A DNA stretch of 64,000 nucleotides from Cyanophora paradoxa CCMP329 (GCA_004431415.1 QPMI01000435.1:265196-329195), one strand, 5' to 3'. Numbered from the stretch's first letter, positions 1 to 64,000 are shown. Notes: generated by a model from the sequence alone, not told the origin. Made by a program: numbers and translations.

Positions 1-500
1 TAATTGACTTGTATAATAGCAGTCCCCATTCTGCATTGAAAAATGACTCTCCAAATGCAGTGTATACAAATGAAGATAAACAGTTATTTATTTACATGAG
101 GGATACTGTTCACAACAATCGTGTAAAGGAGGCTGATACTAATCAAGTGAAACCAGGAGACACAGTTCGAGTTTTGCAACCAAAGGGATTGTTTGAAAAA
201 GAAGGTGCGCAATTCAGTCAGAAGGTCTACACTGTTGCAAAGGCTGATAGGAATCGTTTCAAAGTGCTTGAAGATAATGATGGTGAGGAAACAAAAGAAG
301 TGAAGAGGAGATTTAAGAAACAAGAATTGCAAAAGGTGAATAAAGATGATATCATTAAGATACCATCACAAAAACGGATTCAGCAGGTTAATAAAACGAA
401 TAAAGTGAATCGATTGGTAGCAAAAGAAGGCATAAAACCCAATCGGAGTAATGTAATTCGGAGGAGATACAATTTGAGAAGTGGTTTAACGAAACGCTAA
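1..500 (+). CDS. C-terminal part of a retroviral-type (rve/DDE) integrase, Polinton/Ginger-like; 5' end outside window
   Basis: YNSSPHSAL..SP followed by KPGDTVRV..KGLFEK...FS..VYTV matches the end of the rve core plus the downstream SH3-like region of Polinton-type integrases; C-terminal RYNLRS; segment is much more AT-rich than the rest of the window. Confidence 0.7.
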   Translation, partial: IDLYNSSPHSALKNDSPNAVYTNEDKQLFIYMRDTVHNNRVKEADTNQVKPGDTVRVLQPKGLFEKEGAQFSQKVYTVAKADRNRFKVLEDNDGEETKEVKRRFKKQELQKVNKDDIIKIPSQKRIQQVNKTNKVNRLVAKEGIKPNRSNVIRRRYNLRSGLTKR

Positions 501-506
501 ATCATG

Positions 507-895
507 GGAGACACGGCGGATGAAAAGGATATAACTTCGATTAAATATAATTAATCGAGATTATGATATAACTTCGATAAATAAGATTTAAGATATAACT
601 TCGATTAATTCGATTTTTGTTACTGAGGCTTACTGAGATTTAGTGAGATTTGGAATTGGGTTACTGTGAATGGTTTGTTTTTCTTGGGAATTGTTTTGGA
701 GACACGGCGCATAAAAAAGATATAACTTCGATAAGATATAATTAATCGAGATTATGATATAACTTCGATTAATTCAATGTTTCTTACTGAGGCTTACTGA
801 GATTTACTGATATTCAAGATTGGGTTACTGGGAATGGTTTGTTTTCTGATTTGTTTTTGATTTTTTCGCGGGTATTTTTTTGGAGACACGGCGCA
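507..895. repeat. Degenerate ~190-bp direct repeats, probable subterminal region of the integrase-encoding element
   Basis: GGAGACACGGCG at 507, 698 and 882; GATATAACTTCGAT at about 528, 565, 592, 719 and 756; AT-rich sequence ends at ...CGGCGCA (895). Confidence 0.7.
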
Positions 896-934
896 GTGCT
901 GAGCTGTCGACAGCCACCGTCGAGCCCTGCGCAC

Positions 935-3900
935 GCGCAAGCAAGCAGTCCCTGTGAACTCCCATGTGCGCATCGGTCTTGGGTGCTCGGCACTCACAGC
1001 AGTTTCGTCGAATTTGTACCATCTTTTGTCGACATGTGCGCGGTCTGTAAACTCGGAGTGAAGGGAGAGGTAAAACAACGTCGCGCACAGCAAAAGGTTT
1101 GTATTCCGGTTGATGTAAGCAGAGCTGCTGCAGAGGAGCCCGCCGTTTCGAGCAATGCTAGCAATCTCCACAGATGTTAGCACCCTATTCCAGATTCTCA
1201 CGTCTGATCGAGGACAGCATAAGCAACACGGCCGCGTTCCTTTGGTATTCAAGCGATCACTTCAACCGACCGGCAAGAGAAATGTTGTATGGGGATCTGG
1301 GTTGGACTGTAGTGCCTGCCTGTTACGGAAACGAGTTGGATAGTAAGATTCCGGTACACGGGTAAAAGGGTACGATGGAGGAAGAGGGGGGCGGGAGGGT
1401 TGGTGGGAAGGATGGGGCAGGGGGCCCGGGGCGGGAGATGCGGAACGTGACACACCCAGGACGATCTTCCTGCAGTGGCGGTCGATTGGGAAAGTCAGAT
1501 CAGCAGGAATGCGCGGTTCCAATTCCGATGCTCGCCCTGTGCGCATGCGTACCGATGTAATTTGCCGTGCGGTTAATTGCCTCGATCGGAGCTGTTCCGA
1601 CAGGGGCAGATCCTTCGGCAGTCTCGAAGTAGTCTTTGTGCCACAGTAAGTTCGGGTCTGCACGGCACCAGGCGTAGTACGTCTGATAGAAACTCCATCC
1701 CATTGCCAAGGAGATCTCGACTTCCTCTCCGTCAAAGAAAGCTTTGATTGGCGCGCCGAATCCGGTGAGCGTGATCGCATCATTTTTGCATTTCATCGTC
1801 GAGCTGACGGTGCTGTCCAGTGTGATTGCCACGTGCACCCACCGTCCATTCTGTCCATTGCAAGTTGAGTTCAAAATCAGCGAATCCGAGGCCGGAGCCC
1901 TGCGAGTGATCACGAATTTAAGAGGAGGCGCACCGAGATGTAGCGCCTAGGCAGGTCGCCGTTCAAGCCGTCGTTTGTGTTCGCATCACCGTCCCCAAAA
2001 GAGTCGCCGACGATCACAGATGTGTAGTAGAGTGGCCGGCCGTGGTGGCTTTCGATTGCGAAGTGCTGCTTTTTGTTATCCTGCGGTACGTATACGCATT
2101 CATTTAAATATTGACACGACGAAGTTGACACCGCAGAAGAAGTTCAGTTAGAGGTCATATACAGGTAGAACCCCGTAACCGTCGGACTAGCTACATACTA
2201 AGTTATAACTTATTACTTATGACGCATGCGGACACCCGTAAAAAAACTCAGTTCTCACGGAACGGTCGAGCCAAAAATCCTCGGTAGTTTGATTGAGGTC
2301 AGAAAACTTACCTTAGGGTTGTGTTAACGCATATGAGAACACAGTGTGGCATAGTCGACGTCGGAAGTCCGACCGTCGGACGGTCGACGTCCGACGTTGC
2401 GACGGGCGACTCCCGGACCCGGGAGTCCGTTCAGCGACTCCGGAGTCCGCGTGCGTTAACGTTGCTGCACCGTACTACTTTTAGTACGGTACGCCACCGT
2501 ACTACGGTACGCGCCGGCGCGTGGCGCCGCAGTACCGTGGTACTACCGGTAGTACCGACTCCGAACTTAGAGTCCGAAGTTCGAGTCCGAACACGGTCTG
2601 CTGCACATGTACAGCGGCACTACAGCCACTGAGCCTGCATGGCAGAGCGTTTGGCCCAGACTCCGCCGCCCAGTGGCCCGGCGGCGGCGGGGCGCCGGCC
2701 CGGCGGCCGGCGCCGGCGCCTCTAATATGGCCCGCTATAGCGCTAGGCTAAATAATACTGTAGAACTAGAAATATTAAGTGGGCTGCATATTTATAGTAC
2801 TTAAAAAGTTTTGGGCAATTTCCTAAATATTACACGCCCCCACAGTGCTGGAGTAGACTAGAGGCTGTGGCCGGTAATTCACCAAAAAAAACATTTCGTA
2901 AATATTTCTCGCCTGCTAAAGCCGAGATTTCGCAGGGGTACTCCTTTCTTCGCCATACAAAAGCCCTGCGAAGACCGACCTACCAATAGCTAAAAAAAAG
3001 CTTAGGGCCGCGGGGATGAACCGGCATAAGCGAAGACCGACCTACCAATGCTACCATTGCTACCAATAGCTAAAAAAAAGCTTAGGGCCGCGGCCCGCGG
3101 GGCTGAACCGGTATACATGCTAGTACTGGCCGCCGGACCGCGGCCCGGCGGGCCCGCTAGCGCGCGGCCCGGCTGAACTGGTGAAAAGCGGCCGCCGGGC
3201 CGCGGCAAGTTCACTAGCCTAGTACCGTAGCTGGCCCTGCTAGCCTGGCAGTGGCAACTAGTATAAACCAATAGGCTAGCTATTAATTTGCGATCGCGAG
3301 GACGTCGACGTTCCGGGCAACTTCCGGCCCCATTACACCGAAATCTGACGGACGACTCCGAAAGCTAGCGCCCGATAGGCCAGCTTGACGTCATTGAACG
3401 GTTAGAAAAAAGCGAATTCGACAAGGCAATTTCGAAAGCAACTTCGTCATGATCAGAGATGGTTAATTAGGCCAGCTCCGCGAGGCTCGTCACCTGTTTC
3501 TTACCGGCAAAGTCCCCCGGCGACTAGTGTAAAACAAATTACAAAGTGGTCCGGTTAGACTCCGGTAAGTATATACGTATATATATATACCGGACCGGCC
3601 AACGCGCGTTCAAGAATTATTAATATACGCATGCGGACACTCGTAAAAAAACTCGGCTCTCACGGAACGGCCGAGCCAAAAATCTTCGATAGTTGATTGA
3701 GGTCAGAAAACTTACCTTAGGGTTGTGTCAACGCATATGAGAACACAGTGTGGTACACAGTATATTACACCAGATTAAGGAACTGAAATTTTAACTTTCC
3801 GCGTTAATATTAGGTACCGCGCTTATTCTCGAAATCCACTGCGATAACGCCAGATACATTACCCCCAAGTGAAACTAAATTCAAAATGTCAGCGCGTTAA

Positions 3901-6900
3901 TTTAATTAAAAAACGGCAATTTTAATTTTGCCCCCCCGCGGATCGATTTCGATCGATCGAAGATCAGTTTAGGTTTTAAAGAAATTTTCATGCATGAAGT
4001 TCGCAGTCGCAGTGCCTACGCGCGTACCACGCGCGTACCGCGCGCGCGCGCGCGTCACGGCTTACTTACCGGTACGGACCGGGTCGGACCCGTACGGTTA
4101 CTACCGTACAGGGCCTACTACAGGCTACGGTACGTGCCACGGCCCACGGTGCGCCGCCACGGACGGTGACGGACCACGGTGCGCGTCCGACGGTCGTGAC
4201 TCGGACCGTGTGACCGTCGGACGCGAGGCGACGCGAGCCGCCGCGGCCGGGCAGCCGCGGCCGCTCGCGACGACGATGTCGACTCGTCCACTTGAGTCTC
4301 GACTCTTGAGTCAACGTCATGACTGTGAGCTGCCAGGCTGTCGGGCAACTTCTAAAAAAACTAAAAAACCGGTACCCTTCACCCTTCACCGGTACCAGTA
4401 CGTATATATACGATCCGACTCGGCGTCGAGTTGGCGTCGTAACTTGGCGATCGGTTGACGTGTGTCACGGTCCCGCGCGAGTCGAGTTTTCCCCAGCAGT
4501 TTAAGCTGGATAACGGAAGTAACGGAAAGCTTAACTTAGTAAGTGGCGGATAACGGACGTTTCCGGAAAGTAACGGACAGCTTAAGTGGCGGATAGCGAA
4601 AAGTAACGGAAAGTAACGGAAACACGTGCCACGCGTACGGTGTCACGTCGGTGTGCACTGTAGTCTGCCGCTGTTAACCGTTGAACGTTCTACTGCTATA
4701 GCTACTGTAGGCTTTAATCGCAGCTACAGGCTACAGCCTGCAGCAGCAGCCGCTGAGCTGTCGTTGCCCGGCCGCGGTTGCGCTTATTTAGCAACCGTGT
4801 ACATACGTATATACTAGTGCTACTGCGCATGCAGCTAGCCGCTGAGCGCTGCTGCGCATCCTTGCAATTGTGCAGACAGAGCACATCACGATTCACGACC
4901 AGCAGGTAAATTCGAAGTCAACGCGTACGCGTACGCAGCGCTAGCGAAAACAGTGATTATTTCGAAGCCGCTGAGCACCCGTTCCGGTCCTTAAGTAGCG
5001 CGACTGTATATTCGAATACGTATACGAAGCCGAGGAAGATAATTCTTTTGTCCTGAAAACGTCTGCATGTAAATTTCTTTCTTCCTGAATGTCCGACAGT
5101 CATGGTCATCAGTAAATGGGGGGGTGCGGGGGGGCTTGCCCCCCTGCTTGTAGATACATAGTAATAGTCTCGGATCCGATAACTTTTTCTAGTTTTCGCT
5201 GGGTTCTCGGTTTTTTTTCTAACGGAACCCAACTTCCTGAGACGGGGACATCAACGCCCGCGTAACGGCGCCAGTTTCCGGATAGCCTCAAGTCTAAGGA
5301 CCTCATAGCCCCGACCAGCGCCGCTGAAAGATGCGTCCTAAGCGACCTCGGGATTGCATATCGACATACACTCTCTTCCGGGCGGTCGCGGAGCGCAGCC
5401 TGGGCGCCGAAAATGACGATGAGCACTATACGAAGTGAATTCTCGAGCGGCAGCCCTTAACGAGCGGCAGCAGCTGAGATCGCCCTCGCCCGTTTGCGCG
5501 GCCAAAAAAAGGCCAAAAAGAAAAACCGGGCCAAGCGTACCCCCGTCGATTGCAAACGGTCAAAACAGCTCAGCGGCTGCAGCAGATCTAGATGCAGAAG
5601 TGATGCTTCGAATTCTGAACGCTTCAGCTCGCCCTTTGCACGCTAGCGCTTTCGCTTCTTGGTCGCAGGGCTTCGGGAGGCGGGGCCGCGCCACGCCAGA
5701 TCTCGCTTGCTGGACCATGGCCAGGTGAGCCGGCGGCACGTCCTGCGTCTAGTGCCGACGAGCTCTGATCGAACTGCGCGCAGGTCGCTCGGTCGCGCTC
5801 GCTCGCCGGCCGAAGGGCTTCGGGCGGCGTATCCGCAGCGCCAGATCTCGCTCGCTGTACCAGGTGAGCCGGCGGCACGCCCTGCGTCTAGTGCCGACGA
5901 GCTCTGATCGAACTGCGCGCAGGTCCCTTGGTCGCGCTCGCTCGCCGGCCGCAGGGCTTCGGGCGGCGGATCCGCAGCGCCAGATTTCGCTCGCTGTACC
6001 AGGTGAGCCGTGAGCCGTTGGCACGCCCTGCGTCTAGTGCCGACGAGCTCTGATCGAACTGCGCGCAGGTCCCTCGGTCGCGCTCGCTCGCCGGCCGAAG
6101 GGCTTCGGGCGGCGGATCCGCAGCGCCAGATTTCGCTCGCTGTACCAGGTGAGCCGTGAGCCGGCGGCACGCCCTGCGTCTAGTGCCGACGAGCTCTGAT
6201 CGAACTGCGAGCAGGTCCCTCGGTCGCGCTCGCTCGCCGGCCGAAGGGCTTCGGGCGGCGTATCCGCAGCGCCAGATTTCGCTCGCTGTACCAGGTGAGC
6301 CGTGAGCCGGCGGCACGTCCTGCGTCTAGTGCCGACGAGCTCTGATCGAACTGCGCGCAGGTCGCTCGGTCGCGCTCGCTCGCCTGCCGAAGGGCTTCGG
6401 GCGGCGTATCCGCAGCGCCAGATCTCGCTCGCTGTACCAGGTGAGCCGTTGGCACGCCCTGCGTCTAGTGCCGACGAGCTCTGATCGAATTGCCCGCAGC
6501 TGCAGGCCGCTCGGTCGGGCTCGCTCGCCGGCCGCAGGGCTTCGCGATCGGGCGGCCGCGGGACCCGCCGCACGTGCCATTTAGCTATGCTATATCAGTT
6601 TGTTCAATTTATCACATGTCACATATCTTGATCTCACACCATTATTACTGCTCCCCATGCCTGACTCCGGGAAAGATCGGCGCCCCACCTGACTCCGGGC
6701 CAATGCTGCTACCCCTGTCCCCTATACCTTGCCTCCAAACAGCGCCACCCGAGGGCGTTACGGAGCCCGGTTCTCGTTACATAGATATGACGCACCCCGC
6801 GCAGGGATATTTGGAAGCTATTCGATAGATTTCCGCCAGAGAAGTCGAACAAGAAATGACGAGGATTGCCGTCCCAGTCCCAATACTGCGTCACGTCCAC

Positions 6901-7300
6901 TTTGATCCAGAACTCGAGAGTCTGGATATCGACGCTGGAGGTGAGTTCAAGCTCGAGGTCATGCATATAGCCGCATAAAAGCAGTACTAGTGCACCATTG
7001 GATTCTGGAGAACGAACTTGTTTTCAAATGAGGGCATCGTCACATATCGGTAGGTCGCGCTTGAGGTGTCTCGCGCGCCGAAGTAGAGGCCTGCGCGGTT
7101 GAGTTCGCACATATACACATGTACCTACACGTGGTCGTGGCGCCCGAACGCACCGCACTCGCCCTGCGGTCCGGGGGATCCGCCGGCGTACGCGTGTGCG
7201 AATGTGAGTGCTCCAGCCAAGTAGGTGGTCATGATCAGCAGCCCGAGGGCAAAACTAGCTATATGTATAGATGTTGGTCTAGAGCAACGAAGAGAGGCCG
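935..7300 (-). CDS. Spliced host gene encoding a LamG/concanavalin A-like lectin domain protein (outer limits approximate)
   Basis: GT-AG splicing joins exons 6996-7090 (GLYFG..YVTMPSF..NPM), 6796-6921 (TLEFWIK..HFLFDF) and 1934-2080 in frame; downstream WVHVAIT, NYIG/RSSW and SDVRIWNRVLT..EI are the ordered LamG_3 motifs; frame around 1850-1900 is unresolved. Confidence 0.7.
2222..2349 (+). repeat. ~127-bp dispersed direct repeat, copy 1
   Basis: ACGCATGCGGACAC...GAGAACACAGTGTGG, highly similar to 3627-3753. Confidence 0.85.
3627..3753 (+). repeat. ~127-bp dispersed direct repeat, copy 2
   Basis: Highly similar to 2222-2349. Confidence 0.85.
4508..4623. repeat. Short degenerate tandem repeat (TAACGGA core)
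   Basis: TAACGGA(A/C) recurs about 6 times. Confidence 0.7.
5660..6545. repeat. GC-rich tandem repeat, ~139-146-bp unit, about 6 copies
   Basis: CCAGGTGAGCC...CTAGTGCCGACGAGCTCTGATCGAA recurs at about 5721, 5860, 5999, 6145, 6291 and 6437. Confidence 0.95.
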
Positions 7301-8104
7301 GCTCCCTCGATCGCGAGCGCCATACGCAAGTCGGTTTCTTAGCTGCGTCCATACATAAACGTATACGCCCGGGGCTGCAGTTGAAGTGCGCACGCCGCGG
7401 CCGCTCGCGTGTCATAGCTATAGTACACGTATGCGTATGCATGCTGCCGTCGACTTCGCTTACTCGCAATCGGAATCAAAACTTTAATTTTCGACTCGTT
7501 AACGCTGCATGCGCGCAGGCTTGCAGCGCTAGCGGCAATGCAGCCGGCGAGCCGCTAACTACTGTACCGGTACTACACTACACTAGTTACAGTGTAGTAC
7601 CGGCCGGGATGAGTAGCGCGCGTGCACGTACGCGTGGAGCCTACGGGTATACGTAGCGCCGCGGCGCCGCCGGCTCAGCGGCTCCACGACGCTCCGTGAA
7701 TGTCGGCTGCGCTTGCCAGGCAATGCCAGGCAATGCCACTGGGCCACCAAATTAATCAATCTGATTCAATCATGAATATTAATGTTGCCGGCTCGGCGTG
7801 CACCTCTGCGGCTCCGCCAAGCACCGCCGGGCCGGTACCGGTACCGTGGGCGCGTTGAACGTATCGTACTACTAGTATTCGACTTGGAAGTTGGAAAGTC
7901 GGCCTGTAGGGCCCTGTACTACTAGTACTAGTAACTTGGCCATGCCATGAATGATGAATCCCATGATGGATCATGATTATATCGATTACCGTACTACGGT
8001 AGTACCGTACTACGGTAGTACTAGTCCGACGGTCGTCAGTGACTCGTCACTGTATATGTACGTACGTGGCAAATTGGCAATCACGTGCACTGAATACTTC
8101 TGTA

Positions 8105-8320
8105 GGAGGCGTAAAATTGCCACGCTCTTAAATTGCCAAATTCGCCCAAACCGGAATTGCCGTGGCGATAAATTGCCAAATCCAGAATCCAGATTCTAGC
8201 CAGCTCTATGGCGGCCTAGAAGAATACCTACCCCCAGCAACATTGCCGAGTCGTAAAATTGCCAAGTTCGGCGTCTCGGCAATTTACGGCAATTTAAAGA
8301 CCCGGCAAAATTCCGCCTCC
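8105..8320. mobile_element. MITE-like element with imperfect terminal inverted repeats
   Basis: Left end GGAGGCGTAAAATTGCC..TAAATTGCC; reverse complement of right end GGAGGCGGAATTTTGCC..TAAATTGCC; many internal AATTGCC copies. Confidence 0.55.
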
Positions 8321-10489
8321 GGAATCCGGATCCTGCAGTAGTACCCACTGCTACCCAGTACGTGCACTCGTGCAGTACTTATATATATAATATATGCATG
8401 TACGTGCACGCGACTCGCCGAGTCGGCGAGGCGCGGCGCGCCCGCCGCCCGGCCGGGCCGCACCGGCGCCGCCGGCCGGGCGGCGCCGGCCGCGGGCCCC
8501 GCGGGGGCCGCGGCCGGGCCCCGCGCCCCGGCCCCCGGCCCATCATGGCATGGCCAGCTGCAGCCTGCAGGGGCCGGGCGCCCCGGCCAGGCCTACGGTC
8601 CGCCTACCGGTACTGCGGTCCGATAGAGGCTACTCACTGAGAGTCATGATCAGGCTATAGGGCCCAAAATTAACTCCAAATTACGCCGCTCAATCGAAAT
8701 CTTCAAAAAAAACAACTTTAGCCTTCTACGAGTTCGTGTACTAGTATACAATGAGTCCATTATCCGAATTGCCGCAGTGCCGTTACATTTCCGTGTCTGA
8801 GTTCAGGTACAAGATATTAGGTACGTACTTGTCGTAAGCTGTGACCAATCATCTGGCACTTCTTGCAATTGCGTGTTCAACTTGGCAATTTTTTAACGCG
8901 CCCTGCGCGCTGCGAGTCCTGCGACGCCCAAAATTGATTTTCGGAGATGCTCGCGCTGGATCTTGCCGGAAGTTGCTGAATTGCCGCAGAGCTCCGACAA
9001 CCTCCGAGAAAACGGAAATTCGGAAATTCTTCGAACCTCCGGCCTTCGAAAGACTACGAATCTCCGCAATCGATCGAAAGACTACGAATCTCCGCAACCG
9101 CGGTATTTTTTTTTTTTTTTTTTTGTGAATTACCGGCGGGCCGGGTTTTAAAACGCGGTAATTTATGCCGCGGTAAATCGCCGGTAATTTAGTGCCCGAC
9201 GCTGATCGAGTAGCACTATGATACTACCGGGGTACTATCGGCGAGTTGACGCCGGCGCCGACGCCGCCGACTCGGCGAGTCGCCGACTCGACGCCGGACC
9301 GACGACGGCCGCGGTCCGATGACTCCGATGAGTCGGATATCGATTGACATAGTCTGTTAATTTGGGACTCTGTTATTTCGCTGCTGTTAAGTCGCCTCGG
9401 GCGGAATTGAACCCGTGCGCCCGTGCGTCCGATGTGAGCGCAGGACTCTTACCGGCAGGACTCGTAATAGTGTAATTTGCGACACCCCCCCTCCCCTCAA
9501 ATTACCGCCCCATACAAGCCCAAAAATTTCATAGTCTGTTAATTTGGGACTCTGTTATTGTATTATTCAGTACCGGCCTCAGAGTGGTGGTTGGGTTTGA
9601 GAACATGTACCCGCTATTAGGGGGGTAAGGGACTTATACATGGAAAAGGCATCCTGAAGAGATACGGGACGTGACGGAGGAGCATGTGAGTCGAAGCGGC
9701 CTTTACTTGACGTCATCTTAAGGTCATGGGATCTTATCATGTCGTAAGCTTTCGGAGCCTTAATTCCGAATTCCAGTTTCTTATATAAAAGTTTAGGCTT
9801 AATGTCTTTAAATTTTCGATATATATAGAGCGCCCCGGCGACACGTGACCGGCTGCCGGCGTGCCTGCTAGGGGGTACCGCGCCGCGCGGGCCGCCCGCG
9901 GACCTTCGCTGCTAGCAGCCGCAGCTGCTCAGTCGGCACGAAATCGTGGCTTCGAAGGGCCCAAAGAGCTGTAGCATCGCTCGCGGGCGACGAAACGGCG
10001 TATCCGCAAAGTGGCGCCTGAAGTCGAGCTCCCGCGTGCGCGGCGCTGCGCGCCGCGCGAGCCGCGAACCGTGTGCCCAGCCTGTCCTCGGCATGCCAGC
10101 AGCATCCGAAACGATCGAGGTGCGTCAAAGCCCGCTCCGCCGCCTCCCCGCCGTTCCCGCCAACGCCGACGCGCGGCAGCGATCGTGTCCTTCGCGTCGC
10201 GCCGCTTCCCGCGGCCTCCGCGCACCGCCAATGCGCCCACGGGTGCGCATCGTGCTGCCGGAAGGCCTCGGCGCCGTCCCCGACGGGCGGGAGCGCCCCG
10301 CTCGCCAGCCGGCTCCAATCTGCAGGTCGCCTCCTCAGCTCCTGCCCGCAGCCCGTCTCTTCCGTGCACGCGAAATGAGACCGCATGGGCATTCCTCTCT
10401 GATCTGCGGCCTCTCTTCCGCGTACGGCGGCCGCACGCCGCGCGCGCCCGGCCGCCGGGCCGGCGCAAGCGATCCGCGCTCGCCGCAGG

Positions 10490-11003
10490 TGCAGCTCCGG
10501 CCGCCCGCGCATCCGCGCCGCGCGCGGCTTGGTCCCAGCTAGCCACCGCTTGGTCCGCCGCCCGCTCCGCCTCGATCCTGCGCCGCTGCCCCGGCGACCC
10601 CCCGATTTGATCGCGCCCCTGCCCCGCCGCAGGTGCCGCTCCGGCCGCCCGCGCCGCGTGCCGCGCGCGGCTTGCTCCCACCTATCCACCGCGGGGTCCG
10701 CCGCCCCGCTCCGCCTCGATCCTGCGCCGCTGCCCCGGCGACCCCCCGATTTGATCGCGCCCGTGCCCCGCCGCAGGTGCCGCTCCGGCCGCCCGCGCCG
10801 CGTGCCGCGCGGGGCTTGGTCCCAGCTAGCCTCCACGGGGTCCGCCGCCCCGCTCCGCCTCGATCCTGCGCCGCTGCCCCGGCGACCCCCCGATTTGATC
10901 GCGCCCCTGCCCCGCCGCAGGTGCCGCTCCGGCCGCCCGCGCCGCGTGCCGCGCGGGGCTTGGTCCGAGCTAGCCTCTGCGGGGTCCGCCGCCCCGCTCC
11001 GCC
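10490..11003. repeat. ~145-bp tandem repeat in left arm (about 3.5 copies)
   Basis: CCGCTCCGCCTCGATCCTGCGCCGCTGCCCCGGCGACCCCCCGATTTGATC repeated. Confidence 0.9.
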
Positions 11004-14000
11004 TCTCGTTGTACGATGGGAGCGCCGGGGCCGCGCCCAGGAGCGCGCTCGCCGCCCCGCTGACGCCGCCCCGCCCGCTGCAGGCCGCTGGCGACGTCGG
11101 GGCGCGGCGGGCGGCGACTCGGCAGCTTCGGCGGCCTCTCGCGTGGTGCGTCGGGGCCCGGGGATCGCGGAGCGGGGCCGGTGAGGGTGGGAGCCGCGTG
11201 CCTCTCGTTGTACGATGGGAGCGCCGGCGGCCGCGCCCCAGGAGCGCGCTCGCCGCCGCCGCTGACGCCGTCCCGCCCGCTGCAGGCCGCTGGCGACGAG
11301 AGCGAGAGGTGGGTGGCGACTCGGCAGCTTCGGCGGCCTCTCGCGTGGTGCGTCGGGGCCCGGGGATCGCGGAGCAGGGCCGGTGGGGGCGGGAGCCGCG
11401 CGCTTCTCGTTGTACGATGGGAGCGCCGGGGGCCGCGCCCCAGGAGCGCGCCGCCGCCGCCGCCGCTGACGCCGTCCCGCCCGCTGCAGGCCGCTGGCGA
11501 CGTCGGCGCGCGGCGGGCGGCGACTCGGCAGCTTCGGCGGCCTCTCGCGTGGTGCGTCGGGGCCCGGGGATCGCGGAGCAGGGACGGTGGGGGCGGGAGC
11601 CGCGCGCCTCTCGTTCTACGATGGGAGCGCCGGAGGCCGCGCCCCAGGAGCGCGCCCGCCGCCGCCGCTGACGCCGTCCCGCCCGCTGCAAGCCGCTGGC
11701 GACGAGAGCGAGCGGCGGGCGGCGACTCGGCAGCTTCGGCGGCCTCTCGCGTGGTGCGTCGGGGCCCGGGGATCGCAGAGCGGGGCCGGTGGGGGCGGGG
11801 GCCGCGAGCCTCTCGTTGTACGATGGGAGCGCCGGCGGCCGCGCCCCAGGAGCGCGCCCGCCGCCGCCGCTGACGCCGCTCCGCCCGCTGCAGGCCGCTG
11901 GCGAAGAGTGCGAGCGGCGGGCGGCGACTCGGCAGCTTCGGCGGCCTCTCGCGTGGTGCGTCGGGGCCCGGGGATCGCGGAGCGGGGCGGGTGAGGGTGG
12001 GAGCCGCGTGCTTCTCGTTGTACGATGGGAGCGCCGGCGGCCGCGCCCCAGGAGCGCGCTCGCCGCCGCCGCTGACGCCGCCCCGCCCGCTGCAGGCCGC
12101 TGGCGACGAGAGCGAGCGGCTGGCGGCGACTCGGCAGCTTCGGCGGCCTCTCGCGTAGTGCGTCGGGGCCCGGGGATCGCGGAGCGGGGCCGGTGAGGGC
12201 GGGGGCCGCGCGCCTCTCGTTGTACGATGGGAGCGCCGGGGGCCGCGCCCCAGGAGCGCGCCCGCCGCCGCCGCTGACGCTGCCCCGCCCGCTGCAGGCC
12301 GCTGGCGACGTCGGCGCGCGGCGGGCGGCGACTCGGCAGCTTCGGCGGCCTCTCGCGTAGTGCGTCGGGGCCCGGGGATCGCGGAGCGGGGCCGGTGAGG
12401 GTGGGAGCCGCGTGCTTCTCGTTCTGCGATGGGAGCGCCGGCGGCCGCGCCCCAGGAGCGCCCTCGCCGCCCCCGCTGACGCCGCTCCGCCCGCTGCAGG
12501 CCGCTGGCGACGAGAGCGAGCGGCGGGCGGCGACTCGGCAGCTTCGGCGGCCTCTCGCGTGGTTCGTCGGGGCCCGGGGATCGCGGAGCGGGGCCGGTGA
12601 GGGTGGGAGCCGCGCGCCTCTCGTTGTACGATGGGAGCGCCGGGGGCCGCGCCCCAGGAGCGCCCTCGCAGCCGCCGCTGACGCCGCTCCGCCCGCTGCA
12701 GGCCGCTGGCGACGAGAGCGAGCGGCTGGCGGCGACTTGGCAGCTTCGGCGGCCTCTCGCGTGGTGCGTCGGGGCCCGGTGATCGCGGAGCGGGGCCGGT
12801 GAGGGTGGGAGCCGCGTGCCTCTCGTTGTACGATGGGAGCGCCGGGGGCCGCGCCCCAGGAGCGCGCCCGCCGCCCCCGCTGACGCCGCCCCGCCCGCTG
12901 CAGGCCGCTGGCGACGTCGGCGCGCGGCGGGCGGCGACTCGGCAGCTTCGGCGGCCTCTCGCGTGGTGCGTCGGGGCCCGGGGATCGCGGAGCAGGGCCG
13001 GTGGGGGCGGGAGCCGCGTGCCTCTCGTTGTACGATGGGAGCGCCGGGGGCCGCGCCCCAGGAGCGCGCCCGCCGCCCCCGCTGACGCAGCCCTTGGCCT
13101 GCCCGCGGCAGGCCGCTGCCGACGTCGGCGCGCGGCGGGCGGCGACTCGGCAGCTTCGGCGGCCTCTCGCGTGGTGCGTCGGGGCCCGGGGATCGCGGAG
13201 CGGGGCCGGTGGGGGCGGGGCCGCGCGCCTCTCGTTGTATGATGGGAGCGCCGGCGGCCGCGCCCCAGGAGCGCGCTCGCCGCCGCCGCTGACGCCGCCC
13301 CGCCCGCTGCAGGCCGCTGGCGACGAGAGCGAGCGGCTGGCGGCGACTCGGCAGCTTCGGCGGCCTCTCGCGTAGTGCGTCGGGGCCCGGGGATCGCGGA
13401 GCGGGGCCGGTGAGGGCGGGGGCCGCGCGCCTCTCGTTGTACGATGGGAGCGCCGGGGGCCGCGCCCCAGGAGCGCGCCCGCCGCCGCCGCTGACGCTGC
13501 CCCGCCCGCTGCAGGCCGCTGGCGACGTCGGCGCGCGGCGGGCGGCGACTCGGCAGCTTCGGCGGCCTCTCGCGTAGTGCGTCGGGGCCCGGGGATCGCG
13601 GAGCGGGGCCGGTGAGGGTGGGAGCCGCGTGCCTCTCGTTCTGCGATGGGAGCGCCGGCGGCCGCGCCCCAGGAGCGCCCTCGCCGCCCCCGCTGACGCC
13701 GCTCCGCCCGCTGCAGGCCGCTGGCGACGAGAGCGAGCGGCGGGCGGCGACTCGGCAGCTTCGGCGGCCTCTCGCGTGGTTCGTCGGGGCCCGGGGATCG
13801 CGGAGCGGGGCCGGTGAGGGTGGGAGCCGCGCGCCTCTCGTTGTACGATGGGAGCGCCGGGGGCCGCGCCCCAGGAGCGCCCTCGCAGCCGCCGCTGACG
13901 CCGCTCCGCCCGCTGCAGGCCGCTGGCGACGAGAGCGAGCGGCGGGCGGCTACTTGGCAGCTTCGGCGGCCTCTCGCGTGGTGCGTCGGGGCCCGGTGAT

Positions 14001-14788
14001 CGCGGAGCGGGGCCGGTGAGGGTGGGAGCCGCGTGCCTCTCGTTGTACGATGGGAGCGCCGGGGGCCGCGCCCCAGGAGCGCGCCCGCCGCCCCCGCTGA
14101 CGCCGCCCCGCCCGCTGCAGGCCGCTGGCGACGTCGGCGCGCGGCGGGCGGCGACTCGGCAGCTTCGGCGGCCTCTCGCGTGGTGCGTCGGGGCCCGGGG
14201 ATCGCGGAGCAGGGCCGGTGGGGGCGGGAGCCGCGTGCCTCTCGTTGTACGATGGGAGCGCCGGGGCCGCGCCCCAGGAGCGCGCCCGCCGCCCCGCTGA
14301 CGCAGCCCTTGGCCTGCCCGCGGCAGGCCGCTGGCGACGTCGGCGCGCGGCGGGCGGCGACTCGGCAGCTTCGGCGGCCTCTCGCGTGGTGCGTCGGGGC
14401 CCGGGGATCGCGGAGCGGGGCCGGTGGGGGCGGGGGCCGCGCGCCTCTCGTTGTATGATGGGAGCGCCGGGGGCCGCGCCCCAGGAGCGCGCCCGCCGCC
14501 CCGCTGACGCAGCCCTTGGCCTGCCCGCAGCAGGCCGCTGCCGACGTCGGCGCGCGGCGGGCGGCGACTCGGCAGCTTCGGCGGCCTCTCGCGTGGTGCG
14601 TCGGGGCCCGGGGATTGCGGAGCGGGGCCGGTGAGGGCGGGGGCCGCGCGCCTCTCGTTGTACGATGGGAGCGCCGGGGGCCGCGCCCCAGGAGCGCGCC
14701 CGCCGCCGCCGCTGACGCCGCCCCGCCCGCTGCAGGCCGCTGGCGACGAGAGCGAGCGGCTGGCGGCGACTCGGCAGCTTCGGCGGCC
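11003..14788. repeat. ~202-bp GC-rich satellite array in left arm (about 19 copies)
   Basis: CTCTCGTTGTACGATGGGAGCGCC recurs about every 202 bp. Confidence 0.95.
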
Positions 14789-15048
14789 TGTCCCTTTCGT
14801 CATATACCTCCTCGTCGTCGCCGCGCCCTATACCCACATCCCCCCCCCCCCTCCCGGCCCCGACGCGAGCCTGCTTTCATAGCATCGGCAGAAACATTGT
14901 TCAATTATGTACAATCATGGAAATACACGCGCAGTAGTTTATTGAAGCCTTCTGCAGCTCTTCGAGGCGTCGCCCTCCCTCCCTACCCCGCCCCGGCCCG
15001 CCCGACGCCTCCCGCTCGCCGACCGCGTCCTCCCGCTCGCCGATCGTC

Positions 15049-16127
15049 ATTGAACGCTTATTAGCCTCGGGCGGCCCTTCTGCGGGAGCCAGCCTTACTG
15101 AAGCAGTGACTCCACTGAGCCCCTGCACCCCCCACCTGCGCCTTGGGCACCAGCGACGAGCCTGAGCCCCAGAGAGGCTATATGTGTGTCTAAATAACGA
15201 TTCTTTGTCATATATGATGATGCTCAAGCGTTGGAATAAAGTGGCAGACAAGAGCTCTCTTGCCAGCCCAGAATGACTACGCAATGTGTGTGGTAGAGTC
15301 TAGCATTCTGACCACCTCATGAGAGCACAGTTGTCTGCCACGTTTTCCAGGGAGCCCGCGGGCCGCTGTGGGCATCATATCCCATTATTGTTCATGTTAT
15401 TGAACGCTTATTAGCCTCGGGCGGCCCTTCTGCGGGAGCCAGCCTTACTGAGGCAGTGACTCCACTGAGCCCCTGAATCCCCCACCTGCGCCTTGGGCAC
15501 CAGCGACGGGCCTGAGCCCCAGAGAGGCTATATGTGTGTCTAAATAACGATTCTTTGTCATATATGATGATGCTCAAGCGTTGGAATAAAGTGGCAGACA
15601 AGAGCTCTCTTGCCAGCCCAGAATGACTAAGCAATGTGTGTGGTAGAGTCTAGCATTCTGACCACCTCATGAGAGCACAGTTGTCTGCCACGTTTTCCAG
15701 GGAGCCCGCGGGCCGCTGTGGGCATCATATCCCATTATTGTTCATGTTATTGAACGCTTATTAGCCTCGGGCGGCCCTTCTGCGGGAGCCAGCCTTACTG
15801 AGGCAGTGACTCCACTGAGCCCCTGCACCCCCCACCTGCGCCTTGGGCACCAGCGACGGGCCTGAGCCCCAGAGAGGCTATATGTGTGTCTAAATAACGA
15901 TTCTTTGTCATATATGATGATGCTCAAGCGTTGGAATAAAGTGGCAGACAAGAGCTCTCTTGCCAGCCCAGAATGACTAAGCAATGTGTGTGGTAGAGTC
16001 TAGCATTCTGACCACCTCATGAGAGCACAGTTGTCTGCCACGTTTTCCAGGGAGCCCGCGGGCCGCTGTGGGCATCATATCCCATTATTGTTCATGTTAT
16101 TGAACGCTTATTAGCCTCGGGCGGCCC
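15049..16127. repeat. 350-bp tandem repeat, 3 copies plus a partial, in the central loop of the Foldback element
   Basis: ATTGAACGCTTATTAGCCTCGGGCGGCCC at 15049, 15399, 15749 and 16099; copies nearly identical. Confidence 0.95.
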
Positions 16128-16599
16128 ACCGCCTCGAGGGCGGGCCGCCGCTGCACGTGGCCCAGTGGAGGCTGACGCTACGCTGGTGCGCCCCGCCGCT
16201 CGCGCCGCCCCGCCGACCCCCCTTCGAATTCCCCCCTCCTTGGGCACACATATGCATCAGCCTACAACGTTTTATTACGTCTCGCAAGCCTTCGAATCGC
16301 AAGCCTTCAGTCGCGCAAGGTGTGTTGGTTGGTGAGGTGGTGCGGAGCAGCAAGGCGTGCAGGGGCATCGATGGGCGGGGCGAGGCGGGGAGCCACGTGG
16401 ATGCCTGGGACGGGGCGCGGTTTGCGCGGCTCCCAGAACCGCGCGGGCGGGTCTGCATGCATGCCTCGAGCTCGAAGGGCGCGACGAGTTGGGCAGCGGC
16501 ATGAACTACAGCTTCGATTCCACCGAGAGCACAAAAAACCGCACTCCTACAGCATACAACGCACACCGCCTGGGGGTGCGGCGTACAGCGTACGTTGCA

Positions 16600-19042
16600 C
16601 AATGAGGGGCGCGCGGCCCCCGCCCCCACCGGCCCCGCTCCGCAATCCCCGGGCCCCGACGCACCACGCGAGAGGCCGCCGAAGCTGCCGTGTCGCCGCC
16701 CGCCGCGCGCCGACGTCGCCAGCGGCCTGCAGCGGGCGGGGCAGCGTCAGCGGCGGCGGCGAGCGCGCTCCTGGGGAGCGGCCTCGGCATCCCATCATAC
16801 AACGAGAGGCGCGCGGCCCCCGCCCCCACGGGTCCCGCTCCGCGATCCCCGGCCCCGACGCACCACGCGAGAGGCCGCCGAAGCTGCCAAGTCGCCGCCC
16901 GCCGCGCGCCGACGTCGCCAGCAGCCTGCAGCGGGCAGGCCTAGGGCTGCGTCAGCGGGGGCGGCGGGCGCGCTCCTGGGGCGCGGCCCCCGGCGCTCCC
17001 ATCGTACAACGAGAGGCGCGCGGCCCCGACCCCACCGGCCCCGCTCCGCGATCCCCGGGCCCCGACGCACCACGCGAGAGGCCGCCGAAGCTGCCGAGTC
17101 GCCGCCCGCCGCGCGCCGACGTCGCCAGCGGCCTGCAACGAGCGGGACGGCGTCAGCGGCGGCGGCGGCGGCGCGCTCCTGGAGCGCGGCCCCCGGCGCT
17201 CCCATCGTACAACGAGAGGCACGCGGCTCCCACCCCCACCGGCCCTGCTCCGCGATCCCCGGGCCCCGACGCACCACGCGAGAGGCCGCCGAAGCTGCCG
17301 AATCGCCGCCCGCCACTCGCCCGAGTCGCCAGCGGCCTGCAGCGGGCGGGGCGGCGTCAGCGGCGGCGGCGGGCGCGCTCCTGGGGAGCGGCCTCGGCAT
17401 CCCATCATACAACGAGAGGCGCGCGGCCCCCGCCCCCACGGGTCCCGCTCCGCGATCCCCGGGCCCCGACGCACCACGCGAGAGGCCGCCGAAGCTCCCA
17501 AGTCGCCGCCCGCCGCGCGCCGACGTCGCCAGCAGCCTGCAGCGGGCAGGCCTAGGGCTGCGTCAGCGGGGGCGGCGGGCGCGCTCCTGGGGCGCGGCCC
17601 CCGGCGCTCCCATCGTACAACGAGAGGCGCGCGGCCCCCGACCCCACCGGCCCCGCTCCGCGATCCCCGGGCCCCGACGCACCACGCGAGAGGCCGCCGA
17701 AGCTGCCGAGTCGCCGCCCGCCGCGCGCCGACGTCGCCAGCGGCCTGCAGCGAGCGGGACGGCGTCAGCGGCGGCGGCGGCGGCGCGCTCCTGGAGCGCG
17801 GCCCCCGGCGCTCCCATCGTACAACGAGAGGCGCGCGGCTCCCGCCCCACCGGCCCCGCTCCGCGATCCCCGGGCCCCGACGCACCACGCAAGAGGCCGC
17901 CGAAGCTGCCGAGTCGCCGCCCGCCAATCGCCCGCGTCGCCAGCGGCCTGCAGCGGGCGGGGCGGCGTCAGCGGGGCGGCGGGCGCGCTCCTGGGGCGCG
18001 GCCCCCGGCGCTCCCATCATACAACGAGAGGCGCGCGGCCCCCGCCCCCACCGGCCCCGCTCCGCGATCCCCGGGCCCCGACGCACCACGCGAGAGGCCG
18101 CCGAAGCTGCCGAATCGCCGCCCGCCACTCGCCCGAGTCGCCAGCGGCCTGCAGCGGGCGGGGCAGCGTCAGCGGCGGCGGCGAGCGCGCTCCTGGGGAG
18201 CGGCCTCGGCATCCCATCATACAACGAGAGGCGCGCGGCCCCCGCCCCCACGGGTCCCGCTCCGCGATCCCCGGGCCCCGACGCACCACGCGAGAGGCCG
18301 CCGAAGCTGCCAAGTCGCCGCCCGCCGCGCGCCGACGTCGCCAGCAGCCTGCAGCGGGCAGGCCTAGGGCTGCGTCAGCGGGGCGGCGGGCGCGCTCCTG
18401 GGGCGCGGCCCCCGGCGCTCCCATCGTACAACGAGAGGCGCGCGGCCCCGACCCCACCGGCCCCGCTCCGCGATCCCCGGGCCCCGACGCACCACGCGAG
18501 AGGCCGCCGAAGCTGCCGAGTCGCCGCCCGCCGCGCGCCGACGTCGCCAGCGGCCTGCAGCGAGCGGGACGGCGTCAGCGGCGGCGGCGGCGGCGCGCTC
18601 CTGGAGCGCGGCCCCCGGCGCTCCCATCGTACAACGAGAAGCGCGCGGCTCCCGCCCCCACCGGCCCTGCTCCGCGATCCCCGGGCCCCGACGCACCACG
18701 CGAGAGGCCGCCGAAGCTGCCGAGTCGCCGCCCGCCGCGCCCCGACGTCGCCAGCGGCCTGCAGCGGGCGGGGCGGCGTCAGCGGCGGCGGCGGGCGCGC
18801 TCCTGGGGCGCGGCCCCCGGCGCTCCCATCGTACAACGAGAGGCGCGCGGCCCCGCCCCCACGGGTCCCGCTCCGCGATCCCCGGGCCCCGACGCACCAC
18901 GCGAGAGGCCGCTGAAGCTGCCGAGTCGCCGCCCGCCGCGCCCCGACGTCGCCAGCGGCCTGCAGCGGGCAGGGCGGCGTCAGCGGGGGCGGCGAGCGCG
19001 CTCCTGGGGCGCGGCCCCCGGCGCTCCCATCGTACAACGAGA
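16600..19042. repeat. ~202-bp satellite array in right arm, inverted orientation (about 12 copies)
   Basis: GGCGCTCCCATCGTACAACGAGAG, the reverse complement of the left unit. Confidence 0.95.
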
Positions 19043-19995
19043 GGCGGAGCGGGGCGGCGGACCCCGCAGAGGCTAGCTCGGACCAAGCCCCGCGCGGCAC
19101 GCGGCGAGGGCGGCCAGAGCGGCACCTGCGGCGGGGCAGGGGCGCGATCAAATCGGGGGGTCGCCGGGGCAGCGGCGCAGGATCGAGGCGGAGCGGGGCC
19201 GCAGACCCCGCGGTGGATAGGTGGGAGCAAGCCCCGCGCGGCGCAGATGCGCGGGCGGCCGGAGCGGCACCTGCGGCGGGGCAGGGGCGCGATCAAATCG
19301 GGGGGTCGCCGGGGCAGCGGCGCAGGATCGAGGCGGAGCGGGGCGGCAGACCCCGTGGAGGCTAGCCGGGACCAAGCCGCGCGCGGCACGCGGCGAGGGC
19401 GGCCGGAGCGGCACCTGCGGCGGGGCAGGGGCGCGATCAAATCGGGGGGTCGCCGGGGCAGCGGCGCAGGATCGAGGCGGAGCGGGGCGGCGGACCAAGC
19501 GGTGGCTAGCTGGGACCAAGCCGCGCGCGGCGCAGATGCGCGGGCGGCCGGAGCGGCACCTGCGGCGGGGCAGGGGCGCGATCAAATCGGGGGGTCGCCG
19601 GGGCAGCGGCGCAGGATCGAGGCGGAGCGGGGCGGCGGACCAAGCGGTGGCTAGCTGGGACCAAGCCGCGCGCGGCGCAGATGCGCGGGCGGCCGGAGCG
19701 GCACCTGCGGCGGGGCAGGGGCGCGATCAAATCGGGGGGTCGCCGGGGCAGCGGCGCAGGATCGAGGCGGAGCGGGGCGGCGGACCCCGTGGTGGATAGG
19801 TGGGAGCAAGCCGCGCGCGGCACGCGGCGCGGGCGGCCGGAGCTGCACCTGCGGCGGGGCAGGGGCGGGATCAAATCGGGGGGTCGCCAGGGCGGCGGCG
19901 CAGGATCGAGGCGGAGCGGGGCGGCGGACCAAGCGGTGGCTAGCTGGGACCAAGCCGCGCGCGGCGCAGATGCGCGGGCGGCCGGAGCTGCACCT
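19043..19995. repeat. ~145-bp tandem repeat in right arm, inverted (about 6.5 copies)
   Basis: GATCAAATCGGGGGGTCGCC repeated six times. Confidence 0.9.
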
Positions 19996-21051
19996 GCGGC
20001 GAGCGCGGATCGCTTGCGCCGGCCCGGCGGCCGGGCGCGCGCGGCGTGCGGCCGCCGTACGCGGAAGAGAGGCCGCAGATCAGAGAGGAATGCCCATGCG
20101 GTCTCATTTCGCGTGCACGGAAGAGACGGGCTGCGGGCAGGAGCTGAGGAGGCGACCTGCAGATTGGAGCCGGCTGGCGAGCGGGGCGCTCCCGCCCGTC
20201 GGGGACGGCGCCGAGGCCTTCCGGCACAGCACGATGCGCACCCGTGGGCGCATTGGCGGTGCGCGGAGGCCGCGGGAAGCGACGCGACGCGAAGGACACG
20301 ATCGCTGCCGCGCGTCGGCGTTGGCGGGAACGGCGGGGAGGCGGCGGAGCGGGCTTTGACGTACCTCGATCGTTTCGGATGCTGCTGGCATGCCGAGGAC
20401 AGGCTGGGCACACGGTTCGCGGCTCGCGCGGCGCGCAGCGCCGCGCACGCGGGAGCTCGACTTCAGGCGCCACTTTGCGGATACGCCGTTTCGTCGCCCG
20501 CGAGCGATGCTACAGCTCTTTGGGCCCTTCGAAGCCACGATTTCGTGCCGACTGAGCAGCTGCGGCTGCTAGCAGCGAAGGTCCGCGGGCGGCCCGCGCG
20601 GCGCGGTACCCCTAGCAGGCACGCCGGCAGCCGGTCACGTGTCGCCGGGGCGCTCTATATATATCGAAAATTTAAAGACATTAAGCCTAAACTTTTATAT
20701 AAGAAACTGGAATTCGGAATTAAGGCTCCGAAAGCTTACGACATGATAAGATCCCATGACCTTAAGATGACGTCAAGTAAAGGCCGCTTCGACTCACATG
20801 CTCCTCCGTCACGTCCCGTATCTCTTCAGGATGCCTTTTCCATGTATAAGTCCCTTACCCCCCTAATAGCGGGTACATGTTCTCAAACCCAACCACCACT
20901 TCGGGGCCGGGGGAGCGCGACCCCTCTGTTATTTCGACTAAGGGAGGGCCAGATTTTATAACCTGTTAATTAACGGGCTGTTAATTTTGTGTAACACGGT
21001 ACTCCGATCCGACGACGTCCGACGGTCGACGTCGAAGTCTGGAACCGTACC

Positions 21052-21052
<1 letters not shown>

Positions 21053-21135
<83 letters not shown>
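21053..21135. repeat. (TA)n microsatellite
   Basis: About 40 perfect TA units. Confidence 0.99.
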
Positions 21136-21139
<4 letters not shown>

Positions 21140-21259
21140 CTTCAGAACCGCGGACACTTACTAAGTTAACTAACGCGGTACCAAATTAACGCGCCAAAAG
21201 TTTGTTGAAACGCGGTAATTTGGTGCCGCGGTAATTTGCTGGTGAGAAATCGCCCCATA

Positions 21260-21399
21260 CAGTACCCCCTGCAATTACTGCCCCATACAAGCCGCAAATT
21301 TTTAACCCCGCGTTAATTTGGTACCGCGGTATTTCGCTCAGAGGAGGGCCATTTTTGAAACCGCGTTAATTAACGACGCAGTAATTTAGTGCCCGACGG
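21260..21399. mobile_element. ~140-bp MITE-like element, possibly pogo/Tc1-mariner type; a relative is split by the Foldback insertion (~9490-9559 plus 20924-21000)
   Basis: TA-flanked, imperfect TIR C(A/C)GT.......AATTACTGC; related CGCGGTAATT/CGCGTTAATT sequences at about 3800-3900, 9150-9200 and 21170-21240. Confidence 0.5.
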
Positions 21400-22391
21400 T
21401 AGTACGTCCGACCGTCGGACGGTCGGAGTCGCGAACGGACTCGCGAGTCGATCGATATCCAATCATTTGAATGTTCACGATATCGAGATCGAGACTCGAC
21501 TCACTCGAGAGTGACTCCACTGACTCGTCAGTGACTCGCGAGCCTCGGAGTCGCGACTCATGGTCGAAAACTTAGCTTGAAAATCGCGAGTCTGATCTAC
21601 TGTAATTCGGATAATATTTAAGACCCCAAATTAGTAATCCCGGGGTTTGGTCGGTTTAGTTGGCTGAAAATAATACAGAGTTGGCCGCGCGGAGCGCTTT
21701 AGTAGCGGCCTTTAGAAGGGGGTGGGCGCGGCGCGCGCTAGGGGGTCTAGATCTGTTGGAGGGTCCGGGAGCCCCCTCGCACTACAGCTAGCTTCTTCCG
21801 CGCAGCAACCACGGCTGCGCTACGTACCCCCCCTCGCACCTCAGGTTTAGTATACGATAAAACTTTAGTAGTCGTGCCTCAAAACTTTGGTACTGTAATT
21901 ATAAAGACTTGCGGTATACTAAATGTTTCCTGTACGATAAAAACGTTGGTATATAATATTTTTCCCGACTTGCAGTATCATAGTATATCCAGAGTCGCGA
22001 GCTCGAGTGACCGTCGGACCCGGCAACATATATATTAATCGATATATTATAAATTATAATCGCCGGTCGTCCGGCGTCGCGCGCGGCCTGGCCGGGGCCG
22101 CCGGGCGGCCGCGCCGGGCGGCGGCCGCCGCGGGCGCCGGTGCCGTACTGCCACGGTCTAGTACTGGTATTATCAGTGGTGTATATAAGTGGGCCTTTGT
22201 GAAGCGTTGAGCTCTCGAGCTTGCCCCTTCGCTGTCAATGCATTGTTAACCCTCGGAGGTTGCATGAGTCACGCGTCGCGGAGGTTTGGGTGTTATATTG
22301 CGATCAGGTACACGCTGCACTAACAGGGGGGCTAGCACTAACCGACGCGGGGAGTAACAGCCGGTGTACCCCTCGGGGGGCCTCCCGGCCT

Positions 22392-23902
22392 CTAACGATG
22401 CTCAGGCTCTAACTGAATGCTGTACCCCCCGCTGTTACTGCCCGAACCTTCCGAACTTGCGTAATTCGGCCTCGCCCTGTACCCAGTGGCTGGTGTCGTC
22501 CATCCATTCGCGTACCTCCCTCTGACGCTTGAGTGACTCACGCTGCTCGGGGGTAGGGGAGGGGGGCCTTCGAGGCGGGGTGGGGAAGGGGTACGGTGGC
22601 AAAATTCAGCCACTCGGGGGTATGCCGAATTCGCCGTGAACGATCCTCTGCGGTGTGAAATACCGGTCGCTGCTCACGGCCAAGTGGAAGAACGCGCTCC
22701 TGAGCCCGGAGAGGAAGCGTGGTTGCATGAATGGCTGCTGGAGGGACTCGTCGCGCCAGGGGGCTACGAAATCAATGATACGCTGCTGTACCTGCGCGGG
22801 CAGGGCAAGGATCTGGCTCTTGCGGTTCGCAAAGGCCGTCCACAGCGCTTGCAGGTCGGCCCAATCGCCGTTCAGATCCCTGCGTTCGCGCCTCAGGTAC
22901 GATCTCGGGTTCTCTGTCATACCCATCAAGCCCGCGGCCCTGATCATCTCCCTGTCCGGGAGCTCTCGCTCGTCGTGGAATTCGTCTCTAATCCAGCGCA
23001 CAAGGTAGAGCACGCGCTCCATGAAGTTCTCCGCCGGCGAGCCGCCCCTGAGGACGTGCGCCTCCCCTCCAGCACTGCGTTCGCATCCTCCAAGTCCACG
23101 TTCCGCTGTCGAATCTCCCCGTCCAGGTCGCCGTTGTTGTACAGCACGTCGGACTCGCGTGTTCGCGCCATGCTCGCGGCTCGGTGAGAATTTATACCTG
23201 TACCCCTACTCGCGGTCGGGGTACCTGTCGCCGGGCATCAGCCTCGCGCGCTTCCGCATCTCCGCCTCCCCGGGTAGCCAGTTCTTCGGGTCGTTGCTCC
23301 ACTCCTCCCATTCGCGTATGTCCCGTCTGACGTCACGCGGGGCGGGGGCGTTTATCGGTGGGGCGGGCGGGGCTGGCAGGGCCTGGCGCGGGGGTTGAGG
23401 CCCCTGTTCCACGAGTACTCGGGGTACTCTTCCCATCCCAGGGGTACCAGATTCATCGGAATTGGCTCAACTTCGAATTGGGCTTTTTGACGTGATAATC
23501 ATAGTTTGTGACATACGCCGTCACAGCCGAGCGCAAGCGCGAGAGGTCGCGCAAATTTACGTCGTCCCATTGCGAGTCCCTTGCCTTCGCGTACCACTCG
23601 AGGATTTGCATGCGAATGTGGTCCGGGAGGGTCGAGAGTATGCTGAGCTTGGAGCCCAGGGCGAACCAGATGCGCTTGAACTCGTCGATAATCCTGCCCT
23701 CGTCGTGGCTCCGAACGTAAAGGGCCCCGCCAGAGTTGTAATGCGTGTCTAGCCACCCTGCCCGGGCCAGCTCTAGCACCGGCCAGGGTTGGCGCTGTCG
23801 ATTCGGTCGCGAGGCCTGCTCTACCACCCAGCGTCTAAGGTCCTTGACCTGATCTATGAACTGTGCGATCACGTCCCTGGGCGCTTCCTCTGCATCCGAC
23901 AT
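22392..23902 (-). CDS. Viral hypothetical protein with an internally duplicated helical domain (several frameshifts)
   Basis: Chain of abutting minus-strand ORFs (23453-23902, 23206-23436, 22944-23171, 22606-23022, 22392-22613); two similar blocks; ATTTCT motif upstream. Confidence 0.55.
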
Positions 23903-23952
23903 TTGCAATTGCACACATCAAGAAATTCTAAACGCTACTGCGAGGCTACGCT

Positions 23953-24608
23953 ATGCATACCGATACAAATTGCGAGACTTTGCAACAGGGGAGCGCAGCG
24001 TGGCACGCGGCGCGCCGTGAAAAACTAACTGCATCTAATTTTGCGGCTGCGTGCGGCATAAACCCCTGGAAATCCAGGGCCCGCCTGTGGGCGGAGCTAA
24101 GCGGGATAGCGGAGGAAAACAACTTTGACAACCCTGCCCTAACCTATGGGCATGACTATGAGCCCTCGCGGTCTCTCTCTACAAAACGTCGAACAACAAC
24201 GTGGACGTGCAACATACTGGATTGCACGAACATAAGGAACTGCCCTTCCTGGCGGGCAGCCCGGACGGGCTGATTGGAAGCGATCGTATACTTGAAATAA
24301 AATGCCCCTACAAACAAGAACTCTACGAAAAGGTCCCAACTTATTACATGCCCCAGCTCCAGGGCCTGCTGGACATAACGGGCCGCGAGTGGGCCGAACT
24401 TTTTTGCTTCACTCCTCTGCGCGTGCAAACGTGGTACGTCAGACGGGACGAGAGGTACATCGAGCTCATGCGGCGGTGCTTACATCTATTTTGGATGCAC
24501 GTGAAGGCTGGAACTCCGCCCGAGCCCTACAGCGATCGAATGAAGTCAGAGAACCTCAGCGAGGAGCAGGCGGCGCTGCGCGAGTTTAAGTCGTACGCCC
24601 TCCTCTAG
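23953..24608 (+). CDS. YqaJ-like (lambda exonuclease family, PD-(D/E)xK) viral nuclease; one frameshift at ~24165
   Basis: QGSAAWHAAR..LTAS, YGHDYEP, FLAGSPDGLI, LEIKCPY, YMPQLQ motifs. Confidence 0.92.
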
Positions 24609-24945
24609 TGTCCCGACCCTCTCAGATATTAATTTAAAGATCTGGGAGGGTCGGGACACGTCTCTTGGTCAGACTACTTATGTACGCCCTCCTCTAGTGT
24701 CTCGACCCTCTCAGATATTAATTTAAAGATCTGGGAGGGTCGGGACACGTCTCTTGGTCAGACTACTTATGTACGCCCTCCTCTAGTGTCTCGACCCTCT
24801 CAGATATTAATTTAAAGATCTGGGAGGGTCGGGACACGTCTCTTGGTCAGACTACTTATGTACGCCCTCCCTCCTCTAGTGTCCGGACCTTTCCAATAAT
24901 CTATAAAGAAAGTAGGGAGGGTCCGGACACGTCTCTTGGTCGGAC
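24594..24945. repeat. 89-bp tandem repeat x4, each unit containing a ~50-bp hairpin with AT-rich loop
   Basis: Units start at 24594, 24683, 24772 and 24861; stem GTGTCCCGACCCTCTCAGAT / ATCTGGGAGGGTCGGGACAC, loop ATTAATTTAAAG. Confidence 0.95.
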
Positions 24946-25223
24946 TCACCGTAGCTTGGTGTAGCTCAGGCCCAGGCGGGGAAGGCGAGTCTGCAATGAA
25001 TCAGACCCCACAGGATTTGGTTGAGCTGCTCTTTGCAGGGGGGCAGGAAGGCGGCCGCAGAGGGCTAGGGAGACTAGATCTAATTAGTAATCCCACACCG
25101 CGCATGTGCAAGCGACAGAGAACGAAGTGAGTAAATGCAGATCGATGATACGGCAATCATGAGTTGTTCAGAAAAGGTCGGGACACATAGAGAGTGCATG
25201 CCCTCACTCTCGTCCGCCCTCGC

Positions 25224-25277
25224 AATGTCCCGACCCTCCCAGATCTTTAAATTAATATCTCAAAAGGTCGAGACATT
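25224..25277 (-). repeat. Inverted copy of the AT-loop hairpin
   Basis: AATGTCCCGACCCTCCCAGATCTTTAAATTAATATCTCAAAAGGTCGAGACATT. Confidence 0.92.
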
Positions 25278-25376
25278 CATTGATCATATGCATGACGTCA
25301 CTTGAATTCGCACGTTCGTATTTACACACTGGCACGCGCATCCCGTTCGCGAAGTCCACACTGTGACATCCGACAA

Positions 25377-28300
25377 TCACACGCGCCTGTGAATGAGAGC
25401 ATAGCAGTCGGAGAAAACGTTGTAAACCTCTGGGAAGCTTGGCGCCATGCCTGCCCTTGCCTGCTTAGCCTGGCGCTCTACTGCGTCGTCGAGCATGTCT
25501 TCCTCCCACGTGATGTAGCGTCGCTTTCGGCTGCCCATTTGCCCTCCGTCCGCGTCGGAGAAAGCGCGTCTCACTCCGAGGTACTTCTCCAGCAGGTACT
25601 TGATGACTTGCCAAGACTGCTGCGAGAGCCGCTTCTTCTCACCGTCCGCTGCATCGAAGCGGGGCGCGCGCTCGTCCAGACTCTGCAGAGCCGCGTACGC
25701 CTCCCGACCCTCCGGCGACGCCAGGGCCGCGTAGGCTTCGTCCGACCACAGAGCACGCCCCGCGAGCTTTCCATACCCCCGCCAGCCGAAGAGTTTCTTG
25801 AACAGCGCGACGACCTTCGATACCTTGAGGCGCTCAGCAGTAGGCACGATCTCGGCAACGTCCGCGCCATGCTTCAGCACCAGCGTGACCACGGCAGTGA
25901 GCGGGATGGAGTAGAACGAATCCCACATCCAGGCGACGTCTCCTTCGGTCAGCTCGCTCGGATCCTTGGCCAGGAACGCGGCGATCGACGTGCGAGCAAG
26001 CGAAGCAACCTTCTCGATGTCCAGCTTAGCGAGAGACTCGCGGGACTGCCTCCAGGCCAGCACCGTGCTCCACAGATCGACGGGCTCCAGCGCGCCCGCC
26101 TCCAGCACGCTCCTGATCTCGCGCAGCCGCTGCTCCTTCTCCTGCTTCGGTCCGCTCGGGTTTTGATCCTCCGTGACTTGCACGTTCATCAGCGCGCAGG
26201 TCGACATCAGCCGCAGGCGCGCTGCCACTGCGAGGCGCCGAGTGGGCATGCCGGCGCGGCGGCTCCCGCGGTGGCTAGCCTTCAGGTCCAGGTAGCGCTG
26301 CATGTCGTCCGAGCTCTCGTCGTCGTCGCTCTCACGCCAGTGCGCAGCCGCCGCGCCGACCGCAACCGAGGGCGTCCGGTTCTTGCGCACGGCGACGAGC
26401 AGGTGCTCTCCGTCGGGCGTGCTGCGTTTGCGCAGCCTTCTGACTCGAAACAGCAGCTGCACGATGTCGTCCGCCTCCAGCTGCGCGGGCTCCGCCTGGA
26501 ACACGCCGTAGACCTTGTCAAAGTGCGCGTCCGAAAAGTCCACGCCTGCCCCGAGCGCGGAAGTTGCGATGAGCACGTCGCAGGCCTTGTACGCGCCCTC
26601 CTCAGACACATCGATCGACACGATGCGCACTGGGCCCTCGTTCGTGAAGCGCACGCTCTTCTCCTTGGCCTGCCCAACGATGAGCCCGATCGTGAACGGT
26701 GCGCCGCTGCCGTCCTCGGGCCCTGCCTCGAGCTGAGTCACGTACTGAGCGCCGCCCAGGCTGAGCTGCTCCAGCGCCTGCTTCGCAATCTTCTCCTGCA
26801 GCTCGATCGCCTTGGCCGGCGTCTCCGCGATGATCATGGCCCGCGAGCGCCCAGGTCGGCACTGCACCATGATGTCCGCCTCGACGTGCGCCGGGCTGTC
26901 TGACACGCGCATCTTCCAGTCGCAGGTGCGATGCGAGTTGTACAGGAGCCCCAGGCGCGCCCCGACCTCCTGCGCCGACTCTGCCAGGTACGCGAGATCG
27001 ACCGACCGAACGAAGCCGTCCATCGCCACGATGCGCGATGCCTTCATCACGCCGCGCCATAGGCCCACGCAGCGCGCGTTTCGAGGCACTGACCGCATAC
27101 CTAGGTGCAGGCCGGTGGGCTCGAGGGTGCCGCTCGAGGTGAGGTGCTTCGTGAGGGAGGAGAGCTCGTCCAGCACGACCAGTAGCGGCGCCGTCGACCA
27201 GCCCTCCCAGTCCTCGAGCACCTTGTGCAGCGAGTCCCATGTGATGACGACGCACCTGCACTCCTCATGGCGGAAGCCCCACTTGCCATGCGATCCCTTT
27301 GAGCTCTCCGGTGGCTTCTTGATGTCCATGTAAAGCACGGCGTCCTTTGACAACTCCGCAGCATCAATGCGACGCTTGAGGTCGCGGGAGAAGGCCCGGC
27401 GGCAAGTCACGAGGATCACTCGCCAGCCGCCTGCGAGGGCCGGGTCCAGGTACGCATCGATCAGCGCCTGCGTCTTCCCCGTGTTGAGTCCCGAGCAGAT
27501 GACGTCGACCTGCGGCTGAGCGGATCTCGGGTTCTGCTCCAGCGCCCCGAATGCGGAGGTAAGGATCTTGCACGAGAGGTGGCGTTCATCCACTGCATTG
27601 ACGCAAGCCTCCAGGCCCGTCGACTCGAGCGCGATCAGGAGGGAGGGGAGGGCAATGTCGAAGGCGACAGGCTGCGAGGGATCGGTCACATAGCGGGTCT
27701 GTGCCACGCTGCCCGACTCCCCTCCGGTCCCCTCCCCTCGAGCTCGACTTCAATACCGTGCGCCTGGATGGAGATTCGAGCCGCCGGCGCCCCCGGCTGA
27801 CTCCCGCCCAGGACGAGGGTGATGGACCCGTCGGGCTCGACTCCAAGGTGCTGAACGCGGCGGGCGTCGTGCAGGCCAAGGTCCGCGCGCAGCTCTGCCC
27901 CCGCCTTCCAGATCTCGTCCCTCACCGCCTTGTTCTTGCGCAGGCGGTCCAGGAGCCGCTCCAAGGCCGGCAGGCTTGGGCTCGAATCCAGGAGAGCGCC
28001 CGGCTCCGGGATGGGCTTAGCGCGGGGCGCCGAGCTTCTGGATGGAGTGGGGAGGAGCTCCGCTCGCGGCCCGGGCGCCGGCCCCCGCAGAACGTAGCCC
28101 CCGTGCCATCCACACCGAGCTCCAGGCCGCTCGAGCTCCCAAAGAACCATGCCATGAGATCGCAAGCCTCCGGGCTCTGTAGGACGTAGGCAGCCTTGAA
28201 TCCATTATCCAAGGGGCGAGAGAAAGTGAAGCCTCCGAACTTGGTTGCAAAGGCGCAGGCTGCCGCGGTGCTCGTCTCATCCTCGGCACCCGAGAAGTGG

Positions 28301-28497
28301 CTGGGGGTGATGCAGGGCGGGTGGAAGACGCAGAAAGCCGTCCCCAGGGTCGGGCTGCAGGCCTTCTGGACTTCGACGAGAGGGAATCGAACGAAAAAGC
28401 TGCACTCCTGCTCGCTCAGATCTATCTGCTGTACCCCGGGCCCGGGCATACGGGCCAGGAAGGCGTCGACGTCGAGAGACACGCGTCCGGTTGCCAT
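25377..28497 (-). CDS. Origin-binding-protein (herpes UL9-like) SF2 helicase; N-terminal part joined through about two frameshifts
   Basis: SGLNTGKT Walker A, ILVTCRRAFS, VITWDSLHK, LVVLDELSS, RIVAMDG, DVLIATSALGAGVDF, QLLFRVRRL in ORF 25377-27707; upstream overlapping ORFs lead to ATG at 28497. Confidence 0.82.
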
Positions 28498-28586
28498 GGT
28501 CGTCTCTCTATAGCTAGGCTTGGAAAATTCTAGATCTACTAGGCTAGTCGACGTCTGTTGGCTAGCTATAGTCGACGTCTGGACTG

Positions 28587-28724
28587 CTGTCTCGACCTTC
28601 TGAGATATTAATTTAAAGATCTGGGAGGGTCGGGACAGGCTCTGGTCCGTCTGGATCCGGACTGCTCAGCGGCTGTCTCGACCTTCTGAGATATTAATTT
28701 AAAGATCTGGGAGGGTCGGGACAG
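28587..28724 (+). repeat. Two further copies of the AT-loop hairpin (86-bp spacing)
   Basis: CTGTCTCGACCTTCTGAGATATTAATTTAAAGATCTGGGAGGGTCGGGACAG at 28587 and 28673. Confidence 0.95.
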
Positions 28725-29699
28725 GCTTTGGTCCGACCTTAAGCGCTCAACTAGACCCGGTTGACACCGTCTTGATCTCTCCTTCTTGGCGCAGCGGACG
28801 ATGTGACGCGCAGACCGTCGGCCCGGCGGACGGGGAGGCGCGCGCGTAGAACTTCGGAAGCGCTAGCCCCTTGCTTGACCGAAGCTTAGAAAGTTTTGAG
28901 CGCACGTGAATGCGACACGTGTAGAGAGAAGGCAGAGCGCGCCGGAGCTAGCTTGCGCGGCCGAGCGCTCGACCGCCTTTGCTCCTAAGCTCAGAAAGTT
29001 TTGGGCTCACGCGGTTGCTCCACGTGTTTCGACTCAAAACACAGTACCCCAACCCGAAAAAAAGCGCCCGGGCAGCGCATCTCGCAGCGCCCGGGCCCAG
29101 CGCTCCTTGCAGCACTTGCCAGAGGCACTAGCTTGCATTCCGCTCAGCCCGGAGAGCCGCCGCCTCGCTCCTTTCGATTCGGAGGTGCGCCTCACTTCGC
29201 AACCTCTTTCTCCGCACCACGGCTAGCTCCGGACCTCAGATTTTGGGCGCTGGAAAGCTCTCTCGACGCCGCACTCACGCCGCCACGCGCAGGGTCGCTC
29301 GCGCCGGCCGCGGACCTTCGAAAGCTCGATGGCGCCCGAGCCGGAGCACTCCGCCGCATCCCGCAGGTGCCAGCTCGCTCTCTTGCCGCTCTATCCCTTG
29401 CATTTAGCACCTAGAACATGCCCCGCAACCTCGCGCTCGATTCGCCCGCGTCCGCTGACATTTGGTCTCTGAGCAGGTGCCGAGATTGGCCGCCGCGCCT
29501 TCCGCAACTCGAGCCGACGTTCGCGGCGACTTGCGCACGCTTCTAGATCTCGTTCTCAAGCCCGCGCATCGATTCGGCGGCTCCGGCTCGCCTCCCCGCG
29601 CCTCCAGCCCCGCGCCCCACACCCGTTCTTGTCCTAGCTAAGCCCTCCCTTGTCCGCGGCCAGTCGCGGGCTACGCGCATCGCGGATAGCATCAGTGGA

Positions 29700-31023
29700 G
29701 CTACGTTTCAGCGCTGGACGCAGGCCCGCCCGCCCAATCCCTCCCACCTCCCGCTCGCAGCACGCTCACTGGGCCGCAGGCAGCTTCGCGGGGAGCCGCT
29801 GGATTCGAAGCCGCGCACCTTCCCCGCCCGTCCCGACGTCGTACGCGCTAACGTCGCCCGCGCCGCAGGTGGCCGCCAGGCCTCCTGCATCCAGGCCTTC
29901 GAGCCGGTGTGGCTGCGGGAGAAGCGCCTCGGCTTCTGGCAGGAGACGGCCTCCTGTCCCCTCACCCGCTTCATCATCGCCCACTGCGCCGTCGACCCCA
30001 CCACCTTCCTCGTCGGCTCGGAGACGGAGGGCTGGATGACGAGCGTCGCGGGCATCGTCGAGTACATCGCGCGCACGGAGGGCCCGGACGCCGCCGCCGC
30101 CGTCGCCGCCGACGTCGAGAACGGCGAGCTGGACGAGACCATCGCCGCCTTCGGCCCCAGGTGCCGCCTCTTCTCCTACAGGGCCGGCGGCATCTGGCAG
30201 ACCTACATCCGCGGCATCGTCCCCAAGGCCCCCCTCTCCCTCGGCGAGAGCCAGCCGGCGCTGGAGGCGATCGCGATCCCCGTCGCCCAGTTCAAGGACC
30301 CGGCGCCCGACGTCGGGCCCTTCCTCGTCAAGCCCCACACCAAGGGCAAGGGCAAGCGCACCCGCAACTCGGCGCCGGCCTTCCTCCCGCCCCAGCCCCC
30401 GCCACGGCCCCCCAGCAGCGCCCCGGCCAGCAGCGCATCGACGAGATGCTGCCGCGCCAGGTCCGGCCCCGCGTACCCCCGCCTTCCCTCCCGTACCCCC
30501 CTCCCCCCGCCCCCCTCCTGATCCAAGGGCAGGGTACCCCGACGAACGGCGGCGCGGGCCCGAGCGGCTACGGGAGCTCGGCCTCCTCCGCGAGCGCCGA
30601 CGGCCCCAGCCCCCTCCCCGGCCCCGGCGCCATCCTCAGCGCGATCATGGGCTTCGGGGCCCAGCAGGAGGCCGAGCGGCGGGCGCTGGCGGCGCGCCAG
30701 GCGCGCGAGGCGGAGGAGCGGCGCCAGGCCCTCTGGGCCCAGCGCCTGCAGGAGGCCACCGCCTTCCGCGCCGAGCTGGAGGCGGGCTTCCGCGCGGAGC
30801 GGATGAGCGCGGCGGAGGCCGTGGAGAGCTGGCGGGCGTTCGAGGACGGACCGTGGAGCTGGCGAAGGGCCTCGGCTACAGCTACCGGCGGGCGCCGGTG
30901 CCCACCTCGTACGCAAGGCGGGCGGCGCGCGAGGCCTCGCGGGCAAAGATCGACGCGGCGGAGGAGCAGGCGGCGCGCGAGGAGGCCGAGGACAACGCGC
31001 GCTTCCGGCACCTGCACCACTGA
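29700..31023 (+). CDS. Viral hypothetical protein with a possible winged-helix DNA-binding region, Pro-rich linker and coiled coil (frameshifted; start uncertain)
   Basis: Strong GC3 codon bias; PLTRFIIAHC...TYIRGI loosely resembles the C-terminal wHTH of D5-like proteins. Confidence 0.45.
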
Positions 31024-31071
31024 GGCCCGAGGCGGTATTTTTTCTCAACCCTCCCTCAATTCGGTCCCGCG

Positions 31072-31260
31072 ATGGCCTTCGAAGCTTATCCTGCCCACTA
31101 CTCGCTAGGAGCCCTCGCCGCGACCCTCACCTGGCTCCTCGGCGGCACCCCCACGGCCTCGGCGGTCATCGGCGTGGGCTTTGGCTACGCCGCCAAGAGC
31201 CTCTACGCCCCGGCTGCGCCTCGCAGGCGGCGGCCGGCATGCGCCCCGCCGGGCGCTAAC
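31072..31260 (+). CDS. Small membrane protein (3' end uncertain)
   Basis: Hydrophobic N-terminal segments; TTTTCTCA motif upstream. Confidence 0.5.
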
Positions 31261-31354
31261 TTTTCAAAGTTCATTCTCCCCTCCCCCTTTTCCGAGTTCC
31301 GAGTCCGTTGGCGTTCCCTTTTAAATTTTCTTCATTCTCGTTACACGTTCGAAG

Positions 31355-31831
31355 ATGTCGAGCGCGGTAGAGAAGCTGCTGTGCACCGTGTTCAAATCGG
31401 ATTCGCGATGCAGCAAGATCGGCGAGGCGGCGAGGGCTAAGGGTGGGGCGGCGGCGGAGGGCCCAGGGTGAGGGCGGCGGATCCCGCGCCGCCGTCGCTG
31501 AAAACGATCAAGGGGCGGGCAAGGGCAGGAGCGTGGGGGCGCTGCCCCTCGTGGCGATCGCGCCGGGGCAGAGGGAGGCGGCGCACGCGGCGACGGCGGC
31601 GCTGGCCGCGCGGCGCCAGGCGGAGGCCTACCCGTGCCTGGGCCGGGGCTGCACCCGCCGGCCGGCCGCCCCTACGCCGTGAGCGCCTACTTCGACGAGG
31701 CCAACCGGCTGAGCTGCCAGGAGCTGTGCGACAACCGCATGCGGCGCGCCGTGGACGGGCACCTGCCGCTGCTGGTGGCGCTGGGCGGCTCGCTCCTGAT
31801 GGTCTGGTACCTGCGCGGCCTGGTCATTTAG
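31355..31831 (+). CDS. Hypothetical protein with C-terminal transmembrane helix (frameshifted)
   Basis: MSSAVEKLLC... start after TTTTCT motif; ends LPLLVALGGSLLMVWYLRGLVI. Confidence 0.5.
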
Positions 31832-31867
31832 ATAGTTTTTCGAAACCCGGTTGGAAGCTAGCCAAGG

Positions 31868-32193
31868 ATGAGCTGGCTCGATGCGCTGCTCACGAAGACC
31901 TTCGGCCCAAGGGCCAGCCGCGCCTGCAGTTCGGCGAGATCAACGCGGCGATTGGCGCCACGGTGGAGACGAAGAACCGAGAGAACGTCCTGCGCGGCGA
32001 CGGAGGCGCGTGGGCCGACATTGCGGCGGGCGCCCTGGGCTCCGCGCTCACCGCACCGGGCAAGGCGGGCCGCGCGCTGACGGACGGGGCCGAGCGCTTC
32101 TGGCACTGGCTCAAGGTGGCCGTTGTCATCGCCGCAGCGGTTGTGGCGGGTCTCCTGGTGCTCGAGGCTCGCGCGCTATTTTCTAAACGCTAG
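31868..32193 (+). CDS. Small protein with C-terminal transmembrane helix (one frameshift)
   Basis: MSWLDALLTKTFGP joins GQPRLQFGE...VAVVIAAAVVAGLLVL by restoring one C. Confidence 0.6.
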
Positions 32194-32209
32194 GTAAACC
32201 GAGCGAACC

Positions 32210-32584
32210 ATGCGCGGCGGCTCTTCCCCCCGTGTTTCCTTCGCTGAGAACCCGGTGGCGAACGCAGTCGCCCCTACCCCCCTGGAGCCCGGAGTGAAGC
32301 TGGAGCGTGCGAACGCAGTCTCCGTCAAGAAGGCCAAGCGCACGCTGGCGCTGGAAGTCCCGGTCGCGGAGGATACGGAGAAGGTTGCATTCAACAAGCG
32401 CAAGACGTACAAGGCGATACGCGAGGGACAGCTGCTGCCCACGGACTCGGTTCCCGGGCTGCCGGGCACCACGGCCGGCGAGCTCCTAGTGCGCAACCTG
32501 CGCCTGCAGTACGTCTCCCGCCTCCGCCGCTCCAAGGCCAAGAAGGCGCGCCTGGACTCGGGCGATAGCAGCTCTAGCTCGTAG
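32210..32584 (+). CDS. Basic hypothetical protein, 124 aa
   Basis: Intact ATG ORF preceded by ATTTTCTAA. Confidence 0.65.
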   Translation: MRGGSSPRVSFAENPVANAVAPTPLEPGVKLERANAVSVKKAKRTLALEVPVAEDTEKVAFNKRKTYKAIREGQLLPTDSVPGLPGTTAGELLVRNLRLQYVSRLRRSKAKKARLDSGDSSSSS

Positions 32585-32611
32585 GGCTCTGTACTGTTGT
32601 ATTCAATGCCT

Positions 32612-32896
32612 TTACCAGTTCCTGTTCCTATCCCAGAGCACGACTCGGGTGAAGGGCACGGTCATAGCGAACATGAACTCGGCGAACTTGGCAAAGTTCA
32701 TCAGGGTTCCCAGGCGGGGATCCTCCCAGTAGATCGCCTCGCGCAGCGCCTCGTAGACGCGCATGAGGGAGCGCTCGTTCTCCGTCGCGAAGGCGTCGCC
32801 GGGCTCGTCGGGGTCGGGATCCGTGAGCTCGGAGTACTCGTCCGAGCTGCCCGCGCTCTCGGCACCTGCGGCGGGGTCGGGCGAGGGGTCGGGCAT
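32612..32896 (-). CDS. Hypothetical protein, 94 aa, acidic N-terminus
   Basis: Intact ORF with upstream ATTTTCT motif. Confidence 0.6.
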   Translation of the reverse strand: MPDPSPDPAAGAESAGSSDEYSELTDPDPDEPGDAFATENERSLMRVYEALREAIYWEDPRLGTLMNFAKFAEFMFAMTVPFTRVVLWDRNRNW

Positions 32897-32944
32897 TCTT
32901 TGCTGGTAGAAGGGCTAGAAGAGGGACCAGAAAATCACTAGCAA

Positions 32945-33286
32945 TCACGGGCGCCGGAACTCCATCGAGTCGCCGCGCCAGTACTTGTTGCCGGAGGCGA
33001 GCAGCTTCATCGGCTCGCCCGTCGAATCGTGCTTCCAGGCCTCGCCGTCCCAGAGGGCCGTGCCGCCGTCCTCTAGCTTGAGGCGGTGGCCCGGCTCGAG
33101 ACGGTTGCCGTCGAGCATGCGGCCGGCCATGAGCGCCAGGTCCCACTCGGTGAGGTTGCGCTGCTCTGCGGGGGTGAGGCCGCGCTCGACGCGCTCGGGC
33201 TGGCGCGCCTCGCGCTCCATGCGGCTGAGGCCCACCAGGAAGAAGATGGGCAGGGCAAAGGCCATGAGATCTAGCAGGGCCTCCAT
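32945..33286 (-). CDS. Hypothetical protein with N-terminal membrane anchor
   Basis: MEALLDLMAFALPIFFLVGL; upstream TTTTCTAA. Confidence 0.6.
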   Translation of the reverse strand: MEALLDLMAFALPIFFLVGLSRMEREARQPERVERGLTPAEQRNLTEWDLALMAGRMLDGNRLEPGHRLKLEDGGTALWDGEAWKHDSTGEPMKLLASGNKYWRGDSMEFRRP

Positions 33287-33296
33287 TGGGCAAGAC

Positions 33297-33584
33297 TTAG
33301 AAAAGGTTCCGGACCAGGCCCGAGAGCTGCGGGCCCAGGCGCCGGGCGGCGTAGTAGAGCGCGGCCGCCGCCGCCGCAAGGATCAGCAGGCGCGGCGGGC
33401 CGCGCGCCGGCTCCTCCAGCGTCAGGTCCACGGTCTCCGGCCCGCGCGCCGGAGCCGCCAGGATCTCGGGCTCGGAGCAGAGGGACTTGGGCCCACGGCG
33501 GCGGCGCTGCTTGGGCGCCGAGGCGGCGGCGGTGAGAAGGTCCTCAGGCTCCTGCTTGATACCTGCGCAGTCAGTAAAGTCCAT
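33297..33584 (-). CDS. Small protein with C-terminal hydrophobic helix
   Basis: MDFTDCAG...LLILAAAAAALYYAA; upstream ATTTTCCAA. Confidence 0.6.
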   Translation of the reverse strand: MDFTDCAGIKQEPEDLLTAAASAPKQRRRRGPKSLCSEPEILAAPARGPETVDLTLEEPARGPPRLLILAAAAAALYYAARRLGPQLSGLVRNLF

Positions 33585-33636
33585 GCTTGCTGGGTACCTT
33601 GGAAAATTGTGGGAGGCGTCCGGAGATTGCGAACGT

Positions 33637-35033
33637 AGGAGGGGGGAGAAATGACGCGGACGCAAAAGATTCCGTCATGGGTTTTCCGTCATGGGCTGGA
33701 ACTTGGACTCGGGACTCGGCCGGAATTCTCCTGGTAAGTTCGAGACTTGAACTCGGCGGGGTACCCCCTATGTCCAAATGCCCTAGTGTCCCAGAGTCCT
33801 AGTGTCCTAGTGTCCTAGTAGTACTAAGTATGTAACTAAGTAGGTCGCTCATTCTAGTCAGTACGTCAATTGTACGTCACTGAAGTCGGACTCGGCCGGC
33901 CCAATTCGAATTCGTCAGACCATACTACTAGTATCAGATGTATACGATAGTCATACTTCAGTATGATGTCATAGCAACTTGAAATTACCTTCAAGTCGAA
34001 TAGAGGGTACAGAGTCGGTACGTTAGACTTGACAAAAACACGTGTATTTTTTTACGCCGAGTTTTGCGGCCGAGTCCCGAGTCCAAGTTCCAGCCCATGA
34101 CGGAAAACCCATGACGGAATTGTGACGCGTCCGCAACCTCCGCAACCTTTCAGGTAAATGTCAGGTAACTTCAGGTTAATTAATTAAGCAAGCGCTAGCA
34201 AGCACTAGCTAGATATCACAGCTCTACCTTGCCCAAGTTGATGGTATCTAGCAAGGCCTGCTCCTCCAAGTCTGCACCACCACCGCCTCCCAGCGCTAGC
34301 GCTAGCTCGATACCGCCTCCGGCCTTGATCTCCCTTGGCTCCAGCCACCTGAGAGGCTCAGGCCACCTCCTCCTGGTGAAGCCGGTATCGTTGCTCTTGT
34401 CCAGCTTGAGGTAGCGGTAGGGCGCCGGCGCCGGCCAGTCCGGCCTGTGGCCGCTTGCCTCCTTGGCTATGTCCTTGGGCCTACGCGGTCGCAGGTCCGC
34501 CTTGGCCTTCGCCCTCTGCAGGGGCCCAGCGCCTTGAACTTCGGTGCCTTGGTCGCCGGCAGGGCCTTGGGCTGGGCTTCTGGGCTTCTGCATCTTCACC
34601 GCCTTGGGCTTCGGCATCCTTGGCTGCTTCGATTTCGGCATACTTCTTGCTCATAAATGAGAAAAGCGCCTCAAAGTCTGCCTTTATCTCCTCCTTGGAC
34701 CAGGATGTCATCTGATCCGGGTCACCTGAGAACGGCGCATCGAACGCCACGTGGAGCGATTTGCAGGCCTGGGCAATCATTGGCTCGGGCCATGCCAGCT
34801 CGATCAGCTGAAGGTAGATGTTGAGGGCCTTGTCGAGCTTGGCGCCCTGGGAGACCAGCTGGGAGATGGCGGGCTCCATGGTGGTAGACTAGCATCAGAA
34901 AATGGCGCCAAGTTCGAATCTATTTTTTACCGGGAGAGTTTGGGCCCGAGTCCCAGGTCCAAGTTCCAGCCCATGACGGAAAAACCCATGACGGAATCTT
35001 TCGCGTCCGCGTCACTTCTCCCCCCCCCCTCCT
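33637..35033. repeat. Three-copy inverted repeat system with paired CCCATGACGGAA iterons
   Basis: Copy A 33637-33737; inverted copy B 34067-34120 (54 bp exact match to 33669-33722); inverted copy C ~34927-35033. Confidence 0.92.
34216..34879 (-). CDS. Hypothetical protein (one frameshift) lying between repeat copies B and C
   Basis: Overlapping ORFs 34481-34879 and 34216-34641; upstream ATTTTCTGA. Confidence 0.55.
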
Positions 35034-35078
35034 CAGGTGAGCGCTCACCTGAACCTCACCTGAACGGCCTCTATAAGC
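35033..35078. promoter_or_regulatory. Candidate early promoter: TCAGGTGA/TCACCTGA cluster plus TATA-like box
   Basis: TCAGGTGAGCGCTCACCTGAACCTCACCTGAAC followed by TATAAG about 65 nt upstream of ATG 35139. Confidence 0.5.
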
Positions 35079-35138
35079 ACGCGGCACGCGGCGTTCCCCT
35101 CACACTCTCAATCTCTCTCAACGCAACCAGCAAGCAAC

Positions 35139-35426
35139 ATGGCCCTTGTTGCCCAGTTCTTCGTCGAGGAATACACCGTGCGCGTGATCGGCGAGCCTCG
35201 CCCCCCCCTCAGGCCGCTCCCTCGCCTACACCGTGCGATCTCTCCCTCAGGCCGCTCCCTCGCCTACACATTCTTTGAGGGGTATCAGTGCAACATCTGG
35301 GTCTTGCGGAGGCAGATGGGCTCCCCCCAGATGAAGGTCGATCAGCTGCACCAGCAGTGCGGCTACCCCTTTAGCCTTGACGATAGGATGATTTCCTTTG
35401 ATCTTGATGGCTCTGTATCCCTCTGA
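35139..35426 (+). CDS. Hypothetical protein, 95 aa
   Basis: Intact ORF downstream of TATA-like box. Confidence 0.55.
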   Translation: MALVAQFFVEEYTVRVIGEPRPPLRPLPRLHRAISPSGRSLAYTFFEGYQCNIWVLRRQMGSPQMKVDQLHQQCGYPFSLDDRMISFDLDGSVSL

Positions 35427-35529
35427 AATTGAACGCGTGTTTCTGACTTCGTCTGAAGCTCACCTGACGCGGGCCTTAAGAGGGGCACGGGCCTCGGTTC
35501 CTCACACTTAACCGTAAGCCAACGAGAGA

Positions 35530-35777
35530 ATGTGCGCCCCAAGTACTTCACCTGCTGCCTGACCTTCGGCATCTTCGAGTACGAGGCCATGGAAGAGGAT
35601 CTGGACGAGAACGGCGAGATCTGCTTCAACTACTGCAGGCTGCTGCGCAACATCTCGCTGGAGTGCCGCAAGGGCGACTGCTTCCAGCACATCATGCTCA
35701 ATCCCGCCAAGAACGAGATCACCCTGTACGCCGTCGCCTGCCCAGCGCCAGATTTAGACTCTCGAATATTCGCGTAG
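35530..35777 (+). CDS. Small Cys-containing hypothetical protein
   Basis: Codon-biased ORF; probable frameshift just after ATG at 35530. Confidence 0.55.
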
Positions 35778-35921
35778 CCGCGATCGAAGCCCTTCCCTCC
35801 CCAGTGAGACGAATTGAACACGTGTTTTACCTGAATCACCCGAGCGCTCAGCTGAAGTCAGGTGGGGCGCCCTTTAAATATTTTCTAGCGCTAGGCTGAT
35901 CGCACACTAAGCTCAGACAAC

Positions 35922-36704
35922 ATGGCCACCGTCCGCAACGCCAACGAGATCGACCCCGCCAAGCTCGCCTTCGAGATCGACGCCACCGGCCGCATCAAGG
36001 CCAAGTACGACGGCCTGCAGGGCCTCATGATGTACGCGCCGCCCATGGTCACCATCAACCCCTGCATCAACACAGAGCAAGGCAAGGCGTGGAGCGACGA
36101 GAAGAAGGCCTTCGTCATGGAAGAAAACGGCGGATTCTACACGCTGGACCTCACCGATCTCAGCGCCGTCGACGGCCAGACGAACCCCGCCGCGGACGAG
36201 TTCCTCAAGCTGCTCGAGGCCCTGGACGCGAAATTCTGCGAGTTCGTGCAGCAGAACCAGGCCAAGCTCAAGGTCTCGCCCGGCCGCTCCCTCTCCAAGG
36301 ACCAGATCTCGGTGCTGCAGACCCCCAGCGTGCGCATCAAGGTCGACAAGGAGTCGGGCCAGGCCTTCTACAAGTACCTCAACATGCGCATCCGCACCCA
36401 GACGATGGCGGGCAAGCGCAAGACCATCCCCGTCGTCGACATGTCCAACTACCTCATCACCGAGCGCGCCACCATCGGCACCGGCGACCTGGTGGCCGCC
36501 CTCGTCAAAATCGACACCGCCTACGCCATCCCCGAGGGCAAGTTCGGCCTCAAGTGGTCCTTCCTCGCCGTGCAGCAGTGCAAGGTCGGCGCCTTTCGCT
36601 TCGCCGGGCGCGCCCCCGAGCTGGCCTTCAAGCCCTACGACAACGAGGCCGATTTCGAGCCCTACCTAAACCCCGAGTCTATGTACGCAGCCCCCATGCA
36701 GTAG
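35922..36704 (+). CDS. Putative ssDNA-binding protein (OB fold, NCLDV/T7 gp2.5-like)
   Basis: YTLDL..FLKLLEALD, GDLVAALVKI..Y...GKFGLKW...VQ pattern and acidic/aromatic tail; intact 260 aa. Confidence 0.72.
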   Translation: MATVRNANEIDPAKLAFEIDATGRIKAKYDGLQGLMMYAPPMVTINPCINTEQGKAWSDEKKAFVMEENGGFYTLDLTDLSAVDGQTNPAADEFLKLLEALDAKFCEFVQQNQAKLKVSPGRSLSKDQISVLQTPSVRIKVDKESGQAFYKYLNMRIRTQTMAGKRKTIPVVDMSNYLITERATIGTGDLVAALVKIDTAYAIPEGKFGLKWSFLAVQQCKVGAFRFAGRAPELAFKPYDNEADFEPYLNPESMYAAPMQ

Positions 36705-36757
36705 CTCGGACGAATAAATTGTGAATTTTTGGTGCAATTGATTACAAGCTTTTACAC

Positions 36758-37560
36758 TCAAAGGCCGTTGAACTTGCCGCCCACCGCCTTGGGCTCCGCC
36801 GCCGTCGAGGCCGCCGCCTCCGTCACCTCCTTCATCACCTCCGGGTTCGCGTTCGCCGCGTGCACCGCCAGCACCGTCTGCACCAGGGCCATCCCCAGGC
36901 GCGCCTCGGGCCCCAGGGTCACGTAGCGCGAGTACTTAATCACCAGCTCCTCTAAGATCGGCTGCACCTGGTCCATCGAAGAGAGCGTCGCCTGCCCGAG
37001 CCCGTCGAGCTTCAGGCCGATCGGATCGTACGCCTTGTTCAGGTGCTCCAGCGAGTGCATGCCCGCGATCAGAAAGAGGCGCGCCGCCTCCAGCGAACCC
37101 CGCGTGCTCAGCTCGCGCTGAATCTCCTCGTACTCTTCCTTCAGCTCGTCCAGCGGCGTCGCCAGGCTCAGCTTCTTCGTGGACGTAAGCTCGCCCCCGA
37201 ACGAGCGCCTGTACTGCGCGATCTGCCGCAGAACCTGCTTCTTCTCGTCCACGTCCACCTGCGCCTCGTCGCGCGGCCTCTCCTGCAGGTCGATCCCAGC
37301 GCCTTCTTCACGCTCTGCTCCTTCTTCTTCGTCATTTCGATGTGCTCCTGCACGCTGAAGCTCGCCCCCTTGCTCGGCGCCGTCGGCGGCACCGTGGGCC
37401 CGTCGCCCGGCAGCGCCGTCTTGTCGGCCTTCGGCGCCTTCTCGCCCTTTTCCTTGCCCTCCTTCGCGGGGCGGCCCTTCTTCCGGGGCTGCGGGATTCC
37501 CACGGGGTTCGGCCCGTCCACGGCCAGCGCCTCGAAGCCAAGCATCGCCGAGGGGTCCAT
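36758..37560 (-). CDS. Conserved NCLDV-type protein, DUF5767-like (frameshift near 37270)
   Basis: LDELKEEYE, YDPIGLKLDG, ILEELVIKY, LGPEARL motif series. Confidence 0.6.
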
Positions 37561-37589
37561 CCTTTACGCCTGCCCCTTAGAAATATTTT

Positions 37590-37919
37590 TCACTCCGAGG
37601 TCAGCTCGACGAAGAGCTCGATGTAAAGCCAGAGCTTTTCGCGCAGCTCGGGCCCGCTGCCGTAGAATAGCGAGCGCACGGCCGAGGCGTACTCCTGCGG
37701 CAGCCTCTCGAAAACCGAGTCGTCCTTCGCCTTGATCAATTCCGCCTCCGCGTTGATGTGCCTCCTGAACAGAACGATGACCGCCGTGGCCCCTATGCCG
37801 CGCAGCGACTGGATCTGCGCCCGCACCCCGGGCTCCTTGGCCTCCGGCTCCAGCAGGTCGAGGAAGCGGCCCCAGCGCGCCTCGATCTGCTCGCCCAGCG
37901 TCGCCTCCGTCGCAGCCAT
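37590..37919 (-). CDS. Hypothetical protein, 109 aa
   Basis: Intact ORF; upstream ATTTCTGA. Confidence 0.65.
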   Translation of the reverse strand: MAATEATLGEQIEARWGRFLDLLEPEAKEPGVRAQIQSLRGIGATAVIVLFRRHINAEAELIKAKDDSVFERLPQEYASAVRSLFYGSGPELREKLWLYIELFVELTSE

Positions 37920-37941
37920 GTGCTCGCGTGGGCCTCAGAAA

Positions 37942-39063
37942 TTACTGACCGAGTCGGAGCGCCTGGGCTGCTTGGTCGAACATCTCCGCCTTCCGGGCGT
38001 TCGTTTCCGCAAGCATGGCAATCTGGTTGTTCTCCGTGTTCCGGACGATGGACTGGAAGGCTGTCTGAATTGCAGTCTGCGATGCAGCGGACATACCTGC
38101 CACCGTTCCTTTAGCGCGGAGCTCTAGCATGCGTCCTTTCTGGAACGGCGTGGCAAGTTGATTGCCCTGCAGCGCAGGGAGCGGGTTGACGACGCGGGGC
38201 AGCAGGTTCTGGTCCGCGTAAGGCATGGCCGTCGGCAGGGCCGGGCCGCGCGTCCCCGGCTGATCGAGGAGCATCGCCCCAAACGGATTGCCCCGGCTGA
38301 AGTCCACGTCGTTGCGGCCGTAGGGCTTGTTGACGGCGCTGCTGATGTTGGCCGTCTGCGCGTTGAACATGGGCGATAGATCGGGGGTGTAGCCCGCGCG
38401 CAGCCCCTGGGGGTTCGCCTCCGTCTGCCCGTAGCGGCCGGCCGGCCCGAGCAGGTTCTCCTTCTCGATCTCTTCCATCGTCTTGATCCAGCCGCGCTCG
38501 CGCGCCCACTTCATGACGAGATCATCGTAGTTCATCGGGAAGAAAACCTTCTGGTACTTGTCGAAGCGCTGAATTTCGATATCCTGCTCGATCATGTTCG
38601 TAATTCGCTCCAGCAGCTCGGGGTAATATTCCTCGAGCATTTTGGCGACGCCCGGCTGCTTCAGGTCGAAGGCCGTCATCGCCCACTGGTCGAAATCGCG
38701 AATCATGATTTCCTTCCGCAGGCTGAACGCGTTCTCCACGTCCTCCTCGTTGATCGTGCGACGGGGTTCGCGTTCTGCAGCTGCTGTCGGATGCCCATCC
38801 GCATCAGCTTCTCCATCGAGGGCGTGTACTTCATCGCGGGCAGGGTCTTCGTTTCCCCCCGCTGAGCCCCAGGCCCGCGCCTTGTCCTCGGGCGTGTAGA
38901 CGTCTGCCTTCGTTCCATCTACGACGGGCACCTCGGGCATGATCGTGCCCGGAAGGAACTTGTTCACGATGCCGTCCATGTCGGCCTTCAGGTCGTTCTT
39001 CAGCGCCTGGCGCTGCTTCTTAGAGCCCTCCCCAATGTCCATCATAGAGTGGCCCTTCGTCAT
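37942..39063 (-). CDS. Hypothetical protein, 373 aa, likely virion-associated
   Basis: Intact ORF directly downstream of MCP in the same orientation. Confidence 0.7.
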   Translation of the reverse strand: MTKGHSMMDIGEGSKKQRQALKNDLKADMDGIVNKFLPGTIMPEVPVVDGTKADVYTPEDKARAWGSAGGNEDPARDEVHALDGEADADGHPTAAAEREPRRTINEEDVENAFSLRKEIMIRDFDQWAMTAFDLKQPGVAKMLEEYYPELLERITNMIEQDIEIQRFDKYQKVFFPMNYDDLVMKWARERGWIKTMEEIEKENLLGPAGRYGQTEANPQGLRAGYTPDLSPMFNAQTANISSAVNKPYGRNDVDFSRGNPFGAMLLDQPGTRGPALPTAMPYADQNLLPRVVNPLPALQGNQLATPFQKGRMLELRAKGTVAGMSAASQTAIQTAFQSIVRNTENNQIAMLAETNARKAEMFDQAAQALRLGQ

Positions 39064-39142
39064 CGTGCCTCGGTTAGGATCCCAGTGGGAAAATTTATTG
39101 GTTCACATCGGCCTACCAAGCACACCCTGGCTAACAAGCAAT

Positions 39143-40511
39143 CTAATGGAAGCGGCGGTAGGCGCCGCCGTTGGTGAAGGTGATCTCGTTGTAGTAGCGG
39201 CAGTAGATGTCGGCCACGGGCTTGTCCGCGCCGTAGGTCTTGAGCGTGGTGAGCGTGAGCTCGATGGTCTTGAAGGCGCCCATGTCGAGGCCGCCGAACA
39301 TCTTGGTGTTGTCGGCCACGTCCGTGCCGAAGGGGAGCGAGTAGATGAACTCCGTCCCGAACTGGCCCACGTTGCGGGGCTGGATGTCGCTGCTGTGCCC
39401 GTCGTGGGTCGCGAGGGTCGTGGGGCCGTGTCGTTGCCCGACCACGGGTGCGGGTGCAGCGCGTCGGCCACGTCGGCCGCCGCCGTCCCGTCCATCGAGG
39501 TCACGCCCCGCAGCAGCTCGAGGTGCTTGCGGGCGGGGGCGTGCGTGTGCTCCTTGTGCGCGATGGCCGTGCGCAAGAAGTGCGCGTCGTGGTTCGAGCT
39601 ATCGAGCACCTTGATGTTGTCGCACTTCAGCTCGATCTTGTCGAGCGGGCGGAAGCGCCAGAAGTGCTCGCCGTTGTCGGTGTGCGGCTTGTCGCGCACC
39701 ACGATGATCAGCTCGTAGCAGATTCCGGTGAAGGGCAGGCGGATGGCCTTGCCGACTCGAACGAGACGTGGTAGTGCTGCACGTACTTGCCGGCCCACGT
39801 GAACGAGTTCGGGTGCAGCGCCAGCTCGCGCGAGTCGATGTGCACGTAGCGCAGGATGAGCTTGGTGTCCAGGCTGACGGTGCTCGTCAGGTTGGTGTTG
39901 GTGTGCAGGCCGCCGTCCACGAAGGAGGCCGTCACCTCCTTCTGCGAGGCGTACGTGATCTGCAGCTTCATGTCGTTTCCGGAGCAGCGGAGCTTGTGGA
40001 GCGGCACGGCGAACTTTCGACCGTGGCCCGTCGCGATGCGAATCGGTATGTACAGCGTGTTCGGGGCCTTGCCCCGGCGGCGCAGCGGCTGGTGCGCCCA
40101 GAGGTTGTTCACCATGTCGACGTGCTGGACGACGGACTTGTCGTCCTCGAACTCGCCGTAGATGGCGTCGTAATGGCCGTCGTACTCGTGGATCAGCTGC
40201 GCGCCCACGAAGATCTTCACCTTCTTGAGCAGCACGTAGCCGGCCTTCGGGATGTAGAAGTGGTCCGCGTTCGTCAGCGCCGGCAGCGTCACCTTGAGCC
40301 AGGAGTCGTTGAACATCGGCGCCGAGTGCGGGATGACGATGTCGACGGTCTGGCTGAAGCTCACGCCCGACTGCACGGGGCTCACCTCGAGCACCTCGTC
40401 CACGAACGGCATCGCCGTGTCGAAGGTCTCGTGCACGTGCACCGACGCGTCGGAGCTGCGCAGCGAGTGGTGCAGGGCGGTCGAGGGGGTGGAGATGAGC
40501 GCGGAAGCCAT
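39143..40511 (-). CDS. Double jelly-roll major capsid protein, NCLDV type (two frameshifts)
   Basis: WLKVTLPAL, LLKKVKIFVGAQLI, LYIPI..AVPL..L, LPFTGICYELIIVV, IYSLPFG..GGLDM, YCRYYNEITFTNG matches the NCLDV MCP motif order; about 455 aa when joined. Confidence 0.88.
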
Positions 40512-40550
40512 GGTTTAGGGGTGCGTTGAGAAAATTTTGTGGATGGGCGC

Positions 40551-42425
40551 CTATGCGTCCACAAACCTCCAAAATCGATGTCGGGTCCGTCCCCGAGAAA
40601 TAATCTCGTAGCAGCTGCGCAGGCACGTTGGCAATAATCTGCCGGGCACGCCCTTGGCCGTGTGGTACCGGGAAATCGCAATTTCCGCGAAGCTCCCGAG
40701 GGTCTCGTCATTGTTTCCGAAGCGCCTCTGTATGTCTTTGAGCGCCTTGCTGTAGGCACCCTGGATCTTCGCGCTCTTTTGATCCTCAAACCACCTGCGC
40801 CGCTCCTCCGCGTCAGGGTTGCCCGCGAGAAACGCCGAAATCTGAGCTGCATCGGGCCGACGTCCCATCGCTGTTTGCGGGCGGGAGGGGCACGCTGGGG
40901 GCGCACTGGGCCCTGCGGCGGGTGCCGGCATCACCTCTCCCGTGGGCCAATGTCCCACCGGCGCCTGCGTGTGCGCTCGGCCGCCTCCTCGAGTGCCCGT
41001 TTACGTACCTCAAGCGTCGCCTCTGCCTCCATCACGTCCGCCTGCAGCCGCTCCGTCTGGATGAACTCCGAAACGGTCGCGAGCTCGCTTTCGGGGGCCG
41101 CATCGGCCGCCACGTCGGTGATCAGCTGTCTGCGCGCCTTGGCGAGGAGAGCCGCCCCTTTTGCGTTACGCAGCGCATCCAGCGACCCCAGCCGCGCCTC
41201 CCGGGATTCGTCCGCGTCTAAGCCCTTCTTCAACTTGCGGTCTTTCGGCTTCGCGGACGATGCGGCGTACGTCGCCGGCGGCGCAGTCGGAACGCCCACG
41301 GCAGCCAGCGCCCCCTCACCGCGGCCTCTACCGTCGCCATCTCGGCATCGGAAGGACCGGCCGCGGGCGCTCCCACGGATGTGCCCGGGCGGCCGGAGGG
41401 AAGCTTCGGGCGATGGAGCCGGGGTTGAAGGGCACTAGGAGGGGCGGCGGCTGTGGTTCGCCGCCACCGCCCCGCCGCCACCGCCCCGCCGCCACCGCCC
41501 CGCCGCCACCGCCCCGCCGCCACCGCCACCGCCCCGTCGCCTTCTGCGGGCCGTTCGCGCCTACCGGCAGCGCCTTCTGGATCAGCGCCTCCTTGGCGCC
41601 CCTCCGCGCATTCGGCCTCAGAGCGATGGCCCCGTTTTCATCGATGGCCGCGTTGTCCCTCTTTCTGATCCGCGCCTCCTGCTCCTTGCTCTCGGCGATC
41701 GTAACGAGCTTGGTCATCGCGGCCGTCAGGCGCCGCATCTCGGCGCGCGTGTCCCTCAGCCGGCCCTCGTCGGGCCCGGCCCTCGTCGTCCGATCCGGGT
41801 GGCTCGGCCTGGGTGAACGGCTGCGAGGTGTTCCTATCCGCGTAGCTCTTCTTCTCCTCCGGTAGGTTTTCGCGCGCATAAATGCTCGTCGGTTTGAACT
41901 CCTCGCCGTTCACGATGTACTTGTAGTAGTAGTACGCGTCATCCAAGTTCATGGGCCCGAGGTCTCGAGTCGCTTTTTGCGTTTCAAGAACTCTGTGATC
42001 TGGTCTTCCTTCGACTTGCAAAAATCGCGCACGCCTGGAGCATGGTCAAATTCTTACCGTCCACGTCGCACGCGCCGCGCCCCGCGCCTTTCGGTTCGTT
42101 TGAGTCACGGCGTCGATGCAAAGGCGGACTGGCCCATCAGCCAGGAGCGGAAGCCCTCCTCGTACTCCTCGTCCAGCCCGGACTCCATCTCCTTGAATTT
42201 GTTGATGTAGTAGGCGTTGGCGATGGCCTGCGCCTCCACCTCTGCGAGCTTGTCGGTTTTCGCCCTATCCTCGACGCGCATCCCGTCGGAGCGGTGCAGC
42301 GCGGTTTTGGCCATCTGCTGAAAGTGCGCGTACTTGTCGCTCTCAAAGGGCGTGATGTGCGAGTCCCCGCCCCCCGGGACCGCCAGCACGTTGCGCGGCG
42401 CGAAACGCGAGGCGAGCCCCCTCAT
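40551..42425 (-). CDS. Large hypothetical protein with coiled-coil and Gly-rich linker (multiple frameshifts)
   Basis: Chain of overlapping ORFs 42105-42425, 41638-42021, 41328-41879, 40931-41299, 40551-40958; FRSWLMG and PMNLDDAYYYYKYIV look like conserved blocks. Confidence 0.55.
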
Positions 42426-42700
42426 TTGCTCTTCTTAGGGGCTGGCTTTGAAATTTTATCGGTCTTGGCCTTGTCTTCCTTCCCGTCCTTCTTATCGGCC
42501 CCCTTCTTCCCCTGCTTCGTCGGGCGCATCGCCACGAATATTTCGCCGGGCGAGACGTCCTCGTACAGCGGCTTCGGCCCCTTAGGAAATTCGGGCGGCC
42601 CCTTCAGCTTCTCCTTCGCCTCCTTCACCTCGGCCTTGGTGGGCCGCTCCTGCCCGTTCGTGGGCGCCTTTTTCGCGGGCTTCTTTTGTGCCTCCGGCAT
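42422..42700 (-). CDS. Small Lys-rich basic protein, possible DNA-condensing core protein
   Basis: 92 aa, very high K content; upstream ATTTTTCT. Confidence 0.6.
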   Translation of the reverse strand: MPEAQKKPAKKAPTNGQERPTKAEVKEAKEKLKGPPEFPKGPKPLYEDVSPGEIFVAMRPTKQGKKGADKKDGKEDKAKTDKISKPAPKKSK

Positions 42701-42702
42701 GT

Positions 42703-43041
42703 TTACCCATCACCAGAAAAATATGGGTTGGCACCCCCGTACGTCTCGGGGAACTGCCTCTCCCACCTGCGCATGGCCGCGTCCCTCTGGTCGTCGAAGC
42801 TACGGTAGGCCGCGGCCCTCTGCCCCATCACGATTTGCCAGAGCCGTGCACGGACCTCGTCCTGCAGTCTGTACACCCAATCGCGAATGTTCTCGACGAT
42901 ATCCGTCGGCAGCGTGGCCAACCCCGCCTTGATCTCGGGTACATCCGTGGGATCCTCTTCGAGCGTAAGCTTCTGCATGCGAGCGCGCAGCATCTCAATT
43001 TGCGTATCGATTGGGGCCCAATAAGGGATAGATCGAGACAT
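42703..43041 (-). CDS. Hypothetical protein, 112 aa
   Basis: Intact ORF; upstream ATTTCTCA. Confidence 0.65.
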   Translation of the reverse strand: MSRSIPYWAPIDTQIEMLRARMQKLTLEEDPTDVPEIKAGLATLPTDIVENIRDWVYRLQDEVRARLWQIVMGQRAAAYRSFDDQRDAAMRRWERQFPETYGGANPYFSGDG

Positions 43042-43053
43042 CGGGGTACGGGG

Positions 43054-43317
43054 TCACTGAGAAATTACACTGGGTCGGAAGAGGAGGTACCCCACCAGGA
43101 TCCCCGCTATAATCCAGAGGGGCGACCAGTCGCGCTCCGCCGGCGCGCCCCCCGGCGTCACCATCAGCTGCCCCGCCCCGGGCCTGCGCAGGCCGTGCGT
43201 GCGGTGGTCCGCCCAGTGCGGGCGCGGGAACTGCTCCTGCGGCATGCGCTCGGGGTAGATGCCGTCGAATCGGTTCTGCATTTGGTACATGTCCCTATCG
43301 AACAGCAGGGAGGCCAT
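43054..43317 (-). CDS. Small protein with C-terminal transmembrane helix
   Basis: PLWIIAGILVGYLLF; upstream ATTTCTAA. Confidence 0.65.
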   Translation of the reverse strand: MASLLFDRDMYQMQNRFDGIYPERMPQEQFPRPHWADHRTHGLRRPGAGQLMVTPGGAPAERDWSPLWIIAGILVGYLLFRPSVISQ

Positions 43318-43320
43318 TTC

Positions 43321-43930
43321 TCAATTTGGGGAGGGACTTAGAAATACTGCCCGTGAGCTCCCTGTCGCGGATCCTGCGAAAATCCGCGAAGAGCCCGCGC
43401 GCGCAGCGCCTGCAGACGAGGCGGGCCCGCCCGCCCACGCGCGCCACCGAGATCTCGTGGCCGAACTGCAGGTGGCCCGGGAAGCAGGTGGGGGGTAGTC
43501 GCAGACGAAGCAGTGGCAGGGGCAGTTGCGCCGCCGAATCACTGCTGAAGAATCGCAGGCTCGCTCGCCGCCTTCCTCGGCGCGCGCTGGCGCTTGGGCT
43601 GGGCCTCGAGCGGGCTCGGGTCGCCCTCCGCGGGGCCGCCTTGGCCTTCTGCCGGGGCGCCGCGGGGGGCTTCGGGGCCGTAGGGGCTGCCGGTGCCTGG
43701 CTCGAGCCGGCGGCCGGGCCAGCGGCGTCGGTCACCTGCGGGCGCTGCGGCGGAGGGCTGGTCTCCCGGGCCCCCTCCTCGAGGACCCGGCGCATGAAGC
43801 GCGAGACGCGGCCGCTGCATTGCGTGCAGGAGCCGACGGCCACCTGGCGGTTGTTCTTGCTGGTACGCACCTCGACGTTGGCGAGCTTGGTGTTGGAGCG
43901 GCACTTGAAGCAGTAGTGGGCGTGCTCCAT
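43321..43930 (-). CDS. Zinc-ribbon protein with DUF5679-like N-terminus and a second Cys cluster (probable frameshift)
   Basis: YCFKCR...SKNNR..AVGSCTQC..VSRF; CPCHCFVC at the 3' end. Confidence 0.6.
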
Positions 43931-43939
43931 GGGATCTAG

Positions 43940-44101
43940 CTACGGGTGTAGACAGCCTTCAGAAAAAAGTGCGTAGTAGCGGACGGCGCACCGGGGGCAG
44001 CAGACGTAGACGCCCGCCTTGAGCACCCAGCCGCGCTTGGTCTGGGGCAGGCGGCAGATTTCGCAGCAGAGGGACCTGGGCTTGCGGCACGAGGATCCCA
44101 T
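43940..44101 (-). CDS. Small zinc-finger protein
   Basis: CCEIC...CCPRC; upstream ATTTCTAG. Confidence 0.5.
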   Translation of the reverse strand: MGSSCRKPRSLCCEICRLPQTKRGWVLKAGVYVCCPRCAVRYYALFSEGCLHP

Positions 44102-44132
44102 CTGGCGGCGGGGCCTAGAAATCACAATGGGA

Positions 44133-44609
44133 TCACAACGGATTGAGCGCGGCGTAGAGGGCGATTAAGTAGGCGTCGCAGAGGTCGTCGAGCTTGCCGT
44201 TTCGATCCGCGATGTCGGCGAGCTCGGCGGGTACGAGGTCGCGGCACTTGTCCACGGCGCCCCGCTTGCGCTCCTTGTAGCTCGGGTTCGAGATCTTGAA
44301 GAAGTGCTTGATGGCGCGCGGGCTCACGATCCGCGCACGCCCGTACAGCAGGGCGTGGAGCGTGCACTCGATGCAGCGATTGATTCCCGTCCTCTGGCCC
44401 TCGATCGCGATCTGGTCGGGAAGGCCGAAGGCGCTATGGCCGCGAGTAACCTCCACCAGGCGCGCAACCAGGCGGCCACAGCAGCGCGCAGACGGGAAGA
44501 GGGCGATCTTCTGCCAGTCGAGAATCTGGGATTCCTTTGTCTGCGGATCGAATTCGATGAGGCACCATGCGAAATTGATGACCCCCACATCCACGCCGAG
44601 GATCTTCAT
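44133..44609 (-). CDS. RuvC-like Holliday junction resolvase (poxvirus A22 family)
   Basis: ILGVDVGVINFAWC, IAIEGQ, ERK..AV, KLDDLCDAYL catalytic motifs. Confidence 0.92.
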   Translation of the reverse strand: MKILGVDVGVINFAWCLIEFDPQTKESQILDWQKIALFPSARCCGRLVARLVEVTRGHSAFGLPDQIAIEGQRTGINRCIECTLHALLYGRARIVSPRAIKHFFKISNPSYKERKRGAVDKCRDLVPAELADIADRNGKLDDLCDAYLIALYAALNPL

Positions 44610-44641
44610 CCCAGGGTCGCAAGAAAATCTGAATGAAGGGG

Positions 44642-44854
44642 ATGGCAGAGGCCTGGGCGGAAAAATTCATCCGGATGGTGCATCGACATTACCGAGATGA
44701 GTTCTTCAGCTCAGACTACAGCCAAAGCGTTCCAGACATTCTGAGCGATTTCGAAAGCTGCATTAGAGAGGGCTGCGCGCTGCTAGGTATCGACTACGAG
44801 GACCTGGAGCTAGGTATCGACTACGAGGACCTGGAGCACCCTCGAAAAATCTGA
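44642..44854 (+). CDS. Small acidic hypothetical protein
   Basis: Intact ORF with 27-bp tandem duplication (LGIDYEDLE x2). Confidence 0.5.
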   Translation: MAEAWAEKFIRMVHRHYRDEFFSSDYSQSVPDILSDFESCIREGCALLGIDYEDLELGIDYEDLEHPRKI

Positions 44855-44867
44855 ATGAAGGGGTAAA

Positions 44868-45938
44868 ATGGCCAAGGACCCCAAGAAGCCGAAGAAGCCG
44901 AAGGCGGCCAAGCCCCAGCCCGCCCAGCCCGCAGGCGCAGCGCCCGCGGCCCCCGCCCCCGCCGGCCAGGCCACCGGCACGGGCTCGGGCACGGCCCCCG
45001 CCGCCGGCGCCAGCTGCGCCATGGGCATGACAGAGGACGGCCAGCAGCTCACGCCCGAGCAGGTCAACGCCTTCCTCGACAACTCGAAGACGGGAGGCAT
45101 CGAGCGCATGGCCTGCCTGCCCGAGCTCAAGTGGTTCGACGTGAACACCGTCAAGTCCGACGCCACGGTCGTCTGCGTCGGCAAGCGGCGCACGGGCAAG
45201 TCCTTCTTCCTCCGCGATCTCATGTTCAACCTCTCCGGCACCTTCCCGGGGGGTATCGTGATCAGCCAGACCGATCGCCTGAACGGCTACTGGAAGCAGT
45301 ACATCCCGCAGCGCTTCATCTGGCCCAAGTACAACCCGGGCGTGCTCTTCCATTTATTCAGGAGGCAGCAGGCGATCATGCAGCACAACAAGTCCGAAGA
45401 CGTGCTCGCGGGAAAGGAGGATCCCGTCGACCCGCGATTTTTCGTGCTGCTCGACGACGTGATTTCCGACGCTCGGCTGCGGTACGACGAGGCCCTCAAC
45501 GAGCTCTTCGTGGCGGGGCGCCACTACAAAATCATGACCCTTATCACGACGCAGTATGCCAAGGGCATCAATCCCGTCCTGCGCTCCAATACTGATCTGG
45601 CTGTCATTTTCAAGTGCTCGCAGGCGATGCAGCGCGAGGCCCTCGCAAAGGAGTGGGGCGACATCATCTCCCAGCGCGCCTTCTACTACCTGCTCGATAA
45701 GTACACGCAGGATAACCACTGCCTTATCATCGATTCTTCCAACAACTCTACGAACCCTCTGGACGTTTTGTACGTCTACAAGGCCGAGGAGCCGCCCCCC
45801 TTCCGCATCGGATCCAAGGAGTACTGGGAGGGCGAAACCGTCAACGGAGAAAATCTCGTGGGTCCGGACGACGGCACGGTGGACAAGACGCTCCTCGGCA
45901 TGATAGATAATTTCAGGAAGCACCGCGGCCTCGCCTGA
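44868..45938 (+). CDS. A32-like (FtsK/HerA) genome packaging ATPase
   Basis: VGKRRTGKS Walker A, FVLLDDV Walker B, GRHYKI, TTQY, LRSNTD. Confidence 0.95.
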   Translation: MAKDPKKPKKPKAAKPQPAQPAGAAPAAPAPAGQATGTGSGTAPAAGASCAMGMTEDGQQLTPEQVNAFLDNSKTGGIERMACLPELKWFDVNTVKSDATVVCVGKRRTGKSFFLRDLMFNLSGTFPGGIVISQTDRLNGYWKQYIPQRFIWPKYNPGVLFHLFRRQQAIMQHNKSEDVLAGKEDPVDPRFFVLLDDVISDARLRYDEALNELFVAGRHYKIMTLITTQYAKGINPVLRSNTDLAVIFKCSQAMQREALAKEWGDIISQRAFYYLLDKYTQDNHCLIIDSSNNSTNPLDVLYVYKAEEPPPFRIGSKEYWEGETVNGENLVGPDDGTVDKTLLGMIDNFRKHRGLA

Positions 45939-45964
45939 TTTTTTCTGAGGCTTCGTGCGTAAGC

Positions 45965-46314
45965 ATGTCGCCCAGCGCCCACATCGCCTCCGTCTTCCGC
46001 GTCGAGTCCATCGCTTACGACTGCCTCCTGGAGGCGAGCCTCGACCCCTCCTCGCCCTTTAACGACGGCGAGGTCAGCAGCGCCCTGGAGAGGATCTGCG
46101 ACGCGCTGGAATTAACTGGGAGCGCCTGACCGCGGAGGCGGCGGACGAGGCCGCGGCCGAGTCGCTGGGCAGTGAGGACACCAGCTCGGAGGAGATGACA
46201 GACGAAGAGGGAGACAGGGTGATTTACGTGCGCGACCCGGACGATTTTGCGACCTCGGAATCGGGCTCGGAGGAGGAGGCAGAGGAGACCGAGGACGAGG
46301 ACTCCGACGCCTAG
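45965..46314 (+). CDS. Small acidic protein (one frameshift)
   Basis: MSPSAHIAS... joins INWERL...EDEDSDA; upstream TTTTCTGA. Confidence 0.5.
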
Positions 46315-46349
46315 GCGCGCCCCTTAAAAATTTCCGAGGCGCTAGGAAA

Positions 46350-46694
46350 ATGTCAAAGGTGCTCCTAGGGCTCTCCCAGGCTATCGTGCAGTACGCCCTC
46401 GGCCTGGCATCCGGCTCCCTCATCGACGCCGCCTTCTCCTCGCACGAAGGCGAAAACAGGGCGGGCCACGCAGCCGAGCTCGCCGCGCAAGTCGCCGTCA
46501 ACGGCCTCTCCCTCGGCCTGCTCTCGAAATACGTGCTCACCCTCAAGTTCTTCGACGACGACCCCACCGGCGGAATTATGTTCATCCTCGGATTCACACA
46601 CGGGCAGACGAACATGCTAATCAAGGCTACCAGCGCCAGCTTCGGAATCAAGCAGGCGCTCGAGCGGAAGGCCGCCGCGATCACTAAAGAGTAG
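46350..46694 (+). CDS. Multi-pass membrane protein, candidate inner envelope protein
   Basis: 114 aa with three hydrophobic segments and DDPTGGIMFILG. Confidence 0.6.
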   Translation: MSKVLLGLSQAIVQYALGLASGSLIDAAFSSHEGENRAGHAAELAAQVAVNGLSLGLLSKYVLTLKFFDDDPTGGIMFILGFTHGQTNMLIKATSASFGIKQALERKAAAITKE

Positions 46695-47652
46695 CTAAAG
46701 AGTAGGAAAGAAATGCCAGTCGTTGTACTCGCAGATCCTGTTCCAAATCGAATCTAACTCCGAGAGTTTCTGCCTGCTCTTGAGCAAGGGGAAAAAGGGA
46801 GGTGCTGGGCAAATCCAGCAGCACGAAAATCTGCCTGAAAACGTAATTGTAGTTGAGCATGTTCTTCCTGCCCTGCGACTTGAACATGCTGAAGGGACCT
46901 CCACCAGGGCGAACATCTCCTGCACCCGGTCCATGTCCTCCGCGCTCATCGGAGGCGGGCGCTCGCCCGTGATGCGCCACTTGATCTGCGCCCAGCGCTC
47001 GATGTACTTCTGCTGCTTCAGAGCCCGGAGAACTTGGCGGATATTGTCTTTGCTCCACTCCTTCCCCGCCATGCGCCTCGCAATAGCTGCCAGCACGTCC
47101 TCGGGTACCGGAGAATCCTCCAGGCAGTGCTGCTTAAGTCGCTCGGAAACGTGGTACTTGCGCAGGTAGTTGCTGTGGAGCTCGCTGACAGCCAGGGGTT
47201 GATGGTCCGGATAATAAAGATCCAGGACCAGACCGCAGCCTTGGCAAACCAGATCCCCATCCAGGTGAACACCAACGAGGGCGGTAGAGCTGCAATTTCC
47301 GCAGGGGACAGCGGCTTCGCCTTGGGGGCCTTGGGTGCGGCGGTTGCGCTTGCGGGGCGCTCTCCGGCCCCGAGGTAGGAGTTGGCGATGGCGGCGGCGG
47401 CGGCGGGGTACGGTGCCGGAGTGTCGAAGTCTGGGTCCCCCTCGTCGTGAAGGATGGCGCCGTAGCGCTGGATCTGCTCGAAGTTTCGGAGGAGGAGATC
47501 GATTTCGTTAGAGTCTGCCATTCCTCTGAGTCCTCGTACTGCAGCTGAGCTATTCCCCTGCAGAACCAACAGGTTGGCTTCTCAGAGGAGAGTGGGTCCC
47601 ACTTGCAAGTGAGGAAGCACTTGTTGCAGAAGGCGTTGCTCAGGTGATTCAT
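46695..47652 (-). CDS. VLTF3-like late transcription factor (several frameshifts)
   Basis: N-terminal Cys clusters; IRQVLRALKQQKYIE, RKNMLNYNYVFRQI, FPLLKSRQKL..DSIWNRIC...W.F.PT signature. Confidence 0.9.
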
Positions 47653-47751
47653 GTGAGGCTCAGGTGATGCTCAGGTGAGGTGCGGACGTACCCCGGGCCC
47701 CACGTGGAAGCTCACCCCAGCCTCGGAAAATTTTCTAGGCCTTGGTCTGAC

Positions 47752-48592
47752 ATGCTCAACCTCATCGCGAGGGGCGTGGCAGCAAACAGGCAAGCCCGGG
47801 CACCGAACCCTCACCTCCGCATGGACGCCTCCGGCCGCTCCCGGGTAGAGACGCACATCGTGGTGGGCAACATCAACGACAAGGTGCTGGCGCCCGACAA
47901 GACGTGGTTCCAGAAGGTGCTGGACGCGGCGCCCGTGAGGAAACTGAACGGGGAGGATCGGCCGCAGCGCGAGTCGAATTTCATGATCACCATCCAGACC
48001 AACTACAAGCCGCGGAGCAGGGGAGAGGGCTCCAAGGTGCAGGACGCGTTTCACAGGGGCTGGAGGCCCTCTTCTACGACGACAGGCAGCTGGCGCGGTG
48101 CATAAAGATGGGGGTGTACCCCGACAAGGCGAACCCCAAGGGCTTCGATTTCAAGTCCGACCAGTACGACACGCACGTGGAGAAGGGCAACGCGAACATC
48201 GGCATCGAGTACGGGCCGCGGTCGGGGCGGCTCCACGCGCACATCCTGCTCACGCTGGTGCACTACTCGCGCGTGCAATTCGACGGCAAGAAGGCGTCGG
48301 ATTTCCTCATCAAGTTCATGCAAACGGAGGGCAGGGCGGCCTGCCGAATTTCTACAAGGACGACTGGTTCGGGGAGGAGTACCAGAAGACGGCGGTGCGG
48401 CCGATACGGAGAAAGGACGCCCTCGGCATGCAGTGGACGGGCAAGGAGACGGGCTACAGGAAGCGAGAAACCGCCAGGCAGATGCACGTAGACGTAAAAT
48501 TGCTGCCGCAGAGCAACCTTAAGGATCTGCTGCAGCTGTACATTACGAAGACGGTAGAGGCCCTCGAGACGGGCGCTGTAAAGCTCGTGTAA
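47752..48592 (+). CDS. HUH (rolling-circle Rep-like) endonuclease, short form (two frameshifts)
   Basis: Motif I SNFMITIQTN, motif II EYG...RLHAHILL, motif III LYITK. Confidence 0.85.
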
Positions 48593-48613
48593 ATTTTTTC
48601 TCGTGTCCAATAA

Positions 48614-50643
48614 ATGCCTCCGAAGCGCCGAGGCCGCAAGAAGAAGCCAGAGAGCTCGAGCGAGTCAGAGGAAGAGGAGCCCACGTCCCCGTCCTCCGAG
48701 TCGGAGGAAGAAGAGGAGGAAGAGGAAGAGGAGCCGGAGCCTAAGCCGAAGGGCAAGGGCAAGGGAAGGGAAAGGGAAAGGCAAAGGGAAACGCGCCCGA
48801 TACCGGCGTGGACGAGCTCGAGACGCCCGTCGTTGAGATTCCGAAGCGATACGTGCTGGTTCAGGGCGAGGACGGCATATTCCAGCAGCAGAAGAGCATA
48901 TCCGATTACATCAAGCTCTCGGCCACCAAAGAAGTTCAGATGCTCCCATCGCTGCTCGATAAATCATACCACGAGCCCGCGACCCTCTGGAGCATCCACA
49001 GCGAAATCGAGTACGATAAACTCCCCGAGGAGCGACTGCGCGCCATACCGCGCACGTACCAGAGCGCGCAGAAATCGCCGCCAATCTGCTACCGCTGCCT
49101 TCGCCTCATGTACGAAGCCACGCCCGTGCCGAGCGCCAAGGGGGCCAACACGCCAGAGAAAATCGCCGCGAGGGAGGCAGCGCAGGCGAGGAAGGATGCC
49201 GTGTACGAAGAGTACGTCGCGGTCATAGAGAAGGCAAACGCGTGGGCGGCCAAGCAAAACGGCAAGGGAAAGAAAAAGGGCCAGGAGCCGTACCCCCTCA
49301 TCAAGGACAAGAAGCCGGCGCAGGTGCCCACGGTGTCGCCCAGAAACTCGTGGCTCTGCCAGAAGTGCGTCACGCTGCTCGGCAACAAGGGCCTGCTCGT
49401 GATCTTGGGCCTGCAGAGGCGAAAGAGGGGCGACACGGCCACCGTCTCCAAGCAGACGCGCGACCACATGGTCGAGAGCGTGCTCGGCGGGCCGAAGCCA
49501 AAGACCACGAAAAAGGCAAAGGATACGGCCGCTGACTTCGGATCGTCCGTCATCGAGCCCAACTCTGCGCAGTCGAAAATCAGAAAGGCGAAAATCGTGG
49601 CGCCGAGCATGGAAGATTTAATGGCAACCTTCGCGGACGCGCAAGAGGTAAAGCAGAACATAGAGAAGGCGAAAACGGGACTGCAGGCGGCGCAGGCAAA
49701 CGGGCTGGAGGCGCTCGAGAAGGTGATCACGGAAATCAGCGAGACGGGGCGGTCGGTCTTCATCCTCAACAAAAAGAATCCCGACGGAAGCACGCGGTAC
49801 GACATACGACAGGCGCGCCAGTCGCGCTACTGGGTGCTCTTCAACACCCACAAGCGCCTGGGAGAGGCGCGAGAATTCGAGGCGGCGGCGCTGCGCGACA
49901 GCCTCGCAGAGGTGCTCTCGGATGCAGAATTCTACAAGTTCATACGCTTCAATATGAAGGAAGAGAACGGCAAGTACAAGGACGACACGTACGCCAACGC
50001 AATCATCGGAATTCGCGTGCAAGGGGGCGTGGAGGTGGGGCCGACGGACGGCGCGCTGCACGCCCACGTGCTGGTGACGATCGATCACATATCGAATTTG
50101 CAGGTGCTGTGGGCGAATTACGACTGGGTGGTGCTGCTGAAGGAGAAGGAGCCGAGCACCACGACGGTGTACGAGCGGCTGCACCAAATTCTGTCCGCGA
50201 AATTCACGGCGGCGGGGCAGCGCCTCGTAGACCAGAAGAGGGCAGAGGCAGGGCCTCAACCGAGCATCGATACGATGGTGGAAATCGCAGAGCTCGAGCG
50301 CATGCTGACGGAAGAGAAGATAGGCATGGGGAAAGATCCGCCCACCGTCCTTGCGTCGCTGATCCCAGAGGAAAATTACGCGAGCAAGCTGCAGGAGTAC
50401 CTCTCAAAGACGCTGCCCGACAAGCAGAGGCGCGATTTACTGAAAGAGTGGTCGCACGCGCGAAACACGAACAACACCGACAACAACACGGACGGGTACC
50501 TCTTCACGATTTTCCAGGCGGACGCCGGCCAGGCGGACGATCCCCGCTTCGCGCCGCAGGCCGCGGAAATCGGCGACCTGAGGGCCAGGGGCCGAGGGCG
50601 CGGCAAAGGCAAGGGGCGCGGAAGGGGAAGGGGTAGCGGATAA
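48614..50643 (+). CDS. HUH endonuclease, long form, with acidic/basic N-terminus and CxxC pairs (frameshift near 48770)
   Basis: SRYWVLFNTH, EVG...ALHAHVLV, EYLSK; CYRC and CQKC upstream; RG-rich tail. Confidence 0.85.
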
Positions 50644-50665
50644 TAAATCTGACGGGCCCGCGAAA

Positions 50666-50932
50666 ATGTTCCAGGGGAATGCACCCACTCGGACATCATC
50701 ACCGTCGTCTGCGGCGCGCTCTTCCTGGTCTCGGAGCTGCTGGGCGGCACGGAGCGCGTCGGCCCCAACACAGTGCTGGGCGCCCTGAAGGCGGCGGCCC
50801 TTAGGGTCGTCCGCCGCGGACAGCCCGAGCCCGAACCCCCACCGGAGCAGCAGAGGCGCGAGAGCACGCAGAACATAGGGCCGCACCACGTCGACATTCA
50901 GATGACGCAAACCGGTACCCGTTTTTTTCTAG
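50666..50932 (+). CDS. Small membrane protein, holin-like motif (frameshifted; end approximate)
   Basis: IITVVCGALFLVSELLG....PNTVL. Confidence 0.45.
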
Positions 50933-50944
50933 AGAACATGGGAA

Positions 50945-51294
50945 ATGGAGACTCCCGCGACACCAGCCCCCAGCGCAGAGGCTCCAGCGCCCAGCAACTC
51001 CAGCAGCAGCACCGCGGCCTACCCTTGGCTTCTTAGGACTTACGCGCGAAAGAAGCAGCAGCAGCCGAAGGCACCGGCGGAAATGGCGGCTGACCTGGAT
51101 CGGTGCACCCGCCGCGCCATCGCGAGCTACGCCAAGCGCGTCGAGCAGTACCACCCCAGATGGCAGAGGACGCCCGGGCGTACGCGAAGAACCCCGCCGC
51201 GAGCCCGCCCGTGATGGCCGCCGTCATCGACCGGCTGCAGTGGGCGCTGCACGAGGAGGGAGAGCGCGTCAGGAATTTCTTCATGCCCAAGTAA
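50945..51294 (+). CDS. Hypothetical protein (one frameshift)
   Basis: Overlapping ORFs 50945-51214 and 51103-51294; upstream TTTTCTAG. Confidence 0.5.
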
Positions 51295-51316
51295 ATTTCT
51301 GAATGGGCCCTTAACA

Positions 51317-51505
51317 ATGTCGTCCATGCTCCCGAGCCTCGATGATATCACCAGCGATTCCCGCTACCTGGGCAGCCTGCTGACCCTCGGCGCGGTCGCC
51401 TACATGTCGCCCGCGCGCTACTACCTCGTGCGGATCCTCGCCGCGCAGTTCGCGGGCTACTACTTCGTGGGGCCCTACCTCCTCAACGGCCTGAGGAAGG
51501 CATAA
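51317..51505 (+). CDS. Small two-helix membrane protein
   Basis: 62 aa hydrophobic ORF; upstream ATTTCTGA. Confidence 0.6.
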   Translation: MSSMLPSLDDITSDSRYLGSLLTLGAVAYMSPARYYLVRILAAQFAGYYFVGPYLLNGLRKA

Positions 51506-51528
51506 TTTCTCAGGCCCCTTCCTAAATA

Positions 51529-51978
51529 ATGTCCTGCGTCAACCTCTACGTCCAGTCGAACGGAGAGACGCAGGATTCCGAGGGCTTCTGGCGCCTCAGG
51601 CTGAACCAGATCCCCGCCGACATCGACACGCTGCAGATCAAGGGCGTCTACCTGGAGCTGGACACGACCGCGATTCCGGACCCCACCGCCGCGAAAACCG
51701 TCAACGTTCTGCTGATGGACGTGCCCGACTTGAACGTCACGACCATCTCGAACGTCAACACGTGCATCAACAAGGTCGTGATCCCGACGTGGGGCCACGA
51801 CGGCCTCGAGAACACCATCCTCTACTGGTTCGAGGTGCCCATGGCCGTGCGCCCGAACTACGTCGCGTACGACAAGTTCCAGGAGCTGCGCGTGCGCTTC
51901 ACCGACATCACGGGCGCCACCAAGAAGAACAACGCCTTCATCGTCAAGAACTTCGGCCTCTGGGCCTTTGCGAAATAG
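51529..51978 (+). CDS. Candidate minor capsid protein (single jelly-roll, penton-like)
   Basis: 149 aa with alternating beta-strand pattern and ELRVRFTDITG near the C-terminus. Confidence 0.5.
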   Translation: MSCVNLYVQSNGETQDSEGFWRLRLNQIPADIDTLQIKGVYLELDTTAIPDPTAAKTVNVLLMDVPDLNVTTISNVNTCINKVVIPTWGHDGLENTILYWFEVPMAVRPNYVAYDKFQELRVRFTDITGATKKNNAFIVKNFGLWAFAK

Positions 51979-51999
51979 ATTTTCGCAGGCCCCCCTTAA

Positions 52000-52475
52000 A
52001 TGCGCCTGATCATATTCCCGCGAAAGGGCTCGGGCGTCAAGACGCGCACCTTTACGGGCGTGCCTGGCTACCCCTCGCCCCTCACTTACAGAGTCGATCT
52101 TGTAACCGCCTCTGGTCCAATTAAATACGGGCTGCTGCACAGCCTCAGTCACATCCGTCTCGGCGAGAGCGCATGGCAGGACTTGGCCTTAATCGTAGAA
52201 TTCGAGTACAGGGGGTAGACACGCTAACGGGCGAGCACGTTTACAGGGTACGGGTAGCAAGGGAGGGGTACTCGCTGCCGAACGGCACGGGCGGGGAATA
52301 CTGGGAGCCGAAAATACGCGACGCCTCCGAGGCCTACCGCTGGCTGCGTGACGAGCAGATCACTATCAGGCCCGATTACCCCTACGCCGACGTTTTCTGG
52401 CAGGTGCCCGTGGGCCGTTGGACAACGGGCGAGGTGAGCGGCAAGCTGAAGTGGACGTGGGACGCGGAGCATTAG
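52000..52475 (+). CDS. Hypothetical protein, probably one frameshifted gene
   Basis: Overlapping ORFs 52000-52218 and 52173-52475. Confidence 0.45.
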
Positions 52476-52500
52476 TTAATTTTTCTCTCTCGCGGATAAA

Positions 52501-55500
52501 ATGTCGATGCTCGACGACCCCTGGCGCATGGCCATCCCGAATCCGGACGAGGTGCTGAACGGCGCCTTCGCGATAGACGGGAGCCTGAGCGTGAGGGGAA
52601 TTTACGCGGACGAGATAAGGCTGCGCAAGGGCGCGACCTACAGCGATTTCCTGACGTCCGTCGGTACCTTGGACGATTACGGTGACCTCACCGCAATTAT
52701 CAAGGGGCTCTGGGGCGTCACGACCGAGACGGGCGTGGACTGGAACATTATTAAGAGGGCGGCCGACGTGAAAATCGCAAACTCCGTTACAGCGAAAGAC
52801 GCCACCCTGAACCTCGTGAAACTGACTCTAAAGGGCGCAGAGGGGACGTGAGGCCCGGGTACAACGCACTCGAGCGCATCGCGGGCCCCCTGCGCCACAT
52901 CTACTGGAGCCGCCAGGCGCTGCCGAGCATGGAGCCCGAGCAGTACAGGCGCGACAGGGAGGAGTTTTTCGCGTGGTTCGACCACTTCAAGGTGAACATC
53001 CGCGCCCTGAGCGCCGACAGGACGGGCGAGACGCCGGAGACGACGGGCGGGGGCCGCATCCCAACGGCACCCGACGTGCTCCCCGATCGCTCAGACTGGG
53101 CGAAGACGCAGAACTGGGCGCTGAAGGACCACTTCCACGACGAGAGGTACGCCCTCGTCAAGCACCCGCATGTGAAGGCCGACATCACGGACTGGGCGCA
53201 CCGCCACCTGTACGACGACATCATCGGCGGGCCCAAGGTGCCGGGCGCGATTCCGGGTGGGGTACGGGCGGCGGAAGCACGGGAGGTGGGGTACAGGCAC
53301 CGGGGTGGGGTACAGGCACCGGGGGTGGGGGTACAGGCACGGGGGCGGAGGGGGCTCCAGTGGCACGCCCGTGGGAGGGGCGGGGGTAGCAGCGGCTCGG
53401 GTGGCGGCGGCTCGGGCGGAGAGAGCGGCGGAGGGGGTACGCTCGTGCCGATCCTTGGTACAACAACGGGAATCTTCGGCGCGGCCCTGATTGCAGGCGG
53501 TGCAAAGTACTACAGGGATCGGAAGGCGTACGAAAGGGACATTGCAGAGCTGCAGAAAGATAACAAAACGATCGTTTACTCAGACGAGCAGGTGAGAATA
53601 CTGGCAGAGGAGCTGAAGACAAGGGAGCGGCAATTTAACGAAATGAGGACAGCGGCCGAGAAAAAGATAGCGGACGATTTGAAAGAGGCGAGCGATAGAA
53701 TTGAGAAATCCCTGGAGGCCGAGGAGAAAGCCGAGATCCGGAAGAGAGAGGCCGATAGGATCGTGGAAAACGCGATAAGGGAGGCAAAGGAGCAGGCAAG
53801 GACCGAGCTGGAGAAACTGGACATGGAAATAGCAAACAAGGTCAACATAGCAAACGAGGTCGAAGAGGGCACAAAGATGCTGGACGATGAGCGAAAGGCA
53901 GCGGAGGAGCAAGCCAGAAAAGCAAAGGAGGATTTAAGGCAGCTCGAACTGCGAGAACAGGAGAGGCAGAAGGCAGAGGGGCTCGCATCCACCATACGAT
54001 TCAACCTAGAGCAGCAAGTGAAAACGCTGACGGCCGAGCTGCAGAGGATAGGGACGGCTGTGCCAAGGGGCACAATGGAGACGCAGACGACGCCAAGGCC
54101 CGATCCAAGGCCGGCCGCCGAGAGGCTGCCCTTCGCGCGGCTGGGTAGGAGCGACCAGGTGGAAGAGCTCATTGGCCTCACGCTCGAGGATCAGAGGGCC
54201 CTCTTCGACGCGTTAGAGCAGCGGCGCAGGGCGGACGAGGAGGCAGCTGCCAAGACAGAAGAGGAACGACTGAAGGCAATGCAAACTGCATCAGACGAGG
54301 AATTTGCACGGCTGGAGGAGCCGAAGGTAGCGGAGCGTAAGCGACGACTGGAGACGTTCAGGGGGGCGCAGATGGATTTTTACCGCTCGGAGCTCAAAAG
54401 ACTGAAAGAAGGAAATGCATCGGGGGACAGGCTCCGCGCCATGGAAGAGAACATGCGCGACTTTAGCTACGTTATGGATCAGCTGACGGGAAGGGGTCAG
54501 AAAGACGCCGAAGAACTGAGGAGAAAGATGGCCGATGAGAAGTGGAAAAACTTTGAGCGTCAGGCTGTTCAGAGGCCCATCAGCGATGCCATCTGGATAG
54601 CATACGGCGACGTGGAGGAGATGCACAGAGAACTGCGGACGGAAGCGAGCCTGTGGCGGGGAGCCCTCGAATGGTCACTGTACCGGATACAAAAGGGGAG
54701 TTTTTGGCAGAGCTGCGAGCCAATCCGAAAACGGTGAGCGCGGGCGCACAGAGCGCGTACCTCTCCATGGTCGATTACGTGGGCAAGCTGAGCAAATTTT
54801 GGGAAATGCGAAGAGCCATCATTCCAGCGGAGGGGCTCGCGCAGTACGATGCCATGGTGCGCGATCTGGAGGCCTTCAAACGTGAGCACCCACCCGCCAA
54901 ATACAAGATTCACATAGATACGACGGCATTCATGGGCGATCTAAGGAAGAGAGGAGACGAGGCCAAGAGTCAGATCGAGGAGCGCTACAGAAAGGCCAAG
55001 CGGACAAGGAGTACGCAAACAGGGTGATCGAAGAGCGGAAGCAGCAAGCCAAGGAGAACGCGGCGAGACGCAACGCCGAGATAGAAGAGCAGAGGCGGAA
55101 GATCGCAGAGCGCAAGGCGGCAGAGGAAGAGGCAAGAAAGACCAAGGTAGAGACAGAGTACCAAGCATTGAAACGGGAGGCCAATCAAATATTAAAACGA
55201 AGGGAAGGCGTACGCCGATGAGGGCGCGGCGTCGGCTTGGCCAGCCCAGACGACATCACACTCGCGAGAGGGACGACGTTTCCGTGGAGGAGATGCGCCG
55301 GGCACCGCCGCCTGCCTCCGAGGGCGTGTTTCAGACGCTCGACAGGCGCGTGATGGGCGACTCGGACGTTATTTTGCGCAACGCCCTCATGCCCTACGGC
55401 GACTGGAACCGCGCCACCGCCGACGCCCTCGCCGATTTCGACCTCGAGCGATTCACCACCAAAGAGCAGCGCGACGCGTACCTGGGGCGCCCGAGGGCAA

Positions 55501-57593
55501 GGCGGCCCGGGGTGGCCAAGGAGGCCCTCAGCGCCGAGACGCTCTTCTCGGCGGCGGGTACGGCGAACAACGACGGCATGTCTTTCGGGGCAGCCGATTT
55601 ATTTCAGGGGGCGGGCATCGACTTGGTGGGCGCCGGGCTCGGGGGTACGGGCTCGCGGGCCATGCGGCGGGCGGGCGCGGCGGCGGCGGGCCTTGGGCTG
55701 GCGACGGCCGGCGGCCTGCTCTCGGCCTACCAGGCGCTCTCGCAGGGCAAGATAGGGGAGGCCGAGTTCTTCGATACGTTCCGCGATCAGATGATCATGA
55801 CGGTCGGCTCTTTTGGCCTTCAGACGGGCATGTCGTCCGCCCTGAGCGCCCTCACGAAAATGAGGATCGGCACGGTGGGCGGACTTGGCCTGTCCATCCT
55901 CGCGGGCGCCATCGCGCAGGTGATCGTGGATATCATCAACGGGCGCAGCGCGGAAGAAATCGTGAAGAACTTTTTCAAGTACCCCGTCGACTGGGCGACC
56001 GACACCATACAGTTCATCGCGGAGCTCTCGCAACAGATCTACGACTGGGGCGTCGAGACGTGGGGCGACGAGGCGAGCCAGCTGCGCAACCGAATTAATC
56101 GGCTGGAGGGCGAGCTGGGCTCCGGATTTTTGGGTGTGTACGACCCTCGGAGGCGCGCGAAATGGCCTCGCTCTTGGCCCAGGAGCTGCGGTTAAACGAA
56201 ATCAAGGAGCCGAAGGAGCTGCAGGCCTTCATTCGCGCGCTCGACAACAGCATCAACGATTACCGTACCCCAAGGACCAGAAGACCCTGCTCGAAATCGA
56301 TCGCGCGACCGTGCTCTTCCTCTCCCAGCTCACCGTTAAAATGCAGGAGGGCTTCGGGTCGACTTCGCTCGCCCTGAGTCGACTTATGCGCGACCTGAAG
56401 CAGATGATAAAGGAGGAGACCAAGGGGCGGAAGCGCGTCTTAATTGCCGTCTACCAGGAGGGCCTCAACAGGATCAATCACATCGAAGCCCTAAGGCGCG
56501 AATTCGGCTCGGCCATCCGTCACTCGGGCGTCTCGTCGAACGGAGGGGCGCAGGTGGCCCGCCTGGCGGACGCCAACTCGCGCCTCGAGATTCCCGGGAC
56601 CTTCCGCATGCAGGATTGGTGGGAGGCCGAGGCCTTCAGGAATTACGGGGCCTTCATAGACAACGGGATCAATTCGCAGAGCCCCAAGGCAAACTGGCTG
56701 GTACCCAAGGCCTACGTCGATAAATTGGTTGACAGGCCTGCAGCACCATACACCAAGAAGATCGCCAAAGGCATCGAGTACTGGGCGCCCGAGCCAGGCC
56801 AGCCCGTGTTTGCATCGCAGAACTACGAGTGGCACATGGCGCCGGGGGCGAGCCAGGCCGTGAGCACCGTGGGCGTTGCCGTGCCGCAGCTGGCGACGGT
56901 GGCACACACGGGGGCGTATGCAGATCTCAGCGGGAGGCCGACGATACCCGTGATACCAACAACGTGGGCGTGGGATAGCATCACGGGGAAGCCGAGTACG
57001 TATCCCCACGCAGACCACCAGCACACCATCTCTCAGATCAGCGACTGGACGGCCCCGGACTTGACGAACATCTCCGTGGATTGGGACAACGTAACGGGCA
57101 AGCCACTTACCTTCCCCCCCTCTACACACAGTCACAATGTGTACTGGGATAATGTCATCGACCGACCCACTTCCTTCCCACCCTCTACGCACAGTCACAC
57201 AGAGTACTCGCTCACCAGCCACGGGCACAGAAACGTGAACATGGATGCGTACATAACGCACGGCACGTCCTTCCACTCCTACGCTGCGTACACGGAGTTT
57301 AACATCAATTCAACATACACGGTGACGTTCAACATTACATTCGGACAGGCGTACGACACTGGAGGCGGACTGGGGACCCCAGCAAACCCAACGCCGGTTA
57401 TTAACGTAACCCCTCGTTCGACATCAATCCCGGCGGCAGCACGGATGTCGATTTCTACGGGGCCAACGTCACGGCGGTGAGTCACACTGGCTTTACAGTT
57501 AAAGTGAGATTCCAACCCAGAATGACGGTCACGCCCACCCAAATTGTCCAGCTTTTTATTCATTGGACCGCGATCGGCAAGCTGCTTATGTAA
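52501..57593 (+). CDS. Very large structural protein (about 1700 aa if joined): His-repeat, Gly linker, long coiled coil, hydrophobic segments, C-terminal tail-fibre repeats
   Basis: Overlapping ORFs 52501, 52848, 54653, 55024, 55218, 56134; HxH..DITDW, TGAYADLSGRPTIP and W..ITGKP.TFPPSTHSH fibre repeats; could be more than one gene. Confidence 0.6.
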
Positions 57594-57617
57594 TCGATTT
57601 TCTGATGCAATCCAAAA

Positions 57618-58681
57618 ATGTCGGTCGCTGTCCCTCTATTTACCTATGCTGCCAGCGTGAATCACAAGGGCGATCACACGATTAAGGAGACCACCCTCGG
57701 AAACCAGGCCACCGAGGCCCCTACAACGCCACGGCCGTCCCTTTTCCGAGGCCGACCTCGTCCGCGTCGGCGAGCTGCGCTGCGACAAGATGCGCACGCG
57801 GGAGGGCGGGTCGGCCGTGCCGGGGCGCGTGAGGACGCAGAGGCTCACCGTCACGAACGGGGCCTGGGACGGGAGCGGGTACACCACGAATCAGGTGACC
57901 TTTAATGGGACTGTGAACGGGGAGGGGAATGCGGCTCTGTATGTGCAAGGAGGCGGAGCAAACGTGGTGGGGGGCTTAGGGTGAGCGGGGCTTCAAACTT
58001 GGCGGGCATCGTTACATTGGACGATAAGCTGCAAATTACCGGAACGTCACCGTACATAAATGGCGGTGGTTCAGGCGTAGCTATAAAGTACAACGAAAAC
58101 GATAGACTCCTCTGTGGGACTCTTGGCGTTGGTGTTACAGGTACTCTATTTACCTCGGCAATCGAAGGCCCTACTAATGGCCTAAGCATAGCAAACACTT
58201 CAATCGTTGATAGCGGAAGCGTCAGCGTCAGCTCTGGTCTATCCTTGAGAAACAACGGCACCGAACGACTGCTGTGCGGAACCGTCGGCGTTGGCATCAC
58301 GGGTCGGCTCATCGTCTCGACGCTCACGGGCGATGGAAACCGAGCCGTTTATTCGGATGCTCAAGGATACCTGACAAACTCGTCGAGCGATAGCCGCCTG
58401 AAAGAAAATGTCGCGAGCATGTCGGGCATTCTCCCTCTTCTGCTGCAGCTGAATCCCGTGTCGTTCACCTGGAAGAACACATCCTCGGGGGTTCGAAAAC
58501 GGATTACGGTCTCATCGCACAGGAAGTCCAAGGCGTCTTCCCGAGTCTCGTTTTCGAGAACGCGGATGGATTTCTCGGGGTAAACTACGACAGGCTCATT
58601 TCCCTGTCGTTGAAGGCAATTCAGGAACTTTCACAAGAAGTTCAAACTCTCAAAGACCAGGTAGCGGCACTGGCGAGCTGA
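57618..58681 (+). CDS. Fibre protein with C-terminal peptidase S74 intramolecular chaperone domain (frameshifts)
   Basis: SSDSRLKENV..L.QLNPVSFTWK, then in shifted frame YGLIAQEV..VFP.LV..GVNYDRL..LKAIQEL. Confidence 0.85.
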
Positions 58682-58701
58682 TCTGGAACAACTAGGAATA
58701 A

Positions 58702-60837
58702 CTACACCGCGAGTATCACAATTCGACCGTTGCCACCGTCGCTGAAAGACGAGCCACCGTTGCCGCCCCTACCAATGCCTGCTGCGTAGTGAGCGTCTCC
58801 GCTATTTCCTGCCACCTGGCCGGACCCAGGATACACCGTAGCATCCGTCAAGTTTCCTATGTAGCTCGAGCCACCGCCACCTCCAAACATTCTTGCTATT
58901 GGGTTCTCTGACACTCCGCTCCTGCTGGACCCAGAGCCTCCACCGAAGTAACCACCACCACCACCACCACCGAACCTGTAGCCGCTTGAATCAGGCCCAG
59001 TCTCTCCACCTTGGCGCAAAGTTCCCGGGTTGCTGGGCCTGGCCCCTGAGGCCACAACACCGGCTCCGCCAGCGGTTTGGGTGCCTCCTTGAGCCGGTAT
59101 CTCTCCGGTTACTCCAACCAACCCAGCCGCACCACCGGTCAACCCCCGCCTACTCCCCCGCCGCCATTCGAATCACATGTACCCCACCTCCGGCCCCTGC
59201 AACAACCAAGTCGGTCCCTGCAACGCGCTGAATTGCAGAACGACCACCACCGGCGCCGTTTTTGTACTCCGGATCGACGCTATGGCTCCAGCCCCTTCCA
59301 CCACCTCCGTAGACGGTAGCAGTGGCAGTCCCCGATACACCCTTTGGGCCGCCGCATCCAACAACAAGGATGAGCGTCTCCCCGAGGACACAGCCAATGT
59401 ACCAACTACGCAAGCACCCGCGCCTCCACGGACCCCCGTACCTGCGCGTTCTCCGCCTCCACCCCCGGCCGCCCATACGATGACACGCACAGCCACAGTC
59501 CCCGTTGGTACTACGAAAGTCTGGTCGGCCCCGGTGTAGGAGAATGTACCCAAAACAGGAGCGTTTGCAGTTGTTGCACTGGCAGACGAGGACTGAGGGC
59601 CTTCCTCGCCGATCTGGTTGACGCCCTTGATGGTGTAAGTGTAAGTGGTTCCGTAAACGGTCGTTGTGTCCGAAAAGGGGCTGCTCGTGTCGCTGGCAAG
59701 GAACACGCCACCCTGTAGATGTTGTAGGAGACGGTGACGCCCGTCACCGGCACCGACCACTCGAGCACAACAGGCTGTGCTGCCCCCGCCGCGGGGGTTG
59801 CAGTGAGCCCAGTGGGCGCCCCCGGGTCCGTGGTGACGTACGCCGCAATACTCTTCGGCCCCTCCCCTCCCGTGTTCGTCGCGGAGATCTGGTACTCGTA
59901 CCCTGTACCCCAGACGGTGGTCGTGTCGCTGTAGGAGTTGGTCGCGGAGTCTGTGAGGTAGGCCCCGTCTCTGTAAATCTTGTATCCCGTCGCTCCCGTG
60001 GACGCAGTCCAGCTGAGGCTGACAGGCTGCTGCTGGTCGTTGGGTGCTGATGCCGTCACGTTCGTGGGGGCGTTTGGCATAGTCCAGACCAGGAGCGGAT
60101 CGGACTTGTCGTATTCGACACCGCCCACGATGCCGGCCACCTGGTAAGAGTATTCCGTGCCCCACGTAAGAGCAGTGCTATCGTCAATGTACGAGGTAGA
60201 CAGGGCACTGCTCGCAAATCCGATTGGCGTACCGTTCCTGTAAATTCGAATCGAGTCCGCGCCCTCCATGGCCACCCAGTTGATTGTGACGACTATGGCG
60301 GGTTTCGGGAAGCCCGAAGACGCGGGGCCGCCCCCGGCAATAAAATCGCCGTAGGTCTGGGCCGTGGCGGTCGTGAGCGTGGTGTAGGCTTCGATCTGCG
60401 GGCTGAAGCCGCCTATGCCTTGGAAGAGAATGTAATTGCTCATGGCACCCTCGTGGGTGTAGAGAAGCGACTGTGCGTAGGTTGTGGGCGGGGCTTTGCC
60501 ATCAGAGCCCGTGCTGCTGCTGCCCTGTTCGCGAACCGCCGCCACGCGGTAGAGTCGCTGGCCCCCAAACTAAAGGGAGAGTCCGTGTAGGTGACGGTTG
60601 GCGCATTCACCGTGGCCACGAGATCCCAGGGGCCGTTGATGCTGGTCGCCCTGTACACCTTGTACTTGACGGCGTTGGTGACCGCGACCCAGTTCAGCTG
60701 AAAGCCGTACGTACTGTTCCGTTGTTGAGCACGGAGCCCGATCGCACCTGGGGCCTGCCCACAGTCAGCGAGATCGGCTCCACGCCATACTGCGGAGCCT
60801 GCACCACCTGCTTTTTCACGAATACGAAGCGGGGCAT
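58702..60837 (-). CDS. Fibronectin type III repeat protein with C-terminal glycine-rich domain (frameshifts)
   Basis: LSWTASTGATGYKIYRDG, YEYQISATN..GEG FN3 repeats; FSYTGADQTFVVP..WAAGGGGG..GGGRSAI..GGGGGSSY..GGNGRIVI. Confidence 0.82.
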
Positions 60838-60875
60838 TTTCCTCTACGATCCGAAAAAATATCTGCCCGGGGTAA

Positions 60876-61555
60876 ATGACTTCCAACTGGTACCAGACCC
60901 TCAGCGGCTCACTTGACGTTGGCAACAACACCAAGGATTTCGCACGCATACCCTCCGGCAGTTACGTCGACGTCTTTCTGCAGAATCCCGTCGTGATTCA
61001 GGTCGTTCAGAACGCCTACGCCACGCCCAAGATTTATTCCTACCAGCTCTTCTTCGACCCTCTGAGCCTCAGCGCAGAGGTTATCGAGCTGCTGCACGAA
61101 TCAGGACTCGTGAAAAAGGTGGCACCTGCCACGGCCACTGCCAACGTCTTGCGCTGTCTCGAGGTCAAGTTCAGGGAGACGGGGTACGGCCCCACCGTGA
61201 ACCGGTACCCCAGTTCTTCGAATCTTCCGGGTACGGGAACTTACCAGATGAGGGGTACGCTCAAGGGCGACGTGCTCTTCACGAAATTCAATCCAAGTCC
61301 CGCGACCCTGGGGGCCCTCTACACGGGCGGCAACCCACGCGGCTCGACTCTACCCGCTTCCCCTTCACCTTTTTCAGGTTCCAGGTCTTCCCCCTCTCCT
61401 ACGCCGCCGACCAGCCCCACTTCAGCACGGGCGCCAGCCTCTGCGCGGAGCTGCGTGAGTGCTCGATTTCCTACGCGTACGGCACCGACGCTGACTCTGT
61501 GCCTGGGGCCCGCGTCATGAACATCGGTGGCGACATCACCCTCTTTCACGGATAA
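60876..61555 (+). CDS. Beta-rich hypothetical structural protein, paralog 1 (frameshift)
   Basis: VFLQNPVVIQV and LRCLEVKF blocks shared with the next gene. Confidence 0.55.
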
Positions 61556-61578
61556 TCTTTCTCATTTGAGGTCGCAAA

Positions 61579-62389
61579 ATGCCGACCACCTCGGCCACCA
61601 TCGTGAAGACCGTGTCTGCCGGCTCGATCGTCCCCGATTTCTACGGCAACGCTGGGAACGTGGCCAACGCAGGGACGGACAAGGTGGAGTGGGACGGAAA
61701 CTACGCCACCCCGCTCACCGTGAGGGTCCAGAATCCCGTCATGTTGCGCGTCACCTCCAACGATTTCGAGAATCCCGCCTCCTGCTCCGTGTACGTGTAC
61801 TTGACATCGACTCGGGCGTGAGCGCGGATGAGGCGGAGGCGCTCTGGCTCTCGGGCCTCCTGAAAAAGATAGAGCCCTCTGTGCCTGATCGGCCCGCCAT
61901 TCGCGTGCTCGAACTCAAGTTCACCGCTAACACCGCCCTCACTCGCAAATTCGGGAATGGTGCGAATCCGAACATCAAAACGCATTTAGATGGCGCCCTC
62001 ATCGATGCCACACACAAGACCACGCAGGCCGTTCCCTTTGAGATGTACAACCTCTGGAAGATGACCGCAAAGGAGATGATGACGAATGCCACCACGGGCG
62101 GCGCCTCGGGTACCGATTATTCATACGGCGCCTCGAATCCCGTACCCAGGTCTGGCCCCGGCTCCTCTTCACGAAATTCACTTTCAAATTGTACAACAAC
62201 ATCGCCGGAATGCCTACCTCTGGAATGGTCGTGGGCTCTACCCTCATGGCCGAACTAATTGAGGCAGAGGCGGACTACACGACTGCGACTACCAACTCGA
62301 CAGCGCCAGGCGCCGGAGCCGAAGTTTACGTGGCCTGGGAAACGGTTGGTCGCGAGTACGACACCAAGATTCACACCACTAGCGTCTAG
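61579..62389 (+). CDS. Beta-rich hypothetical structural protein, paralog 2 (frameshifts)
   Basis: VRVQNPVMLRV and IRVLELKF blocks; overlapping ORFs 61579-61821, 61527-62258, 62189-62389. Confidence 0.55.
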
Positions 62390-62394
62390 ACTGG

Positions 62395-62739
62395 CTAAGC
62401 TGCATTAGCGCCTGTGCCGCCTCCATCATCTCCCGAATCTCCTCGCTCTTCTCCTGTAAATTGGCGTACCCCTCCTCTTCTTGCGAATATCCGACATTGA
62501 TGCCAGCGCAGGTTCTCCTCCTGTAGTCCAGCGGGTTGCCGTTGATGTGTTCCACGTAGCGTCCACGTGGCGACTTCCCGAGGATCAGTTGGAGAGGTAG
62601 TGCTTGCGCCCTCCAACGTCTTGCTCACCCTGTCCCTGTCCACTCTCCAGGGAAACTCCAAGGCACTCGGGGGTACGTCCGAGTTGACCAGGACGTTGTA
62701 GGCGACGTCTTGCGAGTCGGTGCACCGGAGCAGGGCCAT
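62395..62739 (-). CDS. Hypothetical protein, 114 aa
   Basis: Intact ORF; upstream TTTTTCTGA. Confidence 0.55.
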   Translation of the reverse strand: MALLRCTDSQDVAYNVLVNSDVPPSALEFPWRVDRDRVSKTLEGASTTSPTDPREVATWTLRGTHQRQPAGLQEENLRWHQCRIFARRGGVRQFTGEERGDSGDDGGGTGANAA

Positions 62740-62760
62740 TTTGCCCTAGGTTCAGAAAAA

Positions 62761-63273
62761 CCTGGGACTTGGGACTTGGACTTGGGACTTGGGACTTGGG
62801 AAGAGTTGAAACCCAGGTCCCGGCCAGACTTTCTCCAGGATCAGAAATTTGTCAGACAAGTCAGGTGAGTTTTTCTACCGACTTTTTTACTCCTACCACC
62901 CCTCGTACTCTTTTTTACTCGTAGTCTTTTTACTCGTATCCCATCTCGTACCCTCTTCTCTCGACATCTCGCACGAATACTCCTACCCTCTTCACATCTT
63001 TTTCGGTTGCATACTCTCGTGAGCTTTCATGTCCAGTATCATGCTACAAGTCGTACACCAGTTCAGACTCTACCTCGCTTGAAATCTCACCTGGAATGTC
63101 ACCAGAAACGTCGTATCCAAATTTCCGTACCCTTTCTAAGTCTGCCCGGTGGTTAGGGACTTGGCACGGCAAACTCTCAGATCCAGAGAAAGTCTGGGCC
63201 CAGACCCTGAGTCTAACTCTTCCCAGTCCCAAGTCCCAAGTCCAAGTCCCAAGTCCCAAGTCCCAAGTCCAGG
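62761..63273. repeat. Imperfect ~95-bp inverted repeat pair with GGGACTT heptamer arrays
   Basis: 62761-62853 versus reverse complement of 63168-63273. Confidence 0.9.
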
Positions 63274-63342
63274 ATCGCGCCAAGTCATAACTGAATAGTC
63301 GCCAATTTTACAAGTATGTACAATGGAATGACGCAATACTAT

Positions 63343-64000
63343 TTACAGCATCTCAAAGTCAGAATCATCGTCATCGGAAACCAAGTCAATCGGGCCTCGG
63401 GCGCGGACTTAAGGGAATGCGGGGAAGGGCCTGCGCTGCTGCACTAAGTCCTGCCGCTCCTGCTCGCGCTGCGCCGCAAGGCCGCTGCCGCCTCTGCCTC
63501 GCGCCGCTGCTGAGCCTCGACGCGCGCCCTAAGTTCCGCTGCCTCCTTCTTCTGCGCTCGGCAATCTGGCCGCGTCACTCGCGACGAAGAAGGCGCTCGT
63601 GACGCAACTTGCGCCGGAGTTCGGCCATTTCGCGCTTGCGATGATGCGCTTCTCATGGTCTTGACGTCTGAGTCAGGCGCTTGCTGAGTGTGACGTCACG
63701 CGAGAACGGGCAATGCCGCGCCGAGCTTCAAGTCTTTTCGTGTTCCTTGGCGGGATTCTTGACTCGCTCGGAGTTGTCGGTGAATGACGTGGTCTCCATG
63801 AACTTCTTCTTGACGATTGACTTGGTCTGATAATGCGGCGCTTGCGAGTCGGGTTTTCGTTGTCGCCTTCAGAGTCGAAGAGGACTCAGAGTCGTATGGA
63901 ATCGGCACGTCAAAGTCGATAAAGTCGTTGATGTCAGACTCGGCGTCAGAGGCCTCGGACTCGGCGTCATCGACTGGCTCGGGAGCGGGCTCGGCGACGG
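63343..64000 (-). CDS. 3' part of an acidic/coiled-coil protein gene running off the window (frameshifted; viral or host unclear)
   Basis: Acidic stretch, KKEAAELRARVEAQQRREAEA, ends PIDLVSDDDDSDFEML-stop. Confidence 0.4.

Follow-up and report, generated by a model that had tools for sequence, protein, structure and literature searches.

The window, a 64,000-nucleotide stretch of Cyanophora paradoxa CCMP329 DNA, carries an element that is probably one of an estimated 20 to 30 recently spread, transcribed copies of a gamadvirus-related mriyavirus; it is likely integrated, would be copied by rolling circle with a host polymerase, and may have been inserted by its own HUH endonuclease. The mriyavirus affinity proposed in the original prediction is borne out by gene content, gene order and an ATPase tree, and the link to a host lineage, the glaucophyte C. 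paradoxa, by a cluster of ATPases and further gene models.

Extent and gene content of the element

The element (22,181-62,760, no strand assigned) is delimited by read depth, contig ends, a palindrome signature and an upstream motif. Its left edge lies at 22,181-22,211, where depth steps and contigs end in the DNA runs, and the short-palindrome signature of the host falls off past 22.2 kb. The upstream motif is common to 27 of 35 genes against a background of 3.4%, a contrast that is inflated because the motif was defined after the sequences had been viewed. The last gene bearing it starts at 62,739 on the minus strand, which gives the element a minimum length of 40.5 kb (41.8 kb up to the window end), compared with 35-45 kb for Mriyaviricetes. 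Of the extent of about 41 kb first proposed, the left edge near 22.2 kb stands, while a right end at 64,000 is not established and the true edge may lie beyond the window.

A 366-nt contig of host depth adjoins the element (21,845-22,210), aligns with zero differences and, in both DNA runs, stops where the element begins, leaving no loose part. None of the contigs listed has at least 31 letters on each side of the junction. The junction is consistent with integration, and the predicted endogenisation is well supported, although no listed contig strictly bridges the junction. The left end has no terminal hairpin (z 0.72), and no terminal repeat was found within the window. The left neighbourhood is mostly repeats, together with an inverted-repeat element of 11 kb and the AT-rich end of a mobile element. 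The 'spliced host genes' described there amount to two small candidates, whose splice sites are of the host type, and a Laminin_G_3 match below threshold.

From 353 stop-to-stop ORFs of at least 70 amino acids, a selection of 141 pieces was scanned against Pfam, and a further 28 against Pfam and 29 against PHROGs. The NCLDV-type genes lie where they had been predicted, and no family of PolB, RNAP or integrase was matched by these pieces of the window, also as predicted. A PDDEXK/YqaJ nuclease (23,953-24,608, plus strand; Pfam YqaJ at 23,932-24,605 in two frames; gamadvirus HMM E 9e-31) is broken by a 1-nt indel near 24,162. The single-stranded DNA-binding protein (SSB; 35,922-36,704, plus) is of the gamadvirus PEV_26 type (family HMM E 5.5e-25), with 64 matches in gamadviruses and none in five NCLDV loci. 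Next, on the minus strand, come a DUF5767 protein (Mriya_48; 36,758-37,576; Pfam; gamadvirus HMM E 1e-30 to 2e-30), a weak PEV_20-like protein (37,590-37,919; 17 bits against 7.5 for the best shuffled control), a Mriya_51-like protein (37,942-39,063; HMM E 4e-7), the major capsid protein (MCP) and a weak Mriya_1-like piece (41,638-42,045; 15.5 bits against 6.4 shuffled; E 5e-4); the Mriya_ and PEV_20 labels were given by gene order, those of Mriya_48, Mriya_51 and Mriya_1 against the numbering of Pleurochrysis sp. endemic virus 2 (PEV2).

A RuvC-like resolvase (44,133-44,609, minus; Pfam Pox_A22 at 44,136-44,666; gamadvirus HMM) precedes the intact A32 packaging ATPase (44,868-45,938, plus; Pox_A32 at 44,859-45,935), a small ORF (46,350-46,694, plus) that directly follows the ATPase in gamadvirus loci, too (9 of 101 loci matched, best E 2e-6), and a frameshifted VLTF3 of uncertain start (46,695-47,521, minus; Pox_VLTF3 at 46,698-47,507, E 4e-10; gamadvirus HMM E 9e-38). 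Two HUH endonucleases follow on the plus strand, HUH (47,752-48,592; three frames, motifs II and III present) and HUH_long (48,614-50,643; ~675 amino acids, C-terminal HUH with invariant H, H, Y and K). Both domains carry H-x-H and Y-x-x-K and are matched by gamadvirus HUH and HUH_long, whose tandem order recurs in all six gamadvirus HUH loci. Further along are a candidate minor capsid protein (51,529-51,978, plus), which has unnamed viral proteins as its neighbours in the Atlas (score 0.87) and is not matched by the gamadvirus minor capsid profile, coiled-coil and fibre-like ORFs (52,501-58,680, plus; PHROG tail E 8e-11), the last with a Pfam Peptidase_S74 chaperone domain, and a fibronectin-III repeat protein (59,511-60,443, minus; Pfam fn3 E 2e-9). 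VLTF2 and Mriya_50 gave no match above shuffled controls in the window, and hhalign gave no support to candidates for these two or for the minor capsid protein.

The MCP (39,143-40,511, minus; Pfam Capsid_N at 39,711-40,514) lies in three frames, its pieces being 93-100% identical to an intact 456-residue twin, P0162. The predicted fold of this twin (pLDDT 75), from an alignment that contained NCLDV and gamadvirus MCPs, and its Foldseek matches indicate a double jelly roll of Nucleocytoviricota type, with iridovirus, PBCV-1 and EhV capsids best (E 1e-24) and a virophage at E 3e-14. Rank 2 in BFVD was A0A2H4YBA8, an unnamed protein that was given no weight. MCP identity to all references is just 16-22%, and in a tree whose reference set lacked Yaraviridae the protein forms a long branch with neither the gamadvirus nor the NCLDV group. 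Among 24 phmmer matches in 1.8 billion proteins, no gamadvirus-sized MCP occurs, the matches being C. paradoxa copies and NCLDV-type capsids.

The ATPase is intact, but YqaJ, the helicase N-terminus, MCP, VLTF3 and both HUH genes are frameshifted in the window. Nine of ten checked indels fall in homopolymers of 3-5 bases, alignments of long RNA-type contigs show no substitutions but as many as 8 gaps, the MCP has an intact twin, and the CpG observed/expected ratio is 1.08. The frameshifts therefore look like homopolymer assembly errors, not decay.

Copies and transcription in C. paradoxa

The ATPase belongs to an 18-member EukProt cluster named Cyanophora paradoxa, of which the 15 listed members comprise 14 named contigs and the window's own. 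With seven additional models, each on a contig of its own, near-identical ATPases occur on at least 21 other named contigs, most aligning at 98-100%, and three full-length capsid types adjoin near-identical ATPases. Other copies of the element also contain truncated gene models. Among JGI metagenome contigs, 264 pattern matches yielded no confirmed Cyanophora-type ATPase.

Depth of the flank contig is 108 in DNA run X1 and 190 in DNA run X9, whereas exact viral contigs reach ~2,400 and ~4,000. The viral/flank ratios of 22.2 and 21.1 (18-35 over six contigs) are nearly equal in the two runs, which come from two studies, and are a rough measure resting on contigs and one 366-nt baseline. The low depth of the flank contig means that the copies do not have this flank in common. 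A published account of a C. paradoxa genome calls it likely haploid (PMC6704402). An estimated 20-30 near-identical copies are thus present, likely inserted in the nuclear chromosomes.

Of runs X1 to X24, reads were compared for X1, X9, X15 and X17, up to 44 kb. X15 and X17, from two studies, show at least some coverage in 26 and 28 of 30 bins and contain canonical host-type splice joints; their RNA nature rests on these joints, no listed run being recorded as RNA. They cover little or nothing of 19.5-22.2 kb, which was not counted as evidence. RNA antisense to the helicase contains four spliceosomal introns (26,523-27,614, plus: 26,523-26,583, 26,988-27,104, 27,450-27,498 and 27,559-27,614), with GT..AG joints in X15 and X17 and none in X1 and X9. 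Another intron (32,866-32,938, minus; CT..AC joint, X17 only) lies past the stop codon of ORF 33286-32945. The original description as intronless thus holds for coding regions but not for transcripts. Joints in DNA with sides of ~30 nt (for example, 33,752-33,955 and 35,577-35,811) were disregarded as unreliable. No ORF longer than 268 amino acids occurs in the spliced antisense RNA, and a hidden overlapping gene is therefore disfavoured; this RNA may hold down replication, or it may be a read-through product that is spliced at cryptic sites. In C. paradoxa, viral genes are reported to be over-represented among genes that are methylated and mostly silent (PMC12344493); the element RNA may therefore stem from a few copies only.

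Replication, insertion and alternative explanations

A UL9-like SF2 helicase (25,377-28,497, minus; N-terminal part in other frames) matches Pfam Herpes_ori_bp at 25,380-27,749 (E 1e-8); its only PDB matches are herpes origin-binding protein (E 0.0015). No primase was detected in it, and it matched none of 101 fetched loci plus G001. It is surrounded by seven AT-centred palindromes: four imperfect ones of ~52 nt, each in one of four tandem 89-nt repeats (24,593-24,946, no strand assigned), a fifth, inverted, on the 3' side of the helicase (25,226-25,275, minus), and two upstream of it (28,586-28,737, no strand assigned). Judged by sequence, these are candidate replication origins. All seven palindromes have z scores of -2.6 to -8.5, the three pairs altered on both sides all lie within the most diverged palindrome, and none of like strength was found in 12 + 5 gamadvirus loci.

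From this gene set we infer roles in replication and insertion. An HUH protein would nick at or near the palindromes, where the UL9-like helicase, in place of the gamadvirus SF3 helicase, would bind or unwind; the displaced strand would be coated by SSB, and the element copied by rolling circle with a host polymerase. RuvC and YqaJ would resolve concatemers, and VLTF3 would drive late genes for capsid, ATPase and fibre. Rolling-circle transposons perform strand transfer by an HUH tyrosine, and in Helitron- and AAV-type integration this tyrosine is able to join DNA. Because no integrase is present, insertion through such strand transfer is, by analogy, the preferred route, at somewhat less than an even chance. 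The remaining probability would be divided between capture of linear genomes during repair and co-resident polinton-like integrases acting in trans. At the one junction examined, signs of HUH-made insertion were lacking, as given above for the left hairpin and for terminal repeats in the window.

A persistent, free episomal infection with 20-30 genomes per cell, fused to host contigs by assembly error, would account for the high depth, the broad transcription and the lack of both an integrase and a strictly bridging contig among those listed. It would hardly predict a nearly equal depth ratio in two studies, a flank contig ending cleanly at the element edge in both DNA runs, or models on 22 contigs with three capsid types; moreover, embedded (10.1101/2025.04.19.649669) and methylated (PMC12344493) viral regions are reported for this lineage, and an episome is improbable. 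Quite improbable, too, is an inactive relic with leaky transcription, passively multiplied by segmental duplication or host transposons. The window frameshifts, the truncated models, the repeat-filled neighbourhood and antisense and post-stop splicing that is possibly noise would suit it, but the element has ~20-fold the depth of a single-copy flank, ATPases 98-100% identical, full-length MCPs of three types, indels sited in homopolymers and HUH catalytic residues that are kept.

The separate MCP, the undetected VLTF2 and Mriya_50 and the existence of HUH-bearing neighbours (10.64898/2026.06.19.733378) might instead point to a neighbouring lineage that acquired gamadvirus modules, either a Zora/VC218-type virus of PLV size with HUH and Mriya48 or a reduced nucleocytovirus. 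This is very improbable for an element of at least 40 kb that lacks an integrase and carries VLTF3, RuvC, duplicated HUH, a gamadvirus-type SSB and conserved gene blocks, whereas those viruses are 20-30 kb and often have integrases (10.64898/2026.06.19.733378). A bolder version of the preferred reading, an integrase-free nucleocytovirus spread by its HUH nickase as 20-30 competent, particle-inducible proviruses that are held under antisense and methylation control and can exchange their capsid and helicase modules, is unlikely; if true, it would be the first glaucophyte virus and the first temperate mriyavirus, with a mapped origin.

Under the preferred reading of likely inserted gamadvirus-related copies, 20-30 copies of 41 kb amount to ~1% of a 100-Mb genome. 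Among living viruses, mriyaviruses have been proposed to stand closest to the ancestors of giant viruses, and rolling-circle replication has only been predicted for them (PMC11253617). Since the element is multi-copy, transcribed and likely inserted in a cultured alga, that alga offers a host in which copying and insertion without a viral polymerase or integrase become testable, including HUH initiation and its sequence, many-fold chromosome entry by an integrase-free nucleocytovirus, and reactivation.

Comparison with known viruses

The ATPase is 37-47% identical to those of gamadviruses (44% to PEV2 AUD57306.1 over the trimmed alignment) and 30-32% to those of five NCLDV loci. In a tree without Yaraviridae it is sister to the gamadvirus clade and apart from the NCLDV loci (UFBoot 79, SH 0.86, very long branch). 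It lies outside that clade, whose other members are 54-80% identical to PEV2. DUF5767, Mriya_51-like, RuvC and YqaJ proteins match gamadvirus loci and none of the five NCLDV loci. Among Mriyaviricetes traits, the window has VLTF3, RuvC, a PDDEXK nuclease, HUH motifs, an SF2 helicase and no PolB or RNAP, as well as Mriya_48, Mriya_51 and Mriya_1 by HMM. The near-core VLTF2 and Mriya_50 were not detected; both are also absent from several Yaraviridae, and VLTF2 from Phaglo_G. Polinton-like virus and virophage traits (rve or tyrosine integrase, pPolB, 15-30 kb) were not found in the pieces scanned; the element exceeds 40 kb, and its capsid lies nearer to NCLDV folds.

'Gamadviridae' (PEV2; Yutin et al. 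2024, PMC11253617) are alike in tandem HUH and HUH_long, PEV_26-type SSB, PDDEXK, RuvC, VLTF3 and ATPase, in the common blocks ATPase-VLTF3 and Mriya_51/PEV_20/Mriya_48, and in lacking PolB and RNAP. They have SF3_hel2, whereas the window has a UL9-like SF2 helicase; most fetched gamadvirus MCPs measure ~510-760 residues against 456, and HUH_long 1,590-1,860 against ~675. The window also differs in its glaucophyte host, its position outside the gamadvirus crown and the undetected VLTF2, Mriya_50, minor capsid protein (PEV_22) and PEV_14, 15, 27 and 35; beyond the SSB, only the PEV_20-like and a marginal PEV_34-like match (11 bits) were found.

Regions in a Glaucocystophyceae assembly (bioRxiv 10.1101/2025.04.19.649669, Fig. 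5f) are likewise Mriyaviricetes-related, embedded in the same host lineage, and very probably represent the same element family. The preprint's text suggests accidental insertion for Nucleocytoviricota regions and is silent on copy number, gene anatomy, transcription, origin and mechanism. The link between lineage and host is therefore not new, and its novelty had been overrated, a gamadvirus-like scaffold from Phaeocystis also being known. For copy number, transcription, helicase swap, candidate origin and capsid mosaicism, no prior report was found in print; high copy number, transcription with antisense splicing, palindromes and capsid variants were also absent from the original prediction. 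The Phaeocystis globosa scaffold, Phaglo-G NDDV (10.1101/2022.07.28.501842), resembles the window in lying in an algal assembly, in high GC and in a swapped helicase (SF3_hel1), but is a partial 24.6-kb scaffold of origin called unclear, whereas the window represents many near-identical transcribed copies.

Some Yaraviridae have, like the window, a UL9-related SF2 helicase (SF2_hel; Yutin et al. 2024). Compared by description, theirs carries an N-terminal primase and accompanies one HUH, whereas no primase was detected here. Herpesvirus UL9 is an origin-binding SF2 helicase that works at a palindromic origin, and the window helicase, flanked by its palindromes, may be likened to it by helicase similarity.

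Gene content and reading frames

Between about 22.2 kb and at least 62.7 kb, the window ORFs are tightly spaced and lack coding introns. Pfam searches with 141 selected pieces identified YqaJ, a UL9-like helicase, Capsid_N, Pox_A22, Pox_A32 and Pox_VLTF3 (in addition to DUF5767, DUF5679, Peptidase_S74 and fn3), in agreement with the NCLDV-type set of YqaJ, SF2 helicase, capsid, RuvC (Pox_A22), A32 and VLTF3 genes in the original prediction. The predicted absence of PolB, RNAP and integrase also held: no polymerase or integrase family was found in 141 plus 28 selected pieces scanned against Pfam or in 29 proteins scanned against PHROGs. Two HUH endonuclease genes occur as predicted, HUH followed by HUH_long, with invariant residues H, H, Y and K. 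Of 35 starts, 27 are preceded at a distance of 12-36 nt by a T-rich motif, which was defined after the fact; its background frequency is 3.4%. In the segment 55966-58680, tail-fibre repeats of phage type occur together with an S74 intramolecular chaperone domain, a combination that suggests a trimeric attachment fibre. A 120-nt inverted repeat within the virus (33638-35028; internal partial copy at 34048-34134) lies upstream of divergent genes and may be regulatory.

Many element genes are spread across two or three frames, likely because of assembly error. Among 12 of the 77 indels, those listed, 11 correspond to one base missing in the window, and nine of ten indels checked fall within runs of 3-5 identical bases. 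Long contigs aligned to the window show several gaps and no substitutions (for example, 8 gaps and 0 substitutions over 1,886 nt); because each of these contigs merges the copies, they are no proof that the window's own copy is intact. An intact 456-amino-acid capsid exists on another contig, and the three frames of the window match it at 98, 100 and 93%. For a published C. paradoxa assembly, PacBio RSII reads, majority-rule correction and a likely haploid genome are described (PMC6704402).

No terminal repeat of the element was found within the window. A 500-nt segment between inverted repeats of about 86 nt (about 62.8-63.3 kb) lies immediately 5' of the last clear viral gene and may represent either the terminus or a small inserted element. 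The region from 63.3 to 64 kb is without the host short-palindrome signature; on its minus strand, frameshifted acidic ORF pieces (63350-64000) match no family, run off the window and are either viral or derived from a neighbouring element.

Host, junction and copy number

Of 7,992 candidates, 347 are related to the intact ATPase, EukProt models being the closest. The top cluster comprises 18 members named Cyanophora paradoxa, on at least 14 named contigs besides the window's own model, and seven additional models lie on seven additional contigs. Most of 22 aligned ATPase models are 98-100% identical, the lower ones mostly carrying gaps from gene-model breaks. The helicase matches (10/10) are likewise C. 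paradoxa models, as is every named capsid relative with more than 50% identity, in line with the predicted link of the lineage to its host. Two unnamed database ATPases, P0004 (88% identity; 3.4-kb source contig) and P0008 (71%; 8.2-kb), show that other data sets also contain this lineage.

The predicted embedding in the host is well supported. Graph logic places the left edge at 22,181, where the flanks merge, or 22,211, where the paths split, and one contig of the RNA-type run X15 begins exactly at 22,211. The adjoining host-depth flank contig (21845-22210) terminates without a loose part at this edge, although none of the records listed carries at least 31 letters on both sides. A left junction of virus with host is thus supported, short of proof, and the element is very likely endogenous in C. 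paradoxa.

Fourteen DNA-type runs contain 82-85% of the words from window positions 21,000-30,900, and two of them (X1 and X9) were used for depth and junction analysis over 19,500-39,400. The 366-nt flank contig shows no differences and has depths of 108 (X1) and 190 (X9), whereas exact viral contigs reach about 2,400 and 4,000, giving ratios of 22.2 and 21.1 (six contigs, range 18-35) on this rough measure of copy number. An arm of a two-copy inverted repeat upstream has 1.5-1.7 times the flank depth, which fits a single-copy flank, and with the flank at such low depth a joint duplication of virus and flank is disfavoured. The element is present in many copies and was very likely amplified recently. 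Three full-length capsid types, 55-67% identical, sit five or six gene numbers (the sole basis of this linkage) from ATPases about 97-99% identical to that of the window.

Other repeats occur upstream. Positions 1-890, AT-rich at GC 0.38, form the end of a different mobile element, with a duplicated segment of about 190 nt after an ORF (3-500) that may resemble the C-terminus of polinton/PLV rve integrases; Pfam gave no support for this rve likeness. A foldback-like 11.3-kb element (9573-20910) is bounded by terminal inverted repeats of 1.4 kb (97.6%), and its 202-nt and 145-nt units form mirrored arrays around three repeats of 350 nt. A 1.5-kb low-complexity segment lies between 140-nt direct repeats (92%; 2210-3753), and six 146-nt units form a tandem array (5661-6544).

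Candidate origins, antisense RNA and proposed insertion route

The only solved relatives of the SF2 helicase are herpes origin-binding proteins, and its classes in C. paradoxa are about 99, 75 and 50% identical. Seven imperfect palindromes with AT-rich centres lie on both sides of the gene (z-scores -2.6 to -8.5). Pairing holds for 91% of the cells in their alignment; three pairs have changed in both partners, each time in the same diverged copy. No palindromes of comparable strength were found in 17 gamadvirus loci, fewer than half of which extend as far as the helicase. Judged from sequence, the palindromes are candidate origins.

The predicted intronless ORFs stood for coding sequence but not for all RNA. 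X15 and X17, RNA-type runs from two studies, contain four GT..AG joints antisense to the helicase, none of which appears in either DNA run; X17 also has one intron on the minus strand; the contigs carry no RNA level, and their strand information is limited to splice joints. The spliced antisense product has no long ORF. The splice donors resemble those of flank gene candidates. Two host-type candidates, at 1470-2143 (weak Laminin_G_3 match) and 6700-7260, have GTRCGY..YGCAG introns (1552-1470 and 7153-7091).

Composition, host, many copies and RNA were observed for the element. Judging by Yutin et al. and by what is known of these protein families, it would replicate in the nucleus with host polymerase, starting at an HUH nick and assisted by helicase, SSB, resolvase and nuclease; late genes would depend on VLTF3, and packaging by the ATPase would follow.

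No dedicated insertion enzyme was identified among the element genes. Because the element recently reached many separate sites, HUH strand transfer is tentatively favoured as the insertion route, although a single junction does not discriminate between routes. Capture during repair may also account for insertion, as may integrases of co-resident polinton-like viruses, for which the PMC10120064 supplement lists 366 capsid hits in C. paradoxa.

Prior reports and affinity

The class was defined by Yutin et al. 2024 (PMC11253617), whose text names amoeba and haptophyte hosts, and Roitman et al. (10.1101/2022.07.28.501842) reported Phaglo-G. Mriyaviricetes regions embedded in an assembly from Glaucocystophyceae (bioRxiv 10.1101/2025.04.19.649669) and methylated giant-virus regions in C. 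paradoxa (Sarre et al., PMC12344493) have also been described; related work includes 10.64898/2026.06.19.733378, PMC12220804, PMC13768754 and 10.64898/2026.10.13.758929. Copy number, transcription, origin and capsid variants of the element were not found in the literature text searched, and figures, bioRxiv supplements and subscription papers may hold more. The predicted mriyavirus in a eukaryote is real, but its host link was already known from the bioRxiv preprint; the anatomy and activity of the element appear to be new.

ATPases were compared with 80 reference loci from IMG/VR, including nine assigned to gamadviruses, and with Pleurochrysis sp. endemic virus 2 (PEV2). In this set, which is without Yaraviridae, identity of the window ATPase is 37-47% with gamadvirus references and 30-32% with five NCLDV-like loci; the gamadvirus references are 54-80% identical to PEV2. 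The window ATPase and P0008 form the sister group of the gamadvirus clade in FastTree (64 rows, near-duplicates dropped; support 0.86) and IQ-TREE (23 rows; support 79). Family HMMs from gamadvirus loci match the SSB, DUF5767, PDDEXK, RuvC, VLTF3 and MCP (major capsid protein) genes, as well as Mriya_51-like, PEV_20-like and Mriya_1-like genes, labels derived from gene order against PEV2 numbering. Profiles and ATPase phylogeny thus agree with the prediction. In the capsid phylogeny, built on a reference set without Yaraviridae, the MCP is 16-22% identical to all references and falls with neither the gamadviruses nor the NCLDV group. Its structural model (pLDDT 75), from an input alignment that included NCLDV and gamadvirus capsids, has the double jelly roll of nucleocytovirus type.

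VLTF2, Mriya_50 and the gamadvirus minor capsid protein were not detected in the element, which, together with the SF2 helicase and divergent MCP, argues against a simple placement. We file the element as a mriyavirus that stands next to 'Gamadviridae' rather than within it. It resembles gamadviruses in the order HUH to HUH_long (6/6 loci, one cut by a contig end) but differs from them in its SF2 helicase, which matches none of 101 loci.
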